Shown here: positions 1 to 64,000 of the stretch, one piece after another
Layout: each line of letters opens with the position of its first letter
How positions within the stretch are numbered: the first letter of the stretch is position 1
Assembly: GCA_963674735.2 (NCBI GenBank)
Contig: CAXXQS010000001.1
Span: forward strand, 2,272,001 to 2,336,000
Length of the DNA: 64,000 nucleotides
Reading direction: 5' to 3'
From: Myxococcota bacterium
Lineage (GTDB): Bacteria > Myxococcota_A > SURF-8
Program-made: the position numbers and the translations under genes
Notes under the pieces: generated by a model
The model's database searches: none
Seen by the model: the letters and a program-made list of their open reading frames with translations, nothing else
What the model was told of the DNA's origin: nothing

Positions 1-971
1 AGCACTTCTTTGGCCACTAGCGCCAAGGCATCATCGACCAGAATCTTACGGGCTTCCATGTTGCCACGCACCGCCAGCCGCATTTTCTGCGGGACGGTCA
101 TTTCGCGAACCATATCACGCATGTTGAGCTTGTTTTTGATCTTGCTCTCAATGATTTCGGCTTCGGCATCCAGGTCGGCATCCGCCTCGAAATCGGACGT
201 TAGAAACGAGGGATACTCCCAATCAACCTCGCCGTCCTCCGTCTTGATTTCATGCACCACCTTTTCGGGGACGATATCCTCCGGCTTGACCTTCCCGAGA
301 AATTGGTCGATCAGCCGATTTTCATCATCGATCGTAATCAGGCGTTGGCGGCGCGCAAATTCGAGAACACGCGAGAGAAGAGCGATGGAGACGCGCGGAT
401 TCTTGGCAAACTCACTGATGATTTGCGGTGAACGCTGCAAACGCGACTGATTATTGGCGATCAGATCCACGATCTTGGGTGGCCCGACGCGGGTGAGAAG
501 AAGCAGCGTCTCGGTACCCGTCGCCGCGTTGAAAATGATCGTTTCGAGAATCCGATCCGGATCGTCCTCGGTGTAAAAATTGCGCGCCAGGTAATCGTTC
601 AATTTCCAAGGATGTTTTTGACTGGCAATGGTCTGGATAAGACCAACCGGCAGATCGTCCAGGCTTTCCTCAGCGGCTTCACGCACGGCCTTGTTTTCGT
701 CGTTCATCAGGGCGAACAGCGTCAAGCCCATCTCTTTAGGCGGCATGGGTGCCAGATTGCGGGCCAACAGCATGCGCCGCGTCGGATCGGCCTGAGGTGC
801 GAGATTTTTCTTGATTTCCTCGGGTATCTCTTCCGGTGTTAGCGGCTGGTAGATCAACTCCACCCCACCGATATTGGCCAGGACTTCTTCGGCCTCGGAC
901 TGCCGTTCGCTTGTAAACAGCTGCGCCGAGCCGGCAGCCGTTGCGTCGTCAGGATTTCTGGTTTCGCTCAT
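1..971 (-). CDS. Conserved hypothetical helical-repeat-like protein, 3' end runs off the window
   Basis: Not in the ORF track. Read by hand from the ATG at 971: MSETRNPDD...MRDMVREMTVPQKMRLAVRGNMEARKILVDD, open to the window edge. The start overlaps the end of coaX. It resembles a hypothetical family seen in deltaproteobacteria. Confidence 0.75.
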   Translation of the reverse strand, partial: MSETRNPDDATAAGSAQLFTSERQSEAEEVLANIGGVELIYQPLTPEEIPEEIKKNLAPQADPTRRMLLARNLAPMPPKEMGLTLFALMNDENKAVREAAEESLDDLPVGLIQTIASQKHPWKLNDYLARNFYTEDDPDRILETIIFNAATGTETLLLLTRVGPPKIVDLIANNQSRLQRSPQIISEFAKNPRVSIALLSRVLEFARRQRLITIDDENRLIDQFLGKVKPEDIVPEKVVHEIKTEDGEVDWEYPSFLTSDFEADADLDAEAEIIESKIKNKLNMRDMVREMTVPQKMRLAVRGNMEARKILVDDALALVAKEV

Positions 972-1719
972 AAATCAACCTCAGGCCATGAAGGGTTAAG
1001 GCGGGGTCCACCTCTTCGATAACTTGCGAATGCTTGGCAATCACCGCAGCCTGCCCCCCGGTGGCCATGACGCGGGTCGGAAAGTTCATTTCACCCTTCA
1101 AACGCATTACCATGCCGTCCACCATGGCGACATAGCCGTACACCAGGCCCGAGCGAATCGAGTCTACCGTGTTTTTACCCAGTGCCGAGGTCGGAGCGGA
1201 GAACTGAACACGCGGCAGTTTGGAAGCCCGGTGAAACAGGGCGTCGGCGGAGATGCCGATACCCGGACTGATCGTGCCACCCATGTATTCACCTTTTTGA
1301 GAGACACAGTCACAGGTGGTGGCGGTACCGAAATCGACGATGATCAAGCCGCTTCTATAACGTTCATAGGCAGCCACGGCGTTGACGATACGATCGGCCC
1401 CCACCTCACGCGGGTTATCGTACAAAATCGGCATACCGGTTTTGACGCCGGGCCCGACCGAGATGGGATCTTGATCGAAGTACTTCAGGCAGGCGCGCTC
1501 GATGGTACTCTGAATCGGGGGAACCACACAAGCCATGATACACCCCGAAATGTCGTCCTTTTTCACCGATGCAATGTCGAAAAGTTGCTTGAGCTGAATT
1601 CCATATTCATCATCGGTTTTGTTCTGCTTGGTTGCGATGCGCCAGTCATATGCCAGACGATCACCTTTGAACAAGCCGAAAACAATATTCGTGTTCCCGA
1701 TATCGATCACCAGTAGCAT
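949..1719 (-). CDS. coaX: Type III pantothenate kinase
   Basis: IDIGNTN, GADRIVN, VDFGTATT and ATGG motifs. Confidence 0.95.
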   Translation of the reverse strand: MLLVIDIGNTNIVFGLFKGDRLAYDWRIATKQNKTDDEYGIQLKQLFDIASVKKDDISGCIMACVVPPIQSTIERACLKYFDQDPISVGPGVKTGMPILYDNPREVGADRIVNAVAAYERYRSGLIIVDFGTATTCDCVSQKGEYMGGTISPGIGISADALFHRASKLPRVQFSAPTSALGKNTVDSIRSGLVYGYVAMVDGMVMRLKGEMNFPTRVMATGGQAAVIAKHSQVIEEVDPALTLHGLRLIYERNQKS

Positions 1720-1781
1720 GGCGGAACTCCTCCCTGGCTAATGGGCGCGAGTTTAGCATACCGCTGGCCACCATCAAAATG

Positions 1782-1812
1782 AAAACGCCGGTCGGTTCGA
1801 CCCGACCGGCGT
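1782..1812 (-). terminator. Intrinsic terminator after the pnt operon
   Basis: ACGCCGGTCGG/CCGACCGGCGT stem followed by TTTT on the minus strand, just past the pntB stop. Confidence 0.7.
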
Positions 1813-1834
1813 GTGTGATCGTCGAAAAAGGACT

Positions 1835-3247
1835 CTAGTGTGCGCCCTTTAACGCCCGCACCAGGCTTTCGGTGGTTTCCTTGGCATCGCCCAACAGCAT
1901 CATGGTATTGGAGCGATAGAACAGATCGTTGTCCACCCCGGCATAGCCGGACCCCAGGCTGCGTTTCAAAAAGAGTACCGTCTGCGCCCGTTCGACTTCC
2001 AGAATGGGCATCCCGAAAATCGGACTATTGGGATCTTTGGCCGCCGGGTTGGTGACATCGTTCGCACCGATGACGAAGGCCACGTCGGTGTTGGGAAAGT
2101 CGTTGTTGATGTCGTCCATCTCGAACACCTGATCGTAGGGCACGTTGGCATCGGCCAACAGAACGTTCATATGCCCGGGCATACGTCCGGCGACGGGATG
2201 CACCGCAAAACGGACGTTGACATTCTCCGCCCCGAGACGCTCCATCATCTCGCGCACCGCGTGCTGCGCCTGTGCGACCGCCATCCCGTAACCCGGTACG
2301 ATCACGACATTCTCCGCCTGTTTCAGCAAAAATGCCGCGTCCTCCACGCTTCCGATGTTGGCTCCGCGTTGTTGCGCCTGGGCGGCGGCCGAAGGTGCGG
2401 CGGCATCGCCGCTGCCGAAACCGCCGAACAATACGCTCAGGAAACTGCGGTTCATGGCCCGGCACATGATGTAGGAAAGAATCGCACCGGAAGCGCCGAT
2501 CAACGCACCGGTAATGATCAACAGGTTGTTGTTGAGCGTGAAGCCGATTCCGGCCGCAGCCCAACCCGAATAAGAATTGAGCATCGACACGATCACCGGC
2601 ATATCCGCCCCGCCGATGGGAATGATAAGCGTCACACCCAAAACCAGTGCAACGGCCGTCATCAGCCAGAAAGGCAGCCCCGCCTGACTGGCGGCGAAAC
2701 CGACCCCGAGCGCGACGATGGTCAGCCCGAGCAGCGCGTTCAGGGCGTGCTGCCCTTTGAATCGCACCGGAGCCGAGCCCATCAAGCCCTGAAGCTTGGC
2801 GAAAGCCACCAGCGACCCGCTGAAGGTAATCGCTCCGATCGCGTCGCCCAACAACATCTCGATCAGGCTGGAGGTGTAAATTCCACCTTCGGGAGCGGCG
2901 ATTCCGTATGCGGCCGGGGCGTAGAACGCGCCCTTGGCTACGAATACCGCCGCTAGACCCACCAAACTATGCAGCATGGCCACCAACTGCGGGAGCGCCG
3001 TCATTTGGATCCGCAGGGCCACTCCCACACCGATGCTCCCGCCTACCACAATGGCTCCGAGAATCCAGCCGTGGTGATGCACGTCCGGCGCGGCCAGCGT
3101 GGCCAAAACGGCCAACGCCATCCCGCAGATGGCATACACGTTTCCCCGGCGGGCCGTTTCCGGCGAGCTGAGGCCCTTGAGCCCAAAGATAAAAAGCACC
3201 GAGGCGGCCAAATACGCCAGCAGCGAAAAATCTTGATACGTCATCAT
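1835..3247 (-). CDS. pntB: NAD(P) transhydrogenase subunit beta
   Basis: IGGADMPV, NSYSGW, VPGYGMAVAQAQ and HPVAGRMPGHMNVLL motifs. Confidence 0.97.
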   Translation of the reverse strand: MMTYQDFSLLAYLAASVLFIFGLKGLSSPETARRGNVYAICGMALAVLATLAAPDVHHHGWILGAIVVGGSIGVGVALRIQMTALPQLVAMLHSLVGLAAVFVAKGAFYAPAAYGIAAPEGGIYTSSLIEMLLGDAIGAITFSGSLVAFAKLQGLMGSAPVRFKGQHALNALLGLTIVALGVGFAASQAGLPFWLMTAVALVLGVTLIIPIGGADMPVIVSMLNSYSGWAAAGIGFTLNNNLLIITGALIGASGAILSYIMCRAMNRSFLSVLFGGFGSGDAAAPSAAAQAQQRGANIGSVEDAAFLLKQAENVVIVPGYGMAVAQAQHAVREMMERLGAENVNVRFAVHPVAGRMPGHMNVLLADANVPYDQVFEMDDINNDFPNTDVAFVIGANDVTNPAAKDPNSPIFGMPILEVERAQTVLFLKRSLGSGYAGVDNDLFYRSNTMMLLGDAKETTESLVRALKGAH

Positions 3248-3259
3248 ACCCCCCCTTTT

Positions 3260-3541
3260 CTACCGGCGTTTCTTGAATTTGTTCAACATACGCTGGGTCA
3301 CCACGAAACCGCCGAAGACGTTCACCGAAGCCAGCGTCACGGCGACCAGACCGAACAGGCTGGCCAGTTGAAACTCTTCGGGGGCAGCGGCGATGATGGC
3401 ACCCACCACAATCACGCCACTGATGGCATTGGTCACCGACATGAGCGGCGTATGCAAGGCGGGGGTGACGTTCCACACCACGTGATAGCCGACAAACACG
3501 GCCAGAATGAAAACGGTTAATGCGGCGATGAAAACACTCAT
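3260..3541 (-). CDS. pntAB: NAD(P) transhydrogenase alpha subunit, membrane part
   Basis: [18 protein letters not shown] and [13 protein letters not shown] motifs. Confidence 0.95.
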
Positions 3542-3568
3542 ACCAAACCTCCCAAATCTTCAAATCCC

Positions 3569-4705
3569 TCACGCGGTTTGCGATCCACCCAGCATGGGAT
3601 GCACGATGCGTCCGTCATGAGCCACCAAGGATCCGGCCACGATTTCATCAGCGCGGTCGATCGCGAAATGCCCTTCCTTATCCAGCATATTGAACAGGAA
3701 GTTCACCACGTTGCGGGAAAACAGGTTCGACGCTTCGCCCGCCAGCAGCGACGGCAAATTGACCGTGCCGATAAGAGTCACGCCGTGGCGCAGCACCGTT
3801 TCATCTTTCTCGGTCAATTCGCAGTTGCCTCCACCCTCGGCGGCGAGGTCCACAATTACCGAGCCGGGCTTCATGCCCGCAACCGTGGCAGCGGAAATCA
3901 AACGCGGGCTGGGACGCCCCGGAACGGCCGCCGTGGTGATGACGATGTCCATTTTTTTGATGTGCTCGCCCAGTAACTCGACCTGGCGGGCCCGTTCCTC
4001 GTCGTTGAGTTCGCGTGCGTAACCGCCGGAAGTCTCGGCATCGCCGATACCCAGATCGATTTCAACGAACTTCGCCCCCAGGCTCTTCACCTGCTCCTTG
4101 ACGGCGCTGCGGATGTCGAAGGAGGAGACCACCGCACCCAAGCGTTTGGCGGTCGCAATGGCCTGCAAACCGGCCACGCCCGCCCCGATCACCAGCACCT
4201 TGGCCGGTCGGACCGTCCCGGCGGCGGTCATGAACATGGGCAGCAAGCCCTGGTAGGTATTCGCCGCCAGAAGGACGGCTTTATATCCGGCCAGATTGGC
4301 CTGCGAACTGAGAATATCCATCGACTGCGCACGGGTGATACGCGGCACCATCTCCAGGGCGAAGACGGAGACGCCGCGTTCGGCCAGATTTTCGATGGTT
4401 TCCTTTTCATTGAACGGCCGCATGGCGGCAATCAACACCGCACCGGATTTGAAGCGTTTCACCTCATCCGAACTTGGCGGCTGTATTTTAACGACAATAT
4501 CGGAGCGGTCGAGTACGTCTTCCGCCGTCTCGGCCAGTTCGGCTCCCGCATCGAGATACTCGGCGTCGCTGAAATTTGCGGCGCTACCCGCGCCTTTCTC
4601 CACTAAAACGGCGAAACCCTTCGCTTTGAGCTTCCCCACCGTTTCAGGCGTCGACGCCACCCGGTTTTCACCCGCCATCCGCTCTCGCACAATCCCAACC
4701 ACCAT
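3569..4705 (-). CDS. pntAA: NAD(P) transhydrogenase alpha subunit, soluble NAD(H)-binding part
   Basis: PRITRAQSMDILSSQ and GAGVAGLQAIATA motifs. Start moved to the ATG at 4705, behind an AAGGAGG RBS. Confidence 0.95.
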   Translation of the reverse strand: MVVGIVRERMAGENRVASTPETVGKLKAKGFAVLVEKGAGSAANFSDAEYLDAGAELAETAEDVLDRSDIVVKIQPPSSDEVKRFKSGAVLIAAMRPFNEKETIENLAERGVSVFALEMVPRITRAQSMDILSSQANLAGYKAVLLAANTYQGLLPMFMTAAGTVRPAKVLVIGAGVAGLQAIATAKRLGAVVSSFDIRSAVKEQVKSLGAKFVEIDLGIGDAETSGGYARELNDEERARQVELLGEHIKKMDIVITTAAVPGRPSPRLISAATVAGMKPGSVIVDLAAEGGGNCELTEKDETVLRHGVTLIGTVNLPSLLAGEASNLFSRNVVNFLFNMLDKEGHFAIDRADEIVAGSLVAHDGRIVHPMLGGSQTA

Positions 4706-4945
4706 GGAGCCCTCCTTTCGCATCACGATAGGTTTGCCCGTGTTTGACGATACCCAGACTGCAATAACCACAAATTAGGTCGTCATTGACAAGCGTCACC
4801 CGAAAGACGTTCCGGTGAAGGCATTTATTCCGATAATTCGGCGGCTTAGCCGTGATTCAGATTTGCATTGGGCGAAGGCGCAGAACATGCTATCGTCCTC
4901 ATTCTGATCGGTAACGGATATATGGGACTCGCCAAGGAGACAGCC

Positions 4946-5875
4946 ATGCCCCCGGAATTCACCCCCCAAAATCTATACGGCTGGCCGGGATTGGTCGCCA
5001 ATCTCGGACCGCTCAGTATCGGCTTGGCCCCGGACATCGGCGGCCGCATCATTTCGTTGACCTATGAAGGCAAAGAATTGCTCTTCGTACAAAAAGAACA
5101 TGCGGGAGAAACCTTCGATTTCAGTCAGGTTTCCGATCTCGACGCCGAAAAGCGCCGTCTCGGCTTCCGTCTGTGGGGCGGCGACAAGACCTGGGTAGCC
5201 CCACAGGAAGCCTGGACCGAAGCCATGCCGCCTTTGGAATTGGACGCCGGGCGCTATTCCTGCACACATGAAGGTCTCCAGGCTGTCATGACCAGCCCCG
5301 TCTGCCACGAAACCGGGCTACGCATCAGCCGAGAAGTGTGCTTAGCTGACGATGGCACCATAGAACTATGCCAGACTTTCCACAATGCGACCGATACGCC
5401 GGTCACGCGCGGCATCTGGGACGTCACCCAGGCATTGCGGCCCTTCGACGTCTATTTTCCTTGTAAAAAAGAAGACTTACGTCCATATCCGCAGGAAGGC
5501 GATTCCGTCGTATTGGCGGATCAATTGTTGGAAGAAGTCGAGGGCTGGACGCGCCTACCCTGCCGCGAGGCCGCCCACTTCAAGTTCGGTGCCCGGCTCG
5601 ATAAAGGCATGTTGATCGCCCTGCGACCGGTTAAAAACGGCATGCTGATCTTCGGCCGCCGTTTCCGGGTCGATCCGGAGGGACACTACCTGCACGGGGC
5701 CAACGCCGAAGTCTACAACAGCCCCAACATGAACTACCTGGAAATCGAAGTTCACGGACCCAGCCGAACCCTTTCGCCCGGTGAAAAGCTGCAACATATC
5801 CAGAAATGGAAAATCGGCCGTTCCCCCCGGATTCTAACTCCGACGGAAGCGGCCGACTTGTTGTTCGAAGCTTAG
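4946..5875 (+). CDS. DUF4380 / aldose-epimerase-like beta-sandwich protein
   Basis: PDIGGRIISL, WGGDKTWVAPQ and YLEIEVHGP motifs; AAGGAG RBS before the ATG at 4946. Confidence 0.65.
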   Translation: MPPEFTPQNLYGWPGLVANLGPLSIGLAPDIGGRIISLTYEGKELLFVQKEHAGETFDFSQVSDLDAEKRRLGFRLWGGDKTWVAPQEAWTEAMPPLELDAGRYSCTHEGLQAVMTSPVCHETGLRISREVCLADDGTIELCQTFHNATDTPVTRGIWDVTQALRPFDVYFPCKKEDLRPYPQEGDSVVLADQLLEEVEGWTRLPCREAAHFKFGARLDKGMLIALRPVKNGMLIFGRRFRVDPEGHYLHGANAEVYNSPNMNYLEIEVHGPSRTLSPGEKLQHIQKWKIGRSPRILTPTEAADLLFEA

Positions 5876-5885
5876 CGGACGGACG

Positions 5886-6923
5886 TTAGCCGAACAGCTT
5901 GTCCATCTCGATGTGTTGCTTGACCATCTCTTCGAGAATAATCACTTTCTCGGGGTCTTCGGTGGTCAGTAGCGGCTGCATGTGGTTCACGCTCATGGCC
6001 ACGGCATAGGTGTCCTTGGCGGTGAGCAGCAGCGGGATCTTCTTCTCGTTGAATTTCGAGATGATGTTGGGGGGAGGCAGAATGTTGTTGGTCAGGATCA
6101 CCGCCGACGCCTCGCCCTCGATCGCCAGAAGCAGCATGTCAGTGCGGTCACCGGCCGTGATGATGAGCTTGTTCTCCTTCTGGAACAGCGGATTGCGCAT
6201 CGCCGCATCGGCCGACATCGCGCCGACGAACACATTCTGCACCTTGTTGCCCAGACGGCTTTCGCCCGACAACACCTTCGGCATAAGCTTTTCGGCCACG
6301 CGCGAAACCGTCAGGCTGGTCAGCTCGGCGTTGAAGGGGATCGCACCCATCACCGGCACACCGATGTTGCGCAGCTCGGGCAGGGTGGACTCGTTGAAGT
6401 CATCGAGGTTGGGGATCTTGTTGACGATCACGCCCGCCAGTTCGACGTCGTACACTTCGAGGAACTTCTTCAGGATGGCGGCGTCGTCGAGCACCAGGTT
6501 TTCGTCGCCGTTGATCACGCACACCATCTTCGCGCCCAAGGTTTTGGCCATCCCGATGGGATCCATGAAAACCGAGCAACCGTAGGAAAAATCTTTGCCG
6601 CTTTCAACAAACAGAACCTCGCGGCCTTCTTCCAGTTTGGTCGCCATGGCGTTCATTTTGTCGGCGATACCCTGCTGATCGTACATATACCGCAGTTTGG
6701 CCTGCTCGAAGCCGATGGTGATGTCCTGGGCTTCTTCTTTGAGCCCGAACAGCGACACCAGCAGCGCCGAGTCGTGATCCCACAACTGCTTTTTCTTGTA
6801 CATCAGGCGATCGCCCAGGGGCTTCATATACCCGAAGGGTTTTCCCAGCGCCTTGGCCATACCGACCACCAGGCTGGTTTTTCCACTATTTCGTCGTACC
6901 GATGTAATTACCACTCTAGCCAT
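5886..6923 (-). CDS. AAA_26 + DRTGG domain (phosphotransacetylase N-terminal-like) protein
   Basis: NSGKT P-loop, GYMKPLG, and ITAGDRTD (DRTGG-type) motifs. Confidence 0.85.
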   Translation of the reverse strand: MARVVITSVRRNSGKTSLVVGMAKALGKPFGYMKPLGDRLMYKKKQLWDHDSALLVSLFGLKEEAQDITIGFEQAKLRYMYDQQGIADKMNAMATKLEEGREVLFVESGKDFSYGCSVFMDPIGMAKTLGAKMVCVINGDENLVLDDAAILKKFLEVYDVELAGVIVNKIPNLDDFNESTLPELRNIGVPVMGAIPFNAELTSLTVSRVAEKLMPKVLSGESRLGNKVQNVFVGAMSADAAMRNPLFQKENKLIITAGDRTDMLLLAIEGEASAVILTNNILPPPNIISKFNEKKIPLLLTAKDTYAVAMSVNHMQPLLTTEDPEKVIILEEMVKQHIEMDKLFG

Positions 6924-6926
6924 CTC

Positions 6927-9056
6927 TCACTCCTTCGGATTAGCAATGAGGATTCGTGCATCCAATGCCAAACAACCTTCACCCTGCTCATACGCTACGA
7001 GCGGGTTGATTTCGATATCCGTGATGTCCTCACACAATTGAATCAAGGCCCCGACCTTCAGAAGCGATTCGTGAATGGTCTGGATGTCCTTGGGCGCTTC
7101 ACCGCGAACGCCCAGCAGCAGGGGATACGAGCGGATCTCGCTGATCATGTCGTTGACTTCACGCTTCGTAATCGGCAGGCTGCGGAACGCCACGTCCTTC
7201 ATGACTTCAACGTAAATACCACCCAGTCCGAACATCAGAATCGGACCGAAAACACTGTCGCGGCGCGCACCGATGATCGTTTCGACACCCGGCTTCACCA
7301 TCTTGGCGATTTCGATGCCGTCGATCTTCGCGCTGCGGTCGTACTGGCGGCAGTTGTGCATGATCGCCTGATAGGCGTCGAGCACTTCCTCTTTATTGAG
7401 CAGGTCCAAGGCCACACCGCCCGCATCCGACTTATGCAGGATGTCGCGCGAGACGACCTTCATGACCACCGGGTAGCCGATTTCCTCGGCGTATTCGACG
7501 GCCTGTTTCAGGTTTTTGGCGATTCTGGATTCCGGAACCGGGATCCCGGCCGCCCGCATCATGTCCTGCGCTTCGGGAGCGAGCAGGAAGTTACGGCTGT
7601 CCTTGCGCACGCCCGCCACGATTTTGCGCACCGCCTCGATGTCGATTTGGTCTTTCATCAGATCGCGGGCATAGGCTTGATTCTTTGCACGCTTGCGATA
7701 GGCATGGGTGAAGTACAGGGCACCCATCACACTCACCGCTTCGTACACGTCATTGTAAACCGGCACACCCTTTTTACGCAGGGCATCGGCCGTACGCACC
7801 AGTTCCTCGCCGCCGAACAGCGAGAAGACGACGGGCTTTTTGCCTTCGTAAACGCGATATTTCTCTTCGATGGCCTGGGCCAGCTCGCGTTCATCCATGG
7901 TGGCCGTTTCGCAGTAAAGCGAAATGCAGGAATGAAAGTCCTCGTAATCGAAGGACGCCTGCAAGGCCTTTTTGTAATCCTCACCCGAGGCGGCGCCGGT
8001 GATATCGATGGGGTTTTTCACCGAGCCGAGTTCGGGAGTGGCGTTTCTGAATTTTTCGACCAGCACTTCGGCATCGTCGTACAGCTTGATGCCGTATTTT
8101 TCGCAGGCGTCGGTCGCCATAACGCCGATGCCGCCACCGTTGGTCACGATCGTGCAGTTCTCGCCGTCGAGAGGCGGGCTTTCGGCCAGGAAGGTGGCCC
8201 AGTTAAAGGCCTCCTGGATGCTCTCGGCCCGCAACACGCCGCATTGACGCATGATCGAATCGAAGATTTCGTCCGAGCCCGCCAGCGAACCGGTATGCGA
8301 GGCCACAGCCACCGCACCGCGTTTGGAACGACCGGACTTGATCACCACCACCGGCTTGCGAACGGTGGCGCGTTTCAGGGTCTCCACGAAACGCACGCCG
8401 TCTTTGACGCCTTCGATGTACATCAGGATGGTTTTGGTCTGCGGGTCGTCCACCAGATAATCCAGCAGATCCGACTCGTCGATGTCGGCTTTGTTGCCCA
8501 CCGAAACAATGGCGGAGAGCCCGATGTTTTCGGCGGCGGTTTTACCGATCATCGCAATACCGATGGCGCCGCTCTGCGTTACGATGGCCACATGCCCCGG
8601 GCAAATCTTGCCCGCCGAGAAAGTGGCGTTCATCTTGCTGTGGGCCACGTAGATTCCGAAGATGTTCGGACCCAGGATGCGAGTTCCGCGTTCTTTCGCG
8701 TACTCGGCAATTTTGTGTTCTTCTTCCGCGTTGCCGACTTCGGAAAATCCCGAAGTGATAATGGCAACGTTCCCCACGCCCTTATCCGCACAGTCCTTCA
8801 CCGCATCGAAGACATACTGAGACGGAACGGCAATGCAAGCCAGGTCGATCGGGACTTCAATGTCACGAACGGATTTGACCGACGGGTGCCCGAGCACCTC
8901 GCCGCCACGGGGGTTGACCGGGTAGATCCCGCCCTCGTAACCGCTTGTGACAATGTTCTGAACCAGCCGATAGCCAATCTTTGCTGGGTTCGTTGAAGCG
9001 CCGACAACTGCCACATTCCGAGGCTCGAATAGCAACTTGATGTTCGACTCCATCAC
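6927..9056 (-). CDS. Acetate/acyl-CoA ligase (ADP-forming), fused alpha+beta
   Basis: VAVVGAS, GPNIFG, SHTGSLAG (phospho-His), TNGGG and HKSDAGGV ATP-grasp motifs. Confidence 0.92.
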   Translation of the reverse strand: MMESNIKLLFEPRNVAVVGASTNPAKIGYRLVQNIVTSGYEGGIYPVNPRGGEVLGHPSVKSVRDIEVPIDLACIAVPSQYVFDAVKDCADKGVGNVAIITSGFSEVGNAEEEHKIAEYAKERGTRILGPNIFGIYVAHSKMNATFSAGKICPGHVAIVTQSGAIGIAMIGKTAAENIGLSAIVSVGNKADIDESDLLDYLVDDPQTKTILMYIEGVKDGVRFVETLKRATVRKPVVVIKSGRSKRGAVAVASHTGSLAGSDEIFDSIMRQCGVLRAESIQEAFNWATFLAESPPLDGENCTIVTNGGGIGVMATDACEKYGIKLYDDAEVLVEKFRNATPELGSVKNPIDITGAASGEDYKKALQASFDYEDFHSCISLYCETATMDERELAQAIEEKYRVYEGKKPVVFSLFGGEELVRTADALRKKGVPVYNDVYEAVSVMGALYFTHAYRKRAKNQAYARDLMKDQIDIEAVRKIVAGVRKDSRNFLLAPEAQDMMRAAGIPVPESRIAKNLKQAVEYAEEIGYPVVMKVVSRDILHKSDAGGVALDLLNKEEVLDAYQAIMHNCRQYDRSAKIDGIEIAKMVKPGVETIIGARRDSVFGPILMFGLGGIYVEVMKDVAFRSLPITKREVNDMISEIRSYPLLLGVRGEAPKDIQTIHESLLKVGALIQLCEDITDIEINPLVAYEQGEGCLALDARILIANPKE

Positions 9057-10954
9057 GCTTCCTCTCTAAAACTCATAATCAACTCATACACTCCTTCTGA
9101 CCGCTTTCGCACGATATCGAAACCCATCTTTTCGAACAGGTGCATCATCGCTTCATTTTCCACAAGAACTTCCGCTGTAAATCCCAATTGTCCCTGCCGC
9201 TTGGCCAGGTACGTGATATATTTGACCAGTTCGGTTCCGATGCCGTTTCCCTGGTTGTCGTCTCGCACGACAAAGGCGACTTCGGAGGTGAGCTGATTGT
9301 TATCGATCCCGTATTGTCCCAATCCCACCACCAATTCTTTGTCGTTCTCCTGCTGCACGGTGGCGAGGATGATCAATTCACGCGTGAAGTCGATCACCAC
9401 GAAATCCTGCAAACGCTCGTGAGGCATATCGCGCTTCACCGAAATGAAACGGCGATACATGGTATTTTCCGAAAGCGAGTAGAAAAAATCTTTCAAAAGA
9501 GGTTCATCGCTGATTTTGACCGGCCGGTATGTCACGATCCGCCCGGCTTTGTCTTTGCGATGCATGATCAGGTGCTCGGGATACTCCCCGCGCTTGCCGG
9601 GCACGAAGGCCTGGTCCTGATAGATGTAGTTCCGTTTTTTGGCTTCCTGCAACAATTCGCCGCGGAACTTGGGATCGGCAATGGCGATCAGTTCCATGGT
9701 ACGCTCACGCACGTTCTTGCCGTGCAGATAGGCGATGCCGTACTCCGTCACCACATAATGGACATCGCCGCGCGTGAGCGTCACGCCCGCTCCTTCCTCG
9801 ATGGCCGGAACGATGCGCGAGATCGTGCCGTCTTCCGCCGTAGCGGGCAGGGTGAGGATGGTTTTGCCGCCCACGGACAGAACCGCGCCGCGCATGAAGT
9901 CGGCCTGACCGCCGATACCGCTGTAAAAGCGCTGGCCGATGGATTCGGCGGTGGCTTGACCGGTAAAGTCGATTTGCAACGCGGAGTTGATCGCCGTCAT
10001 GCGTCGCTGTTGCGCGATATTGAGCGGATTATTGGTGTAATCCACCGGTCGGAATTCAACCGAGGGATTGTCGTGAATGAACTCGTAGGTTTCGCGCGTT
10101 CCCATGCAGAAGCTGCACACCGTTTTATGGCGGTTGATGGTCTTGGTGGAATTGTCCACCACCCCGGCCTTCATCAGCCGCATCAACCCGTCGGAAAACA
10201 ACTCAGTATGAACGCCCAGATGTTTCTTTCCATGCAGGCTGTCCATGATGGCATTGGGAATGCTGCCGTAGCCCACCTGGATGATATCGCCGTCCGCAAC
10301 CAGTTGGGATACGTAATTGCCGATTCGCTGCGCCACGCCGTCGGGCACGGAATCGACATATTCCAGAAGCGGCTCTTCGTGCGCCACCAGATAATCGATT
10401 TGCTCCACATGCAGAAAGGAATCCCCATGCACGCGCGGCATGCGCGGATTGATCTGCGCAACGACCAGCGTCGCCGCCTCGACGGCCGCCTTGACGATAT
10501 CCACGCCGATTCCCAGGCTGACATAACCGTGTTCATCCGGCGACGACACCTGCACCAGCGCCACGTTCACCGGCACCAGCCCGCGACTGAAAAGCGAGGG
10601 CACCTGATGCAGAAAAACCGGGGCATAATCGGCCGCGCCCTCATTCACCGCCTCACGCGAGGTGTTGCCGATGAAAAAGGAGTTCAAACGAAAATTGTTT
10701 TTGAATTTTTTATCGGTGTAGGGAGCGATGCCAAGCGACCATACGTGCAACAGTTCGGCATCGAAGAACGCTTTGGGATGGGATTCCACGTAGTCGATCA
10801 GCAACTGCGTCAGATGTTGCGGCTCGCCGCAAGCGGTATGAATAAATATCCGCTCACCGGGGTGGATATTCGAAAATATTTTCTCGGGGCTGGCGAACTT
10901 CTCCGGATAAGCACCGCGTATGCCGTCGATATTCTTCTGCCATCTGTCCATCAT
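9053..10954 (-). CDS. Acetyl-CoA hydrolase/transferase fused to a C-terminal GNAT domain
   Basis: LGVHTE, SGIGGQADF and YVVTEYG motifs, then GNAT EVAFVVRDDNQGNGIGT. Confidence 0.9.
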   Translation of the reverse strand: MMDRWQKNIDGIRGAYPEKFASPEKIFSNIHPGERIFIHTACGEPQHLTQLLIDYVESHPKAFFDAELLHVWSLGIAPYTDKKFKNNFRLNSFFIGNTSREAVNEGAADYAPVFLHQVPSLFSRGLVPVNVALVQVSSPDEHGYVSLGIGVDIVKAAVEAATLVVAQINPRMPRVHGDSFLHVEQIDYLVAHEEPLLEYVDSVPDGVAQRIGNYVSQLVADGDIIQVGYGSIPNAIMDSLHGKKHLGVHTELFSDGLMRLMKAGVVDNSTKTINRHKTVCSFCMGTRETYEFIHDNPSVEFRPVDYTNNPLNIAQQRRMTAINSALQIDFTGQATAESIGQRFYSGIGGQADFMRGAVLSVGGKTILTLPATAEDGTISRIVPAIEEGAGVTLTRGDVHYVVTEYGIAYLHGKNVRERTMELIAIADPKFRGELLQEAKKRNYIYQDQAFVPGKRGEYPEHLIMHRKDKAGRIVTYRPVKISDEPLLKDFFYSLSENTMYRRFISVKRDMPHERLQDFVVIDFTRELIILATVQQENDKELVVGLGQYGIDNNQLTSEVAFVVRDDNQGNGIGTELVKYITYLAKRQGQLGFTAEVLVENEAMMHLFEKMGFDIVRKRSEGVYELIMSFREEA

Positions 10955-11313
10955 GCATCCCTCTCGGTTTCAAGCCCATCACTGACCCAGCCGAAACCGC
11001 CAAGACATATAGAGCATCGGGCTGGGGTTGTCAAGCCATTCCGCAATTAATTTAACGCAAAATACCCGTTATTCATAAGATCGTCCGTGCATCCTAACAC
11101 TTTAATTATTCTAACATAAAACGATGTCGCGCCGCATCATGAATCACTATTCACTTTCATTTTTACAGACTTTACAATTTTCGCCACCCATTGATGTCTC
11201 TTGCAAATTCTGTAATTATTAGAAAAAGTTATATGAATTTACTCAGAATTTTTGATAAAAGATGATATTCAATCAGCCTTGATTCCCGTTTTCAACCGCC
11301 GGAGGTAGTCACG

Positions 11314-13074
11314 ATGCGGATTCGATTTACTTATCTAATGATGCTGTGCATGCTGCTGACCGTCGGATGCGGGGGATCGGATTCCGATCCCGGCGAGACG
11401 GATGGCGATACCGACACCACCCCTTCGACCGACGGCGACGCGGAAAGCGATTCCGACGGCGACGCGCCGGCTGACGGCGACCCGGACGGCGACGCCGAAA
11501 GCGAGGTGGAGTGGGAGCCCGAAGCGCCGTCTTTCGCCATCGTGCCTTTCTTCCCCGCTACGGTCAATGCGGGCACGGCGCTGAGCGAAACCTTCACCGC
11601 CGAAAACGGGACCGAACCCTATACCAACTGGCGTGTGGTGCTGGGCGACTTGCCGAGCGGCGTCAGCCTCGACGCCGCAAGCGGTGTCCTCAGCGGAACG
11701 TCCGACACGGAGGGCTTTTATTATTTCGTCGTCGCGGTGGACGACGCCGCCGGGGAAACAGCCAAGGAGCTGTTCGGCCTACGCATCGGCGATCCCCAGG
11801 CCCAGGGAGCGATGGCCGCACGCGCCGACGCCTATCAGGACGTTTACGAAGCGCGCCACATCTGGGACGGCTGGGTGCTCAATTGTCGGCAGCCCGACGA
11901 TCCCAACGGCGACTACCAGCTCAGCACCTTCGGCGACAGCGCCTTCATGGGCGGTCAATGCACCGCGGCCATGGCCTTCCGCGACGCCGTTCTCGGCAGC
12001 CCCGAATCGGCGGCGGTCGTCAAAAGCAATGTGGACGCCTATCGCTTTTTCCAGCGTATGACCGGCGTTCCGGGCCTGATCGGTCGCAGTTTCGCCCACA
12101 AAGACTCCCCCTCCGAAGACGGCCAGTGGGATCAATTTTACCCCGATAACGAGAACCATCGCGGCGAAGGCGAATTCGCCGATTACTATTGGAAGGGCGA
12201 CACCAGCCGCGACCAGGTAACCGGCGCGGTTTTGGGTATGGCCATCGCCAACGACCTCGCCCGCGATCCGGAAACCCGGCAGACCGCCGCCACCTTCCTG
12301 TCCGAACTGGCCGACCACGTGTGGGACAACGGCCTCAAGATCATCGATGTGGACGGCGAAGTGACGCAATACGGCGAGTTGGACGGCATGAATTTCGAGG
12401 GGCTGCCGCTGGGCAACGGCCTCAATGCGGCTTGCCTGCTGGCCTGGATCAAAGCGGCGCATCACGCCACCGGCGAAGAACGCTTCGACCAGTATTATCG
12501 CGAGCTGCTTTTAGAGCGCGATTATATGGGTATCCTGCGCGACCACATGTGGGTCTACATGGCTTACAACACGGTCTGGTACAGCGCCTACATGGCCTAC
12601 GAAAACTTCTTCGTACTCATGCGCCTGGAGGAAGATCCCCAGCTTGCGCAGTCGCTGCGCGAGATTTTCCGCGACACCTTATGGCTGAACGTCGGCGACA
12701 CCACCCCCAACCGGCGCGGCGTCAAGGAACACAATCCGGTGAAAACGGCCTGGTATCTCTATTCCACCGGCGAGCGCGATCCGGAAGCGCTGTATTACGC
12801 CCTCTGGCAGACGGTGGTCTTCCCCGAAGCGCCGCTGCGCGACCGCCATGTCGAAAACAGCAGCAACCCCGATATCGTGAAAAATCCCGACGAGCCCAGC
12901 GAGTCGCTGGAGCCCCTGGCCTCCTACCAGCGCAAGCCCGACATGGTGATCTGGCACCGCAACCCTTACGAATTGGACGGCGGAGCCGACAGCGGCGAAG
13001 AACGCACCGGCTGCGACTACATGCTGCCCTATTGGATGGGACGCTACTACGGATTCATCAGCGAAGAGTGGTAA
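11314..13074 (+). CDS. Lipoprotein: DGD linker, putative Ig domain, uncharacterised helical (toroid-like) domain
   Basis: LTVGC lipobox; GDLPSGVSLDAASGVLSGT Ig motif; WKGDTSRDQ and DYMLPYWMGRY motifs. Confidence 0.7.
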   Translation: MRIRFTYLMMLCMLLTVGCGGSDSDPGETDGDTDTTPSTDGDAESDSDGDAPADGDPDGDAESEVEWEPEAPSFAIVPFFPATVNAGTALSETFTAENGTEPYTNWRVVLGDLPSGVSLDAASGVLSGTSDTEGFYYFVVAVDDAAGETAKELFGLRIGDPQAQGAMAARADAYQDVYEARHIWDGWVLNCRQPDDPNGDYQLSTFGDSAFMGGQCTAAMAFRDAVLGSPESAAVVKSNVDAYRFFQRMTGVPGLIGRSFAHKDSPSEDGQWDQFYPDNENHRGEGEFADYYWKGDTSRDQVTGAVLGMAIANDLARDPETRQTAATFLSELADHVWDNGLKIIDVDGEVTQYGELDGMNFEGLPLGNGLNAACLLAWIKAAHHATGEERFDQYYRELLLERDYMGILRDHMWVYMAYNTVWYSAYMAYENFFVLMRLEEDPQLAQSLREIFRDTLWLNVGDTTPNRRGVKEHNPVKTAWYLYSTGERDPEALYYALWQTVVFPEAPLRDRHVENSSNPDIVKNPDEPSESLEPLASYQRKPDMVIWHRNPYELDGGADSGEERTGCDYMLPYWMGRYYGFISEEW

Positions 13075-13151
13075 GAAACGCGCTCCGCAAGTCGGGCGCG
13101 CGTCATGGAATGGAGTCCTGCGCTCCGACGGCGATATCGTGCAGCATTCGC

Positions 13152-13228
13152 CGGAGCATGGCTCTGTCATGCTCCACATGCTCGTCTAACACCCTATCCG
13201 TTGAAGCATGGTCTCCCGACCTGCTCCA
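13152..13228 (+). repeat. Two REP-like palindromes
   Basis: GGAGCATGGCTCTGTCATGCTCC and GTTGAAGCATGGTCTCCCGACCTGCTCC. Confidence 0.75.
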
Positions 13229-13290
13229 CACGCTTGTCTTATACTTCGTAGTTGTTTTTGTCGTACAGCAAATCTGTCCGACCTACAGGT

Positions 13291-13995
13291 CTATTCTCCA
13301 GCCATTTTCTGTTTTTGGGTGGACGAAATTTGTGGTAGGCGCTTTAACAACTTTTGCGCTCTTTGACGAACAAGCGCACTTGGGTCATTTCCGGCGACTT
13401 TTTGTACAAATTTGCGGTCTTCGCTTGTTGCTAAATGCCATAAGGTGTTGAGGATTTCAATTTTGCGTTCAGCACCTTTATAAAAGGTGTGAAAATGGGC
13501 AACGTCCTTGTTTTCAAACTGCTCAATCAGTAGCGGAACCACCCGGCGATCACCCAATGATGCAAAATACCACGGCACGCACCCAATATTTTTTTCGTAT
13601 TCCAACAACCCTTTAAACGTATCATGTTTGCCGGCATTTTTAATGCCAAAACGCGCCAATATCATGTAGCATTCACTCAAACGTTCCTGCTTATCCAACA
13701 AAATTGAGCATGCTTTTTGAATACGCCCTCTGCGAGGTGATAATCGGTGGTTTTCAATTGTTCTTTCGGCAGTTGGTCCAGCCCATCGGTTAGTTTCATA
13801 ATTACGAACATTGCCTAGGCACCAAAGAAAGGGTGTTTGCCGGTTGTCGGTTTTTCGTATACCAGCAGCAACCTCAAGCGCTTGCACGTAATATTCTTCG
13901 GTATGCAGACATTCACCCGCCCACACAGCACAAGTAAGGGTGATAAGCAACCCAGTAACGGCAGCAAAAAATGGCAATTTAGCTATACTATGCAT
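13291..13995 (-). CDS. Secreted hypothetical protein with a HEAT-like C-terminus (island cargo)
   Basis: Signal-peptide-like MHSIAKLPFFAAVTGLLITLTCAVWA; LGDRRVVPLLIE and NDPSALVRQRAQKLL HEAT-like segments; AT-rich. Confidence 0.6.
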   Translation of the reverse strand: MHSIAKLPFFAAVTGLLITLTCAVWAGECLHTEEYYVQALEVAAGIRKTDNRQTPFLWCLGNVRNYETNRWAGPTAERTIENHRLSPRRGRIQKACSILLDKQERLSECYMILARFGIKNAGKHDTFKGLLEYEKNIGCVPWYFASLGDRRVVPLLIEQFENKDVAHFHTFYKGAERKIEILNTLWHLATSEDRKFVQKVAGNDPSALVRQRAQKLLKRLPQISSTQKQKMAGE

Positions 13996-14113
13996 GGTAA
14001 CGATCCTAAACAAATGAAGCAATAGCCGGGGTGGATCAGGCAAATGTTTACCCGACACATCTATTTCGTCATGTCGCTTTATTAAGAATCGCAATCCGTA
14101 ATCCGGGCGCACA

Positions 14114-14830
14114 TCATGGAATGGAGTCCTGCGCTCCGACGGCGATATCGTGCAGCGGAATCAGAATATCGGCCTTGAAATCCAGCACCCGCTGCATGCT
14201 GTCGTAAGCCTGCCGTGCGTCCAGGTGAACGCCGGGAATGACGCCCGGTCGCCCCTTCGGAAAATTCGCCGCATTGCAGCAATACCCGGTAATCAGCGCC
14301 TTTCCCTTGGCGGTCGGCACGACGATCGACTGCCCGCCCGGCGTGTGGCCCGGTGTGAACAGCACCGAAAGCCCATCGAACAGCGGCGCGTCCCCCTCCA
14401 CGGTTTCGACCTTCACACCGTCGAGAATATCGGGATAGATCCGGTGATCGAGGGGATGCGGATTCTGTAAAAACTCCAGTTCCGCTTTTTGCACATACAC
14501 CGTGGCATTGACGCACAGTTGATCGTTCTCGCAATGATCGTTGTGCAAATGCGTATGGATGATGACCTCCACGTCTTCGGGTTTCCAGCCGATGGAGGCC
14601 AGCGCCTCCTCGAAGGACTGCACCTTGAAACCGTATTGATCTTCCACACCCGGCGGGACAAAGACGTTTTCCAATCCGGTGTCGATCAGGATTTTGCGTG
14701 GACCGCCCAGCAGAGCAAAGACATAGATGGGCAGGTGAATCCGTTCGCCGTAATGCTGCAGGTAAGTCATGACGCCCTGGTCGGTTTCGTTCAATCCCAC
14801 CACCAGAGGCTTGATCGTGTAGTGTGTCAT
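14114..14830 (-). CDS. Metallo-beta-lactamase fold, N-acyl homoserine lactonase family
   Basis: ILIDTG, THLHNDH, TPGHTPG and IPLHD motifs. Confidence 0.88.
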   Translation of the reverse strand: MTHYTIKPLVVGLNETDQGVMTYLQHYGERIHLPIYVFALLGGPRKILIDTGLENVFVPPGVEDQYGFKVQSFEEALASIGWKPEDVEVIIHTHLHNDHCENDQLCVNATVYVQKAELEFLQNPHPLDHRIYPDILDGVKVETVEGDAPLFDGLSVLFTPGHTPGGQSIVVPTAKGKALITGYCCNAANFPKGRPGVIPGVHLDARQAYDSMQRVLDFKADILIPLHDIAVGAQDSIP

Positions 14831-15089
14831 GCTTCGCTCTCTTCTCCCAAAGTCGGTTTCGGTTTCCATTCGTCTGAATTGTAGGCATATTTTCGTTCGT
14901 TGTCGAATTTATCGATCAGCCTCCAGCGAACTCACCTTCGCCTGCGGGAGAAGGCCCGCGCTCCAACGGGGTACTACCATAGTAACCCTCACCCCCGCTT
15001 GAAAAGACCGTTCAAAATGAATTGACGCTTGTTGGTGGGTTGGATAATAATGAGGGGTTAACGATCTTCGAAACCATATTGAGGGACTC

Positions 15090-16682
15090 ATGTTGATCAG
15101 CTGCGATTTTCTCGTTATCGGTTCCGGCCTGGCCGGACTCAATTTCGCCCTTGAAGCCGCCGAGCACGGACACGTCGTCCTTATCACCAAGCGTGATATC
15201 AACGACAGCAACACCAACTACGCACAAGGCGGCATCGCCTCGGTTACCTCGGCCGAAGACTCGTTTGAGTCGCACGTGGAAGACACCCTGACGGCCGGTG
15301 CCGGTTTGTGCCATGAAGACATCGTCAAGCTGTGCGTGGAAAACGGCCCGCAAGCCATCCGGCGGCTGGTCGATCTGGGCGTGGAGTTCACGCGCCGCGA
15401 AGATTCCAGCGAATACGACCTGGGACGCGAGGGAGGCCACACCCAACGCCGCGTGCTGCACGCTCAAGACTTCACCGGACGCGCCGTTCAGCATACGCTG
15501 AGTGAAGCGGTTCGCCATCACGCCAATATCGAAGTCTTCGAGCATCACATCGCCATCGATCTGATCATGAAGCACAAGCTCACCGGCGACCGCCGCGACC
15601 GTGTCTGTCTGGGAGCCTACGCGCTCGACAAGATCGATGGCGGCGTCAAAACCTTTGCGGCCCCGGTGACGATGCTGGCATCGGGCGGTTCGGGCAAGGT
15701 CTACCTGTATACCTCCAATCCCGATGTGGCCACCGGCGACGGCATCGCCATGTCGCATCGCGCCGGTGCGCGGGTGGCCAACATGGAGTTTTATCAGTTC
15801 CATCCCACCTGCCTCTACCACCCGCAGGCCAAATCGTTTCTCATCTCCGAAGCCTTGCGCGGTGAAGGCGGCGTGCTCAAACGCGCCAACGGCCAGCCCT
15901 TTATGAACAAGTATCACGAGATGGGCTCCCTGGCTCCGCGCGATATCGTGGCGCGCGCCATCGACACCGAGTTGAAGTCCTTCGGCGAGGAATATGTCCT
16001 GCTCGACATGTCGGCTCGCGAACCCGATTTCATCCGCAATCGCTTCCCCAATATCCACGCCCGCTGCCTTCAATACGGCATCGATATCGCCACCGAACCG
16101 ATTCCGGTGGTTCCGGCAGCGCATTTCTCCTGCGGCGGGATCGTCACCGACGAATGGGGCCGGACCGATCTGGCGGGTCTGTACGCCTGTGGCGAAGTGG
16201 CCTGCACCGGCTTGCACGGAGCCAATCGCCTGGCCTCCAACAGCCTGCTCGAAGCGGCTTTCTTCTCGCAGCGCGCCGCCCAGGACGCCTGCGCCACCCT
16301 GCACGAGCGCGTCAAGGACAGCTTGCTCAAGTCGGTCCCGCAGTGGGACACCGGACGCGCCGTGTCGCCCGACGAACTGGTCATCGTCTCGCAAACCTGG
16401 GATGAGATTCGCCGCTTCATGTGGAATTTCGTCGGCATCGCCCGCACCGACAATCGCCTGGAGCGTGCGCTCCGCCGCATCAACTTGATTCGCGACGAAA
16501 TCGAGCCTTACTACTGGAAATACTCCCTCACCGCCGATTTCGTCGAGCTGCGCAACATCGCCACCGTCGCGCACCTGATCGTGCGGTCCGCCATCCTGCG
16601 GCGCGAATCCCGTGGCTTGCACTTCAACCTGGATTATCCCGGCGCCGATGATCGCCACTACCGGAAGGATACGGCTATATAA
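15090..16682 (+). CDS. nadB: L-aspartate oxidase
   Basis: GSGLAG, NYAQGGIA, REGGH, QFHPT and GLHGANRLASNSLLE motifs. Confidence 0.96.
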   Translation: MLISCDFLVIGSGLAGLNFALEAAEHGHVVLITKRDINDSNTNYAQGGIASVTSAEDSFESHVEDTLTAGAGLCHEDIVKLCVENGPQAIRRLVDLGVEFTRREDSSEYDLGREGGHTQRRVLHAQDFTGRAVQHTLSEAVRHHANIEVFEHHIAIDLIMKHKLTGDRRDRVCLGAYALDKIDGGVKTFAAPVTMLASGGSGKVYLYTSNPDVATGDGIAMSHRAGARVANMEFYQFHPTCLYHPQAKSFLISEALRGEGGVLKRANGQPFMNKYHEMGSLAPRDIVARAIDTELKSFGEEYVLLDMSAREPDFIRNRFPNIHARCLQYGIDIATEPIPVVPAAHFSCGGIVTDEWGRTDLAGLYACGEVACTGLHGANRLASNSLLEAAFFSQRAAQDACATLHERVKDSLLKSVPQWDTGRAVSPDELVIVSQTWDEIRRFMWNFVGIARTDNRLERALRRINLIRDEIEPYYWKYSLTADFVELRNIATVAHLIVRSAILRRESRGLHFNLDYPGADDRHYRKDTAI

Positions 16683-16703
16683 GCAGAACAATAAGGAGAT
16701 TCC

Positions 16704-18074
16704 ATGTCCCTTCGCCACCAGATCTCGTCAAGCTGGAACGTTCAGGTTTTCTTGGTCGGATTCGTCTTGGTTGCTTCCGCGATTCTTGCTTCTAGTTGCC
16801 AAAGCGATAACGAAACGAATTCCGCCGATGGCGATTCAGAGACGCAAAGCGATGGCGACACGGACGACCCCGCTCCCGACGGCGACGATCCCGATGGCGA
16901 TGCAATGTCCGAACCCTGGCGCAGTGCGATGCTCGACGCGATCGAGGATGGCATCGCATCCGACTGCGAGAACGGCATCTGCCTGGGCGATCTCGTCCAA
17001 CTGATTCCGTCCGAAAACCTGCCGTCGGAAATTACCCCGCAAAACGGCAACGACAACCTGGATGTGGCCGTCTTCGAGGGCCGGGTGTTCGTGGCGTTCC
17101 GCAGTGCGCCCGATCACTTCGCCAGCCCCGACGCGGATATCTGGGTCATGAGTTCCGACGATCTGCTCACTTGGCGTTACGAAGGCCGATTCTCCACGGA
17201 TTTCGATGTACGCGAGCCGCGTCTGCTCAGTTGGAACGGAAAGCTTTTCCTTTACTTCGCCGTCCTGGGCGAATTTATGATCGAATTCACCCCGAAAGGC
17301 ATGATGGCCGCCGAATACCACGGTCCCGACGACTGGAGCGAAGCGGATTGGTTTTACGGCGAGGGCTTCATTCCCTGGCGGGTAAAAGTCATCGACGACA
17401 TTCCCTACATGATCACGTATGTGGGGGGTGAAAACATCTACGATCCGGATGGCGAAGAAATCGAAGTCCACTGGCTCACAACCACCGATGGTTTCAACTG
17501 GACTCCGGTCGTCCCGGATCAACCGGTGGTCATTGTCGGCGGCGCTTCGGAAACGGATTTCGTCTTTCTCGACGACGGCACGCTGTTGGCCGTCAGCCGC
17601 AACGAATCGGGAGACGAATACACCGGTTTCGGCATGAAGATCTGCCGCGCCGAAGCCGACACTCTCGGCGACTGGACCTGCGTGGGCGACCCGAAAAAGT
17701 ACGACTCACCCCTGATGTTCAAACACCGCAACACCGCCTATCTCATCGGACGCCGAAATGTCACGGAAACCGGCAACTTCGATCTCGGCTACAGCGACCG
17801 CACGCTGGAAGATCAGTGGATGGCCTATTCGATCGACTACTGGAAACAACCCAAGCGTTGCGCCCTGTGGCGCGTCAACCCGGATCTGACCGTCGATTTC
17901 CTGCGCGATTTGCCATCGAAGGGTGACACCTGCTTCCCCGGTCTTCTAACGGCAGCCGATGGCAGCTACCGCGTGTTCAATTACACCTCTCCCCTCGACG
18001 GCGAAGACGTCGCCTGGCAAACCGGTCAATTCGGTCACACCCTCATCTATCACATTCTGATGCATCTCGACTGA
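16704..18074 (+). CDS. Lipoprotein with a DGD linker and a sialidase/BNR-like beta-propeller
   Basis: LASSC lipobox; Asp-box-like SSDDLLTW and TTTDGFNW; DVREP motif. Confidence 0.65.
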   Translation: MSLRHQISSSWNVQVFLVGFVLVASAILASSCQSDNETNSADGDSETQSDGDTDDPAPDGDDPDGDAMSEPWRSAMLDAIEDGIASDCENGICLGDLVQLIPSENLPSEITPQNGNDNLDVAVFEGRVFVAFRSAPDHFASPDADIWVMSSDDLLTWRYEGRFSTDFDVREPRLLSWNGKLFLYFAVLGEFMIEFTPKGMMAAEYHGPDDWSEADWFYGEGFIPWRVKVIDDIPYMITYVGGENIYDPDGEEIEVHWLTTTDGFNWTPVVPDQPVVIVGGASETDFVFLDDGTLLAVSRNESGDEYTGFGMKICRAEADTLGDWTCVGDPKKYDSPLMFKHRNTAYLIGRRNVTETGNFDLGYSDRTLEDQWMAYSIDYWKQPKRCALWRVNPDLTVDFLRDLPSKGDTCFPGLLTAADGSYRVFNYTSPLDGEDVAWQTGQFGHTLIYHILMHLD

Positions 18075-18218
18075 AACGGACCATTACAATAATTTAACAA
18101 TTATTCCCTTTCATATTTCAGGCAAACGGGTATAATGGCAATGCGGCTGTCACACCCAAAATGAAATCAGCTTTATTTGTACGTCTAGCATTGGATATTG
18201 CTTGTAAGTGGTCAAACA

Positions 18219-20279
18219 ATGCGGATGAATCACAATCAAATGATCAGACTGTTCAGTCTTCGACCCCGCATTCGAGGGTTTGTGTTTGACCTGTTGGTTT
18301 TGGTCGTCCTCAATCTGATCCTCACACAGCCATCACAGGCCGCCGCTCCGATTCTCAAAGTACGCGGCGACAATCAGTATCCCCCCTATGAATTTGAAGA
18401 AGACGGCCAGCCGACCGGCTACAATCTCGATGTTTTTCGGGCCATCGCCGTCTCGATGGGTTTGAAGGCCGATATTCAGGTGGGGCCATGGAATCAGCTC
18501 CGCGACGATATCGAAAATGGGCGGATCGATGTATTGGCCATGTATCGTTCAATCGAGCGTGATAAACAGGTCGATTTTTCCAGCCCTCATATTCAGGTCT
18601 TTCATTCCTTGTTTGTCAGAAATGGTAGTAAAATTAAATCGATCGACGATTTAATCGATCAATCGGTAATCGTGCAACGAGGCGATATCATGCACGACTA
18701 CCTCCTGCAGCACCGGGTTGCAGGAGAAATCATCCCGGTCGAAAACCCGGTCGATGGGTTGCGCCTGCTCGCCTCCGGCCGCCACGACGCGGCGCTGTTC
18801 GCCAAACTCCAGGCTCTTTACACGATCCGGACTTACGATTTATCGAACCTCCGGTCCGTCGGTCCGGCCATGCTGCCGCGCGATTACTGTTTCGCCGTTC
18901 CGGAAGGACGCCAGGACCTGCTCGACAAACTGAACGAAGGGCTGCGTATCATCGCCGCCACCGGGGAATTGGACCGAATTCGCCATAAGTGGTTCGGCAA
19001 TTACGATAACCATCTCACCGGAGAAGAGGCTGTCCGTTACACGCTTTGGATCGGCATTCCTTTCCTGGCGCTTCTAGGCGCGATCCTGTTCTGGTCCTGG
19101 TCCCTGCGCCGTCAGGTTGCCGAGCGAACACGCGATTTACGCATCGAACTGTGGGAACGCCAGCATGCCGAAGAAGCTCTGCGGCTTAGCGAAAACTGGT
19201 TGGCCACGACGCTCAACAGCGTGGAAGAAGCCGTGATTGCAACCGATGAAAACGGAAACATTACGTTTCTGAACCGCTCGGCCCTGCAACTCACCGGTTG
19301 GGGACTGGACGAGGCAAACGGTCAGAAGCTGGAAAACGTCCTGCATATTCTGCCATCCGACGGAACCGCCCCGCTCAGTTCAATCGCCGAACGAATCATG
19401 GCCGGCGAGGTGAAAGATCTTTTCCCGCCTTTCGCCACTCTTCAAGATCGCACGGGAAATCCGCACCCCATCTCGCTCTCGGCGGCTCCGATTGTGGATG
19501 ATCGCGACCAAACGCTGGGAGCGGTGCTCGCCTGTCGCGATATCAGCGACACCTTGCGCATGGAAGCCCTGCTGCGCCATCAACAGAAACAGGAGGCGTT
19601 GGGCACGATGGCCAGTGGGGTCGCCCACGAAATCAACAACCCCATCAACGTGATCATGAATTACGGTGAATTGATCCGGCAACTGACAAACGAAGGATCC
19701 GAGATCGATGCAAATGCAGTTGAGATCATTACCGAAAGCAAACGCATCGCCACGATTGTCAGCAATCTCCTGGTGTTTGCCCGGCAAGAAGGCGTGGAAC
19801 GCGATGCCCATCCGCTCGACCAAACCATCATTTCCACCACTTCGCTGTTACACCAAATGCTGGAAAAAGATCGTATTTCCCTCGACATCGAGCTTCCCGA
19901 TACGCTTCCCCAAACCGTAATGCAACCCCAACAGATTCAGCAGGTGCTGGTCAACTTGCTGTTGAATGCGCGCGATGCGCTCAATGCGCAATACACACAG
20001 GATCACCCCGATAAACGGATCCTCATCCAAGCCAGACAAACCACCACAAACGGACAACCCGTCGTCATCGTCAGCGTGACCGATTTCGGATGCGGCATTC
20101 CGGCCGATATCCGTTCCCGTATCTTCGATCCTTTCTTCACCACTAAAGGCCGCAACAGCAACCCCGGCCTCGGATTATCGATCAGTCACGGCATCATCAA
20201 AGACCACCAAGGCCGTTTGCTGCTGAGCAGTGAACCGGGCCACACGGTTTTTCTGATCGAGCTACCGGCCGCCGTCTAA
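18219..20279 (+). CDS. Sensor histidine kinase: family 3 solute-binding domain, TM, PAS, kinase
   Basis: YPPYEF binding-domain motif, GVAHEINNP H-box, DFGCGI, FDPFFTTK and GLGL. Start uncertain. Confidence 0.9.
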   Translation: MRMNHNQMIRLFSLRPRIRGFVFDLLVLVVLNLILTQPSQAAAPILKVRGDNQYPPYEFEEDGQPTGYNLDVFRAIAVSMGLKADIQVGPWNQLRDDIENGRIDVLAMYRSIERDKQVDFSSPHIQVFHSLFVRNGSKIKSIDDLIDQSVIVQRGDIMHDYLLQHRVAGEIIPVENPVDGLRLLASGRHDAALFAKLQALYTIRTYDLSNLRSVGPAMLPRDYCFAVPEGRQDLLDKLNEGLRIIAATGELDRIRHKWFGNYDNHLTGEEAVRYTLWIGIPFLALLGAILFWSWSLRRQVAERTRDLRIELWERQHAEEALRLSENWLATTLNSVEEAVIATDENGNITFLNRSALQLTGWGLDEANGQKLENVLHILPSDGTAPLSSIAERIMAGEVKDLFPPFATLQDRTGNPHPISLSAAPIVDDRDQTLGAVLACRDISDTLRMEALLRHQQKQEALGTMASGVAHEINNPINVIMNYGELIRQLTNEGSEIDANAVEIITESKRIATIVSNLLVFARQEGVERDAHPLDQTIISTTSLLHQMLEKDRISLDIELPDTLPQTVMQPQQIQQVLVNLLLNARDALNAQYTQDHPDKRILIQARQTTTNGQPVVIVSVTDFGCGIPADIRSRIFDPFFTTKGRNSNPGLGLSISHGIIKDHQGRLLLSSEPGHTVFLIELPAAV

Positions 20280-20767
20280 CGCCAGTCCGTGCTGTCGCGG
20301 TCAGCGTGTCGGCAGTACTTCCGAATGAATCGGATAGGGGTTGAGAATCACGACGGCTTTCAACCCGGCGACGTCCGCCTCTGATGGCGCTCTCATTCAA
20401 GCATCGATGGCGGGTTAAGTATTTGGTATTCAAGCTGATTCGGGAGGACTTCGCCCCTTGTCGCACACTTCCACAAGTCCAAATGGAATGGATGTACAAG
20501 CATTTAGATCTCATTTAGAGATGACGACGATAACCGGACCGAAAAGGAGAAACGCAAACCGGAAGCCCGGTTTCGTCCGAAAAAATGAACACGATCGCGA
20601 GCGGGTGAGAAGAAAAAACGAAGACGAAAGCGAAACCCTTTTGCGCCCCAACCTTGGCTCGCTCTTGTTTAATCTAATTTTATATTAATTATTTGCATTT
20701 ATATCTTAATTTAATATAATATTACTGCGATTTGATTAAGTTTGAATGGGCAGAAAGGACGTATTCC

Positions 20768-22276
20768 ATGTCGGGCATATTCGAACAACTCGTTGCGAAA
20801 CTGCGGGAGATTTCCGACTTGCAGAACATCGAAGGCCTGCTGGGCTGGGACCAACAGACCTACATGCCGCCTAAAGGCAACGATGCCCGTTCACGGCACA
20901 TCGCCCTGCTCTCAGCGCTCGCGCATCAGAAAACCTGCGACCCCCAATTGGGTCAGTTCATGGACGACCTGGCCGCCGATGCCTCCTTGAACGAGGAACA
21001 GCAGGCCCTTTTACGCGAAGCCAAACACGACCGCGACAAAGCCGTCAAGGTACCGACGGACCTCGTCCACGAAATCGCCGAAACGGCCGGACAATCCCAC
21101 GCCGTGTGGGTCGAGGCGCGTGGCAAAAACGATTTCAACCTCTTCGCCCCATACTTGAAGAAGTTGATCGACCTCAAAAAACGGGAAGCCGAGGCCATCG
21201 GTTATCCCAGCGACGGCCAGCCCTACGACGTCTTGCTCGACAACTTCGAACCCGGCGCCACCGTCGACAAATTGAACCCGGTCATCACCGAAACCCGTGA
21301 AATCTGCCGTAAAGCGGTGCAGGCGATCACGGCGGCTCCCAAACAGCCCCATCTCGACATTCTGAAGCGCTTTTTCGGCGAGGACGGCCAGGAAAAATTC
21401 GGCACGATGATCCTGCCGCAGCTGGGCTACGATCTGCAAGCCGGACGCCTCGACCGCTCGGTGCATCCGTTCACCTCGGGGTTCGATGTCAACGACGTGC
21501 GCATCACCACTCGTTATCAGGAAAACTGGCTGCCCGCTTCCGTCTTCGGCATCATCCACGAAACCGGGCATGCCCTCTACGAGCAGGGTTTACCGGTCGA
21601 GCATGTCGGAACGCCGCTGGCGCAGGCCTTGTCCCTGGGTTTTCACGAATCGCAATCGCGTTTCTGGGAAAACCAGATCGGCCGCAGCCTGCCCTTCTGG
21701 GAAAAATTCTATCCGGCGCTCAAGCAGATCTTCCCCACGGCGCTCAGCAACACGTCGCTTGAGGAATTCTATTTCGCCATCAATACCGTCGTGCCTTCGC
21801 TGGTGCGTGTCGAAGCCGACGAAGTCACCTACAACCTGCACATCGTCGTCCGCTACGAAGTGGAACAAGCCATGTTCAACGGGCAGGTGCCGGTGGACGA
21901 TCTGCCGGATCTGTGGAACCAGAAGATGGAAGATTACCTCGGTTTGCGTCCTGCCAGCAACGCCGAAGGCATCCTGCAGGACATCCACTGGTCCTTCGGC
22001 GGGTTCGGCTATTTCCCCACCTATCTCCTGGGAAATCTGTACGCCGCCCAGTGGACTGCCGCCCTGCGCAAAGACATGCCGGACCTGGACGCCAAGATCC
22101 GCGCCGCTGATTTCATTCCGATTCGCGACTGGATGCGGGAAAAAATTCACCGCCATGGCCGCCGCTACACGGCCGACGAGCTGTGCACGCGAATTACCGG
22201 CGAAACCCTGAACCCGGACCACTTCGGGCAGTACCTGAAAGACCGTTTCGCTCCGCTTTACAACATCACCTGGTAA
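20768..22276 (+). CDS. Carboxypeptidase M32 (Taq-like)
   Basis: HPF, DVRITT, HETGH, HESQ, RVEADE and GYFPTY motifs. Confidence 0.95.
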   Translation: MSGIFEQLVAKLREISDLQNIEGLLGWDQQTYMPPKGNDARSRHIALLSALAHQKTCDPQLGQFMDDLAADASLNEEQQALLREAKHDRDKAVKVPTDLVHEIAETAGQSHAVWVEARGKNDFNLFAPYLKKLIDLKKREAEAIGYPSDGQPYDVLLDNFEPGATVDKLNPVITETREICRKAVQAITAAPKQPHLDILKRFFGEDGQEKFGTMILPQLGYDLQAGRLDRSVHPFTSGFDVNDVRITTRYQENWLPASVFGIIHETGHALYEQGLPVEHVGTPLAQALSLGFHESQSRFWENQIGRSLPFWEKFYPALKQIFPTALSNTSLEEFYFAINTVVPSLVRVEADEVTYNLHIVVRYEVEQAMFNGQVPVDDLPDLWNQKMEDYLGLRPASNAEGILQDIHWSFGGFGYFPTYLLGNLYAAQWTAALRKDMPDLDAKIRAADFIPIRDWMREKIHRHGRRYTADELCTRITGETLNPDHFGQYLKDRFAPLYNITW

Positions 22277-22587
22277 CGCATCGGACAAGCGAATCGCATT
22301 CGGATCGCCCTCCCTTGGCTCGCCCATCTCGAAAAACCGCCCCCGTGCGTCCCGAAATCGGGAATGTCGCGCCTCTCTGTGAAGTCTAACAAGATGTGAC
22401 CGCCACGGATGCACCATTCGGACATCCACCCAGAGGACACCGCCGACCCTTCTCGGCTCTTTGAAGATTCCGAAATTTGCCTTTCATGCCGAACGGAACT
22501 CACGTCTTGGCGCGAATGAAAGTGAATGAATCCGCCGAGCCATGCGTCTAATAAATCGGTCCTCTGAAACCATTAGGAGACTTCACC

Positions 22588-24024
22588 ATGCCGCTCGAAT
22601 TCCCCAAGCAGGCTCGTTGGTTGAACGTCGGTCGCCCCATCACCATCGACGAACTCAAGGGCCGTATCGTGATTCTGGACTTCTGGACCTACTGTTGTAT
22701 CAACAGCTTACACAATCTCCCGCACCTCGCGGAAATCGACAGCCGTTACGCCGACCAGCCGGTGACCGTCATCGGCGTTCATTCCAGCAAATTCGAACAG
22801 GAACGCGACGATAGCAAGGTGATGCAGGCCTTGGCGAAATACGACGTGCGTCATCCGGTGGTGATGGACGACGATTATGCCATCTGGAAGAAGTGGAACG
22901 TGCGCGCCTGGCCGACACTTGTCATTCTGAAACCCAACGGCAGCATGGCCCAAACCATCACCGGCGAAACCGAACCCGGCCAGTTGGAAACGATCATCGA
23001 AGGATTGCTGGCCGAGGGAAAACGGGACAACACCCTCATCGCCAAACCCGGACGAAAAATCAAACCCATGGCATCGCGACAGCTTCTCCTGCGTTTTCCG
23101 GGGAAAGTGCACGCCGAGCGCGAGCGCCTGTTCATTGCCGATTCCGGCCACCACCGGCTGCTCGTCACGGACCTGGCGGGCGTCATCCGGCAGGTGATCG
23201 GCGGACCGGAAGCCGGGTTCGTCGAGGGCGATTTCAGCAGCGCGCGTTTCAACGACCCGCAGGGAATGGTTTTGAAAAACAGTACCTTGTATGTCGCCGA
23301 CCGCGCCAATCACGCCATTCGAGCACTCGATCTCGACCGGCAGACCGTCACCACCTTGGCCGGTACCGGCCAGAAAGGGCGCGGCTATTCCCGGGGCGGA
23401 CCGGCCCTCACCACCCCGTTGCGCTCTCCGTGGGATCTGGTGCTGCGCGGAAACGGTTTGGACATCGCCATGGCCGGTAGCCACCAGATCTGGCGCTATC
23501 GCTTCGAATCGCGGGAGTTGAGCGTGCTGGCGGGCGACGGCGTCGAGCGATTGGGCGACGGCAAGCTCCTGCAAGCCTCGTTCGCCCAGCCGTCCGGCCT
23601 GTGGCTCGACGGCCCCACCCTTTACGTCGCGGATAGCGAAACCAGTTCCATCCGGGCCTTGCACACCAAAGCCGAACGCGTCACCACCCTGGTGGGCACC
23701 GGACTGTACGATTTCGGGCGTGCCGACGGTCGCGGACGCCTGGCCCAATTGCAGCATCCGCTCGGCGTAACGGGTCGCGATGATCGGCTTTACGTGGCGG
23801 ACAGCTTCAACAACCTGATTCGCACCATCGATCTGGAGGGAGACGGCGACGTTTCGGTCGACACCCTGGAATTGAAGGGAGTAACGGAACTCAACGAGCC
23901 TTCCGGACTGTCCGTGTTCGAAAACACGTTGTACATGGCCGACACCAACCATCACCGGATTCTGACGGTCGATCTGCTCACCCACGAAACGCGGGAACTG
24001 TCCTTGTCTTTCCCGGAAGATTGA
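22588..24024 (+). CDS. Thioredoxin-like + NHL-repeat protein (SOQ1/NHLRC2-like)
   Basis: LDFWTYCCIN, GVHSSKF and AWPT motifs; NHL repeats FIADSGHH, YVADSE and LQHPLGV. Confidence 0.9.
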   Translation: MPLEFPKQARWLNVGRPITIDELKGRIVILDFWTYCCINSLHNLPHLAEIDSRYADQPVTVIGVHSSKFEQERDDSKVMQALAKYDVRHPVVMDDDYAIWKKWNVRAWPTLVILKPNGSMAQTITGETEPGQLETIIEGLLAEGKRDNTLIAKPGRKIKPMASRQLLLRFPGKVHAERERLFIADSGHHRLLVTDLAGVIRQVIGGPEAGFVEGDFSSARFNDPQGMVLKNSTLYVADRANHAIRALDLDRQTVTTLAGTGQKGRGYSRGGPALTTPLRSPWDLVLRGNGLDIAMAGSHQIWRYRFESRELSVLAGDGVERLGDGKLLQASFAQPSGLWLDGPTLYVADSETSSIRALHTKAERVTTLVGTGLYDFGRADGRGRLAQLQHPLGVTGRDDRLYVADSFNNLIRTIDLEGDGDVSVDTLELKGVTELNEPSGLSVFENTLYMADTNHHRILTVDLLTHETRELSLSFPED

Positions 24025-24048
24025 GAAGGGAAAAAGGTCAGGCGGGGT

Positions 24049-24534
24049 TTAATCCGGTTGCGCGGTTTCGGCCAACGATTCGTCGAACGGAGGCGAAATA
24101 ATCGCCTTCGGTCGCACGAACCAACCATACAGTTTGCAACCCAAGCAGAAATTCACCCCGGCTTCAAGCGCCGCAAAAGCCATGAGATTTCCTAAAACGA
24201 CTTGCCACATCCACCCATTTCCAAACAGCAGCAGCACCATGACAATCGAACTCATCGAAAAACCGAGAATTCCGGCAAAACGTTTCGGGGCGGCATTGAT
24301 CCGGATATCTTTCACGGCAAAGAGGGATAGCAGCGCGTCGCTCAAACGCATTGACAGGCTGTAGCGCGGCTTGTTCAGCACATCACGCAGCAGAAAATCC
24401 GAAATGAGGATGACGCCGAACCATGGCTCGGCCGTGGCCAACCAGGTAGACGCCAGCGCCACCACCCACAAGGCGTTGAGACGCGCTCGATATTCCCCGG
24501 TAAAATCAGACGAGATCGGGCAATGCGCCGGCAT
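24049..24534 (-). CDS. DUF4395 family membrane protein
   Basis: ARLNA, PKRFA and LEAGVNFCLGCKLY motifs. Confidence 0.8.
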   Translation of the reverse strand: MPAHCPISSDFTGEYRARLNALWVVALASTWLATAEPWFGVILISDFLLRDVLNKPRYSLSMRLSDALLSLFAVKDIRINAAPKRFAGILGFSMSSIVMVLLLFGNGWMWQVVLGNLMAFAALEAGVNFCLGCKLYGWFVRPKAIISPPFDESLAETAQPD

Positions 24535-24690
24535 ATTCGCCTCCTGCGACAGTCTGTCGAATGTACAGACTATTTCCTACACTGATCCGGTCGATTCAAC
24601 GAACCGACATTCTAATTAGAAACAATGTCAGCCCGATTTATTTCATCGATTTCAAGTAGGAAAGGCAAGACCGCCCGGAATGGAGGTCGG

Positions 24691-24716
24691 GCTGGAGCGC
24701 GTCTCCGACGGGTTTC
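24691..24716 (+). repeat. Degenerate REP-like element
   Basis: GCTGGAGCGCGTCTCCGACGGGTTTC matches the copies at 26134, 38877, 52180 and 63558. Confidence 0.65.
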
Positions 24717-24965
24717 TCGCCAAGCGCAAAGAAATCATGCCCCCGATCGAATGGCTGTTTCCGTATCGTGGCCACTCGCACTTAGCGCCATCACCCAACA
24801 AGATATCTGAAACCTTCCATAATAAAACAAGGTATTATAGGATTCAGGTAGCATCAATCAATCGGAACCCCGCCGCTGATCGGAACAGCCCCCCGGGGTC
24901 GGACTTCGCATGTCACTTGGATCGGATGGCTTTTCAATTCGATATCCATCCGAAAGGAGAGAATC

Positions 24966-25853
24966 ATGTCATGGGATAATGTGGCCGTATGGATGGAAAA
25001 AGAAATGACCAAACCGCTTTTCACGGTTGCCGGAACGGAAGTATCCGTCTTTTCCGTCTTCATTTTTCTTCTGATACTGGCGATCTCGTTAATCGTGTCG
25101 CTGATTATTCAGCGTACCTTGAAACGCACGTTTTCGAAACGATTCGAGAAGAAGCTCGGAACGATCGCCGCGATGCAAAGGCTCACCCATTACGTCGTCA
25201 TGTTGATCGGGTTGGGCATGGGAATGCAATTTGTCGGAGTCAACATGAACGCCCTCTTTGCGGCGGGTGCGGTTTTCGCCATTGCCGCTGGCTTTGCCAT
25301 GCAGAATATCGTTCAAAATTTCGTATCGGGCATCATTTTGCTTATTGAACAAACGATCAAACCGGGAGACATTCTTGAAGTCGATGGGACCGTTGTGAAA
25401 GTCATTGAAATGGGAATCCGGACGACCGTCGGCCGAACCCTTCTGGAAGAAGATATCATCATTCCGAATTCCAATCTCTCGCAGGCCAATGTAAAGAATT
25501 TAACCTTCAAAGATGATGTTTTCTGGATAGGCGCCAAAGTCGGGGTGATATACAGTTCGGATATAAATCGGGTCATTGAGGTTTTAACGGATACCGCCGA
25601 GCAATTAGAATGGCGTGTCAAAGACAAGACCCCTTCGATCCTTTTAACGGAATTCGGCAGCTCGTCTGTGGATTTTGCCATTTGGGTTGCGCTTCCAAGC
25701 CCCTGGAGAAAGCGTTTTTATGTTTCCGAGCTGAACAAGGCCATCTGGTTTGCCTTTAAAGAGGCCGGAATTACGATCGCGTTCCCTCAGGTGGATGTCC
25801 ATTTCGACCCACCGATAAACCAGGCCGTGGGGAGTTTGCGCAGCATCGGTTAA
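24966..25853 (+). CDS. mscS: Small-conductance mechanosensitive channel family protein
   Basis: GFAMQNIVQNFVSGIILL, IKPGD, IIIPNS and GITIAFPQ motifs; more AT-rich than its neighbours. Confidence 0.9.
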   Translation: MSWDNVAVWMEKEMTKPLFTVAGTEVSVFSVFIFLLILAISLIVSLIIQRTLKRTFSKRFEKKLGTIAAMQRLTHYVVMLIGLGMGMQFVGVNMNALFAAGAVFAIAAGFAMQNIVQNFVSGIILLIEQTIKPGDILEVDGTVVKVIEMGIRTTVGRTLLEEDIIIPNSNLSQANVKNLTFKDDVFWIGAKVGVIYSSDINRVIEVLTDTAEQLEWRVKDKTPSILLTEFGSSSVDFAIWVALPSPWRKRFYVSELNKAIWFAFKEAGITIAFPQVDVHFDPPINQAVGSLRSIG

Positions 25854-25922
25854 GGGCGGGCGCATCAACCGTGGACTGCATCGCTCAAGTGATTTCTCGC
25901 AGCGAAATTGGTCCGGGCGGGC

Positions 25923-25994
25923 GGGTGGCCGTGACAAGCCCTGAGCTTTGAAAACACGATTGGGTGGCATGGGCTAAGCGATAGCTTGCCCATG
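25923..25994 (+). repeat. Tandem GGGTGG-footed REP-like hairpins upstream of the RAYT fragment
   Basis: GGGTGGCCGTGACAAGC...CACG and GGGTGGCATGGGCTAAGCGATAGCTTGCCCATG. Confidence 0.6.
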
Positions 25995-26021
25995 TGGAGA
26001 ACTCCTGATAAAGTGCATCTC

Positions 26022-26133
26022 ATGGAAAAGTACAGAAGAAAGAACAAGCACTATAACGATCCGGGTCATGTGCATGAATTGACGTTTTCCTGTTATCGCT
26101 GTTTACCGCTATTGAAAAATGAGCGTTCCCCGT
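26022..26133 (+). pseudogene. N-terminal fragment of a REP-associated tyrosine transposase (RAYT/Y1)
   Basis: MEKYRRKNKHYNDPGHVHELTFSCYRCLPLL resembles the RAYT N-terminus. Similarity ends at the REP at 26134, before any HUH motif. Confidence 0.7.
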
Positions 26134-26160
26134 GTTGGAGCGCGTCTGCGACGGGCTCCA
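26134..26160 (+). repeat. REP-like palindrome
   Basis: GTTGGAGCGCGTCTGCGACGGGCTCCA. Confidence 0.75.
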
Positions 26161-26951
26161 GGCTTTCCGTCCGTTTTTCGCTCCCTGCGCCGTTGTGGCA
26201 ATTGGCCGTGACACACGAACTTCGTCGATTCGACAAAATCGAGTGGACAGGCCTAATTTTTGCCGCTTTACCGGGTGCAGATCGTTTTTCGCTCAAAGCG
26301 CTCGCTGCGCCGTTTAACGGGAGCCGTTTTCGCTTTTCGCGAAATCATTGGGTTTTTCGGCCTCAAATCGAGGGGTAAAGTAGCAATCCACGGGAAATAC
26401 TAGGTTGGGCGTAATACGTCACATCGATGCAGCCGGGGAGCGTGCGTTTCGCGGTCGGCTCCCAGCCCGGAAACGTGAAGCCATTCGCCGTTGTATAACT
26501 GTTTCGCTTGTGTTCTCAGTATGTTAAGCGCCACTCGAAGAATTTCGAATCGGGCGAATACACCCGCTGCGGAGGCTCGAAAAACGCGATTGGCCCCTGG
26601 ACCTATAGTATACTAAATATAATATATATAATATCCTCATGTTATGAACAACGAAACAGCTGATATCACAGGGAAATCCGGAAACCAGCCGGACAGAGTC
26701 GAACTAGCATCGAAAAATACGGACGAAACACATCATTTTCACTGTAATACCATCTACTTGCAAAGGTGGTGGCGAGAAAAGGAGGACCTTTTCGTCGTCT
26801 TTTCCCTTGGCTCAACCCCGGAGATGGGACGGCCGCCGTCTGCGGGACGTAGCAAGGGCGGTTTGAGCCGCCTGTCGGTCTGGTGGACCAAGCTTGGCAG
26901 CGTGCCGAAGCGCATTGAAAAGGGAATTCCCAAACCCGCTCCGCCCGCTTG

Positions 26952-27566
26952 TCAGAATGAGAGACCTCGACGACCGATGGTCCAACGGATGTAAAGCATC
27001 GCACCCGTCATGACCGGTGGAACATCGAAGGCATGACCGTCGTTGCCAGTCATGTCATCACGGAAATGCAGGTTGATCGGCGCACTAACACCCGCTCCGA
27101 TGGAGCCGAGATCGGTATGGTAGATGTATTGCAGGTGGGGTTCAAGCGACAGGGTTGGATGAAAGGCGTTCATGTGAAACAGGAAGTAGTCCATACCCAC
27201 AAACGCGCCGATCTGCAGATCGTGACGAAAATCCGCCGACAGCGGGATGCGCAGCCCACCGCGCGTTCCCAAACCTACAAAACCGGCGAAAAAAACGGGG
27301 TGCAGTTCCAGCACGCTCCAGTAGGCGTAGGGCCAGTACAGGTTGAAAAACAACAGATCGACCTTCACGGTACCGCGCTCGACCTTCACCTCTCCGTCCT
27401 GCGCGTCGATATTGAAAAAGAGACCGCCGCCGCCGATGTTCATGCCGAACCATTCGACGCCCCGTTCCAGCGGCGAGCCCACCTCGACCTCTTCGGCCAT
27501 CACCAAACCCGCCGGAGGCAGCACCAGCATCACCATCGACAAGAATAGACTAAGCGCAGCTTTCAT
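26952..27566 (-). CDS. Secreted hypothetical protein, possibly a small outer-membrane beta-barrel
   Basis: Signal peptide, alternating aromatic/Gly strands, C-terminal Phe. Confidence 0.55.
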   Translation of the reverse strand: MKAALSLFLSMVMLVLPPAGLVMAEEVEVGSPLERGVEWFGMNIGGGGLFFNIDAQDGEVKVERGTVKVDLLFFNLYWPYAYWSVLELHPVFFAGFVGLGTRGGLRIPLSADFRHDLQIGAFVGMDYFLFHMNAFHPTLSLEPHLQYIYHTDLGSIGAGVSAPINLHFRDDMTGNDGHAFDVPPVMTGAMLYIRWTIGRRGLSF

Positions 27567-27583
27567 CCCGCCTCATCACATTT

Positions 27584-27985
27584 TCAGTATTGCCGTTCGT
27601 AGTGCGTGCGGTCGTAGGGTTCGTCGCCGACACGCGTCCAATAACTGGCCGCTTGGCGGTCGAGCTTGCGTTTCAGTGGATCGCGGCCGATCAGCCGAAA
27701 CAGCAATCCCAGCGGTGTAAACGCCACCAGGAAAATCAAGCCCAGCAACACGCGCGTGTTCACCCAACCAAGGACCAGCCCCAGCAGCGTAAACACGATG
27801 TAAAGCGGCGTGATGACGATGGGAAAGGCGATGGCGAACAGTCCATAGAAGGAAAAGCCGGTCAAGACCGCCGCCGTCGTGAAGCTTTCTTTGTAATAAA
27901 ACAAACCCGCCAGCGCCCCGGCGATGATCAGGATGCCGATGGCGAAAATGCGCAGGTCTTTTTTCGTTCGTACTTTCGTATGCAT
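27584..27985 (-). CDS. SxtJ family membrane protein
   Basis: LGWVNTRVLLGLIF, TPLGLLFRLIGRDPL and YW...YERQY motifs; lies next to a carbamoyltransferase. Confidence 0.85.
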   Translation of the reverse strand: MHTKVRTKKDLRIFAIGILIIAGALAGLFYYKESFTTAAVLTGFSFYGLFAIAFPIVITPLYIVFTLLGLVLGWVNTRVLLGLIFLVAFTPLGLLFRLIGRDPLKRKLDRQAASYWTRVGDEPYDRTHYERQY

Positions 27986-27998
27986 AGGCGGACCTCAC

Positions 27999-29822
27999 TC
28001 AGTCGAGTTCAAACTCGGTCATCCAGTCGGAATCGTGCTCCAGCGGCTTCTGCTCGGTTTTGTCCAGCAGGTACGAGCCCATGATCAGGTAATCCATATT
28101 CGTGCGCATGAAGCACACGAAGGCATCTTTGGGCGTGCACACGATGGGTTCGCCGCGCACGTTGAAGGAAGTGTTGATGATCACCGGACAGCCGGTTTTC
28201 TCGAAAAACGCCTTGATCATGGCGTGATAGCGCGGATTATCCAGGTGGTTGACCGTCTGCAGACGGGCGGAGTAGTCCACGTGCGTGATGGCGGGCACTT
28301 CCGAGCGCACCACGTTGAGTTTCTCGATCCCGAACAAGCGCCGGGCGCTTTCGTCCATCTCCGTGCAGCGCTCCTTTTTCACCTGCGCCACCTGCAGCAT
28401 ATAGGGCGATTCGCGGTCGATCTCGAACCAGTCGGACACCTGTTCGGCCATCACCGAGGGCGCGAAAGGCCGAAACGACTCGCGGAACTTGATCTTGAGG
28501 TTCATCACCTCCTGCATCTTGGGGCTGCGCGCGTCGCCGATGATACTACGCGCGCCCAAGGCGCGCGGACCGAATTCCATGCGTCCCTGGAACCAACCCA
28601 CCACCTTCTGATCCACGATCAGATCCGACACGCGGTCGGCGACGGTGGCTTCGGAACCCAGTTTGCTATAGGGAAAGCCGTTTTCGTCCAGGAAAGCCTG
28701 GATTTCGTCGTCGTTGAACTCCGGCCCCAGGTAGGTGGCATGCTGCAACTCGTTGCGGCCGTTGAATTCGCGCGGGTTATTGAGGTAGCTGTACCAGATC
28801 AGAGTGGCGGCTCCCAAGGCTCCGCCCGCGTCGCCGGCGGCCGGCTGAATCCAGATATCCTCGAAGGGCCCTTCGCGCAGAATACGACCGTTGGCCACAC
28901 AGTTGAGCGCCACGCCTCCGGCCATGCACAGATATTTCTCCCCGGTTTCCTTGTGGATGTGACGCGCCATGCGCAGCATGGATTCTTCCGTCACCACCTG
29001 CACCGAACGCGCGAGGTCCATTTCTTTCTGGGTGAGCGTGCTCTCCGGCTTGCGCGGCGGACCGCCGAACAGCTTGTCGAAGCGGCGGTTGGTCATGGTG
29101 AGACCGGCGGCGTAGTTGAAGTATTTCATGTTGAGGGCGAACGAGCCGTCCTCTTTGAGGTCGATCAACTCATCGTATATCAGATCCACATACTTCGCGT
29201 CGCCATAGGGCGCCAGACCCATGATCTTGTATTCACCGCTATTGACGCGGAAGCCGGTGTAATAGGTGAACGCGCTGTAGAGCAACCCGATGGAGTGCGG
29301 AAAATGAATTTCCGATTGCAGCCGCACCCGGTTGCCGTTGCCGATCCCCACACTGGTGGTGGTCCACTCGCCCACCCCGTCGGCGGTTAAAATCGCGGCG
29401 CGTTTGTAGGGCGAGGGATAGAAGGCGCTGGCGGCGTGGCTTTCGTGGTGCGAGGCGAACAACACCTGCCCCTTGTAGCCGGGAACCGCTTTGTGGATCA
29501 CCTCGCGCATGAAAATCTTCTGCTTCATCCATACCGGGATGGCTTTCAGAAAGCTCTTGAAGCCGGACGGCGCATAGGTGATGTAGCTTTCCAACAAGCG
29601 TTCGAATTTCAGAAACGGCTTGTCGTAAAACACCACGTGGTCCAGTTCGGCCGCCGTGATTCCGGCATGCTTCAGGCAATAGTCGATGGCCAGATTGGGA
29701 AAGCGGAAGTCATGCTTTTTACGGGAAAAGCGTTCCTCCTGCGCCGCGGCAACCAAGTCGCCATCGCGAAGCAGACAGGCGGCGCTGTCGTGATAAAAGG
29801 CCGAAATTCCGAGAATATTCAT
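27999..29822 (-). CDS. NodU/CmcH-family O-carbamoyltransferase
   Basis: MNILGISAFYHDSAA, HHESHAASAF, EYKIMGLAPYG, EFGPRALG and NTSFNVRGEP motifs. Confidence 0.95.
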   Translation of the reverse strand: MNILGISAFYHDSAACLLRDGDLVAAAQEERFSRKKHDFRFPNLAIDYCLKHAGITAAELDHVVFYDKPFLKFERLLESYITYAPSGFKSFLKAIPVWMKQKIFMREVIHKAVPGYKGQVLFASHHESHAASAFYPSPYKRAAILTADGVGEWTTTSVGIGNGNRVRLQSEIHFPHSIGLLYSAFTYYTGFRVNSGEYKIMGLAPYGDAKYVDLIYDELIDLKEDGSFALNMKYFNYAAGLTMTNRRFDKLFGGPPRKPESTLTQKEMDLARSVQVVTEESMLRMARHIHKETGEKYLCMAGGVALNCVANGRILREGPFEDIWIQPAAGDAGGALGAATLIWYSYLNNPREFNGRNELQHATYLGPEFNDDEIQAFLDENGFPYSKLGSEATVADRVSDLIVDQKVVGWFQGRMEFGPRALGARSIIGDARSPKMQEVMNLKIKFRESFRPFAPSVMAEQVSDWFEIDRESPYMLQVAQVKKERCTEMDESARRLFGIEKLNVVRSEVPAITHVDYSARLQTVNHLDNPRYHAMIKAFFEKTGCPVIINTSFNVRGEPIVCTPKDAFVCFMRTNMDYLIMGSYLLDKTEQKPLEHDSDWMTEFELD

Positions 29823-30046
29823 AGGATGTTCACCCGATCCCCGCAGAATTGTGAATGATTGTTTTTCAATGCGTGAGCGTCCATCACTCACGCCGCAACG
29901 ACCTGGAAGAAGATGGGATTTCCTACCAGATTTCTTCCCGATTGGCAACTCCTTTCCAAAAGTGAGCCGCTTCCGGACGTTATCAGTGCCCCCCGATCCT
30001 GGATCGAATGAATATTTTCGACCGGATAGGCCGATTTAGGCGTGGC

Positions 30047-32113
30047 TTACGCAGGCTCGGCGGCTGGAATAAACAGGGTAAAGCGGCTGCCTTTCCCCGG
30101 AATCGATTTCGCGATAATCGTTCCGCTGTGCTGCTGCAAAATGCCGAAAGCGGTCGACAAGCCCAGACCACGGCCTTCGTGCTTGGGCCGGGTGGTGAAG
30201 AAAGGATCGAAGATGTGGGTCAACGTATCGGAATCCATACCGAAACCGCTGTCGCTGATTTCGATCGCGATATATTCTCCAGGCAACACCCCCGCCTCTC
30301 CGTCCCCACGAAGCACCACGTGGTTGAAGGCGCGTAAATCCAATCGGCCACCCTCGGGCATGGCTTCCTGGCTGTTCCCGGCCAATTGCACGAGCACGGC
30401 TTCGATTTGCCCGATATCCGCCAGCATCCAGGCCGGATCGGCTAAGCCGGTAACGCGGACCTCGATATTTTTTCCCAGCTGCCAACTTAAAACGCGCGCT
30501 TGCCGCTGCAACAACAGGTTGACATCCACCGGCTCCGTTTGGATGATCTGCTTGCGGCTGAAAGCCAACAATTGTTGCGTCAACTGCGCCGCCCGCTCGG
30601 CCGCACGACCGATATCCCGCAACATGTCTTCGAGCGGCAGCCCCGCCGATAAATCCATCAAAGCCAGTTCGACATTCCCCGTGATGCTCGTCAACAGATT
30701 GTTGAAATCGTGCGCAATACCACCCGCCAGGCGTCCGACCGCTTCCAAGCGCCGACTTTGCTCCAACTGCTCGTGCAGGCGGTCCGCTTCCTGCTCGGCC
30801 AAACAACGCTGATAAGCCAACGAAGCCTGGTTGATAAAGGTTTCAACCACCTGCGTGTTCAATTCCGCTCCTTCTCCCAAAACGATCCCAGCCGACCCGA
30901 ACAGGCGATTTTTACGTGCAAACCCCATCGAAAACACCAGACCGACGCCCAATTGCGCCTCCAACTCCCGGCTACGCTCGCGCCCAAGACGACAGAAGGC
31001 CAGTTCGTCCAGCCCCCCTTCCAGACAAACCAAACGGCCCTCCAGCAAATGCTCGCGGGAGGATGGGTCATCCAAAGGAAAAGATTGCCCGATGGGATCC
31101 CAACCAACCCATTGTGTCACCATCTCGCGGGGTGCCTCCGGGCAAACGATTTCCCGACAGATCAAGCCGTTGGACTTCTCATCGAATTCCGTTAACACAA
31201 TGGCCCGCGCATGTGTCAGGCGAAGTAACTGTTCGGCCACCCGAAGATGAAACGTCTCCAGGGAGATCGATTCCACAAAGCGCCAGGCCGCATCCGAAAG
31301 GATTTTCAGATTATGCGCGTTTTCCCGTTCGCGTTTTTCGCTGGCACGCAGCGCGGATTCCGCTTCATAGCGGGGGGTGATATCGCGTCCGAATCCGCAC
31401 AGCCCGAAAATACGCCCATCAGCGCGTCTCAGCGGCACTTTCACCGTATGCATGCGGCGTGTTCCGCTCTTGACATGCAAAGTCTGTTCGACATCAACCG
31501 TCTCACCGGAGAAAGCCCGCTCGTCTTCCATTTTCCAGCTACCATCGGAAAAGCCACCCAGCAAGTCATCGTGGCAGCGCCCCACAATCTCGCTGGACGG
31601 CATCCCATAAAGAGCTTCGACCACCGGGTTAACCCGCACGTATCGGCCTTCGAGGTCTTTGATGAAAATCGAGTCTGTCGCCGTCTCGAACACAGCCCGC
31701 AGCATTTCCTCCGAAGCTTGGCGCTTGAGGTTTTCCAGATGCCGCACCGTCACGTCTTTCAGAATGGAAATATACCCGTTAAACCCCCACTCCGGCATCG
31801 CCAGGCGACTCAACGACCAGTCCACCCAAACATGCTGCCCCCAGCGGGTACGCTGTTCGACCAATCCACGCCAATTCCCCGACTCCACAATCTGCCGATG
31901 AATCTTTTTTCGGAAATCGGAATGATCGGGATCGGGATCGGGAAAAAGATCCCAGATCAGCCGCCCTTTCGCATTTCGGGCTTCCGTTCCGAAAAGACGT
32001 TCAGCGGCACGACTCCAAAAAACGACGCGGAAATCGTCGTCCATGGTTACCGTGGGGTCATCCAGATTATCCAAAATGTACAGAAAGCTTTCCAGATTAT
32101 TATCGGTTGACAT
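30047..32113 (-). CDS. Cytoplasmic PAS-PAS-GAF-like sensor histidine kinase
   Basis: Two PAS domains, AHDFNNLL H-box, DSGFGM, FDPFFTT and GRGLGL. Confidence 0.9.
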   Translation of the reverse strand: MSTDNNLESFLYILDNLDDPTVTMDDDFRVVFWSRAAERLFGTEARNAKGRLIWDLFPDPDPDHSDFRKKIHRQIVESGNWRGLVEQRTRWGQHVWVDWSLSRLAMPEWGFNGYISILKDVTVRHLENLKRQASEEMLRAVFETATDSIFIKDLEGRYVRVNPVVEALYGMPSSEIVGRCHDDLLGGFSDGSWKMEDERAFSGETVDVEQTLHVKSGTRRMHTVKVPLRRADGRIFGLCGFGRDITPRYEAESALRASEKRERENAHNLKILSDAAWRFVESISLETFHLRVAEQLLRLTHARAIVLTEFDEKSNGLICREIVCPEAPREMVTQWVGWDPIGQSFPLDDPSSREHLLEGRLVCLEGGLDELAFCRLGRERSRELEAQLGVGLVFSMGFARKNRLFGSAGIVLGEGAELNTQVVETFINQASLAYQRCLAEQEADRLHEQLEQSRRLEAVGRLAGGIAHDFNNLLTSITGNVELALMDLSAGLPLEDMLRDIGRAAERAAQLTQQLLAFSRKQIIQTEPVDVNLLLQRQARVLSWQLGKNIEVRVTGLADPAWMLADIGQIEAVLVQLAGNSQEAMPEGGRLDLRAFNHVVLRGDGEAGVLPGEYIAIEISDSGFGMDSDTLTHIFDPFFTTRPKHEGRGLGLSTAFGILQQHSGTIIAKSIPGKGSRFTLFIPAAEPA

Positions 32114-32419
32114 TTTGGCGAAAACTCCACATCTACAGCAGAAAAATCAGCATGACAAGCCTGTAAAAAACCGCGAGGAAGTGAACGATGGCAAACCCGA
32201 AAATCGAGGTTCCCGTCATTCATTCGGCCGACCGGGAGGCCCATCCCGATCCCGACCACTAAATCTTACTTTAGCGTATGATCGGCAGATAGGCAACACA
32301 AAACAACATCTGCCTATTTGCCCTTTTGCCGAGACCTTTCAGAGAGACCAAAATCGTTGCCCTCGGCCTCCTTCGACAGGCTCTCGGCACAGCGAAATCT
32401 ATAGACCGTCATCCGCTTC

Positions 32420-32448
32420 TTGACAGGTTCCCGGCTTGTCGGTAAGGT
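32420..32448 (+). promoter_or_regulatory. Sigma70-like promoter of argS
   Basis: TTGACA-N17-TAAGGT. Confidence 0.55.
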
Positions 32449-32488
32449 GGCGCGGTTACCGAACCCGAACGGCTAGCGGAGGAGTTTT

Positions 32489-34192
32489 ATGCAGCGCATC
32501 CGTGAGATGATCGTCGACCAACTGGCCTCGCGCGTGTCCTTCCCCAAGACGCGCTTTCTGTCCCTTTTCAAACAGCCCGACAACGCCGAACGCGGAGACC
32601 TGGCGCTGCCCTGCTTCCCCTTCGCCAAAGAACTCAAAATGAAGCCCGACGCCATCGCGGCCGAATTCGCGGAGCAATTCCAAGACCATGCGTGGTTTAC
32701 GAAAGTCGAAGCGGCCGGACCGTTCCTCAATTTCACGTATTCCGGGACAGCCCTGGCCAAAGAGGTGTTACCCGCCGTGTTTGCCGCCCCGGACCGCTAT
32801 GGCAACAGCGGCAGCGGCGACGGCCAGACGGTGGTGCTCGACTTCTCGTCACCCAACATCGCCAAGCCTATCGCCTTCCATCATATTCGGTCCACCGTCA
32901 TCGGCAACGCCCTGGCCAACCTGCACGAGGCCTGCGGTTATCGCACGGTCCGGATCAACTACCTCGGCGATTGGGGCACCCAATTCGGCAAACTCATCGT
33001 CGCCTACCGTCGCTGGGGCAGTGAGGAAGAACTCAAAACGAAGGAAATCCGGCACCTGCTGGATATTTACGTGCGCTTTCACCAAGAGGTGGAAACCGAG
33101 CCCACCCTCGAAGAGGAGGCCCGCGCCTGGTTCAAACGCATGGAAGACGGCGACGACGAAGCCCTGGCCCTCTGGCGTTTGTTCTACGATATCAGCATGC
33201 GCGAGTTCGAACGTATTTACAGTCTCCTGGGCGTGCGCTTCGATCACTTCGAAGGGGAATCGTTTTACCGCAAGCGCCTCGACGAAACCATCGAGCAAGT
33301 CACCCAACGCGCGGGAACCGCGATCTCGCAGGGCGCTTTGGTGGTCGATCTGGAAGAAGACAAGCTGCCCCCGTGCCTGCTGCGCAAAGCCGACGGCGCC
33401 ACCCTTTACGCCACCCGCGACATCGCCGCCGCCATGGATCGCTTCGAACGCTTCGGCTTCGAGCGCTCGCTTTACGTGGTGGCCAATCAGCAGGCGACCT
33501 ATTTCAAACAACTCATCCGCGTGCTGTCCAAAATGGAGTTCGACTGGGCCGCGCGTATCACCCACATCAATTTCGGCATGCTGCAACTGGCCGACCAGAC
33601 CATGAGTACGCGCAAAGGACAGGTGATCTTCCTTGAGGACGTGCTCAAAAAATCCATCGAGCTTTCGCAAAAAGCCATCGACGAAAAGAACCCCGATCTC
33701 GCCAACAAGGAAGAGGTCGCCCGCCAGGTGGGCGTGGGGGCCATCATCTTCGGCGACCTGGTCAACCGCCGCACCAACGACATCACCTTCGAATGGGATC
33801 GCATTCTGAATTTCCAGGGCGAGACCGGCGTCTACGTGCAATACACCCATGCCCGCTGCCGCTCCATGTTGCGCAAGGCGGGCGTCCCCGAACCCGGCGC
33901 TTTGGCCGTCGAACGACTGGCCGCCCCGGAGGAGAAAGACGTGCTCAAAGTGATCGGCCAATTCCCCGACCGCGTGCAGCGCGCCTGCGACGACTTCGAT
34001 CCTTCCCTGGTGGCGCGCCACCTGATCGAGCTTTGCCGCAGCTTCAACAAACTCTACAATGTTCCCGGCTACCGCTTCCTCGATGACGACACCGCCCTGC
34101 GCGCGACACGCCTGCTGCTGGCCCAGGCCGTCGCCGACGTTCTCAAGCGTGGGCTGGACCTGCTTGGAGTGGCCACACCGGAGGAAATGTAA
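32489..34192 (+). CDS. argS: Arginine-tRNA ligase
   Basis: DFSSPNIAK, GDWGTQFG, YATRD, MSTRKG and YVQYTHAR motifs. Confidence 0.96.
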   Translation: MQRIREMIVDQLASRVSFPKTRFLSLFKQPDNAERGDLALPCFPFAKELKMKPDAIAAEFAEQFQDHAWFTKVEAAGPFLNFTYSGTALAKEVLPAVFAAPDRYGNSGSGDGQTVVLDFSSPNIAKPIAFHHIRSTVIGNALANLHEACGYRTVRINYLGDWGTQFGKLIVAYRRWGSEEELKTKEIRHLLDIYVRFHQEVETEPTLEEEARAWFKRMEDGDDEALALWRLFYDISMREFERIYSLLGVRFDHFEGESFYRKRLDETIEQVTQRAGTAISQGALVVDLEEDKLPPCLLRKADGATLYATRDIAAAMDRFERFGFERSLYVVANQQATYFKQLIRVLSKMEFDWAARITHINFGMLQLADQTMSTRKGQVIFLEDVLKKSIELSQKAIDEKNPDLANKEEVARQVGVGAIIFGDLVNRRTNDITFEWDRILNFQGETGVYVQYTHARCRSMLRKAGVPEPGALAVERLAAPEEKDVLKVIGQFPDRVQRACDDFDPSLVARHLIELCRSFNKLYNVPGYRFLDDDTALRATRLLLAQAVADVLKRGLDLLGVATPEEM

Positions 34193-35988
34193 TGACCCCG
34201 GTTCGCCGGACAGACATGCACTCCAGTCGGTTGCAAGCCACAGGCCTCGGCTGGCTGGCCTTGCTGATGCTCACCCTGGCATGGGTTGCCATGCCTTGCC
34301 CCGCCGCCGCCCAAAACCCGGTTGCGGCGAAGCCCGAAACCGTCTCGGACGCCATCGACTCACCCGGAGCAACCCCAGCCAAACTGGCCCCGAAAGAAAC
34401 CGCGCCAGCCGATGAAGCCGCGCCCGAAAAGGAAACACCCGAATCCGATCCGGACGAGACGCAAGCACAACCGACCACCGCCCCCGCTCGTCTGGTCAGC
34501 CCTGCTGCGCGCCTGGCGATCGTCCCCACCACCCCCGACGGCGACGAGGAGCAGTCCTATTTCGAAGGCGGCGAGGAACTCGATGATCGTGATTTGGCCG
34601 CGCGCATCTCCCAAACTCTGGGGCGTCCGGGCCTCGACGGCCTGCGCATCGGCCTGCACGTTCAGGATATCGACAACGGCGAGGTGTGGATCGACCACCA
34701 CGGCGACACCCCCCTCAACCCCGCCAGCAACATGAAGCTCATCACCACCGCCACCGCCTTGTCCGCTTTGGGCCCCGATTTCCGCTTCAAAACGGAATTC
34801 CGCGCCGCCGCCCCCCTCGATACAAACGGGGTGTTGCACGGCGATCTTTCCATCGTCGGCTTCGGCAATCCCTGGATGGTGGTGGAGGAACTGTACCGGC
34901 TGGCCGCCGAACTGCATGCCATCGGCCTGCGACGCATCGAAGGCGATATTCTGATCGACGACCGCTATTTCGACGCCGTCCGCGAAGGTCCGGGCTGGGA
35001 GCAGGACGACACCGACAACGCCTACCAGGCCCCCATGGGCGCGCTGTCGGCCAACTTCAACTCCATCGCCGTCTACATTCTACCCGGCGAAGAAGGGCAA
35101 CCCGCCCGCGTCAGCCTGCTTCCGCTGTCGCGCTACGCCCCCATCGAAAACAGCGCCGTCACCGAAAACGGTCGGCGCACGCGCCTGATCGTGCACAGCG
35201 TCAAAACGGATACCGGAAACAAGATCACGGTGGAAGGACACATTCATCCAAAGGCCAGCCGCCGTGTCTTCTTCCTTAAAGCCGATAATCCTCCCCTGTA
35301 TGCGGGTTGGGCCATCCACGACGCGCTGAAGCAACTCGGCATCACGTGTACGGGCTACGTCAAGTCGCGCCCGGCCAGCAGCGACGCGAAACCGTTTTTC
35401 ACCTTTCGTTCCCCGCGCCTGCCTTTCATCATCGGCAAAATCAACAAACATTCCAACAACCACATGGCCGAGCAGCTCATCAAAACCATGGGTGCGGAGA
35501 TTCACGGCGTCCCCGGCAGCTGGGAAAAAGGAATCGATGTGGTGCAGACATTCTTGCAAACCACCATCGGTGTTAGCCCCGATGCGTATGTGATGCGCAA
35601 TGGCTCGGGGCTGGGCGACGTCAACCAGATTCCCCCGGCGCTGTTCACCCGCCTGCTCGCCCACATGGCCAACGATCCGGAACTCGGTCCCGACTTTATT
35701 TCCGCCCAAGCGGTGGCGGGTCGCGACGGCACCCTGCGCAAGCGTTTCCAGGATACGGACGTGGCCAACCGCCTGCGCGGCAAAACCGGCTCGCTGGAGC
35801 AGGTTATGGCGCTATCCGGTTATTTGTACACACGCGACGGCCGCCGTCTGGCCGTTTCGATTCTCTTTAACGATTGTCTCGGCAAAAACCGCCTCGAACT
35901 CAAGCAGGTTCAAGATGAAATCATCCTGCTATTGGCGAACCACCGAGTCCGCCCCACGGGCGACAACGCCGTTGCCGAAAAGGAGTGA
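34192..35988 (+). CDS. dacB: D-Ala-D-Ala carboxypeptidase/endopeptidase, S13 (PBP4)
   Basis: PASNMK (SxxK), SNN, NGSGL and KTG motifs. Confidence 0.93.
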   Translation: MTPVRRTDMHSSRLQATGLGWLALLMLTLAWVAMPCPAAAQNPVAAKPETVSDAIDSPGATPAKLAPKETAPADEAAPEKETPESDPDETQAQPTTAPARLVSPAARLAIVPTTPDGDEEQSYFEGGEELDDRDLAARISQTLGRPGLDGLRIGLHVQDIDNGEVWIDHHGDTPLNPASNMKLITTATALSALGPDFRFKTEFRAAAPLDTNGVLHGDLSIVGFGNPWMVVEELYRLAAELHAIGLRRIEGDILIDDRYFDAVREGPGWEQDDTDNAYQAPMGALSANFNSIAVYILPGEEGQPARVSLLPLSRYAPIENSAVTENGRRTRLIVHSVKTDTGNKITVEGHIHPKASRRVFFLKADNPPLYAGWAIHDALKQLGITCTGYVKSRPASSDAKPFFTFRSPRLPFIIGKINKHSNNHMAEQLIKTMGAEIHGVPGSWEKGIDVVQTFLQTTIGVSPDAYVMRNGSGLGDVNQIPPALFTRLLAHMANDPELGPDFISAQAVAGRDGTLRKRFQDTDVANRLRGKTGSLEQVMALSGYLYTRDGRRLAVSILFNDCLGKNRLELKQVQDEIILLLANHRVRPTGDNAVAEKE

Positions 35989-35991
35989 ACC

Positions 35992-36732
35992 ATGTCCCGC
36001 CGGATATCCCACCTCTGCCTGATCGCCCTGCTTCTGTTGGTTGCCTGCCAGATCGGCTGTGCCGACGGTTGCAGCGAATCGGATTCGAAACGGCAAAAAG
36101 AAACGGCCCAGGTGAAAGCCGCTCCCCAAACCCGGAAACTACAGGCCGCACCCAACGGGAAAAAGAAGCAACTCAAAGGCACGATGCCCAAGATGGTGGC
36201 TCCGAACAAGCCGTTGTCTCTCAATAGCCCCAATGTCAAATTGCGGCAGAAAAAGATGAACGTCACACCGCTGACCAAGCCGCTTGTGGCGTCCTTTCTC
36301 CCCAAGCCTTCCACCAATTGGACCCCCAGCCCCTTCGAAGGTTACGAGTCCACCGGCCTCGACGACCCGAAGCGGACGGTTGTCAGCCAGACCTTCACGA
36401 ACGGCAAAGCCCAGTTGGGCATCACACTGAGCGACACCCGGCTGGAAGTTCCGTTCCTGATCGGTACACGGAAAAAACTCGCCAAGCTCAAACGAACCGA
36501 AGGCATCGTGTACAACGAATTTAAGATCGGCAAGAACACCGTGCACGAGTTTTACAATCCGACCACCCGCGAATCCCACACGCTTTTCTGGGTGCGCAGC
36601 CGTCTGCTGATCGAAGTCGAAGGAAAAAACGTAGCCGATGCCGCAAAAGCGCGCAAGCTCATCGAGAGTATGAAATTAAAGGACATCAATCGCGTCCTCA
36701 ACGACCGCAACAGCAAGAAGGGTGGAAAGTGA
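35992..36732 (+). CDS. Basic hypothetical lipoprotein
   Basis: Hydrophobic N-terminus with Cys; Lys-rich; AGGAG RBS. Confidence 0.65.
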   Translation: MSRRISHLCLIALLLLVACQIGCADGCSESDSKRQKETAQVKAAPQTRKLQAAPNGKKKQLKGTMPKMVAPNKPLSLNSPNVKLRQKKMNVTPLTKPLVASFLPKPSTNWTPSPFEGYESTGLDDPKRTVVSQTFTNGKAQLGITLSDTRLEVPFLIGTRKKLAKLKRTEGIVYNEFKIGKNTVHEFYNPTTRESHTLFWVRSRLLIEVEGKNVADAAKARKLIESMKLKDINRVLNDRNSKKGGK

Positions 36733-36946
36733 GAGAGGAGCGAATCCGATTCCCGCGCAGTAAAAAACCGGTGGTCGCGGACCGCATCGATCGCTTAGGC
36801 TCCGACCCGACATTTTTCCTTGCTTTTCGAAAAGCTTCTTCGCATACTCCTTCCTCGGTGCACACGACCGACGGGATATTCTTCCCCACGTTGAATCCGC
36901 CCAATGATAATCTACTCGATCTGTCCTGAATATGGAGGTGTGTCCG

Positions 36947-38143
36947 ATGCAATCCCGTGAGTTGATCGAACTGGAAAACCGCTATGTGGCCCCCAACTAC
37001 AAGCCGCTGGATGTCGTCATTGAGCGCGGCCAAGGTGTATGGGTCTACGACGCCGACGGCAAGAAGTACATGGACTTCCTGGCCGCCTATTCCGCCCTGA
37101 ACCAGGGTTACGTCAATGAGCGCGTTCTCAACGCGATGATCGAACAAGCCAAAAAGTGCACGCTGACCTCACGTGCCTTCCGCAACGACCAATTACCCTA
37201 CTTCGCCAAAGAACTGTGCGAGTTGACCGGCTACGAGATGATGCTGCCCATGAATTCCGGGGCCGAAGCGGTGGAAACCGCCCTCAAGCTGGCGCGGCTG
37301 TGGGGTGAAAAAGTCAAAGGCGTCCCGAAAAACAAAACCGAAATCATCGCCTGTAACAACAACTTCCACGGACGCACCATCTCGATCGTCTCTTTCTCCT
37401 CCGACGAGGAGTATCGTGAAGGTTTCGGTCCCTTCACCCCCGGTTTCTCGATTATCCCTTACGGCGACATCGAAGCGCTCAAGGCCGCCATCACCCCCAA
37501 CACGGCCGCATTCATCGTCGAGCCGATTCAGGGCGAAGCGGGAATTCTCATTCCTCCTGCGGGCTACCTGAAGCAGGTGCGCGAACTGTGCGACGCCCAA
37601 AACGTGCTGTTTATCGCCGACGAGATCCAGAGCGGACTGGGACGCACCGGCAAAGTCTTCGCCTGCGACTGGGAGGGCGTGCGCCCCGACATGATCACAC
37701 TGGGCAAAGCGCTTTCGGCCGGTTTTTATCCCGTTTCGGCGGTGGTCAGTTCCAAAGCCATCCTGAGCCTGTTCTTCCCCGGCCAACACGGCTCCACCTT
37801 CGGCGGCAACCCGCTGGCCTGTGCCGTGGCGCGCGAAGCCATCCGCGTCCTTAAAGACGAAAAGCTTATCGAGCGTGCGGAAGAGTTGGGAACCTATCTC
37901 AAAGAGCGCCTGGAAGCCCTCAACAGCCCGAAAGTCAAAGAAATTCGCGGTCGCGGCCTGTGGTTCGGCATCGAGCTGAAGCCGGAAGCCGGTGGCGCGC
38001 GCCAATACTGCGAACAGCTGATGGACAAAGGCCTGCTCTGCAAAGAAACCCACGTCGATACGATCCGTCTGGCTCCGCCCCTGACCATCACCAAAGAAGA
38101 AATCGACTGGGCGCTGGAACGTCTGTTCGAGGTTCTCGCCTGA
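36947..38143 (+). CDS. rocD: Ornithine-oxo-acid aminotransferase
   Basis: DFLAAYSALNQG, LTSRAF, EPIQGEAG, ADEIQSGLGRTG and HGSTFGGNP motifs. Confidence 0.95.
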   Translation: MQSRELIELENRYVAPNYKPLDVVIERGQGVWVYDADGKKYMDFLAAYSALNQGYVNERVLNAMIEQAKKCTLTSRAFRNDQLPYFAKELCELTGYEMMLPMNSGAEAVETALKLARLWGEKVKGVPKNKTEIIACNNNFHGRTISIVSFSSDEEYREGFGPFTPGFSIIPYGDIEALKAAITPNTAAFIVEPIQGEAGILIPPAGYLKQVRELCDAQNVLFIADEIQSGLGRTGKVFACDWEGVRPDMITLGKALSAGFYPVSAVVSSKAILSLFFPGQHGSTFGGNPLACAVAREAIRVLKDEKLIERAEELGTYLKERLEALNSPKVKEIRGRGLWFGIELKPEAGGARQYCEQLMDKGLLCKETHVDTIRLAPPLTITKEEIDWALERLFEVLA

Positions 38144-38168
38144 GGGCAAACACACGACAATTCGTCCC

Positions 38169-38192
38169 GCCCGGCTTCGGCCGGGCTTTTTT
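38169..38192 (+). terminator. Intrinsic terminator after rocD
   Basis: GCCCGGC-TTCG-GCCGGGC followed by TTTTTT. Confidence 0.85.
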
Positions 38193-38301
38193 CATCCGCG
38201 TACTTGACAAAACCCGAGCCAAGTCGTATGCAATATGCAGGATTTTCAAGCTCTTAGACTACTTGTACGCTCTATAATTCCCATCGGATTAGGAGGTAAC
38301 T

Positions 38302-38658
38302 ATGGCGAAAATCGGCGTGCTGACCTGTGACAAGATCCGCGACATCCATTGCCAAGGCTGCATGAAGTGCCACAAAGCCGTCAGTGAGAAGGTCGGAACC
38401 TTCGCCACTCATGACGACGACATCGAAGTCGTTTTCTGGGCGGGCTGCGGCGGCTGCCCCGGCCTGTTCATGCCTAAAATGACCTTGTTGAACGAAATCG
38501 CCGAACACATGGGTCGCAATTACGACGTGGTGCACATCGGCACCTGCATCGTCAAGGCCGTCAAAACAGCTGCCTGCCCGATCAATCTCGACGACATGAA
38601 AACCAAAATCGAGGGAAAATGGGGCAAGAAAGTCATCGTCGGCACCCACCCCTGGTAA
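38302..38658 (+). CDS. CGGC domain metal-binding protein
   Basis: CQGCMKC, GCGGCPG and C-terminal VGTH motifs; AGGAGG RBS. Confidence 0.88.
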   Translation: MAKIGVLTCDKIRDIHCQGCMKCHKAVSEKVGTFATHDDDIEVVFWAGCGGCPGLFMPKMTLLNEIAEHMGRNYDVVHIGTCIVKAVKTAACPINLDDMKTKIEGKWGKKVIVGTHPW

Positions 38659-38729
38659 TAAAACGTCAACTCGCCGGATGGTCATCGCCTCCGGCGGGTC
38701 GCTCTTTTCTTCGAAAACCACCCCTTACG

Positions 38730-38904
38730 CAAGAGCAGGGCTCCCGTCCTGCTCTTGTTGGTTGTCTTGAAATCGCGCTGACGGGCGAATCCCCCGAAGA
38801 TATCAGGAAAGACAAATGAATGGAGCATGACAGAGGCATGCTCCAACCCAAAATCCATGCTGGAGCGCCTCCCCATGCTGGAGCGCGTCTCAGACGGGCT
38901 CCAG
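38730..38904. repeat. Cluster of three REP-like palindromes in alternating orientation
   Basis: CAAGAGCAGGGCTCCCGTCCTGCTCTTG (38730), TGGAGCATGACAGAGGCATGCTCCAAC (38821) and GCTGGAGCGCGTCTCAGACGGGCTCCAG (38877). Confidence 0.75.
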
Positions 38905-38998
38905 ATTGAAACACCCGCCGGCTCCGCGACTTTTCCCTTGCCTCCCGGGCTCATTCCAGTAAGATAGGCGGACTTCACGAAAGAATCGGGAGGCGGTC

Positions 38999-39712
38999 AT
39001 GAATCACGACGTTCTGTACAAACCTTCCTACGCCTTGTTGCGCGTCAACCTGGCGGCTGGAGAACAGGTGGTGGCCGAAGCGGGCGCGCTGGTGGCCATG
39101 TCGCCGAATATACAGGTCAAAACCCTGCTCAATCCGAACCCGGCGGCGAACTCCGGCTTTTTCGGACGCCTGTTCGGCTTTTTCGCCGCTCTGCTGAAAG
39201 CGCTGCTGCGGAAGGTCTTCGGCGGTGAAAGCTTCTTCGTCAACCGCTTCGAGCCCGCCGGGGGCGAAGGCGAAGTTTTGCTGGCGCCCGCCGTAACCGG
39301 CGACATCATCCATCAACGAATCGAGGGCCGTAACCTCATCGTCCAAGCCAGCAGCTACCTGGCTTCCAGCGGCGACGTACAAGTCAAAATGAAGTTCGGC
39401 GGATTGAAGGGCCTGTTCTCCGGCGAAGGCGTTTTCCTGCTGGAAATCGGCGGCACGGGAGATGTGTGGCTGAACGCCTACGGCGGCATCGAAGAAATCC
39501 GCATCGACGGGTCCTATGTCGTCGATACCGGCCATATCGTCGCTTTCGAATCAAGCCTCGATTACCGCATCAAGGGGGTGGGTGGACTGAAATCGACCCT
39601 GATCTCCGGCGAAGGCCTGGTGATGGAATTCAACGGAACGGGCACATTGTGGATTCAAACGCGCAATTTGCCGGGCTTCGTCAACTGGGTGGCGTCCCTG
39701 CTGCCCCGTTAA
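38999..39712 (+). CDS. TIGR00266/AIM24 family protein 1
   Basis: AEAGALVAMS, GGESFF, SGEG and VVDTGHIVAFE motifs. Confidence 0.9.
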   Translation: MNHDVLYKPSYALLRVNLAAGEQVVAEAGALVAMSPNIQVKTLLNPNPAANSGFFGRLFGFFAALLKALLRKVFGGESFFVNRFEPAGGEGEVLLAPAVTGDIIHQRIEGRNLIVQASSYLASSGDVQVKMKFGGLKGLFSGEGVFLLEIGGTGDVWLNAYGGIEEIRIDGSYVVDTGHIVAFESSLDYRIKGVGGLKSTLISGEGLVMEFNGTGTLWIQTRNLPGFVNWVASLLPR

Positions 39713-39749
39713 ACGACGCACTACACGGTCGGACACGAAAGGAAACACC

Positions 39750-40412
39750 ATGCAGATCTCCATCGAACATCGTCCCGCATACGCGCTGGCGATCTGTCGG
39801 CTCGATACGGATGAACAGATGAAAGCCGAGAGCGGCGCCATGCTCAGCATGTCGTCGAACGTCGGCATCCAGTCTTCCTCGGGCGGCGTGATGAAAGGGC
39901 TCAAGCGCGCGCTTCTGGGCGGCGAATCGTTTTTCCAAAACACCTTCACCGCCGAACACGCTCCCGGAGAAGTGACCTTCGCCCCCACCCTGCCCGGCGA
40001 TATCGTGCATTTGCCACTGAACGGCGAGGTGGTGGTACAGGGCACGAGCTACCTGGCGTCGTCGCCGGGCATCGATGTCAACACCCGTTTCAAAGGCTTC
40101 AAAGGACTGTTTTCCGGCGAAGGCGTCTTCATGCTGAAAGTCGCCGGAAAAGGCGACCTGCTGCTCAGCGCCTTCGGGGCTATTCACGAAGTCGAGGTGG
40201 ACGGCGAATACGTGGTGGACACCGGCCATATCGTCGCCTTCGAATCGAGCCTCGATTTCAAGATCGCCCGTGTCGGCGGCTGGGCGGCCACCTTCTTCTC
40301 CGGCGAAGGGCTGGTCTGCCGTTACCAGGGCAAGGGAAAGCTGTGGCTGCAAACGCGCCACCCCCACGAATTCGGTTCCTTGATCGGTCCGAAGCTTCCA
40401 CCACGCGAATAA
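39750..40412 (+). CDS. TIGR00266/AIM24 family protein 2
   Basis: AESGAM, GGESFF and VVDTGHIVAFE motifs. Confidence 0.9.
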   Translation: MQISIEHRPAYALAICRLDTDEQMKAESGAMLSMSSNVGIQSSSGGVMKGLKRALLGGESFFQNTFTAEHAPGEVTFAPTLPGDIVHLPLNGEVVVQGTSYLASSPGIDVNTRFKGFKGLFSGEGVFMLKVAGKGDLLLSAFGAIHEVEVDGEYVVDTGHIVAFESSLDFKIARVGGWAATFFSGEGLVCRYQGKGKLWLQTRHPHEFGSLIGPKLPPRE

Positions 40413-40422
40413 GGAGGGCGGC

Positions 40423-41097
40423 ATGGAACATCAAATTATCGGCAAACCGGATTTTTCTCTGGTTAAAGTTCGTCTCGCCCCCCAAGAGAAGGTGTTGGCC
40501 GAAGCGGGCGCCATGGTGACCATGAGCGGCGGCGTCAGCATCGAAACCAAAGCCAAAGGCGGCGTGCTGGCCGGACTCAAACGCAAACTCGGCGGCGAGT
40601 CGTTTTTCGTCAACACCTTCAGCGCCGATGCCACCGGCGGCGAGGTGCTGTTGGCCCCGGCCACACCGGGCGACCTGCAACATGTCGTTCTGAAAGGTGG
40701 ACCCTTTTACCTGCAATCCCGAGCCTTTGTGGCTTCCGACCCTCGGATCGTCACCGATTTCAAATGGGGCGGCGCGAAGTCTTTCTTCGGCGGCGAAGGC
40801 CTTTTTATGCTACAATGCAGCGGTGAAGGCGACCTGTGGTTCGGATCCTACGGAGCCATCCATCCCGTCGACGTGGAAGGCAGCTATGTCGTCGACACCG
40901 GTGCCATCGTCGCCTTCGAATCATCGTTGACATTTGGCGTTAAATCGGTGGGCGGTTTGAAATCACTGATGTTTTCAGGTGAGGGATTGGTTTGCGAATT
41001 CAAAGGAAACGGCCGGCTGTGGTTGCAAACACGCTTACCGGCCTCGTTCGCGAGCTGGATCCACCCGTTCCGTCCCAAAAAGCAATCCAAAAACTGA
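40423..41097 (+). CDS. TIGR00266/AIM24 family protein 3
   Basis: AEAGAM, GGESFF and VVDTGAIVAFE motifs. Confidence 0.9.
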   Translation: MEHQIIGKPDFSLVKVRLAPQEKVLAEAGAMVTMSGGVSIETKAKGGVLAGLKRKLGGESFFVNTFSADATGGEVLLAPATPGDLQHVVLKGGPFYLQSRAFVASDPRIVTDFKWGGAKSFFGGEGLFMLQCSGEGDLWFGSYGAIHPVDVEGSYVVDTGAIVAFESSLTFGVKSVGGLKSLMFSGEGLVCEFKGNGRLWLQTRLPASFASWIHPFRPKKQSKN

Positions 41098-41179
41098 TAT
41101 CGCCTGCGTCGACCCAACCCCGACCCGCCGCCGACGCCTCTCAGCGCTTCACCAATGGCGGCGGTATTGATGGAAACGC

Positions 41180-43537
41180 ATGACCGCACGAACCTTCATA
41201 TGGCTGCTGCGCCCCAGTATCCTGAAGCTCAGTATGCTGATCGCACTGCTGTTCGCCATGGTCGCCTACCTGCAGGAATCGGACGACTACCATTTCGGTT
41301 TCCTCGAAATCATGGATTTGAAAATCCTCGACCACAAGTTCATCTCCCGTCAATTGCGGGAGAAACCGGATGAGGTGGTCATCGCCGCCATCGATGAAAA
41401 AGCCCTCGATGCTTATGGCCGCTGGCCCTGGAAACGCGACCTGATCGCGCAACTGGTAGACCGTCTATCCCAAGCCGGAGCCTCCGTCATCGCCTTCGAT
41501 CTCGTACTGGCCGATGAAACGGTCGATGAAACGGCCCAGGTGCTCCGGCGCATCGAACGACGCGTTAAAAAGATGAAAGCCGGGGACTCGAAAAGCGCCT
41601 TGTCCTTGAAGCTGAAAACCCTCTCCCTATTGCGCGAACAGGCCGACCGGCACGACGCCGACCGCCGCCTGGCTCACTCCCTGGCCGGACCCACGCCGAC
41701 CGTCCTCGGTTTTTTCATTTTCACAGATCTGGATGAACTGCAGGATCTGGAACGCGATCGTTTGATCGATGATCTCGACCGCCTGATTCCGTCGAAGATC
41801 GCCGTAATCGCCCCGCTGGACCCCGAACACGAAAACGAATACCTGATCAACCTGCCCCAGGCTCCTGCGCTGCTTGCGCCCCTGCCCGTTTTCACCGACG
41901 CAACCGACCATTACGGACACATCGAATTCGATCAGGATCTCGACGGCGTCGGTCGCCGCGCCGTCCTGCTGTACGAAGTCGCCGAAGATCCGGCCGTCAA
42001 TGTCTATCCGGATTTGATGGACGAAAAGCTGATCTTCCCCAGCCTGGCGCTCAAAACCGCCGCCCTGCATGTGAAACGCGAAATCGTGGTCCATACTTAC
42101 GACAAGGGAATTCTTGCCATCGGGCTCGGGCGCGGCGAAGATGCCCACCTGATTCAAACCGATCGTTTCGGCCGGATGTTGATCAACTTTTATGGTCCCG
42201 CGAAAACTTTCGATACCTACAGCATCAAAGACATACTCGATAACGCAACCCCCGCCGACGCGTTCAAGGATCGCATCGTCCTGGTGGGGGCAACCGCCAA
42301 AGCCTTGCAGGATATGCGCCTAACCCCTTTTCAGCACGACTTCCCCGGCGTCGAGGTGCATGCCAACGTCATCGCCAATATCCTCAAAAGCGATTACATC
42401 ACCGACCCCGACACCCTGCTGCACATCGAAATCCTGTTGATTCTCTTCTTCGGATTCCTCTTCGGCACGGTGGTGCGCCATCTGACGGCCTTATGGGGTT
42501 TCCTGTTTTTGATCATCGTATTCAGCGTTTATACCGTCATCGACAGCACCTTGCTGTTCTCAAACGGAATCTGGGTACGCTCCGCGTTGCCGCTGGCTGA
42601 AGCCTTCGTGATCTTCCTGGTGTGTTATATCTACCGCTACATGATCGAGGAACGTGACAAGCGCCGCACCCGCAGCGCCTTCAAGCAGTACCTCAATCCG
42701 TCGGTGGTGGACACCATGATGTCCGACTTCGACCAACTCAAGCTGGGTGGCGAAAAACGGACTATTACCGTGCTGTTTTCCGATATTCGCGGTTTCACTT
42801 CGTTTAGCGAAAAGCTGTCTCCCGACCGGCTCGGCGATATTCTCACAGAGTATCTGAACCCCATGACCCGGATCGTCTTCGACCATCGCGGGGTGCTCGA
42901 CAAATACATGGGCGATGCAATCATGGCTTTCTGGGGCGCTCCCACCCGCGAGCCCAACCACGCCATCCTGGCCTGCGAGGCGGCTCTCGTCATGTTGACA
43001 CAGCTCGAAGCGCTGAACCATGACTGGGCCAAGCAAGGAATCCCGCGCCTCGAAATCGGCATCGGCATCAATACCGGCCCGATGTGGGTGGGCAACATGG
43101 GCAGTCAGGTGCGCTTCGACTACACCGTCATCGGCGACGCCGTCAACCTCGGCTCCCGCCTGGAAGGCACCAACAAGCAGTACGGCACCCGTATCATCAT
43201 CTCCGAATTCACCCGACGCGCCATCGGCGGGAGCTTCCTCTGCCGCGAACTGGACGCCATCCGCGTCAAGGGTAAGGCCCAGCCGGTCACCATTTACGAG
43301 CTGATGGTCAAGGGAACGGGATCCGATAGCCAGCGCCAACAGGTGAAGGAATTCGAGGCGGGACTGGCCCTTTACCGCAAGCGTCGCTGGAACGAGGCTA
43401 TGGAAACCTTCGTTCAGGTGTCGAACCGGTATCCCGACGACCAGGCCGCGCGGGTGTTCATGGCCCGCTGCGAGCAATTCAGCCTGAACCCGCCCCCCGA
43501 AAACTGGGACGGCGTCTTCGAAATGGAAACCAAATAA
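41180..43537 (+). CDS. CHASE2-domain class III adenylate cyclase
   Basis: GRWPW and PGVEVHA (CHASE2); FSDIRGFT, DKYMGD, YTVIGDAVNLGSRLEG and VKGK (cyclase). Confidence 0.94.
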   Translation: MTARTFIWLLRPSILKLSMLIALLFAMVAYLQESDDYHFGFLEIMDLKILDHKFISRQLREKPDEVVIAAIDEKALDAYGRWPWKRDLIAQLVDRLSQAGASVIAFDLVLADETVDETAQVLRRIERRVKKMKAGDSKSALSLKLKTLSLLREQADRHDADRRLAHSLAGPTPTVLGFFIFTDLDELQDLERDRLIDDLDRLIPSKIAVIAPLDPEHENEYLINLPQAPALLAPLPVFTDATDHYGHIEFDQDLDGVGRRAVLLYEVAEDPAVNVYPDLMDEKLIFPSLALKTAALHVKREIVVHTYDKGILAIGLGRGEDAHLIQTDRFGRMLINFYGPAKTFDTYSIKDILDNATPADAFKDRIVLVGATAKALQDMRLTPFQHDFPGVEVHANVIANILKSDYITDPDTLLHIEILLILFFGFLFGTVVRHLTALWGFLFLIIVFSVYTVIDSTLLFSNGIWVRSALPLAEAFVIFLVCYIYRYMIEERDKRRTRSAFKQYLNPSVVDTMMSDFDQLKLGGEKRTITVLFSDIRGFTSFSEKLSPDRLGDILTEYLNPMTRIVFDHRGVLDKYMGDAIMAFWGAPTREPNHAILACEAALVMLTQLEALNHDWAKQGIPRLEIGIGINTGPMWVGNMGSQVRFDYTVIGDAVNLGSRLEGTNKQYGTRIIISEFTRRAIGGSFLCRELDAIRVKGKAQPVTIYELMVKGTGSDSQRQQVKEFEAGLALYRKRRWNEAMETFVQVSNRYPDDQAARVFMARCEQFSLNPPPENWDGVFEMETK

Positions 43538-43567
43538 GTTTACCCGCTCAACACACAGGACAAAACC

Positions 43568-44893
43568 TTGACGACGTATCGCGAAACGGTGGATTGGCTG
43601 TACGGACTGCAAACTCGCGGCATGAAATTCGGCCTCGACAACATGCGGACTCTCTGTCGCTTGATGGGCGACCCGCAAAATCGCTTTAAAAGCGTTCATC
43701 TGGCCGGAACCAACGGCAAAGGCTCCTGCGCCGCCTTCATCACCAAAATGGCCGAATCCGCCGGTCTGCGCTGCGGATTGACGGTATCGCCCCACCTCGT
43801 AGACCTCACTGAACGCATCCGCATCAACGATACGCCCATCGCCCGCGAGCGCCTGATCGAGCTGACGACCCGCATCCGCGACGCCGTGGAGCGTCACAAC
43901 GCCGATCACGCGGACGCGCCGCTTTCGCCCACCTATTTCGAATTCACCATGCTGCTGGCTTTCTGCCACTTCGCCGAGGAAAACGTCGACCTGGCGGTGG
44001 TGGAAGCGGGACTGGGCGGCCGACTCGATTCGACCAACGTCCTGAAACCGATTCTCACCCTCATCACGTCGATCGGTATGGAACACACCCAATACCTGGG
44101 CGACACCCTGGGTGCCATCGCGCGCGAAAAAGCGGGCATCATCAAGCCCGATACTCCGCTATTGACCGCCGTCCACGACGAAGAGGCCTTGGAGGCCATC
44201 GAGGCCGTCGCCGAGGAAAAACTCGCGCCCCTGTTGCTGTTCGGCTGCGATTTCACCGCCTATCTCGGCAAAGGCCGCCTGAGCTATTTCGACGCGCACC
44301 ACCGCCTCGACGACATGCCGATCGGCCTGAAGGGCGCCCATCAACGCGCGAACGCCGGAATGGCCATCGCCGCGGCCTACCAACTTCAACGCCTCGGTTT
44401 TCCCATCGATGACGACGCCATCAGGCGTGGAATCGCCGAAACCCGCTGGCCGGGTCGCCTGGAATTGTTCGCTCACCGCCCGCCCTGGCTGGTGGACTGC
44501 GCCCACAACCCCGCCGCCGTCGAAACCCTGGCGGTCTATCTGATGGCGGAACATCCGCAGGCGCGTATCCTGGCGGTCTTCGCCGCGATGAAAGACAAGA
44601 ACTACGCCGCCATGCTGGCGCGACTGGCTCCACAAGTCGACACGTGGATCTTCACCCGACCCGCCATCGACCGAGCCGAGAATCCCGAAGCATTACAGCG
44701 GGTTTGTCATATCCAAGAACGAATCCACCTGCGCCCCGCGGTGGCCGACGCGCTGAAACTGGCCGAAGAAATGGAAAACGATTTCGACCTGGTGCTGGTA
44801 GCCGGTTCGATTTTTCTGGTGGGCGAAGCCTATCCATGGATCGCCACTCATACCGGAAAAACTGGCGTGGCGGGGAACCCTGTGATAGGCTAA
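43568..44893 (+). CDS. folC: Folylpolyglutamate synthase/dihydrofolate synthase
   Basis: AGTNGKGS, EAGLGGRLDSTN, WPGR and DCAHN motifs; TTG start. Confidence 0.94.
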   Translation: MTTYRETVDWLYGLQTRGMKFGLDNMRTLCRLMGDPQNRFKSVHLAGTNGKGSCAAFITKMAESAGLRCGLTVSPHLVDLTERIRINDTPIARERLIELTTRIRDAVERHNADHADAPLSPTYFEFTMLLAFCHFAEENVDLAVVEAGLGGRLDSTNVLKPILTLITSIGMEHTQYLGDTLGAIAREKAGIIKPDTPLLTAVHDEEALEAIEAVAEEKLAPLLLFGCDFTAYLGKGRLSYFDAHHRLDDMPIGLKGAHQRANAGMAIAAAYQLQRLGFPIDDDAIRRGIAETRWPGRLELFAHRPPWLVDCAHNPAAVETLAVYLMAEHPQARILAVFAAMKDKNYAAMLARLAPQVDTWIFTRPAIDRAENPEALQRVCHIQERIHLRPAVADALKLAEEMENDFDLVLVAGSIFLVGEAYPWIATHTGKTGVAGNPVIG

Positions 44894-44925
44894 CGGAATC
44901 TATTCACTGGATTTTCGAGGCGTCC

Positions 44926-46377
44926 GTGCGGTTACTTCTACTTCCATATCTATTGATTGCCCTGCTGATCTCCATCTCTTCATTATGGGCTGCCGATCCC
45001 GAATTGCCGCAGATTTCGGCCCTTACGGCCATCCAGGACGGCCCGCGTATTCAGGTTCGCATTCTGGCCAGCCAGCGACCGGTTTTTTCCAGCTACCAGC
45101 TATCCGACCCTGAACGACTGGTCATCGATTTTCCCCAGATGCAACTAGCTCCGCAAGTGGGACCGCCTCCCCTGCGTTCCGTCCTGATCGACCGTCTATC
45201 GCTTGAAGCCCCCACGGATTTCGATAACTTGGTACGCTTGGTGATCTGGCTGCGCGCCCCCGCCGACTACCGTATGGAGCAGCAGAACGGCTCCCTGGTT
45301 ATCATCCTGGAACCGCTTCCCGGTTCGCCGCTGCTGGCGCTGAATGCCCCCCAAACATCGCAGAAAACCGGACAATCCGAAACACCGACCACGGTGGCAG
45401 CCACCTTGCAAGCGGAACGGGAAGACGCCGAGCGAAAACGCCTGGAAGCAGAACGCCGTCAACGCGAAATCGCCGAGCAGAAACGCCTGGAAGCAGAACG
45501 CCGTCAACGCGAAATCGCCGAGCAGAAACGCCTGGAAGCAGAACGTCGTCAGCGCGAAATCGCCGAACAGAAACGCCTGGAAGCAGAACGCCGTCAGCGC
45601 GAAATCGCCGAACAGAAACGCCTGGAAGCAGAACGTCGCCAGCGCGAAATCGCCGAGCAGAAACGCCTGGAAGCAGAACGTCGCCAGCGCGAAATCGCCG
45701 AGCAGAAACGCCTGGAAGAGGAACGTCGCCAGCGCGAAATCGCCGAGCAGAAACGCCTGGAAGAGGAACGTCGCCAGCGCGAAATCGCCGAACAGAAACG
45801 CCTGGAGGAAGAACGTCGTCTGCGCGAAATCGCCCAGCAAAAACGCTTGGAAGAAGAGCGCCGTCAACGTGAGGAAGCCAAGAAAAAAAGGCTGGAAGAG
45901 GAGCGCCAAAAACGCGAAAACGCCCAGCGCGAACGCATGCAGGCGGAAGTCGAACGGGCCAAGAAAGCCGAACGAAATCGGCAGAATGAGTTGGCCAAGC
46001 GCAAGAACCTCAAAGTTACCAAGTTGCACCCCGCCAGCGGACCGGCCACCCTGCGCTTCGTCGGTTTTCATCCGCAAAACGGCGGCGCGCGCGTCAGTGT
46101 CACATTCAACCGTACCGCGAATATGACCACCCAATGGGTGGACACGCATACCGCCCGTTTCATCTTCGCTCCAGCTCGCGTGGTCAACCGCATGAACCTG
46201 CTTCCCCTGCAAACGGCGGCATTCAACACGCCGGTCGAATCGGTGCAACCCGACTGGAATCCGCTGGATCAGACGGTCAGCCTGACCGTGCACCTCTCTT
46301 CCCAGGCGCAATTCAGCGTACAACGCCATGATTTTCGTATCGATATTCTCTTCGAACCCGTGAGTGGACAGCCCTGA
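44926..46377 (+). CDS. Secreted AMIN-domain protein with a long E/R/K repeat spacer
   Basis: Probable GTG start and signal peptide; LSDPERLVIDF AMIN motif; 15-aa repeats; C-terminal AMIN-like beta domain. Confidence 0.75.
   Translation: MRLLLLPYLLIALLISISSLWAADPELPQISALTAIQDGPRIQVRILASQRPVFSSYQLSDPERLVIDFPQMQLAPQVGPPPLRSVLIDRLSLEAPTDFDNLVRLVIWLRAPADYRMEQQNGSLVIILEPLPGSPLLALNAPQTSQKTGQSETPTTVAATLQAEREDAERKRLEAERRQREIAEQKRLEAERRQREIAEQKRLEAERRQREIAEQKRLEAERRQREIAEQKRLEAERRQREIAEQKRLEAERRQREIAEQKRLEEERRQREIAEQKRLEEERRQREIAEQKRLEEERRLREIAQQKRLEEERRQREEAKKKRLEEERQKRENAQRERMQAEVERAKKAERNRQNELAKRKNLKVTKLHPASGPATLRFVGFHPQNGGARVSVTFNRTANMTTQWVDTHTARFIFAPARVVNRMNLLPLQTAAFNTPVESVQPDWNPLDQTVSLTVHLSSQAQFSVQRHDFRIDILFEPVSGQP
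45436..45885 (+). repeat. 45-bp coding tandem repeat (KRLEAERRQREIAEQ), 9 copies plus a degenerate tenth
   Basis: Units start at 45436, 45481, 45526 ... 45841. Confidence 0.95.
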
Positions 46378-46458
46378 ACACGCTAAAAGGACTTGCCAAA
46401 ATCGTGCCTCGCCGTTAGATTAGGGCGATTTGCACTGTTCAATAGAACCGAGGTTGGG

Positions 46459-49317
46459 ATGTTAAAAAAGATTTCAGAAGCCATTTTCGGCACTCAGCAC
46501 GAGCGCGAGATCAAGCGCTTGCAGCCGTATGTCGATCAGATCAACGGTCTGGAAGACGGCATCAAAGCCAAGTCGGACGACGAACTGCGTGCGCGCATCG
46601 GTGAATTTCGCCAACAGGTCGAAAACGCGGTCAAAGGCTACAGCGACCATGCCGATCGCCGCAAACGCGAAGAAGATATCCTCGCAACCCTGTTGCCGGA
46701 AACCTTCGCCATCGTGCGCGAAGCCGGTATCCGCAGCCTGGGTATGCGCCACTACGACGTCCAGCTCATCGGCGGCATGGTCCTTCACGGCGGCCGCATC
46801 TCCGAGATGCGCACCGGTGAAGGTAAAACCCTGGTCGCCACCCTGCCCTTGGTACTCAACGCCCTTACCGGGCGCGGCGTGCATTTGGTCACGGTCAACG
46901 ATTACCTGGCCCGACGCGACTCGGAATGGATGGGACGCATCTACAAATACCTGGGATTTTCGGTGGGGCTGGTGGTGCACGGGATCAACACCCGCAAACG
47001 CCGCGAGTCTTACGCCAGCGACATCCTGTACGGAACCAACAACGAGTTCGGGTTCGACTACCTGCGCGACAACATGAAGTTCCGCCTCTCCGATTACGTC
47101 CAACGCGACCTGCATTATGCCATCGTGGATGAGGTCGATTCCATCCTGATCGACGAAGCCCGTACCCCGTTGATCATCTCCGGCCAGGCCGAAGACTCGA
47201 CCGAGAAATACAATCAGGTCAATGCCGTCATCAAAAACCTGGTCAAGCTCGGTTTGACGGAAGGCCGAAAACGCGCCGCCAAGGCCGATGTTTCCATCGA
47301 AGAAGTCGTGGAAAAAGAAGGCGGCCTGCGGGCCATCGCCTCGCAGCTCAAAGGCCGCAAGAAGAAAGACCTCGCGGGCGACTACTATTTCTTCACCATC
47401 GACGAGAAGGGCCGCAACATCATCTTGTCGGATGAGGGCGTGGCCTGGGTGGAAGAGCATTTCAACGTGGAGAACCTCTACGAACCGCAGAATATCGAAC
47501 TGCTGCACCACGTCAATCAGGGTTTACGCGCCCACCTGCTGTACCGCGTCGAGCAGGAATACATCGTCAAGGACGATAAGGTGGTCATCGTCGACGAATT
47601 CACCGGCCGCCTTATGCCCGGCCGCCGCTGGTCCGACGGGTTGCATCAGGCCGTGGAAGCCAAAGAAGGCGTCCAGATCCAGAACGAAAACCAGACACTG
47701 GCCTCCATCACCTTCCAGAACTTCTTCCGCATGTACGACAAGCTGGCCGGTATGACCGGTACGGCGGAAACCGAGGCCAACGAATTCAAGCAGATCTACG
47801 GGCTCAACGTCGCGGTGATTCCCACCGACAAACCCATGATCCGCCAAGATCACACCGATATGGTGTACCGCACGGTCAAAGAAAAATACACATCCGTGGT
47901 GGAAGAGATTGCCGAAGTCAGCAAACGAGGACAGCCGGTGCTGGTGGGCACGATCAGCATCGAGAATTCGGAAAAACTCTCACGCATGCTCAAGCGCCGG
48001 GGCGTCAAGCACAACGTACTCAACGCCAAGTTCCATGAAAAAGAAGCGGAAATCGTCGCCCAAGCCGGCCGCAAAGGCGCGGTCACGATCGCAACCAACA
48101 TGGCGGGTCGCGGTACCGATATCGTCTTGGGCGGCAACCCCGAATTCATGGCCTGGCAACAAGTCGGCACCGATGCCGAGCTGGATGAATTCCAGGCGGC
48201 TCTCGATGAGTACACCAAGAAATGCAAGGCGGAAAAGGAATTCGTGCTCGAAGCGGGCGGCCTGCACATTCTCGGTACCGAACGCCACGAATCGCGCCGC
48301 ATCGACAACCAGTTGCGTGGCCGTTCGGGACGCCAGGGCGATCCCGGAAGTTCACGTTTTTACCTGTCGCTCGAAGATGATCTGATGCGCATCTTCGGTG
48401 GCGAGCGGATCATGGCCATCATGAACCGCTTGGGGATCGAAGAGGGACAGGTTATTCAGCACGGCATGATCACCCGCGCCATCGAGAAATCGCAGATGCG
48501 TGTGGAAGCGCACAACTTCGATATCCGCAAAAACCTGCTCGATTACGATACCGTGATGAACGAGCAACGGACCGTTACCTACCGCACGCGCCGCGAAATT
48601 CTCGAAGGCACGGAACAAGAAGAACGCGCGCTCACCGCCATCGAAGACGTGGTGATCTCCATCGTCGGCGAAACCTGCCAGGGAACGGCCGAAAAATGGG
48701 AGATCGACCGCCTGCTCGATAGTATCAAACATTACTTCAATATGGATTACGACCTGGAGTTCGATCCCAAAAGCGCCCCGCCGCTGGAGAAGCTTCAGGA
48801 AAACATCTACTTCGCCGCCGAAAAAGAATATCGGGAAAAGGTGAAGAATATCGCCGCCCTGTTCAACGACGACGGCGACAACTGGCGGCGCATGGAACGC
48901 GAGCTGCATCTCCAGATTCTCGACAAACACTGGCGCGAGCACCTGTTGCAAATGGATCACCTGAAAGAAGGCATCAGCCTGCGCGGCTATGGTTCGCGCG
49001 ATCCCAAGCAGGAATACAAAAAAGAAGGCTTTGCCATGTTCGAGGATTTGCTTGACCGCATTTCCTTCGAATTCATCCAATACGTCTTCCGTATCCAGAT
49101 CCAGGCCGAAGAAGAACTGACGCGCCTGCGCGAAAAGCAGGAAGCCGAACAAGAACGCCGTCGCATGACCTACGAACGCGGCGAGTCTCGTAAAAAGCCG
49201 GAAACCGTCCAACGCACCGTGCAGAAGATCGGTCGCAACGACCCCTGCCCCTGCGGGTCGGGTAAGAAATTCAAAAAATGCCATTGGGGCCAGGCCGGCT
49301 TCGAACGGTTTATGTAA
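46459..49317 (+). CDS. secA: Preprotein translocase ATPase SecA
   Basis: [42 protein letters not shown] and [22 protein letters not shown] motifs. Confidence 0.98.
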
Positions 49318-49327
49318 GGAGCGATCC

Positions 49328-50101
49328 ATGGATCAGCCCACCCTTCCCCCTCTCTCGTATTTTTACCGCTACCTGTGGGAAGATCCCGAGCTTATGGTGG
49401 TGGTCGGCGACGCCGGGGAACTGTTTCGCGGAATGGATATCTATAACCGCCATTTCGGCATCGCTCCGGTTGACGACGCCGACGCCCGTGATTTCAAACG
49501 CCTGCTGACGGCGGCGGGGCTGGCGGCGGTTTCCTTGAGCGATCGCGAAAGCTGGGGCTGGAATCTCAGCCTGCCCGACCGACAGATGGGGTTTTTCGTG
49601 GCAGCCGAACCGGAAGGCATGTTATGCGGTTGTCTCCATCCCACCACGCGTAAGCAACAACTCGGTTTCGTCCAGCGCCAGAAAGCCGGTGAGGACCTGA
49701 CCCAGAGTCACTTCACCCCGCAGGGCTCCGACGTCGTTCACGCCGTCGAACGCTATTTCGTCGAATGCGAACAGGTGCAGGTGCGCGTCGCCGCCAATGA
49801 ACAAGGCCTAGGTGCATTGGTGCGCGCCATGCCGGGCGGTCGGCTGGACGAATTGGCCTCTCTTTCCGATGACGAACTGATCGAACGCTGCCGCAAACTG
49901 GCCAAAGACGGCGAAATGAAGGGAATGGGCGAGGTTTTGTTGTTTTACGAATGCCGTTGCGACGACGAGATGATCCTCAGCATGATCACGAACCTGCCCG
50001 CCGACCAGCGCGAAGAACTGTGGCGCGGTCAAGATGCGTTGCACATCGAATGCCCCCGCTGCGGACGCGGCTATACCATGAAAAAGCAGGGATTGAATTA
50101 G
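49328..50101 (+). CDS. hslO: Hsp33-family redox chaperone (divergent)
   Basis: C-terminal ECRC...CPRC zinc motif and RYFVECEQ segment. Confidence 0.75.
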   Translation: MDQPTLPPLSYFYRYLWEDPELMVVVGDAGELFRGMDIYNRHFGIAPVDDADARDFKRLLTAAGLAAVSLSDRESWGWNLSLPDRQMGFFVAAEPEGMLCGCLHPTTRKQQLGFVQRQKAGEDLTQSHFTPQGSDVVHAVERYFVECEQVQVRVAANEQGLGALVRAMPGGRLDELASLSDDELIERCRKLAKDGEMKGMGEVLLFYECRCDDEMILSMITNLPADQREELWRGQDALHIECPRCGRGYTMKKQGLN

Positions 50102-50108
50102 GAAGCGG

Positions 50109-50225
50109 TCAGCGTTTCTTGCGAGGTTTGCTCGGCTCTCCTTCCCCGCGCAGACTGATAAGCACCACGCCGGTGAGAGAGAAGAAAAACGCAATTGCCG
50201 CCAATAGCTGGATCCACGTGGACAT
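50109..50225 (-). CDS. 38-aa single-TM small protein
   Basis: MSTWIQLLAAIAFFFSLTGVVLISLRGEGEPSKPRKKR, with a strong AAAGGAG RBS; absent from the ORF track. Confidence 0.6.
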   Translation of the reverse strand: MSTWIQLLAAIAFFFSLTGVVLISLRGEGEPSKPRKKR

Positions 50226-50502
50226 GATAGGCCACTCCTTTCCCCTCTTGTCTAGCGCGTTGGATGAAGCAGGTCAAGTTATTAACCCAACCCGCGGTTT
50301 CCTTGTATACTGCTCTCCCGAGTGATTCCACGAAACGAAATCATATAGAAGGCTCCCTCGATACGCCGTTTGTCAAACGGCAACACGGAGATGAACGTTT
50401 TCTGTAGCTTTCATTGGGAGAGCTTGCTTTTAGAACATAGCGGATGACAACTTATCCGAGCTACTCCTTTACAGCTCCAGCGAATAATTTCACACGGGAC
50501 AA

Positions 50503-50532
50503 TTGACTTTCGCCGCTAATCGTTTTAATAAT
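50503..50532 (+). promoter_or_regulatory. Sigma70-like promoter upstream of the tmRNA-like gene
   Basis: TTGACT followed 17 nt later by TAATAAT. Confidence 0.5.
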
Positions 50533-50556
50533 AACATGATTACGGTTCTATGGCAT

Positions 50557-50677
50557 GGGGGCGACAGGGCTTCGACGGGGTGCAGCTATCGCCTGGATAT
50601 AGATACATTCTTCAGATAGCTAGCCTGACGTTGCGCCGCACAAGCGGTGTTAGGTTCGATTCCCCCCGCCTCCACCA
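50557..50677 (+). ncRNA. Miniature or internally deleted tmRNA-like gene (tRNA-like ends only)
   Basis: 5' GGGGGCGACAGGGCTTCGACGGGG and 3' GGTTCGATTCCCCCCGCCTCCACCA. They form a 7-bp acceptor stem with a G3-U wobble and encoded ACCA. Only 121 nt long; T-stem only 2 bp. Confidence 0.75.
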
Positions 50678-50781
50678 TTTTATGTTTATGATTTCAACAA
50701 CTTATGACTCTCACCTAGAAGCAGTGCCCAAATAGTGCCTAACTAAATTTGATGTTATCCTGCATGGAGGTCACTTTAATA

Positions 50782-51444
50782 ATGACATCTAAAAGCAATA
50801 TTTGGGTCGCTTCAATAGTTTGTTTTGTTATTACTTTGGCGATATATATTTCTTTGAATGGCTATCTAAATACAAAATACCCTAATGATAAATGGGCTAC
50901 GGCCATTCTTGAAATAGTGTCTTCGCTTGGTGTATATACCATAATTTTTCATCTGTACTTGTTTATCTACGAGAAGTACCTATTTGTAATGATTGATAAA
51001 AGATTTGACATGACAGGCGAGTGGTTTCAGGTATTTATCATTAAGAACCCCGCAGATGGGGTGGCATCAATTCGTCACGGTTATTGTTCGATTAAAGCTT
51101 CACCTAATGGAATAAATCTTTCGGCAGAGAATTATAGACCTGATGACACCTTTAGTTCAAACTGGCAGTCGGAAGTCACTACCATTATTAACAATCAACT
51201 ATATGTAATGTTTGTGTCACAGGGCAACAGGCCCACAAACCCAATAACAAGAGGAACAATGGTTTTTAATATTCATGGGTGTCCTCCAAATCGGCTAATT
51301 GGTACTTTTAATGATTCAACACCTGCAACCCATTCGGGAGAAATCCGTATATTTCGTGAGTATGATGAATATTGTCAATACTTAAATAGTTTTCAGGTCG
51401 ATGGGGTTCCAGATATACCTAGCAGGCTAGATCAAGGCGAATGA
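50782..51444 (+). CDS. 2-TM + beta-rich protein resembling Cap15/SMODS-associating 2TM-beta effectors
   Basis: Two N-terminal TM helices, DMTGEW after TM2, beta-strand-rich C-terminus ending LIGTF...SGEIRIFR; GGAGG RBS; AT-rich. Confidence 0.6.
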   Translation: MTSKSNIWVASIVCFVITLAIYISLNGYLNTKYPNDKWATAILEIVSSLGVYTIIFHLYLFIYEKYLFVMIDKRFDMTGEWFQVFIIKNPADGVASIRHGYCSIKASPNGINLSAENYRPDDTFSSNWQSEVTTIINNQLYVMFVSQGNRPTNPITRGTMVFNIHGCPPNRLIGTFNDSTPATHSGEIRIFREYDEYCQYLNSFQVDGVPDIPSRLDQGE

Positions 51445-51445
51445 T

Positions 51446-52027
51446 ATGTATTTTTTTGAATATGCAAAGAGTTTTCTCTACAGGATGCTATTGAAAAGAA
51501 AGCATACCTTTATAAATCCTACCGCAATAATACTTAATGTAAAAAAAATAGATATCGGTTCCAACGTGATAGTGGGCAGACATGCTTTTATTAGGGGAGG
51601 TCAAGATCCGTCAAGCCATCTTAAAATTGGTGATAATGTAGTAATTAGAATGAATACGTACTTAAGTTCCAGGCATGGGGATCTATCCATCGGTAAAAAC
51701 ACCTATTTTGCTCACTCCTGTTGGCTTGGAGGGCAAGGAACCACAACCATCGGAATGAACTGCTTGTTTGGTCCTAATGTTGTGTCAATCTCTTCCAACC
51801 ATGATTATAATAATATTTCAACTCCCTATCACAAAGGGGATGAACTTCCAGGTGTAATCACAATTGGGGATAATGTATGGATTGGAGCAAATGCAGTAAT
51901 ATTACCCAATGTAAAAATAGGAAATGGAGCAGTTATCGGTGCCGGATCTGTAGTAACCAGTGATGTACCAGCGAGAACTCTTTTTGTTGGTAACCCAGCT
52001 ATATTCCAGAAAAATCTACGTTCCTAA
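51446..52027 (+). CDS. Left-handed beta-helix (hexapeptide) acyltransferase
   Basis: IGDNV repeats, SSNHD, IGDNVWIGANAVILPNVKIG and GAGSVVTSDVP...GNPA motifs. Confidence 0.92.
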   Translation: MYFFEYAKSFLYRMLLKRKHTFINPTAIILNVKKIDIGSNVIVGRHAFIRGGQDPSSHLKIGDNVVIRMNTYLSSRHGDLSIGKNTYFAHSCWLGGQGTTTIGMNCLFGPNVVSISSNHDYNNISTPYHKGDELPGVITIGDNVWIGANAVILPNVKIGNGAVIGAGSVVTSDVPARTLFVGNPAIFQKNLRS

Positions 52028-52179
52028 TTGCAGTTTAATAGTCCTTGAGAGACCCGTTTTTTCAATGGGTAAAGGCTGTTAACTATATTATACGAAATTC
52101 ACCCATCCAACCCCTTGACCGCATCCCGTTTGACCTCCGGGGCCAAGTGCATGTACCGCATTGTAGCCGGGTAGCGACG

Positions 52180-52206
52180 TGGAGCCCGTCGGAGACGCGC
52201 TCCAAC
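52180..52206 (-). repeat. REP-like palindrome abutting the right direct repeat
   Basis: Minus strand reads GTTGGAGCGCGTCTCCGACGGGCTCCA. Confidence 0.8.
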
Positions 52207-52270
52207 ACGATTTCATGAAATGAAATCGCATCGAAGGCTGCCTCGATACGCCGTTTAACCGGATTCCCAT

Positions 52271-52298
52271 TTGACAGACAGCCCCCAGGCGCTAAGAT
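52271..52298 (+). promoter_or_regulatory. Sigma70-like promoter
   Basis: TTGACA-N16-TAAGAT. Confidence 0.5.
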
Positions 52299-52341
52299 AG
52301 GGCCCGATTCCGATGTGGATTTCCGGAGGAAGAAAGCGATC

Positions 52342-53121
52342 ATGTCCAAACCGATCTATCGTCACTGCAGCCTGCGCTTCTTCGACCGCGATTGGGAGCA
52401 TCACCGCGCCGCCCAAGCCCCCCTGGAACTCGTCCTGCACGGCGATGAGTTGGATGCCTGGCGCACTAACGGCGCGCTGGAGGCCATTCGCCGTCTCAAA
52501 GCGGATTACAACCCGCCGCTGTCGCTGCACGGTCCGGTTTTCGGCTTCGATCCGGCCTCCCATGATAAAGGTCTGGCCGCCCTCACCGAGAAACGCGCCC
52601 TGCTGGCTCTGGAAGCCGCCGAGGAAATGCAGGCCGAGGTAATCGTTTTCCATTCCAGTTTCAATTACCTCGCCTACGGTTTCGAACGCGACTACTGGCG
52701 CGAAACCAGCAGCGCCTTCTATCTGCGCCTGCTGGAACAGCTCCCGCCCGAACGCCGGATCGTCGTCGAGAACATCCACGAAGTCGAACCGACCCCCCTG
52801 GCGTCTCTGGTACATGGGATCGACGATGCGCGCCTGGGCCACTGCTTCGATGTGGGTCATTTCAATATGTTCTGCAAAACCGTCGACATGGCCGACTGGC
52901 TGGCCGCCTTCGCCGGTCGCTTGGGCCACATCCATCTGCACGACAATCAGGGACGTGAAGACCTGCACCACCCGCCGGGGACGGGCACGATCGATTATAC
53001 GCCCCTGCTAAAAGTTCTCAAGACCGCCCCCGAACCTTGGTCGGTGACGGTGGAATGCAAGAATACCGCCGACAACGATCAGGCGGTAGCCTGGACGACA
53101 GAATACCTGCCCCTAGGCTAA
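52342..53121 (+). CDS. Xylose isomerase-like/AP endonuclease 2 TIM-barrel protein
   Basis: SLHGP, VVENI, FDVGH, HIHLHDN, DLH and GTID motifs. Confidence 0.88.
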   Translation: MSKPIYRHCSLRFFDRDWEHHRAAQAPLELVLHGDELDAWRTNGALEAIRRLKADYNPPLSLHGPVFGFDPASHDKGLAALTEKRALLALEAAEEMQAEVIVFHSSFNYLAYGFERDYWRETSSAFYLRLLEQLPPERRIVVENIHEVEPTPLASLVHGIDDARLGHCFDVGHFNMFCKTVDMADWLAAFAGRLGHIHLHDNQGREDLHHPPGTGTIDYTPLLKVLKTAPEPWSVTVECKNTADNDQAVAWTTEYLPLG

Positions 53122-53285
53122 GTCCGCCAGCCCCGCCAATCGCACCGGACAAACCCGCAGTGACACCCACAACTGACAAGCAGAGTTGACACTGCCTGCC
53201 TCAACAACGGCCTGGTTCTACGTTCGACAAGAATATTTACTAGTGATATCAAGGGATACTCGTCTTTACAGATATTCATCTAAAA

Positions 53286-53302
53286 TTGGCACGAACCCTG
53301 CT
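53286..53302 (+). promoter_or_regulatory. Sigma54 (-24/-12) promoter
   Basis: TTGGCACGAACCCTGCT with exact GG-N10-GC spacing, ~110 nt upstream of the Cys-rich lipoprotein. Confidence 0.7.
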
Positions 53303-53411
53303 TTGAACTAAGAGCATGTTGACGAGACAACAAATGAGTCAGGATGTATTGACAATGAAAACCGAACACCCTACAAACAAATTATATGTGAGTTGTGAAA
53401 GGAGGTCTGTG

Positions 53412-55532
53412 ATGACCCGTTCGATGTATTGGCTGTGTCTGCTGGCCATCCCCCTGATGCTGTTTGGCTGCTGGGAAGTCAGTCTGGGCGACAGCGATCC
53501 CGATAACACGGATCAAGATCCGAAATTGGAGAAATTCGACACCAGCGGCTGCAAAGGCTATGAGGAAGACGCCCCGGCGGCAAAGCTCAACGACTCCGAT
53601 TCGGCCTTGCCCAACCCCGAGGGCAACCCCATCCAGGCCATTGCGCATGATACGTCCATCACCATCATCCATCACAATGCGTACTACCAGTGCGGCGCGG
53701 AAATGAGCTTCAAGCTGACCGCCGATGGCCGGGATCTGAAGCTGAATGAGATCGATAACGCGAGCATGGTTACCGATTGCATGTGCTACATGGATCTGCA
53801 GACCGACATCACCGGTCTCGTCCCCCAAACCACCTATCACGTGGAAGTGTGGGATGAATTCGGCGACATCCTGTTCGGCGAAGTGGACGTCACCGTCGGC
53901 GAGTGCGACGACACATGCGTCTTCGACCGCGATTGCCGGGATCTCGATTTACCGCATCCCGAATGCGGAGGCGACTGGGCCTGCATGGAAGGCAGCTGCG
54001 AATGGATCTGCGACAGCGACCCCATCGCTTGTTCCAGCGACTACGACTGCCCCGCCGACTACGAGTGTGTGTGGTACGATCAGGCCCAGCCGAGCACACC
54101 CGACGAAAACGGTGCGGATATGCCGGCGATGATGTGCGAAGTGGATTCGGATTGCCCGGAAGGCCAGCAATGCGCCCTGGTCGACTGCGCCGAGGGCTAC
54201 GACTGTGAACCCTACGGCGTCTGCATGGGAGACGATCCCTGGTACGGCGAAGGCATATGCGAACCGCGACAAGTCGAGTGTTACACCGATGAGGACTGCT
54301 ACGAATACGATTGGATGCCCGGTCCTTGCCTGGGCGGCACTTACGTAGCCTGTGAAAACAACCAATGCGTCTTCGATTGCTTCGATGAGGAATGCCGCAG
54401 CGATTACGATTGCCCGAACGGCTCCCACTGCGAGTTCTACGACGTTTATCCCGATGAACCGGGCTACCCCGAAGGTGGCGGCGAAACCGGCATTCCACTC
54501 GAATGCGCTTCGGACGCCGATTGCCCCGAAGGTCTGTGGTGCGAATTGATGGACTGCGGTCCCAACGAAGACTGCTATCCCTACGGCATGTGCGTGGGCG
54601 GCGATCCGTGGCCGACCGAAGGCGTGTGTGTGCCCGACAGCCAACCGGAGTGCTGGGAGGATGCGGATTGCCCCAGCGGCTATCATTGTGAATACAGCGA
54701 TATACCCGTGCCGGGCGACGATGGAACCACGGATCCCACCGCGGATGAAGCTCCCGATATGCCACCGCCCTACGGCATCTGCGTCGCCGATGACCCGTCC
54801 TTCATCTGCTGGGATCTGGGAGGCGAATGCTTCCCGCTGACCGCCGACGGCGCCATGTGTCCGCCGGGATGGCAACTGGCCGATATGCTCTATGGCGTGG
54901 AACCGCTATGCGGAGTCGGCGGTGCATGCTGCATGCCGATCGAAATGGAATGCGACAGCAACGCCGATTGCGCCTATGGCGAAGTGTGTGTAAACGGGTT
55001 GTGCCAGGGTTCCTGCAACTGCGACGATGTCTACGAACCGGTTTGCGGCTACGACGGTCGAACCTACCCCAACGCCTGCGAAGCCGCCTGCGACGGCGTT
55101 CGAATCCTGCACCACGGCGCGTGCGCTGAAGGCTGCGTCTGCCCGGAATACTTCGCCCCCGTCTGCGGCACGAATGGCAAGACCTACGACAACGAATGCT
55201 TCGCCGAATGCGATAATGTGGCGATTCTTCACCAAGGTTTCTGCGACGATCCGCAGTACGAATGCAGCAGTGATCTCGATTGCCCGAATGGCTTCATCTG
55301 CGACCCCTGCCCGCCCTATCCGGGCTGCCCCGAATGCGACGCCTGCGGTCCGGCCGTCTGTGTCCCGGGAAATGATCCCAGCTGCGAGGATTTCGGCGGC
55401 TTCTGCATCGGCCTTTACCCCGGTTCTCAATGCCCCGACGGCTACACGGTGCCGCAGGTGACGGTGGTCCTGTGCGGCGACGGCGGCATGTGCTGCGCCC
55501 CGATCACGGAGGATGGCGAACTTCCCGATTAA
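53412..55532 (+). CDS. Cys-rich acidic lipoprotein with two Kazal domains and CxxDxDCP repeats
   Basis: LFGC lipobox; CDDVYEPVCGYDGRTYPNAC and CPEYFAPVCGTNGKTYDNEC Kazal motifs; AGGAGG RBS. Confidence 0.85.
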   Translation: MTRSMYWLCLLAIPLMLFGCWEVSLGDSDPDNTDQDPKLEKFDTSGCKGYEEDAPAAKLNDSDSALPNPEGNPIQAIAHDTSITIIHHNAYYQCGAEMSFKLTADGRDLKLNEIDNASMVTDCMCYMDLQTDITGLVPQTTYHVEVWDEFGDILFGEVDVTVGECDDTCVFDRDCRDLDLPHPECGGDWACMEGSCEWICDSDPIACSSDYDCPADYECVWYDQAQPSTPDENGADMPAMMCEVDSDCPEGQQCALVDCAEGYDCEPYGVCMGDDPWYGEGICEPRQVECYTDEDCYEYDWMPGPCLGGTYVACENNQCVFDCFDEECRSDYDCPNGSHCEFYDVYPDEPGYPEGGGETGIPLECASDADCPEGLWCELMDCGPNEDCYPYGMCVGGDPWPTEGVCVPDSQPECWEDADCPSGYHCEYSDIPVPGDDGTTDPTADEAPDMPPPYGICVADDPSFICWDLGGECFPLTADGAMCPPGWQLADMLYGVEPLCGVGGACCMPIEMECDSNADCAYGEVCVNGLCQGSCNCDDVYEPVCGYDGRTYPNACEAACDGVRILHHGACAEGCVCPEYFAPVCGTNGKTYDNECFAECDNVAILHQGFCDDPQYECSSDLDCPNGFICDPCPPYPGCPECDACGPAVCVPGNDPSCEDFGGFCIGLYPGSQCPDGYTVPQVTVVLCGDGGMCCAPITEDGELPD

Positions 55533-55573
55533 GGTTGGTAACACGTAACCCCTAAACCTCTTCCTCTTCTCTT

Positions 55574-55605
55574 AACACCCCGCCCTTTGGCGGGGTGTTT
55601 TGTTT
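55574..55605 (+). terminator. Intrinsic terminator
   Basis: AACACCCCGCC-CTTT-GGCGGGGTGTT followed by a T-rich tail. Confidence 0.8.
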
Positions 55606-55823
55606 GCAGCTAAAACCCAAGACCGGAAGTATTCCTATATGATTTTTCTCATTTAATGAAAGAGAGAATCTGTTAAGTTGAAGAGGTGGCGGATACACCT
55701 CCTCGATTGACAACACGCCACGGTAAGATAAACACCTTGATCGGCAACACTACCATGCAGCGCCCCGCCATTCGGTGGGGCGTTCGTGTGTCATCTAGCT
55801 ATCTCAAAATAATGAAAAGAATT

Positions 55824-58142
55824 TCAGTAAAGGCACATCGTGTTGTAGCAGATCTGAATTCTCGCTTCGGGAGGCGGCAACACCGATTGGTCGAAAATGA
55901 TGGAGTTCGACACCGCGTCGTATTGCCAATCCATGACCATGGTGCCGTTGACAAAAACCGACATCGTGTTCGGATCGGCCAGTCGCGACAGGAAATACTG
56001 GCTTCTCGATGCGAAGAGGTAGCTGATGAAGTTATCGAAAAACGCATCGTAACTCGATTCACAGATCGAATAGAAGTGAACCTCGTTTCGCTGGTTACAG
56101 GCATCCGCCACACCGATCAATCGAGACGCTGCCGATGCGGACGTGCCGCCACTCCCGCCTTCGCAGCCGTTTGGAAGATCGCCCGCCAGCGCGTAGACCT
56201 CCAGCATATGGAGATTATGCATCCCCTTGATACTGCGAAAGAAATCGATGTAGAAGTCACTGGTTGCCATCGATTGGTCGTCTTCGTCCGACACGAACAC
56301 GATCATCAATTTGGCATCGTCACGCAAAAATCCCGTATTTGAACCGCTGAGAAGCGGCTCGCTGAGGGCCCGATAGGCGGCATCCAGCGGCGCTTCCTGC
56401 TCACCTTCGCAGGTCGCCCCCAAATCATCGATGCGATTGTTAAAGGCTTGAATCAGCTGTTCGTCGGTCAACGCGTCGGGACCATCGGTGGCCAGAACCG
56501 CCGGTGTCCCAAGAAGATGTCCGCTATGTGCGGGATTTTCCACGTCACAGGAGGTCACGCCGATATGGAAATCGCCGTCGTCTTCGGTCAGATTCTCGAT
56601 GAAATCCGCGAACGCCTCCACCAGCCGCTCGCGTTCCTCCGTCATCGATCCCGAACAATCCACCACAAACAGCACATCCGCCATCGGCTCGGACAAGGTG
56701 CGATATTCGTCGCAAACCGAAAATCTTTCAACACCTTTCGCCTTTACCGTGGCGGAGTATTGCCCCTGTCCGTCGCCTAAACCGATCACGACTTGCCCCC
56801 AGTGCTCTCCAAGCGTCGACGGACAATGGCGCAATGAAAACGAGAAGTGATCGGGATTGTCGCCGCCGATATCGACAGGCAAAGAAGGCAAATCAGACAG
56901 CTCGAATTGTTGGGACTCGGTTCCCGTAACCTCGATCGATTGTACCGTCACCGGTAAATTGCCGGTGTTGTAGAAGGATATCTGTTTGGGGCGAGTGCAA
57001 CATTGCACCGTCACATCGACGAAATCGAGGTTCGATGGCAGAAGCTCAATCCCATAACCGCCCCCTGAACCATAAAGCCCCACAATCGCCGAACCATCGA
57101 TTGAAAACGGAATATCGTCCGTCTGCCAACTCGACAACTGGGCGTTGGATGCGATATGCAAGGCAGCGGCGTAGGCCACCCCCTCGTCGCTCGGAGAGAA
57201 CGTTACATCGAGGATCAGCTGCTCATTGCGTTCCAGGGTATAGTCGCCCATCGTACCGGGAGCGGACGTAAATACGCTGCCTGTCTGAAGTGGAAGAACG
57301 TAAAACAGGCCGGCATCCATGATTTCCAGGTTCAAAGGATCATCCCCGCAATTGGAAATGAGAATTTCACGGCTTTCCGCAGTTCCGGCCTTGATGGTAC
57401 CGAAGTTGAGACCCGGCCCCGGCTGCACACCCATGACTCCCATCAAACCATCCTGCGGCTCAACACCCAGGCAAGGCGGAAGATGCTCGCGCGTACGCAA
57501 AACAAGGTCCATCCGGCTTTCGCGCTGATAGGCGTCTCCATCGTTCCACGCAATATCGATGCGACCCACCAGATTCTGATTCAATCCGTGTACGCCTTCG
57601 ATTGCACCTCCGCTCACCGAAACGGAGACGGATTCATTTTCACCTAACTTCAACGGAAGCTGATCGATCGGAGCGTTTGCCCATTTAAAGGCTCCGTCGG
57701 CATCATTGGAAAGCGTAATCGAAGTGATGAATAAATCGGCCCCCCCCTGATTCTTTAAGACAAACGACTTCGTTTCCACAACATCCAGCGGCAGGGATCC
57801 GAAACTCAAAACCGCAGGGTCCAGCAGCAGAGACGGCAGGCACTTGTCGCACTCATCTGAATCGCCGTCGGGCAACGTATCGCCGTCGGGCAACGTATCG
57901 CCATCGGGCAACAAGGTATCGCCATCGGGCAACAAGGTATCGCCATCGGTTTCATCGCCATCGGGAGCGTCGCCATCGGAAGCATCGCCGTCGGGAGCGT
58001 CGCCGTCGGGTTCGTCGCCGTCGGGTTCGTCGCCGTCGGGTTCGTCGCCGTCAGCGAAGCCACTTTCGATCATCGACGTGCAGGATAGCCCCATGCATGC
58101 CAACACAAGCAGGACAGTCAGAATGATCGATCCATTTCTCAT
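55824..58142 (-). CDS. Lipoprotein: DGD repeats, three Ig-like (ASH/choice-of-anchor D) domains, VWA domain
   Basis: GLSC lipobox; LSFG/LNFG/LDF...NxG Ig-like units; DVLFVVDCSGSM MIDAS; FVSDEDD. Confidence 0.85.
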   Translation of the reverse strand: MRNGSIILTVLLVLACMGLSCTSMIESGFADGDEPDGDEPDGDEPDGDAPDGDASDGDAPDGDETDGDTLLPDGDTLLPDGDTLPDGDTLPDGDSDECDKCLPSLLLDPAVLSFGSLPLDVVETKSFVLKNQGGADLFITSITLSNDADGAFKWANAPIDQLPLKLGENESVSVSVSGGAIEGVHGLNQNLVGRIDIAWNDGDAYQRESRMDLVLRTREHLPPCLGVEPQDGLMGVMGVQPGPGLNFGTIKAGTAESREILISNCGDDPLNLEIMDAGLFYVLPLQTGSVFTSAPGTMGDYTLERNEQLILDVTFSPSDEGVAYAAALHIASNAQLSSWQTDDIPFSIDGSAIVGLYGSGGGYGIELLPSNLDFVDVTVQCCTRPKQISFYNTGNLPVTVQSIEVTGTESQQFELSDLPSLPVDIGGDNPDHFSFSLRHCPSTLGEHWGQVVIGLGDGQGQYSATVKAKGVERFSVCDEYRTLSEPMADVLFVVDCSGSMTEERERLVEAFADFIENLTEDDGDFHIGVTSCDVENPAHSGHLLGTPAVLATDGPDALTDEQLIQAFNNRIDDLGATCEGEQEAPLDAAYRALSEPLLSGSNTGFLRDDAKLMIVFVSDEDDQSMATSDFYIDFFRSIKGMHNLHMLEVYALAGDLPNGCEGGSGGTSASAASRLIGVADACNQRNEVHFYSICESSYDAFFDNFISYLFASRSQYFLSRLADPNTMSVFVNGTMVMDWQYDAVSNSIIFDQSVLPPPEARIQICYNTMCLY
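57863..58052 (-). repeat. Coding DGD repeats (15-, 21- and 18-bp units)
   Basis: DGDEP x3, DGDAP, DGDTLLP x2, DGDTLP x2. Confidence 0.9.
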
Positions 58143-58309
58143 TACTCATTCTCCCATGGATTCGAACTGCGCCATCTGCGACAATCCCTTGAACCACACA
58201 TGTTAAATTCAGAATAAGGATAAGTTGCCTGAAATCACGTTTTCTTGCAAGTATTTTAGGAGAGTCTCGGAGTAAATTAAAGCCATTTCCGTTGGAAAAC
58301 GATACCAGC

Positions 58310-60595
58310 TTACTTTTTCTGCGGAGGCTCGGATTCGCCGTCCAGAGCTTCGCGCAAGGTGCGGGTGAGGCTTTTCAAACTAATCGGTTTGGCCACCCAC
58401 GAGATCGCACCTTCATCGATCAATTTCTTCATATGCTTACGTTGATTCGCCCCTGAAAACAGGATCGCTTTAACTTGTGGATTCAACGACTTAAGCAACT
58501 GAAACACCTTCGCGCCATCCATTTGCGGCATCCCGTAATCGATCATGACCAAGTTGATATCGTTTTGGAACATGGTATACAGCTTGAGTCCTTCTTCTCC
58601 GCCGGAAGCAACCAGCACCCGGTAGCCGAAGCGTGAAAGGCTGGTGAGCATCAGGTTTCGAATCACTTCCTCATCATCGATAATCAACACGGTCTCGGTT
58701 CCATGAACGGGGCCGCCGGGAACTTCCTCGATTCCCTCTGGCTCCGGCTCTTTTTCCACCTTCTCAGGCAAATAGACGGCCACCGTCGATCCGGCCTCCG
58801 GGTCCGACAGCACGAGCACCCGACCGCCCATTGTTCGAACGATGGCCTGCACCACCGAAAGTTTGAGATCGACCGGCTCGCCGTCGTGATGACCGCTGAA
58901 GTAGGGATTCAGTAGGAACTTCAGGCTCTCGGGATCGATCCCCCGACCGGTATCGGAGAGAAAAACGACCGCATAGCGCCCGGGTTCCAGTCCCTCAACA
59001 TGCAGATCGCTGCCTTCTTCCACCACGACGCGATCGGTTCTCAACGTCACCTGGCCATCGGTCATAGACTCATTGGCGTTAAGCCCCAGATTGACGATCA
59101 GCTGCTGCACCTGGGCCGGATCTCCCTGCACCATGATCTTTTTCGACGACACCCGCTGAACGAGCTGGATTTCCTTCTTGAAAGAATGACGCAGCAGTTT
59201 ACCGGCATAACGCGCAATGGTGCTGATATCGAACGGCTCGTTGAGCTTGGGTTTACGACGCGAAAACTGCAGCAATTGCTGAGTCAAGTCGGCCGCCCGC
59301 GAACAGGTTTCCTCAATCACATCGGCGTATTGAATCACCTGCTCGTTATCTTCTTCAACGGCGGCAATCAGGTTGGCGTAGCCCATGATGCCGGAGAGCA
59401 GGTTATTGAAATCGTGCGCGATTCCGCCTGCCAGGTTGCCGACGGCTTCCATGCGCTGCGCATTCATAAGATCTTCCTGAATGCGCTTTTGCTCGGTCAC
59501 GTCCATGGCCAGTTCCACGGTCAGATCCTGAAGCTGGTGAGCGCCTTCGATCTGTAAGTGGCTGAATGTATACTGACGATTGCGCCACTCCGCTTCAACC
59601 GGCCACGAGGCATCGGATTCGAGCAACTGTTTTTCGATATCCACCAAAGGTTGGTTGAGCGGGTCTTTCTCGGTCGCTTCTTTTACCGTGTGTCCGACCA
59701 ACTGGCCGAAAGCCTCTTTTGCTACAGCATTCTGATACGTTATCCGGCCGCTTTTCATCTTCACCGTAATGCCGATCGGCAGGCGATTCAGGATATGACT
59801 GTTGAAATTCTGGAGAAACGCGATTTCCTCTTCGCGATCCCGGATATGGCTGACATCCTGGATAACCAATGCGAGATTCGGTCCATCATGCAACTGGATT
59901 TCGGTCTGACGAATGGCAACATACAGCAGGCGACCGGTGCGGGTGATATGTGCCTCATGGCCGACATCGCTGGCTCGCCCGATCAGTTCTTCCGTTCTAT
60001 GCGTATCTCGTGGAGCCATTTCCGCCGGCACACGCAGATCGTCTAAATGCATTTCTCGGAATTCCTCGGAGGAATAACCGTAAGTATCACGCGCTTTCTT
60101 GTTTTCCTGACGAATCAACCCGGTTGCGGGGTCCACAATCAGAATCATGTCGTTTGATATCTTGAACAAAGCACGCAGAATCCATTCCCGTTCTCGATGG
60201 CGCTGAATCCTGAGCGTGGATGACATGGCACATTGCGAGATATGGGGAAGCACAATCTCCATATGTTCATCATCGGGAATATTTCCCAAAGCTCCGATAT
60301 CCAACAAGGTCTTCATCTGCGGGCTGGTTGTTTTCTCTGCAACCGCGATAAAAGGGACCCGCGAAGAGATCGCGGTCCAGGCGGCGAGGTTCTCTTCGAA
60401 AGACCGCTCGGCCAAGTGGAAATTGACTAGCACCACATCCGGCATCCGGGCTGCAATCTGTTTATGACCGGTGAGCATACTCTTCGCCCACCATGATTTC
60501 GACTGGGGAAAAGCCTGTTCGAGGATTTTGCGCATACGCCGCACCCGCGCGGAATTATCATCGATAATCAGAATATGTTGGATCGGATCGGACAT
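58310..60595 (-). CDS. Hybrid sensor kinase REC-PAS-PAS-HisKA-HATPase-REC
   Basis: ILIIDDN, AHDFNNLL, DTGRGI and C-terminal IDDE...IDYGMP...KP motifs. Confidence 0.9.
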   Translation of the reverse strand: MSDPIQHILIIDDNSARVRRMRKILEQAFPQSKSWWAKSMLTGHKQIAARMPDVVLVNFHLAERSFEENLAAWTAISSRVPFIAVAEKTTSPQMKTLLDIGALGNIPDDEHMEIVLPHISQCAMSSTLRIQRHREREWILRALFKISNDMILIVDPATGLIRQENKKARDTYGYSSEEFREMHLDDLRVPAEMAPRDTHRTEELIGRASDVGHEAHITRTGRLLYVAIRQTEIQLHDGPNLALVIQDVSHIRDREEEIAFLQNFNSHILNRLPIGITVKMKSGRITYQNAVAKEAFGQLVGHTVKEATEKDPLNQPLVDIEKQLLESDASWPVEAEWRNRQYTFSHLQIEGAHQLQDLTVELAMDVTEQKRIQEDLMNAQRMEAVGNLAGGIAHDFNNLLSGIMGYANLIAAVEEDNEQVIQYADVIEETCSRAADLTQQLLQFSRRKPKLNEPFDISTIARYAGKLLRHSFKKEIQLVQRVSSKKIMVQGDPAQVQQLIVNLGLNANESMTDGQVTLRTDRVVVEEGSDLHVEGLEPGRYAVVFLSDTGRGIDPESLKFLLNPYFSGHHDGEPVDLKLSVVQAIVRTMGGRVLVLSDPEAGSTVAVYLPEKVEKEPEPEGIEEVPGGPVHGTETVLIIDDEEVIRNLMLTSLSRFGYRVLVASGGEEGLKLYTMFQNDINLVMIDYGMPQMDGAKVFQLLKSLNPQVKAILFSGANQRKHMKKLIDEGAISWVAKPISLKSLTRTLREALDGESEPPQKK

Positions 60596-60820
60596 GTTAC
60601 TTCATTAAACCCCGAAAGTTTTAAACTTCGAAGCGCAAGTGTACAAAATGCAGTCACAGTGAGCAAGCATTTTCACGTCACTCGCTTTTCCCCTTTTAGT
60701 TGACCACGCCCGACAGTCCAAGTAAGCTTAGATGAGTATTCAACCCGGATGGAGGGAAACGGGACGAAACGCCCCTAAACAGCAAATGGCGATTCGTCCA
60801 GCTTAAAAGGAGTTTCGATC

Positions 60821-63445
60821 ATGTCGCGCATCCTACGTTCGTTTGCGTCTGTTCTCATCATCGCGATGATCCTGTGGGGGTTACCGGCCTGCGGCGGCTC
60901 GGATGACACTCCGGATGGCGATGCGGGTCCGTCCGACGGCGATACCCCTGATGGTGATGATCCTGACGGTGACGACCCCGACGGTGATGATCCCGATGGT
61001 GACCCAGATGACGACACGGACGGCGACACCGACGGCGACACCGACGACGATACGGATGGCGACACCGACGGCGATACCGACGGCGATACCGACGGCGACA
61101 CCGACGGCGATGCCGACGGCGATACGGACGGCGATACGGACGGCGATACGGACGGCGATACGGACGGCGATACGGATGGCGATACCGATGGCGACACGGA
61201 CGGCGATACCGACGGTGACACGGACGGCGATACCGACGGTGACACCGACGGTGACACCGAGGATGATACACCGGTTGTCTGCACGCCCGATTACGTGCTG
61301 GAAAGCGGCGACCTGCCCTACAGCGCCAATCACTCCAATAACGGAAACAGCAATCGGATAGAAGGATCCTGTCTGGCCGAAACCTACCCCGGCGCAGATG
61401 TCATCTACGAAATCGACGTGAACGACGATCAGGCCCTGCAAGTCGTCGTCGACCCTCAGACGGCGCTCGATCTGGCGGTTTACATCGTGGACAGCTGCGG
61501 CCAGGCGGTTTGCCTGGAAGGGGCTGACAGCCAGACGGGCGGCGGTACGGAAACCTTGCGTTTCCGCCCCTTCGTCGACGGGACCTATTACGTGGTGGTC
61601 GACAGCCGCTCGGCCGTCGAAACCAGCCCTTACAGTATCGCGATCAGTTGGACGGATATCGGCAATGCCGCCCCCGGCGCGGTGTGCGTCTTCGATGCCG
61701 ATTGCAGCCCACAACTGGGCGCGGGACGCTGTATCGGCGAAGGCATCGGCGGTTTCCGTTTCTGTACCTCCACCTGCACCACCGGGGCGAATTGCACGGC
61801 TTTCGTCGACGGCTGCTGCCTCGACGAGGCACGTCTGGGAGAAAAAGCCTGCCATGTCTCGGCTTTTTGCGGCGGCGGCACCAGCAGTCCCGGCGGTATC
61901 TGCGCCACCCCGCTCATGCCCAACCAACGGAGCTGCGACGCCACTCAAGGCGCGGATGCCTGCTTGACCAACACCACCTCGCCTTACTGCACCAAGGTAT
62001 GCACGACCGAGGGTGACTGCGGCGATTTCAACAACGGCTGCTGCATCGCTGCACGAGACAGCGAGAGCATCTGCTTAAACGGCTCCGATTGTCCTCACGA
62101 CTGCGAAGAGGATGAAACGATCCTGCGCTATCAGCTTCCCAAAACCTATGCCAACAACCTGCGCGGTTACTCCAACAACGTCAACCCCTTCGGGTGTTTG
62201 CCGGGCGGTCTGCCGGGTGGCGATTACCTGTACAAACTCGGGCTGTTGGAGGGCGAGACCGTCCAGCTGAACCTCACCGGCAACAGCGGCTGGGATGCCG
62301 CTATTCTCGTGATGAGTGACGACGGCTGCGGCTGGACCGACACGGCTCAGGTCTGCTTGGCCACCGCCAACCAGGGCAACATCGGACAAGGCGAGCAACT
62401 CAGCTTCACCGCTCCGCTCGACGGCAACTATTTCATCGTGGTGGACAGCCCTTCCGAAGACCTGGAAGGCTCTTATTCACTTAACGTCCAGATCGCGCCC
62501 GAGGAAGAAACGGACGGCGATATGGACGACGAACTCGAACTGGTGGAGGATGACGCGGAAGACATGGAGAGCGACGACGACGCGGAAACGCTCGTCTGCA
62601 CGATCGACCATGTTTTGACACGCGGCGAACTCCCCGGAACCTTTAGCGATTCAACCCTGGGAGCCGGAAACGACGTCTTCGTGCATACCTGTCTGTCTCA
62701 AACTCCGGGCCAGGACGTGGTGTATAGTCTGCCGCTTCTGGCCGGGGATGAATTCTGGGCGGAACTCAATGCAACCGGCTGGGATCCGGCCCTGCTGCTT
62801 TACAGCGACTTCGCCGAGTCCTGCATCACGGGCGACTGCGTGGAGGCCTCCAACACCATCACCGGGCTGCCGGAAGTGATCGAAACCACCATCGCCGCCA
62901 ACGGCACCTACTACCTGATCGTGGACGCCGAACTGAGTGGGCAAGCCGGGGAGTTCACCCTCGATATCTCGGTCAGCGGGGCCATCGACGGCGACGTGGA
63001 CGGCGACGCGGATCAGTCCACCGCCTGCACGGCCGATTTCGACATCGGAACCCTAAGTGCCCTGCCCTATACCCGCGCCGGCAACACCACCAACGAAGGC
63101 AACGACCTCGACCTCGGCCAGAACCAAACCGAGTGCCCCAGTTGGTCCTACCAGGCCAACGATCAAATCTACGCCATCGAACTGACAACCGGTGACGCGA
63201 TTCAAGTCAGCTTAAGCGGCGTGGGCAGCGGTTACGATCCGGCGCTGGTTATCACCGATACCTGCGACCTGGAGGTGGATTGCGTGGGCGGCGTGGATGA
63301 CGGCGGGATGGGCGATAGCGAAAGCCTTACCTATACCGCCACGCAAAGCGGCACCGTCTTCATCGTCGTCGACTCGGCCGTCTCGGCGGGTTCGTCCAGT
63401 TCACAGGGGGCTTACACGCTGTCGGTGGTGGAAGTGACGCGCTAG
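60821..63445 (+). CDS. Lipoprotein: long DGDT tract, four PPC-like domains, Cys-rich repeats
   Basis: LPAC lipobox; repeated D.vY...D.AL...G.YY.VVD...G.Y.L units. Confidence 0.85.
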   Translation: MSRILRSFASVLIIAMILWGLPACGGSDDTPDGDAGPSDGDTPDGDDPDGDDPDGDDPDGDPDDDTDGDTDGDTDDDTDGDTDGDTDGDTDGDTDGDADGDTDGDTDGDTDGDTDGDTDGDTDGDTDGDTDGDTDGDTDGDTDGDTEDDTPVVCTPDYVLESGDLPYSANHSNNGNSNRIEGSCLAETYPGADVIYEIDVNDDQALQVVVDPQTALDLAVYIVDSCGQAVCLEGADSQTGGGTETLRFRPFVDGTYYVVVDSRSAVETSPYSIAISWTDIGNAAPGAVCVFDADCSPQLGAGRCIGEGIGGFRFCTSTCTTGANCTAFVDGCCLDEARLGEKACHVSAFCGGGTSSPGGICATPLMPNQRSCDATQGADACLTNTTSPYCTKVCTTEGDCGDFNNGCCIAARDSESICLNGSDCPHDCEEDETILRYQLPKTYANNLRGYSNNVNPFGCLPGGLPGGDYLYKLGLLEGETVQLNLTGNSGWDAAILVMSDDGCGWTDTAQVCLATANQGNIGQGEQLSFTAPLDGNYFIVVDSPSEDLEGSYSLNVQIAPEEETDGDMDDELELVEDDAEDMESDDDAETLVCTIDHVLTRGELPGTFSDSTLGAGNDVFVHTCLSQTPGQDVVYSLPLLAGDEFWAELNATGWDPALLLYSDFAESCITGDCVEASNTITGLPEVIETTIAANGTYYLIVDAELSGQAGEFTLDISVSGAIDGDVDGDADQSTACTADFDIGTLSALPYTRAGNTTNEGNDLDLGQNQTECPSWSYQANDQIYAIELTTGDAIQVSLSGVGSGYDPALVITDTCDLEVDCVGGVDDGGMGDSESLTYTATQSGTVFIVVDSAVSAGSSSSQGAYTLSVVEVTR
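60914..61260 (+). repeat. Coding minisatellite: 15-bp DGDDP units, then about 20 12-bp DGDT units
   Basis: GACGGCGATACG / GACGGCGACACC tandem units. Confidence 0.95.
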
Positions 63446-63460
63446 GTTTGAAGGAAAGAT

Positions 63461-63586
63461 GGGCAACAAGTTGCCCCTCCTACGGCTGGCTGCCTGTGAC
63501 AAATTCCGTTCGTCCCGAGTCGCGCAAGGCGCGTATCGAGGGAGCCCTGACCATACCGCAGGAGCGCGTCTCCCGACGGACTCCTG
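63461..63586. repeat. Two REP-like palindromes before an AT-rich segment
   Basis: Minus-strand GTAGGAGGGGCAACTTGTTGCCC (63461-63483) and plus-strand GCAGGAGCGCGTCTCCCGACGGACTCCTG (63558-63586). Confidence 0.7.
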
Positions 63587-64000
63587 TTACTCAGCAATGA
63601 ACGATATATGCTTATTCTATGGGTCTGACTATTCTGGGGTGGGTGGGTCTGGCGGAGATTCTTCCCAGCCATCGGGAACCCATTTTCCTTCAGCATCTTT
63701 TTGATATTTCCTGAATCCGGGTTCATGCACCAATGATTTTTACAGGTGTACGCTTTATTAACATCTTTCCACAATTGGCAATGGGGAAATAGTTTGGAAT
63801 TTTTATAGTCTTGATGGATAATAATAGGAATAAACAGCACTTGGTTGGGGCAGTATCGATGAAATCATTCATACGCTTATTAGTTCACGAGCGCGTAGTC
63901 TTCACTTTAATCCTTTTAAATTCTATTACCCTGTTTCTTAATGCTTTTGATTCCATCCAGGGTCGATTTTACAATGAATTATTCACAATCGATTACATCA

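Follow-up and report, generated by a model that had tools for sequence, protein, structure and literature searches.

Two low-GC patches in the 64,000-nucleotide stretch of Myxococcota DNA analyzed here (the window) raise the question of whether REP hairpins guide the capture of foreign genes. The original prediction saw in them one recurrent architecture, encountered twice, in which a long direct repeat and REP hairpins enclose foreign cargo with no integrase inside, and in which ~45 bp of arbitrary target had been duplicated. The foreign cargo and the mirrored geometry of the two sites are borne out. Both patches are real, with a GC content of 0.446 at 13501-14000 (locus 1, 13072-14156) and of 0.386-0.396 at 50501-52000 (locus 2, 50318-52259) versus roughly 0.55-0.60 in the surroundings, and in each locus a REP lies downstream of the cargo and adjoins one repeat copy. 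The cargo of both loci is single-copy in the genome, and only the ends of locus 2 recur. The common architecture does not hold up, as the two loci are built differently: locus 2 appears to be the relic of an ssrA-targeting island and locus 1 is an ORFan islet. A new REP-guided route of gene capture is not demonstrated by either locus, because locus 2 is the apparent wreck of an integrase-driven tmRNA island and locus 1 a small islet adjoining a gene at its 3' end. The reading favored here, with modest confidence, is that the loci are two unrelated, decayed, horizontally acquired pieces that lie beside resident repeat elements by chance, locus 2 being an ssrA-island end, locus 1 a recombination-borne islet and the REPs the host's own.

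Locus 2 begins with an R element (50318..50401, plus strand), a hairpin-rich dispersed repeat in which copy a of repeat 2 lies (50324-50371). This element is also the left edge of the segment that locus 2 has in common with a paralogous module elsewhere in the genome (paralogue B, C1:379149-380568; C1 and C2 denote contigs). Next on the plus strand is a pseudo-tmRNA (50557..50677), which matches RF00023 with 30.1 bits (E 2e-10), below the gathering score of 47. In the full-model Rfam match both ends of ssrA are kept and 77 nt stand in place of 326 model positions; the copy is without the coding middle and the T-arm, and ARAGORN does not call it. Relative to the real ssrA, the aligned blocks are identical at 44/47, 40/44 and 39/44 positions (89-94%), flanks included, or about 90% overall, and homology to the real ssrA locus extends to the promoter-side flank (from 50496) and to the 3' flank (to 50742). 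Two cargo genes follow on the plus strand. Cargo 2a (50749..51444) encodes a 231-aa membrane protein that is possibly Cap15-like, an identity to be taken as a lead only: its protein-language-model look-alikes carry Cap15_CD_rec (score 0.97), and searches with Pfam and PADLOC gave no match. Cargo 2b (51446..52027) encodes a hexapeptide-repeat acyltransferase (Pfam Hexapep, 2.3e-21). The predicted absence of an integrase is correct for the insert of locus 1 and incorrect here, where the last 20 codons and the stop codon of a tyrosine integrase gene are found on the minus strand (52099..52161, the residues being encoded by 52102-52161). The right edge of the segment common to paralogue B is a REP1 hairpin (52180..52206). 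It is followed by the 5' part of a further R element (52208..52259, plus strand), which carries copy b of repeat 2 (52209-52256), and by a native gene for a xylose isomerase-like TIM barrel (52315..53121, plus strand; Pfam AP_endonuc_2, 1.1e-23).

The integrase remnant links locus 2 to the genome's real ssrA. Its 19 aligned amino acids are 89% identical to the C-terminus of a 354-aa integrase beside that gene and 85% identical to the remnant in paralogue B, and the nucleotides 52104-52164 align with C1:605540-605480 at 83.9% identity. The island from which locus 2 derives would have the order ssrA, short island arm, variable cargo slot and convergent tyrosine integrase, and an intact version of this layout is present both at the real ssrA and in a related genus. 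The real ssrA (C1:607260-607611) is followed by a DUF4062-HAD gene and then by the convergent integrase (Phage_integrase, 7.4e-30, 354 aa); genome G003 has a GNAT gene and then a convergent tyrosine integrase after its ssrA. The gene that survives in the window as a 20-codon 3' remnant is full-length at the same relative position in both intact versions. An ssrA fragment at the island boundary, as tmRNA islands have, is supplied by the pseudo-ssrA at 50557-50677. Near locus 2, the 3' end of ssrA does not recur as a distal direct repeat. The real ssrA array has one: a second integrase ends 3 nt from an exact 25-nt copy of the ssrA 3' end (C1:575496-575520), 32 kb from ssrA, which indicates tandem islands. 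Judged from these comparisons, locus 2 is presumably what remains of an ssrA-targeting (tmRNA) island at its integrase-proximal end, and the route by which the module would have reached its site in the window is deduced.

The slot between ssrA and the island integrase is small and variable, holding the DUF4062-HAD gene at the real ssrA, an AbiJ/PDC-S32 gene in paralogue B, the Cap15-like and acyltransferase genes in locus 2 and GNAT in the relative. It may be a hotspot for defence genes, because at least one slot gene matches a defence-system model. Paralogue B shares both of its ends with locus 2 at about 90%. Homology between the two modules stops precisely at the outer edges of R and REP1, although the cargo in between differs, a pattern for which the favored reading does not account.

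The 48-nt repeat of locus 2 lies where it was predicted (50324-50371 and 52209-52256), its copies being identical at 41/48 positions (family D17). Its interpretation as a 48-bp target duplication was rejected, as both copies belong to the dispersed, hairpin-rich repeat family R, for which a first nhmmer pass returns 18 hits in the genome and iteration raises the number to 34. R also occurs in other genera. At several further sites REP1 abuts the 5' side of R, and one of the two R copies of locus 2 is fused to REP1.

Locus 1, an islet of 937 nt with an ORFan gene, adjoins the 3' end of a gene. On its left is a native gene for a putative Ig-domain protein of 586 aa (11314..13074, plus strand; ORF with Pfam He_PIG, 3.8e-09), and repeat 1 opens with the stop codon of this gene. 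On its right is a native metallo-beta-lactamase-fold (MBL) gene (14114..14869, minus strand; Pfam Lactamase_B, 6.5e-14), whose 3' end is supplied by copy b of that repeat. The perfect 43-nt repeat of the original prediction (13103-13145 and 14114-14156) is confirmed as part of a longer repeat of 74 nt (13072-13145 versus 14083-14156; 66/74 identical; family D13). In copy a (13072..13145), the native 28-nt spacer that follows the stop codon is joined to a displaced duplicate of the final 43 nt of the MBL-fold gene; copy b (14083..14156) combines a diverged (homeologous) 31-nt spacer with the functional last 43 nt. The repeat is therefore a mosaic: eight mismatches fall in the first 31 non-coding nt and none in the last 43 nt, which rebuild the 3' end of the gene. 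By a hand estimate, (31/74)^8, the chance of all eight mismatches falling in the first 31 of 74 nt is ~0.001. A REP2 hairpin (13153..13175; fold z -2.7) begins 7 nt past copy a, followed by a second, REP2-like hairpin (13203-13227; z -2.0) and by a REP3 hairpin (13260..13286, plus strand) that ends just short of the cargo stop codon. The cargo itself, an ORF on the minus strand in low-GC DNA (13291..13995), encodes a 234-aa ORFan with a hydrophobic N-terminal stretch. A domain search of this protein gave only DUF5691 at 0.002, below the cut-off; no homologue was found in nine other genomes of the order, and the protein collection returned the cargo protein only. Neither the ORFs nor the domain search revealed a recombinase or integrase remnant in the 937-nt insert. 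Short-read contigs from three runs of one study support the locus as assembled, the insert being covered as deeply as its flanks, with read depths of 8.2 and 12.1 for the insert contig, 8.8 and 13.8 for the flank on one side and 6.7 and 11.6 for that on the other. The 43-nt node of the repeat has double the depth (16 and 28).

A transposase target-site duplication is made of unique local sequence and is identical when formed. Neither repeat has these properties, as repeat 2 belongs to a 34-hit family and the mismatches of repeat 1 are clustered. From its sequence, repeat 1 fits the import of DNA by one-sided homologous recombination or an att-type event, and not the footprint of a transposase. 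The islet, comprising the REP cluster and one ORFan gene, would stem from a relative. The MBL-fold gene would have anchored the recombination at one side, and the other side would have been joined illegitimately 43 nt inside the 3' end of that gene, which amounts to homology-facilitated illegitimate recombination; single-crossover integration of a circle would leave the same product. The 74-nt repeat would then be the displaced native 3' end together with the donor's homeologous copy. We infer this route, because neither a donor nor an empty site was found. The search for a close relative with which to compare an empty site returned none, the nearest MBL relatives having no synteny and identities no higher than 77% for DNA or 67% for protein. 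A relative is a conceivable donor, since other genomes of the same family and of the order have REP3-like matches. Two further sites, C1:839184-840266 and the PD-T4-2-like defence islet at C2:460878-462992, likewise combine an outer part that has diverged with a part near the gene that is almost identical. A point against the recombination account is the absence of any difference over 43 coding bases versus 26% divergence in the spacer, which is marginally compatible with it (rough p ~0.07). The left edge of the repeat coincides exactly with the upstream stop codon, which this account allows and does not require.

The att-type pattern can also be read as classical site-specific integration, with both loci as its relics. 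Locus 1 would then be an integrase-less, cis-mobilizable element whose 74-nt repeat represents attL and attR and whose own copy replaced the MBL 3' end, the integrase having acted in trans or been deleted later. The rebuilt gene end with its perfect 43-nt core is what this reading expects, the same logic applies at C2:460932 (59 nt, 97%) and at C1:1559073, and the genome possesses several tyrosine integrases in addition to its tandem ssrA islands. Excerpts of a study of ssrA islands also discuss integrase-less, att-bounded elements (PMC3146451). The reading is nevertheless unlikely. The 937-nt insert contains no integrase remnant. Beyond the core, similarity of ~74% persists in the non-coding DNA, and the similar stretch at C2:460878 even takes in a homologous REP1, which suggests an arm from a relative's chromosome and not an element attP. 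In addition, a second copy of the MBL gene 3' end was seen at 0/70 metagenomic loci with an MBL-gene homologue, which argues against a dedicated att site.

Duplications elsewhere in the genome bring in a further possibility, namely that REP hairpins stall replication forks and that template switching produces tandem duplications including the flanks, from which later deletions leave one insert between two flank copies. At C2:64501 a 233-nt REP cluster is duplicated, its second copy without cargo, with breakpoints 8 nt from REP2 and in the REP3 loop, and at C1:277190-277400 the 3' end of a RAYT gene carries a 107-nt tandem duplication. Tandem REPIN clusters that include their flanks have also been reported, in the part of the literature consulted (PMC3116915). 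For the two loci of the window such replication errors are very improbable, as they leave unexplained both a 26% divergence limited to the spacer of repeat 1 and the whole of locus 2, whose repeats are R elements.

The favored reading treats the REPs as resident, and the genome has its own REP/RAYT systems. The predicted sites do have hairpins, each of which folds as DNA with z between -1.8 and -2.7; they belong to three separate families, REP2 and REP3 in locus 1 and REP1 in locus 2. At a tolerance of at most 4 mismatches, REP1 has 62 copies versus 1.3 for shuffled motifs and REP2 has 16 versus 0, and REP3 is found at 12 loci in the genome; copy numbers are low, at 10-83 per family depending on the mismatch threshold. 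The suggested check for an intact RAYT was positive. Five Y1 genes were matched in all, three of them RAYT-like, and three RAYT genes are intact. Two of these exceed the NF047646 cut-off of 80 bits, with 192 bits (178 aa, C1:276717-277253) and 84.9 bits (176 aa, C2:553309-553839), and the third copy lies at C2:350140-350490. REP3 copies lie in inverted orientation on both sides of the RAYT genes at C1:276756-277121 and C2:350140-350490, so that two intact RAYT genes have REP3 as their cognate type. The RAYT gene at C2:553309-553839 stands between REP2 copies at C2:552695 and C2:553893, and a distance of ~170 nt separates one REP2 from the RAYT-like gene at C2:553561. None of the three RAYT-like genes has a REP1 hit closer than 1.5 kb in this assembly, which is 94% complete and may therefore lack a cognate gene; REP1 is instead flanked by eight identical IS110-family copies.

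In the model built on the original prediction, single-stranded DNA is nicked at a REP by a RAYT (HUH) enzyme, the nick becomes the joining point for foreign DNA, and repair of the staggered break duplicates 40-350 nt of arbitrary target, giving integrase-less, REP-anchored mini-islands. The three intact RAYT genes and the pairing of both locus-1 REP types with such genes speak for it, as do the distances from junction to hairpin: 7 nt for REP2 in locus 1, and 2-4 nt for REP3 around a RAYT gene itself enclosed by direct repeats of 377 nt. The two cases on which it was founded fit it poorly, and it is highly unlikely to explain them. Repeat 2 is a multi-copy element in a locus with an integrase remnant and a pseudo-ssrA, its REP1 has no RAYT nearby, and repeat 1 is mosaic and not uniform as a fresh fill-in duplication would be. 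Hairpins stand on one side of the cargo only, to the left in locus 1 (the REPs) and to the right in locus 2 (REP1), and not at both ends as in a unit mobilized by a Y1 HUH enzyme; neither locus has further genomic copies of its whole cargo unit. Y1 HUH transposition is also not known to duplicate its target.

The predicted genome-wide excess of duplications beside REPs was nevertheless found. By a count that rests on crude gene calls, local direct repeats other than REPs occur in 10/72 intergenic regions with REP/R versus 46/2242 others (odds ratio 7.7, Fisher p 5e-6). REP/R lies at most 15 nt from the junction of insert and repeat in 4/7 low-GC islets with two-copy repeats versus 0/81 other pairs. 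This proximity exceeds what a pure bystander role predicts, and in this genome REP ends are genuinely associated with the junctions of inserts and duplications, for reasons yet to be explained. Both counts favor the capture model. Against it, the four REP-adjacent islets include one with an IS4-family transposase, one that is the RAYT unit itself and one that is the duplicated REP cluster, and two of the seven islets have no REP within kilobases. In other islets the REP has no constant position: it may be part of the insert, part of the duplicated stretch, or separate from both. In a broader form of the idea, the REP hairpins and RAYTs of this lineage actively build integrase-less mini-islands, breaks or nicks at the REP foot joining foreign or homeologous DNA and leaving 40-380-nt duplications of the whole 3' intergenic stretch. 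That would explain the 4/7 proximity, the RAYT gene between 377-nt repeats and the locus-2 module bounded exactly by R and REP1, and it is rated as decidedly doubtful. Under the favored reading, the REPs, gathered in non-coding 3' junctions, would be part of the host's own systems and are probably hotspots of breakage and duplication and not guides of capture.

If the conservative reading is true, the finding is an ordinary one: decayed islands, pseudo-tmRNA fragments and resident repeats can together mimic a new mobile architecture. Claims that no integrase lies inside an island require a search for remnants. The association of REPs with junctions is worth comparative study once genomes of the same species exist.

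Among known systems, the closest to locus 2 are the ssrA-GIs of Dehalococcoides. According to excerpts of their description, these integrate at the 3' end of single-copy ssrA and have a repeat of that end at the far boundary; they form tandem arrays in which attL adjoins the integration gene and the cargo varies, and integrase-less remnants exist (PMC3146451). The present genome resembles them in its 25-nt ssrA 3'-end copy beside the second integrase, 32 kb from ssrA. It differs in using a tyrosine integrase in place of the serine recombinase DsiB, and the copy in the window differs in being ectopic, 1.7 Mb from the real ssrA, in keeping the ssrA 5' end and promoter flank as a pseudogene, and in having its integrase reduced to 20 codons with no distal ssrA repeat. 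The REPs resemble REP/REPIN-RAYT systems as short extragenic palindromes, with inverted REP3 pairs flanking RAYT genes and with tandem clusters that include flanking sequence at C2:64501 and C2:349582. In Pseudomonas fluorescens SBW25, the accessible part of the report describes REPINs that are tandemly repeated together with their flanks (Bertels and Rainey, 2011; PMC3116915). Unlike such systems, this genome has at least three REP families, one of which (REP1) is without a RAYT, and low copy numbers; the reports consulted link REPINs neither to foreign-gene capture nor to long target duplications. As in transposon target-site duplications, direct repeats flank the inserts. Known transposase duplications measure 2-15 bp, whereas the repeats here measure 48-377 nt, with repeat 1 being mosaic and repeat 2 a multi-copy element. 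The original work on homology-facilitated illegitimate recombination was reportedly done in Acinetobacter and pneumococcus. In that process, as far as covered in PMC3240628, homologous recombination on one side of foreign DNA is combined with an illegitimate join on the other. Locus 1 is similar in having an insert without a recombinase and a mosaic anchor gene. It differs in that the process is read from the product alone and in that the illegitimate join would lie within the 3' end of the anchor gene, so that a 43-nt stub stays behind as a repeat.

The two repeat-flanked loci, locus 1 (13072-14156) and locus 2 (50318-52259), are concluded to have arisen without one common mechanism. Low-GC foreign cargo with hairpins between direct repeats is seen at both, as the original prediction described: the GC content of the interior is 0.446 at 13501-14000 and 0.386-0.396 at 50501-52000, with most of the window at 0.55-0.60, and folding as single-stranded DNA gives z-scores between -1.8 and -2.7 for the REP hairpins of both loci (families REP2 and REP3 in locus 1, REP1 in locus 2). 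Both repeat pairs were also confirmed in place, but the repeat of locus 1, first given as 43 nt, is really 74 nt long.

The repeat pair of locus 2 is 48 nt long and 85% identical in a direct-repeat search of the window. When 50300-50420 is used as an nhmmer query, it matches 18 places in the genome, rising to 34 after iteration, and copies are also present in other genera of the order. Alignment of the genome copies gives a dispersed repeat unit, here called R, of ~85-110 nt with three short hairpins. Both copies of the locus 2 repeat belong to this family and are not a duplicated arbitrary target, as had been supposed. The left copy is a full R (50318-50401), and the right one (52208-52259) comprises the 5' 50-60 nt only and is abutted by REP1. 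At several further sites in the genome, too, R has a REP1 directly against its 5' side, at variable positions; examples of R elsewhere on contigs C1 (which holds the window at 2272001-2336000) and C2 are C2:1065925, C2:856235 and C1:775355. Rfam contains no family for R. A structured RNA was considered and is not supported: for 15 copies the RNAalifold consensus was weak (-3.5) and did not agree with the local hairpins; these were recognized by eye, with a few compensatory changes, and nothing beyond hairpins is claimed. Low-GC DNA follows only two of the 19 best copies, those of locus 2 (module A) and of its paralogue (module B), and R is therefore not a general marker of foreign DNA or mini-islands.

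Beside R lies a relic of the tmRNA gene, ssrA. ARAGORN and Rfam at gathering thresholds found no RNA in the window; at a permissive E-value threshold, the sole setting that detects it, 50557-50677 matches the Rfam tmRNA model end to end (30.1 bits, E 2e-10, gathering score 47), with 326 model positions represented by 77 nt in the Rfam alignment. The single real tmRNA gene of the genome is at C1:607260-607611. It shares with the window copy three matching blocks (44/47, 40/44 and 39/44) that extend ~20 nt beyond the mature 5' end on one side and ~20 nt past the CCA end on the other, and both of its flanks have DNA matches in the window, at 50496-50583 and 50653-50742. Because it lacks the coding middle and one half of the T-stem, 50557-50677 is read, from its sequence, as a tmRNA pseudogene. 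At the opposite end of the cargo, 52102-52161 on the minus strand encodes 20 residues and a stop codon. These residues share 89% identity with the C-terminal end of a tyrosine integrase (Phage_integrase, 7.4e-30), a 354-aa ORF convergent with the real ssrA. The claim that no integrase lies inside locus 2 is thus contradicted by these 20 codons.

The intact counterpart at the real locus runs ssrA, a 541-aa DUF4062-HAD gene and the convergent 354-aa integrase, and ~32 kb from the real ssrA lies an exact 25-nt copy of the ssrA 3' end, 3 nt from the end of a second integrase gene. In a related genus (G003), ssrA is followed by a GNAT gene and a convergent tyrosine integrase, and another relative (G002) has an integrase remnant and an AAA_15 gene upstream of ssrA; the layout of ssrA, cargo and convergent integrase is absent from the ssrA loci examined in two further relatives, G004 and G008. 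Module B, a second relic at C1:379149-380568, matches the window at 50353-50600 (89.5% identity) and 52101-52209 (90%), and shares with it both the first internal deletion of the pseudo-ssrA and the point at which the integrase is cut. Homology between the two modules runs precisely from the outer edge of R, where the full copy in the window forms the left edge, to the outer edge of REP1, yet their cargo differs: an AbiJ_NTD4/PDC-S32 gene in module B, and a 231-aa membrane protein with a hexapeptide acyltransferase in locus 2. The membrane protein has no match in Pfam or PADLOC; a Cap15 domain among its protein-language-model look-alikes offers a lead, and only that, to a Cap15-like protein. 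Locus 2 is a decayed ssrA-targeting island beside resident repeats, explained by known biology.

The slot that runs from the 3' flank of ssrA to the stop codon of the island's convergent integrase carries a different small cargo in every copy: DUF4062-HAD, AbiJ/PDC-S32, the Cap15-like protein with the acyltransferase, and GNAT in the relative G003. Copies of this ssrA-integrase stretch, besides that in the window, are at C1:604484-607611, C1:574393-575520 and module B, and in G003. This slot is a possible hotspot for defence genes in the island family.

At locus 1, the direct-repeat search pairs 13072-13145 with 14083-14156 at 89% identity, and the 43 nt noted originally are the perfect right-hand portion of this 74-nt repeat. 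On the left it begins at the stop codon that ends the upstream gene (11314-13074), and its right end lies 43 nt inside the 3' end of a convergent MBL-fold gene (14114-14869), of which the right copy is the working 3' end and the left copy a displaced stub. The 43 coding bases are identical in the two copies, and the eight mismatches are all among the 31 non-coding ones, a split with a chance probability of ~0.001 by hand calculation. A fresh fill-in target duplication should be uniform, yet the mismatches are confined to those 31 nt; REP/RAYT-guided gene capture, in which a REP-associated tyrosine transposase (RAYT) system duplicates ~45 bp of arbitrary target, is considered quite improbable for this locus. 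From left to right, the insert holds two hairpins of REP2 type, a single REP3 hairpin and a 234-aa ORF on the minus strand, whose stop codon comes right after the end of the REP3 hairpin. The ORF has no family match and no relative in nine other genomes of the order, and a search of a large protein collection returned only itself. In Logan contigs from three public runs of one study, the insert has the depth of its flanks and the 43-nt node has double depth, so locus 1 is not an assembly artefact; this read support consists of assembled contigs and covers locus 1 only, and other contig joints there with short sides (22-32 nt) were ignored. None of the contigs connects 13145 straight to 14157, but as a de Bruijn graph is unable to represent that route across a 43-nt repeat, this has no bearing on excision.

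The mosaic pattern of this repeat is as would be expected from one-sided import of a relative's tract. Such a tract, comprising the REP cluster, cargo, spacer and MBL 3' end, would have replaced the native sequence by homologous recombination within the MBL gene at one end and by an illegitimate join at the other, 43 nt into the 3' end of that gene; the product would be identical if a circle with this stretch had integrated by a single crossover. In a search for an empty site that covered 41 genomes of relatives and the 80 top-ranking metagenome loci that carry an MBL homologue, the best identity is 77% for DNA and 67% for protein, with flanks that are not syntenic, and no closer relative was found. 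An att-type event with a trans-acting integrase is made less likely by two points: a further copy of the gene's 3' end is absent from all 70 metagenomic loci that have an MBL homologue, and the repeat similarity extends into non-coding DNA. We conclude that locus 1 is an islet whose repeat probably reflects a displaced gene end and homeologous replacement.

Genome-wide, a scan for local direct repeats (at least 35 nt, 150-8000 nt apart) yielded 657 pairs, of which 88 are present in the genome as two copies and no more. The predicted enrichment of local repeats beside REPs exists: a non-REP local repeat occurs in 10/72 intergenic regions with REP or R and in 46/2242 without (odds ratio 7.7, p 5e-6), counts that depend on crude ORF-based gene calls and are uncorrected for intergenic length and convergent-gene context. 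This table replaced an earlier comparison, in which 21 of 343 low-GC islets had REP or R near a boundary versus 6.6 ± 2.7 under random placement, because that null ignores coding sequence. Seven of 12 REP3 loci are near local repeats, the seventh being a 107-nt tandem duplication; two of the seven are orphan RHS-type toxin cassette arrays whose repeats are gene fragments. These arrays (C1:785000-790200 and C2:39000-43200) consist of RHS-type core fragments followed by low-GC cassettes, with REP3 copies inside, and from the translated core motif the cassettes are read as orphan toxin/immunity-like modules.

Seven repeat-flanked low-GC islets were defined as two-copy pairs enclosing DNA with GC content at least 0.08 lower than the flanks. 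REP or R lies within 15 nt of the insert/repeat junction in four of them versus none of 81 other pairs, again with crude gene calls. The place of the REP varies among the islets: it is in the insert, in the duplicated stretch or absent. The four with a REP or R at the junction differ in kind. One is locus 1, and another contains an IS4-family transposase, of which the genome has a second copy. The third is a RAYT gene that, together with its own pair of REP3 hairpins, is bounded by 377-nt repeats, and the last is a 233-nt REP cluster in duplicate, with a 165-aa ORF in one copy. A fifth islet, of 2 kb (C2:460878-462992), encodes a PD-T4-2-like defence pair (GmrSD_N/NsnA, 2.9e-67, and RiboL-PSP HEPN), and has no recombinase inside. 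The repeat on either side of it is 113 nt long and restores the 3' end of the adjacent gene. REP1 is inside the diverged outer part of that repeat and therefore predates the event. The remaining two islets have no REP within kilobases.

Five Y1-family matches were found in the genome, two IS200-type and three RAYT-like. The expectation of an intact RAYT was borne out, as both RAYT-like genes scanned score above the cut-off of the NCBIfam RAYT model. An inverted REP3 pair flanks two of the three RAYT-like genes, and REP2 brackets the third. One REP3-flanked gene (C2:349582-350985) lies between the two 377-nt intergenic direct repeats, which are 98% identical, and the other copy (C1:276646-277400) has the 107-nt tandem duplication at its 3' end. 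Junctions are 7 nt 5' of REP2 in locus 1 (at 13146) and 2-4 nt outside REP3 around the 377-nt-flanked gene (at C2:349958 and C2:350610). REP1, the most abundant family, has 62 copies when up to four mismatches are allowed, versus 1.3 for shuffled motifs, and no RAYT lies beside it at any of the three RAYT-like loci. Eight identical IS110-family copies adjoin REP1 (DEDD_Tnp_IS110, 81 bits each; C1:43865, 316592, 2102685 and 2611891; C2:305270, 322403, 501690 and 1073557). Several of these have REP1 matches on both sides, which suggests that the element inserts into REP1. Three more REP1 copies in the window (24684-24718, 26127-26161 and 38870-38904) adjoin no local direct repeat in the genome scan. 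The window also contains long in-frame tandem repeats in coding DNA, at 45283-46038 (45-nt period, 12 copies), 60929-61341 (12-nt period, >20 copies, encoding Asp-Gly-Asp-Thr-type repeats) and 57940-58059 (15-nt period).

We conclude that the REPs are resident elements that belong to functioning REP/RAYT systems, and that in this genome they mark rearrangement-prone 3' regions. Tandem REPIN clusters including their flanks are known (PMC3116915), and such clusters account for part of the REP-junction signal. Tandem ssrA islands are described, for example, in PMC3146451, and the real ssrA locus of this genome, with its second integrase and distal copy of the ssrA 3' end, presents their usual picture. 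For locus 1, the proposed process would correspond to homology-facilitated illegitimate recombination, as the term is defined in PMC3240628.

What the first reader, a model, noticed from the sequence alone, without database searches (positions are those of the whole stretch)
50503..52027. Candidate new module: mini-tmRNA + Cap15-like 2TM-beta effector + hexapeptide acyltransferase
Seen: one AT-rich island, all on the plus strand, holds a promoter, a 121-nt tmRNA-like gene, a 2-TM/beta-rich ORF and an LbH acyltransferase 1 nt downstream of it. Established: Cap15/S-2TM-beta proteins are ligand-gated membrane effectors, normally encoded next to a CD-NTase in CBASS. No nucleotide cyclase lies in this island. 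Inference: the pair could be a two-gene defence or toxin-antitoxin-like unit in which acylation makes, masks or removes the effector's trigger. The RNA may be a component or merely the integration site.
Basis: partly seen in the sequence, partly recalled or inferred. Interest (0 to 1): 0.85.

Follow-up and report, generated by a model that had tools for sequence, protein, structure and literature searches.

The report
Cap15-like pore protein paired with acetyltransferase
A rare two-gene cassette that moves between genomes couples a Cap15-like membrane-disrupting protein to an acetyltransferase instead of the usual nucleotide cyclase, which points to a new kind of anti-phage switch; the 'mini-tmRNA' beside it is only the decayed scar of the island's integration site.

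Summary
An AT-rich stretch (about 50650-52150; GC 0.34-0.42 against 0.56-0.63) holds a promoter-like site, a 121-nt tmRNA-like sequence, a 220-aa 2TM/beta-barrel ORF and an LbH acetyltransferase 1 nt downstream.

ORF1 is a divergent S-2TMbeta/Cap15-type protein:
- AlphaFold2 pLDDT is 92.4.
- The top VIA match is Cap15 (7N34), Z 13.8.
- hhalign against canonical Cap15 proteins gives 96% probability.

The gene pair is conserved. In 5 of 5 other loci found with ORF1 alone, an ORF2 homologue lies directly downstream. These loci are four metagenome contigs and a Gordonia plasmid, where the pair sits inside a type IV cas operon. None of the flanks I scanned encodes a nucleotide cyclase. The linkage is specific: 0 of 9 canonical Cap15 loci and 0 of 12 generic LbH loci show it.

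The mini-tmRNA is not a component. It is an internally deleted paralogue of the genome's own ssrA. It lacks the tag ORF and the flanking pseudoknot regions, and its T stem is broken. A 21-codon integrase tail lies at the far end of the island. A more decayed sister copy carries an AbiJ-like gene (PDC-S32) in the same slot.

Best reading: a relic of a tmRNA-targeting island whose cargo is a two-gene abortive-infection module with a new partner enzyme. The function itself is untested.

The parts
50317..50400 (.). Left 'A' copy of a dispersed intergenic repeat. The 48-nt 'direct repeat' 50324-50371 / 52209-52256 belongs to this family. It is not an att site specific to this island.
   Evidence: One search found the 85% direct repeat. 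Searches found about 15 A-type copies across the genome.
50503..50532 (+). Sigma-70-type promoter-like site, homologous to the promoter of the genome's genuine ssrA. No terminator-like site lies between it and ORF1, so it may drive the cassette (inference).
   Evidence: TTGACT-18-AATAAT, 10/12; no + strand terminator between 50533 and 50782. (alignment with the genuine ssrA promoter).
50557..50677 (+). Internally deleted tmRNA paralogue (pseudogene). It keeps the 5' acceptor half, about 50 nt of the middle, the T loop and the 3' acceptor-ACCA end. It has lost the tag reading frame and the pseudoknot regions on both sides. Its T stem is reduced to 2 of 5 pairs.
   Evidence: 30.1 bits against GA 47; three non-canonical T-stem pairs marked. 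(alignment to the own tmRNA at C1:607260-607611, which scores 203 bits). (ARAGORN finds nothing).
50678..50742 (+). Conserved block of about 65 nt that follows the CCA end in the genuine ssrA locus as well. It forms the left border of the variable cargo slot.
   Evidence: 89% identity to C1:607195-607284. (82% identity in relative G002)..
50782..51444 (+). ORF1, 220 aa: two N-terminal transmembrane helices, an eight-stranded beta-barrel and a C-terminal helix. It is a divergent member of the S-2TMbeta (Cap15/OptE/PanE) superfamily and the predicted membrane-disrupting effector.
   Evidence: family. (PADLOC CBASS '2TM' HMMs hit 14 of 59 members). (pLDDT 92.4). (7N34: TM 0.75; Z 13.8, rmsd 2.4, 102 residues aligned of a 108-residue chain). 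(hhalign 96%, E 4.7e-9)..
51446..52027 (+). ORF2, 193 aa: left-handed beta-helix (hexapeptide) acetyltransferase of the sugar O-acetyltransferase type, with catalytic His119. It is closely spaced after ORF1, consistent with translational coupling.
   Evidence: Hexapep 2.3e-21. (WcaF, NeuD, maltose and galactoside O-acetyltransferase models, all below their cut-offs). (3FTT, 1KQA and others; His aligned). (His119 invariant in 21 of 21).
52099..52164 (-). Relic of a tyrosine integrase gene: the last 21 codons plus the stop. It includes the catalytic-Tyr motif (the motif label is recalled). It forms the right border of the cargo slot.
   Evidence: translation. (18 of 20 residues identical to residues 333-352 of the 354-aa integrase next to the genuine ssrA). 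(that integrase: Phage_integrase 7.4e-30).
52181..52256 (.). Dispersed repeats: a 'B' hairpin (52181-52208, about 45 copies in the genome) followed by the right 'A' copy (52209-52256).

Best explanation
The AT-rich stretch is the decayed end of an integrative island of the kind that targets the tmRNA gene. In this genome's real ssrA locus the layout is ssrA, a 65-nt block, AT-rich cargo, then a convergent tyrosine integrase. The window holds a degenerate copy of that junction. Its ssrA copy has lost the tag ORF and the pseudoknot regions, and only 21 codons of the integrase remain.

The cargo in the slot is a self-contained two-gene module that moves between genomes. ORF1 is a Cap15-type 2TM/beta-barrel protein. 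By analogy with Cap15, OptE, PanE and the Cas13b-linked 2TMbeta, it should oligomerise and breach the inner membrane under the control of a small ligand held in the barrel pocket. ORF2 is an acetyl-CoA-dependent LbH O-acetyltransferase. It takes the place that a nucleotide cyclase or nuclease holds in those systems.

I infer that ORF2 makes or destroys the ligand that gates ORF1, so that the pair acts as an abortive-infection (anti-phage) switch. ORF2 is a bare catalytic domain with no sensor domain, like the minimal cyclases of Panoptes and PanDA. I therefore favour the 'inverse' logic: ORF2 constitutively produces an acetylated metabolite that keeps ORF1 off, and loss of that metabolite during infection releases the effector.

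What is shown: the anatomy, the homology, the fold, the conserved linkage and the island history. What is inferred: the defence role, ligand gating, the direction of signalling and the nature of the ligand.

Rough odds: defence module with small-molecule control about 0.5. Within that, inverse signalling about 0.3, activating signalling about 0.2, and direct acetylation of ORF1 a small remainder.
For: Island history:
- The genuine tmRNA is elsewhere in the genome, at 203 bits.
- The mini copy aligns to it in three blocks, and the promoter and the 65 nt after the CCA end are homologous too.
- The integrase tail matches the ssrA-linked integrase in 18 of 20 residues.
- A sister copy at C1:379150-380567 shares both flanks and both internal deletions. 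It carries different cargo: AbiJ_NTD4 at 3.8e-28 and PADLOC PDC-S32 at 5.9e-103.
- Integrase fragments lie beside tmRNA 3' fragments in relatives.

ORF1:
- AlphaFold2 pLDDT 92.4, with two long helices followed by an 8-strand barrel.
- Cap15 (7N34) is the top VIA match: Z 13.8, rmsd 2.4 A, 102 residues aligned of a 108-residue chain. Foldseek gives a TM score of 0.75 on the target.
- hhalign of the 59-sequence family against 9 canonical PF18153 proteins: 96% probability, E 4.7e-9, 142 columns.
- CBASS '2TM effector' HMMs hit 14 of 59 family members, best E 9.4e-10.
- The nearest ESM Atlas clusters carry PF18153.
- The two pocket positions that are invariant Tyr in the canonical set stay aromatic here: Y or F in 59 of 59, and F, W or Y in 58 of 59.

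Linkage:
- 5 of 5 loci found with ORF1 alone have an ORF2 homologue immediately downstream on the same strand.
- The flanks differ between loci, and the pair has lower GC than nearly all flanking ORFs in the four metagenome contigs.
- Pairwise identities of the two proteins co-vary: r = 0.88 over 15 locus pairs, which are not independent.
- ORF2's closest relatives (40-45% identity) stand apart from generic LbH enzymes.
- Controls: 0 of 9 canonical Cap15 loci hold an ORF2-like gene, and 0 of 12 viral-contig LbH loci hold an ORF1-family gene.

Defence context:
- In the Gordonia plasmid the pair sits between type IV Cas7 (4.9e-78) and Cas5 (6.6e-96).
- Other flanks hold an HNH endonuclease and a DUF559/REase-like gene.
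- A distant family member fuses the barrel to a TIR domain.

Precedent for repressing ligands made by minimal enzymes: passages read in PMC12657218 and PMC13640721.
Against: - No experiment or expression data exist. The sequencing-run tool did not complete.
- ORF1 does not reach Pfam PF18153: no hit at E <= 0.1, and only 1 of 59 relatives hits, at 0.0093. A family HMM finds no Cap15 chain in the PDB.
- De novo 8-strand barrels score as well as Cap15 in the fold search (Z 13.4-13.5). The fold alone is therefore generic.
- In ORF1 both pocket Tyr positions are Phe.
- Every ligand of a 2TMbeta protein named in the passages and abstract I read is nucleotide-derived, and I recall no LbH enzyme that makes such a signal.
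- Only 6 loci in total could be examined, out of a family of about 80 representatives. The contexts of the more distant members are unknown.
- The Gordonia LbH scores no better against the partner profile than generic LbH enzymes do (94 bits against 84-102).
- PADLOC does not know ORF2.
- The SMODS model is insensitive: the cyclase-like neighbours of canonical Cap15 loci hit it only at E about 6e-4. A divergent cyclase elsewhere in the genome is not excluded.
Confidence: 0.5

Rival explanations
1. Same defence module, but with CBASS-like activating logic. ORF2 is silent until infection. It then acetylates a metabolite, and the acetylated product binds the barrel and triggers ORF1 to oligomerise and kill the cell.
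For: Cap15 and the Cas13b-linked 2TMbeta are switched on by their ligands (passages in PMC12657218; abstract and section 7 of PMC13692257). The same linkage and fold evidence applies as for the best explanation.
Against: ORF2 is 193 aa and consists only of the LbH domain plus a short N-terminal stretch. No sensor or regulatory domain was found. How infection would switch it on is therefore unclear.
Confidence: 0.2
2. Not an immune system. The pair is a small-molecule handling module. A membrane-anchored, lipocalin-like barrel binds a sugar, lipid or xenobiotic, and the LbH enzyme O-acetylates it. The purpose would be detoxification or envelope modification, as with maltose/galactoside or Vat/CatB-type acetyltransferases.
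For: ORF2's best characterised relatives are sugar and xenobiotic O-acetyltransferases. The barrel also matches lipocalin-like and polyisoprenoid-binding barrels at Z 9-10. Resistance cassettes are also mobile and carried on plasmids.
Against: Profile-profile homology is specifically to S-2TMbeta effectors, transmembrane hairpin included. CBASS effector HMMs hit family members. The pair sits inside a type IV cas operon and in an island slot whose sister copy holds an Abi-like gene. No transporter or polysaccharide gene accompanies the pair in the 6 loci.
Confidence: 0.15
3. A plain addiction (toxin-antitoxin-like) pair that stabilises mobile elements. ORF1 is the toxin. ORF2 is an enzymatic antitoxin that acetylates ORF1 itself or its activator. 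No dedicated anti-phage role is involved.
For: The two genes are tightly spaced or overlapping in all 6 loci. They lie on a plasmid and on islands. They co-diverge.
Against: I recall no LbH enzyme that acetylates proteins. The family is rare: 1 of 401 genomes of the phylum and 1 of 72,556 plasmid records. This reading overlaps with the inverse-signalling model and is hard to separate from it by sequence.
Confidence: 0.1
4. The mini-tmRNA is a working part of the module. It could be a tRNA-like substrate or a source of an RNA-derived ligand for the barrel, by analogy with tRNA-derived messengers. Alternatively it could be a functional tag-less tmRNA.
For: The 7-bp acceptor stem with G3:U70 and the ACCA end are intact, and a consensus-like promoter sits upstream. 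2TMbeta proteins can respond to tRNA cleavage products (abstract of PMC13692257).
Against: 0 of 5 other loci with the pair hold any tmRNA-like sequence at E <= 0.1. The T stem keeps 2 of 5 pairs, and the tag and pseudoknot regions are gone. The sister copy has decayed further (A3, extra deletion) and sits beside unrelated cargo. A full tmRNA exists elsewhere in the genome. None of the 40 relatives matches the 5' part or the deletion junctions.
Confidence: 0.05

Closest known systems
Cap15 (CBASS effector; S-2TMbeta; Pfam PF18153 Cap15_CD_rec with PF23471 Cap15_TM; PDB 7N34/7N35)
   Same: Two N-terminal transmembrane helices followed by a minimal eight-stranded barrel of the same size. Z 13.8, rmsd 2.4 A. 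Profile-profile homology at 96%. Shared G-x-W, Gly and Asp landmarks, with aromatic residues at the two pocket positions.
   Different: No Pfam match. About 17% identity. The pocket tyrosines are Phe in ORF1. No CD-NTase is adjacent, and SMODS finds none in the genome. The partner is an acetyltransferase.
Panoptes (mCpol OptS + 2TMbeta OptE) and PanDA (minimal DAC PanS + 2TMbeta PanE)
   Same: A two-gene operon made of a minimal, sensor-less enzyme and a toxic 2TMbeta effector. In those systems the enzyme's product represses the effector (passages read). This is the logic I favour here.
   Different: Those enzymes are nucleotide cyclases that make cyclic dinucleotides, and the trigger is a phage sponge. 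Here the enzyme is an LbH acetyltransferase, and both the ligand and the trigger are unknown. In those systems the enzyme gene comes first; here the effector gene comes first.
Type VI-B Cas13b with accessory 2TMbeta (tRNA-derived 2',3'-cyclic-phosphate messengers)
   Same: It shows that 2TMbeta effectors can be driven by ligands that no cyclase makes (abstract and section 7 of PMC13692257).
   Different: The ligand there comes from RNA cleavage by Cas13. No nuclease gene was seen in the flanks examined, and the tRNA-like relic is not conserved with the pair.
Sugar and xenobiotic LbH O-acetyltransferases (WcaF, maltose/galactoside O-acetyltransferase, Vat/CatB)
   Same: Hexapeptide repeats, the catalytic His and the C-terminal motif. 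E 7e-21 to 3FTT, and 1e-17 to galactoside acetyltransferase 1KQA.
   Different: ORF2 reaches the cut-off of no NCBIfam model (best 77.7 bits against 192). It forms its own small subfamily that travels with the 2TMbeta gene.
Genomic islands integrated at the tmRNA gene (ssrA), with leftover tmRNA fragments and tyrosine integrases
   Same: A tmRNA-derived sequence at one end, an integrase at the other, foreign base composition, and defence-type cargo. The real ssrA of this genome carries such islands, with 3' tmRNA repeats at C1:575498-575520 and C1:519966-519986.
   Different: The relic keeps the 5' end and the promoter of ssrA as well as the 3' repeat, and it has two internal deletions. It lies far from ssrA and is present twice, with different cargo between the same borders. 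That islands target tmRNA genes is recalled knowledge. No paper was read on this point.

Membership tests
S-2TMbeta / Cap15 family | Two N-terminal transmembrane helices | tested here: met
   AlphaFold2 helices 2-32 and 37-71 at pLDDT above 90. The segments are hydrophobic and basic residues follow TM2. hhalign extends into TM2.
S-2TMbeta / Cap15 family | C-terminal eight-stranded beta-barrel like the Cap15 cyclic-dinucleotide receptor | tested here: met
   7N34 is the top VIA row: Z 13.8, rmsd 2.4 A, 102 residues aligned of a 108-residue chain. Foldseek TM 0.75 on the target. De novo barrels tie with it at Z 13.4-13.5.
S-2TMbeta / Cap15 family | Sequence match to Pfam PF18153 above the gathering score | tested here: not met
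   No hit at E <= 0.1 for ORF1. 1 of 59 relatives hits, at E 0.0093. The family HMM finds no Cap15 chain in the PDB at E <= 10. Remote homology is nevertheless supported by hhalign at 96%, E 4.7e-9 and by PADLOC 2TM models in 14 of 59 members.
S-2TMbeta / Cap15 family | Conserved pocket tyrosines proposed to hold the ligand | tested here: inconclusive
   The two Tyr that are invariant in 9 of 9 canonical proteins align to F144 and F176 of ORF1. Across the family these positions read Y 42 / F 17, and F 27 / W 21 / Y 10 / C 1. I assume these are the tyrosines the paper means; this was not verified on a structure.
S-2TMbeta / Cap15 family | Ligand-controlled oligomerisation and membrane disruption | not testable with these tools
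   Needs expression and biochemistry.
CBASS | An adjacent CD-NTase (SMODS) gene | tested here: not met
   No CD-NTase-like gene was found in the flanks scanned for the 6 loci. PF18144 finds nothing in the own genome. In the control set of canonical loci, 4 of 5 upstream ORFs of about 300 aa hit NTP_transf_2 or SMODS.
Panoptes / PanDA-type two-gene systems | A minimal nucleotide cyclase (mCpol or DAC) encoded with the 2TMbeta gene | tested here: not met
   The only conserved partner is an LbH acetyltransferase.
LbH (hexapeptide) acetyltransferases | Hexapeptide repeats and the catalytic histidine | tested here: met
   PF00132 at 2.3e-21. His119 aligns with the His of 3FTT. It is invariant in 21 of 21 aligned homologues.
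LbH (hexapeptide) acetyltransferases | Assignment to a named equivalog (WcaF, MAT, GAT, Vat, CatB) | tested here: not met
   All 25 listed NCBIfam models fall below their cut-offs. The best is the WcaF subfamily at 77.7 bits against 192.
tmRNA (RF00023) | Score above the Rfam gathering threshold, or detection by ARAGORN | tested here: not met
   30.1 bits against 47. ARAGORN finds nothing.
tmRNA (RF00023) | mRNA-like domain with a tag reading frame, and the pseudoknots | tested here: not met
   The aligned positions of the own tmRNA that hold the tag ORF and the flanking regions are deleted.
tmRNA (RF00023) | tRNA-like domain: acceptor stem with G3:U70, T arm, ACCA end | tested here: inconclusive
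   The acceptor stem and the ACCA end are intact. The T stem keeps 2 of 5 pairs.
Tyrosine-integrase island at ssrA | An intact integrase and att repeats | tested here: not met
   Only 21 codons of the integrase remain. The flanking 48-nt repeat belongs to a dispersed repeat family. The element is a relic.

The most novel reading that the evidence does not exclude
An LbH acetyltransferase replaces the nucleotide cyclase or nuclease as the signal enzyme of a 2TMbeta immune module. The barrel would then read an O-acetylated metabolite, for example an acetylated nucleotide, an ADP-ribose-like compound or a CoA-derived compound. That metabolite would act either as a constitutive 'all is well' decoy or as an alarm. 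It would be a new chemical class of bacterial immune messenger.
Probability: 0.25. Interest if true: 0.85.

Novelty: new variant of a known kind. Interest (0 to 1): 0.65.

Why it matters
2TMbeta effectors have turned out to be a reusable kill switch. They are wired to CD-NTases (CBASS), to minimal CRISPR polymerases (Panoptes), to minimal diadenylate cyclases (PanDA) and to Cas13b. All the ligands described in what I read of those papers are nucleotide-derived.

A conserved, mobile pairing with an acetyl-CoA-dependent acetyltransferase would add a partner with different chemistry. It makes a concrete question testable: can acetylated metabolites act as immune signals or decoys?

My searches found no paper that holds both 'S-2TM' and 'acetyltransferase'. 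They also found nothing relevant for Cap15 + acetyltransferase, for 2TM + acetyltransferase + phage defense, or for hexapeptide + antiphage + acetyltransferase + effector. Subscription journals and supplementary files were not searched.

The tmRNA part is ordinary biology but a useful caution. A tRNA-like RNA next to a defence gene can simply be the scar of integration.

Tried and rejected

- Complex prediction of ORF2 with the ORF1 barrel (residues 70-206, both with alignments) gave no verdict: score 0.00 twice, against a mark of 0.32. I draw nothing from it.
- The look-up of sequencing runs was unreachable in all six tries. Nothing is known about expression, and read laying was not used.

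**Searches for more contexts that found nothing**
- Phage records.
- Genome contigs with alignment A5 and with P0044.
- Viral contigs with A5.
- Plasmids with the Gordonia protein (only itself), P0044 and P0057.
- Alignments A2, A3 and A4 were too diverse for the search for related loci.
- 0 of 400 other genomes of the phylum hold the ORF1 family at E <= 1e-5.
- No longer or fused forms were found; the tool itself calls this weak evidence.
- The listing of cluster members showed that 10 of 10 sampled relatives are singleton or two-member clusters, mostly on short contigs.

**Ideas rejected**
- The 48-nt flanking direct repeat as an att site or target duplication. It belongs to a dispersed repeat family.
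- The mini-tmRNA as a module component.

**Rows left out**
- P0071 is a spurious hit, an Ig-repeat protein.
- Alignment A2 uses 59 of the 83 proteins. The 24 left out are fragments, partial matches or the weakest hits: P0017, 31, 40, 45, 52, 54, 59, 60, 62, 63, 64, 67, 68, 70, 71, 74, 75, 77, 79, 80, 81, 83, 84, 85.

**Unresolved**
How two copies of the relic share both borders, including the same integrase truncation and both tmRNA deletions, yet carry unrelated cargo. Cassette replacement between conserved flanks and copying between dispersed repeats are both guesses.
Full report
**1. What is in the sequence**

Windows from about 50650 to 52149 have GC 0.34-0.42. The flanking genes run at 0.56-0.63. 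These flanks are Hsp33 at 49328-50101 and a xylose-isomerase-like TIM-barrel protein at 52342-53121.

On the + strand the stretch holds, in order:
- A promoter-like site, TTGACT-18-AATAAT, at 50503-50532.
- A 121-nt tmRNA-like sequence at 50557-50677. Rfam RF00023 gives 30.1 bits, under the gathering score of 47, with E 1.4e-9. ARAGORN finds no gene in the whole window.
- ORF1 at 50782-51444, 220 aa.
- ORF2 at 51446-52027, 193 aa, starting 1 nt after the ORF1 stop.

**2. The 'mini-tmRNA' is a decayed copy of the genome's own ssrA junction**

The genome has a normal tmRNA at C1:607260-607611, scoring 203.4 bits. The 121-nt sequence aligns to it in three blocks: the 5' 25 nt, about 50-80 nt from the middle, and the T loop with the 3' acceptor end. 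The stretch that encodes the tag peptide and the regions on both sides of it are missing.

Homology also runs outside the RNA. It covers about 60 nt of promoter upstream and about 65 nt after the CCA end, at 84-89% identity.

The acceptor stem with G3:U70 and the ACCA end survive. The T stem keeps only 2 of its 5 pairs; cmscan marks three non-canonical pairs.

At the real ssrA locus, the 65-nt block is followed by an AT-rich 541-aa gene (DUF4062 + HAD). A convergent 354-aa tyrosine integrase comes next (Phage_integrase 7.4e-30). In the window, the minus strand at 52099-52164 encodes the last 21 residues and the stop of such an integrase. It matches residues 333-352 of the ssrA-linked enzyme in 18 of 20 positions. 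The two ORFs therefore occupy exactly the slot between the post-ssrA block and the integrase stop codon.

A second, more decayed copy lies at C1:379150-380567.
- It shares the 240 nt upstream (86% identity), both internal tmRNA deletions, and the right border including the same integrase truncation (90% identity).
- It has A3 in place of G3, a further deletion of about 34 nt and a ruined T loop. Rfam no longer sees it at E <= 0.1.
- Its slot holds a different gene, a 294-aa AbiJ_NTD4 protein (3.8e-28) that matches the PADLOC candidate defence family PDC-S32 at 5.9e-103.

Further pieces fit the same picture.
- 3' tmRNA repeats lie at C1:575498-575520 and C1:519966-519986, and a 50%-identical integrase sits beside the first of them. 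This shows tandem islands at the real ssrA.
- Relatives carry integrase fragments near tmRNA 3' fragments, and other cargo after the 65-nt block.
- In 40 relatives, matches covered only the tmRNA 3' end and the downstream block. None covered the 5' part or the deletion junctions. No genome of the same genus was available.
- The 48-nt direct repeat that brackets the island belongs to a dispersed family of about 15 'A' copies. It is often found near a hairpin repeat with about 45 'B' copies. It is therefore not evidence of a specific insertion event.

**3. ORF1 is a divergent Cap15-type (S-2TMbeta) protein**

Sequence searches:
- Pfam gives nothing for ORF1. PADLOC gives only marginal hits to CBASS '2TM effector' models, at E 0.054 and 0.058.
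- An exhaustive HMMER search of 1.84 billion representatives found 83 proteins at E <= 1e-3, the query included. Of these, 41 were at <= 1e-10 and 13 at <= 1e-30. Nearly all are 190-250 aa. Ten sampled relatives are all singleton or two-member clusters from metagenomes.
- In an alignment of 59 of the 83, W81, G158, G174, D178 and G186 are invariant.
- Of the 59 members, 14 hit PADLOC 2TM effector models (best E 9.4e-10). One hits Pfam Cap15_CD_rec at 0.0093.

Structure:
- AlphaFold2 with this alignment gives pLDDT 92.4. The model has helices at 2-32 and 37-71, then eight strands and a C-terminal helix.
- In the VIA re-alignment of Foldseek's hits, the Yersinia Cap15 receptor domain 7N34 is the top row: Z 13.8, rmsd 2.4 A, 102 residues aligned of a 108-residue chain, 17% identity. 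De novo designed 8-strand barrels tie with it at Z 13.4-13.5. Foldseek gives TM 0.75 on the target.

Because the fold alone is generic, I built a canonical set to compare against. PF18153 finds 9 of 401 genomes in the phylum and does not find the own genome. hhalign of the ORF1 family against those nine proteins gives 96% probability and E 4.7e-9 over 142 columns. The aligned region spans TM2 and the whole barrel. The ESM Atlas places ORF1 next to clusters that carry PF18153 (score 0.97).

The two tyrosines that are invariant in the canonical set align to F144 and F176 of ORF1. Family-wide, these positions read Y 42 / F 17, and F 27 / W 21 / Y 10 / C 1. Conserved pocket tyrosines are reported to matter for ligand response in other 2TMbeta proteins (section 7 of PMC13692257). 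I assume that mine are the same positions.

A family HMM finds no Cap15 chain in the PDB at E <= 10.

**4. ORF2 is an ordinary-looking LbH O-acetyltransferase with an unusual partnership**

- Hexapep scores 2.3e-21.
- The best NCBIfam models are WcaF, NeuD/PglB/VioB and maltose and galactoside O-acetyltransferases, all far under their cut-offs.
- The best solved relatives are SACOL2570 (3FTT, 7e-21) and LacA (1KQA), with the catalytic His aligned.
- His119 is invariant in 21 of 21 aligned homologues.
- Its closest database relatives are at 45% and 40% identity. After those, the scores fall to the generic LbH level.

**5. The two genes travel together**

Searching with ORF1 alone recovered five other loci. 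Four are metagenome contigs. One is the Gordonia terrae plasmid CP049837.1, where the ORF1 homologue is unannotated.

In 5 of 5 loci an ORF2 homologue lies immediately downstream on the same strand. In the metagenome loci, ORF1 is 38-42% and ORF2 40-45% identical to the window's proteins. In Gordonia the figures are 25% and 34%. The genes overlap or are at most about 6 nt apart.

The flanks differ from locus to locus: an HNH endonuclease, a histidine kinase, a DUF559/REase-like gene, and tRNA-Leu copies. In the four metagenome contigs the pair has lower GC than nearly all flanking ORFs. Pairwise identities of the two proteins across the six loci correlate at r = 0.88 over 15 pairs, which are not independent.

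Controls:
- None of the 9 canonical Cap15 loci has an ORF2-like gene within the roughly 3.3 kb fetched (about 2 kb for one locus). There, 4 of 5 tested upstream ORFs of about 300 aa hit NTP_transf_2 or SMODS, though only weakly.
- None of 12 viral contigs with a generic LbH gene has an ORF1-family gene within 3 kb.

None of the flanking ORFs I scanned in the six loci matches a cyclase family. SMODS finds nothing in the own genome, but one search shows that this model is insensitive.

Rfam finds no tmRNA-like sequence in the five other loci.

**6. Context**

- In Gordonia the pair is wedged between type IV Cas7 (4.9e-78) and Cas5 (6.6e-96).
- In this genome the sister slot holds an Abi-like candidate defence gene.
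- A distant family member, P0074 (E 9e-5 to ORF1), has the barrel followed by a TIR domain at 1.8e-13.

These are associations. They are not tests of function.

**7. How it most likely works**

Here is what the papers I read say about 2TMbeta effectors. For PMC12657218 and PMC13640721 I read passages only. For PMC13692257 I read the abstract, section 7 and passages.
- They have a two-pass membrane anchor fused to a ligand-binding barrel.
- They kill by oligomerising and disrupting the membrane.
- Cap15 and the Cas13b-linked form are switched on by their ligand.
- OptE (Panoptes) and PanE (PanDA) are held off by a ligand that a minimal, constitutive cyclase makes. They fire when phage sponges remove that ligand.

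ORF2 is likewise a bare catalytic domain. I therefore favour a model with three steps:
1. ORF2 uses acetyl-CoA to make an acetylated small molecule.
2. That molecule occupies the ORF1 pocket and keeps ORF1 monomeric.
3. Infection removes the ligand, whether by depleting or sequestering it, by hydrolysing it, or through loss of the enzyme. ORF1 is then freed to permeabilise the membrane.

The activating variant is nearly as likely. All of this is inference. Only the parts list, the homology and the linkage are shown.

The ssrA-type promoter has no terminator-like site before ORF1. It may supply transcription for whatever cargo sits in the slot. This too is inference.

**8. Comparison and novelty**

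The module works like Panoptes or PanDA (or like CBASS), but it is not a member of any of them. The defining cyclase is absent, and ORF1 fails the Pfam model. It is best called a new variant of the 2TMbeta-effector systems, with a new class of partner enzyme.

My literature searches found nothing on such a pairing. Subscription journals and supplements were not covered. PADLOC-DB v2 has no model for ORF2.

The tmRNA relic is ordinary island archaeology.

**9. Limits**

- Only six loci could be examined.
- There are no expression data; the run finder did not complete.
- The complex prediction gave no verdict.
- It remains unexplained how the two relic copies came to share the same borders around different cargo.

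Noticed in passing
G000:C1:379150-380567 (locus L010, minus strand): Sister copy of the relic module. It has the same 240-nt upstream region and an even more decayed tmRNA remnant of about 87 nt. It shares the same integrase truncation followed by the hairpin repeat. Its cargo is a 294-aa AbiJ_NTD4 / PADLOC PDC-S32 gene.
   Followed up: yes
G000:C1:590000-608000 (locus L017): The island at the genuine ssrA holds, in order: AT-rich DUF4062+HAD cargo (541 aa), a 354-aa tyrosine integrase, a 212-aa ORF that looks like a serine recombinase/resolvase, and a 775-aa ORF with a YGDD motif that looks like a reverse transcriptase. The last two were read by eye only and were not scanned.
   Followed up: partly
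window 52181-52208 and 50317-50400 / 52209-52256; many sites in G000: Two dispersed intergenic repeat families. One is a 28-nt GC-rich hairpin with about 45 copies. The other is a 50-90-nt element with about 15 copies. The two are often near each other. Their nature (REP-like or MITE-like) was not determined.
   Followed up: partly
L034 (Gordonia terrae plasmid CP049837.1, locus 4951-8047): The 2TMbeta + LbH pair is inserted between the type IV CRISPR-Cas genes csf2 (Cas7) and csf3 (Cas5). The 2TMbeta gene is not annotated in the record.
   Followed up: partly
protein P0074 (311 aa): A distant relative in which the barrel is followed by a TIR domain (TIR_2 1.8e-13). The N-terminus may be cut off.
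   Followed up: partly
L042 2016-3359 and L044 2-1330: Canonical Cap15 loci of the same phylum carry DACNG+DACNH (CdaG-like) proteins. In L042 this sits next to a nucleotidyltransferase-like gene and the 2TMbeta gene. This matches an arrangement described in PMC13640721.
   Followed up: no
L038 78-146 and 1432-1502: Two low-scoring tRNA-Leu(AAG) copies lie about 1.2 kb upstream of the pair on a 63-kb metagenome contig. They could be another tRNA-linked insertion site.
   Followed up: no
window 53316-55532 (+) and 55824-58142 (-): Two large ORFs just downstream of the island. One is a 738-aa cysteine-rich protein with repeated C-x-x-C-rich modules. The other is a 772-aa protein with Asp-Gly-Asp-rich repeats near its N-terminus. 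Neither was examined.
   Followed up: no
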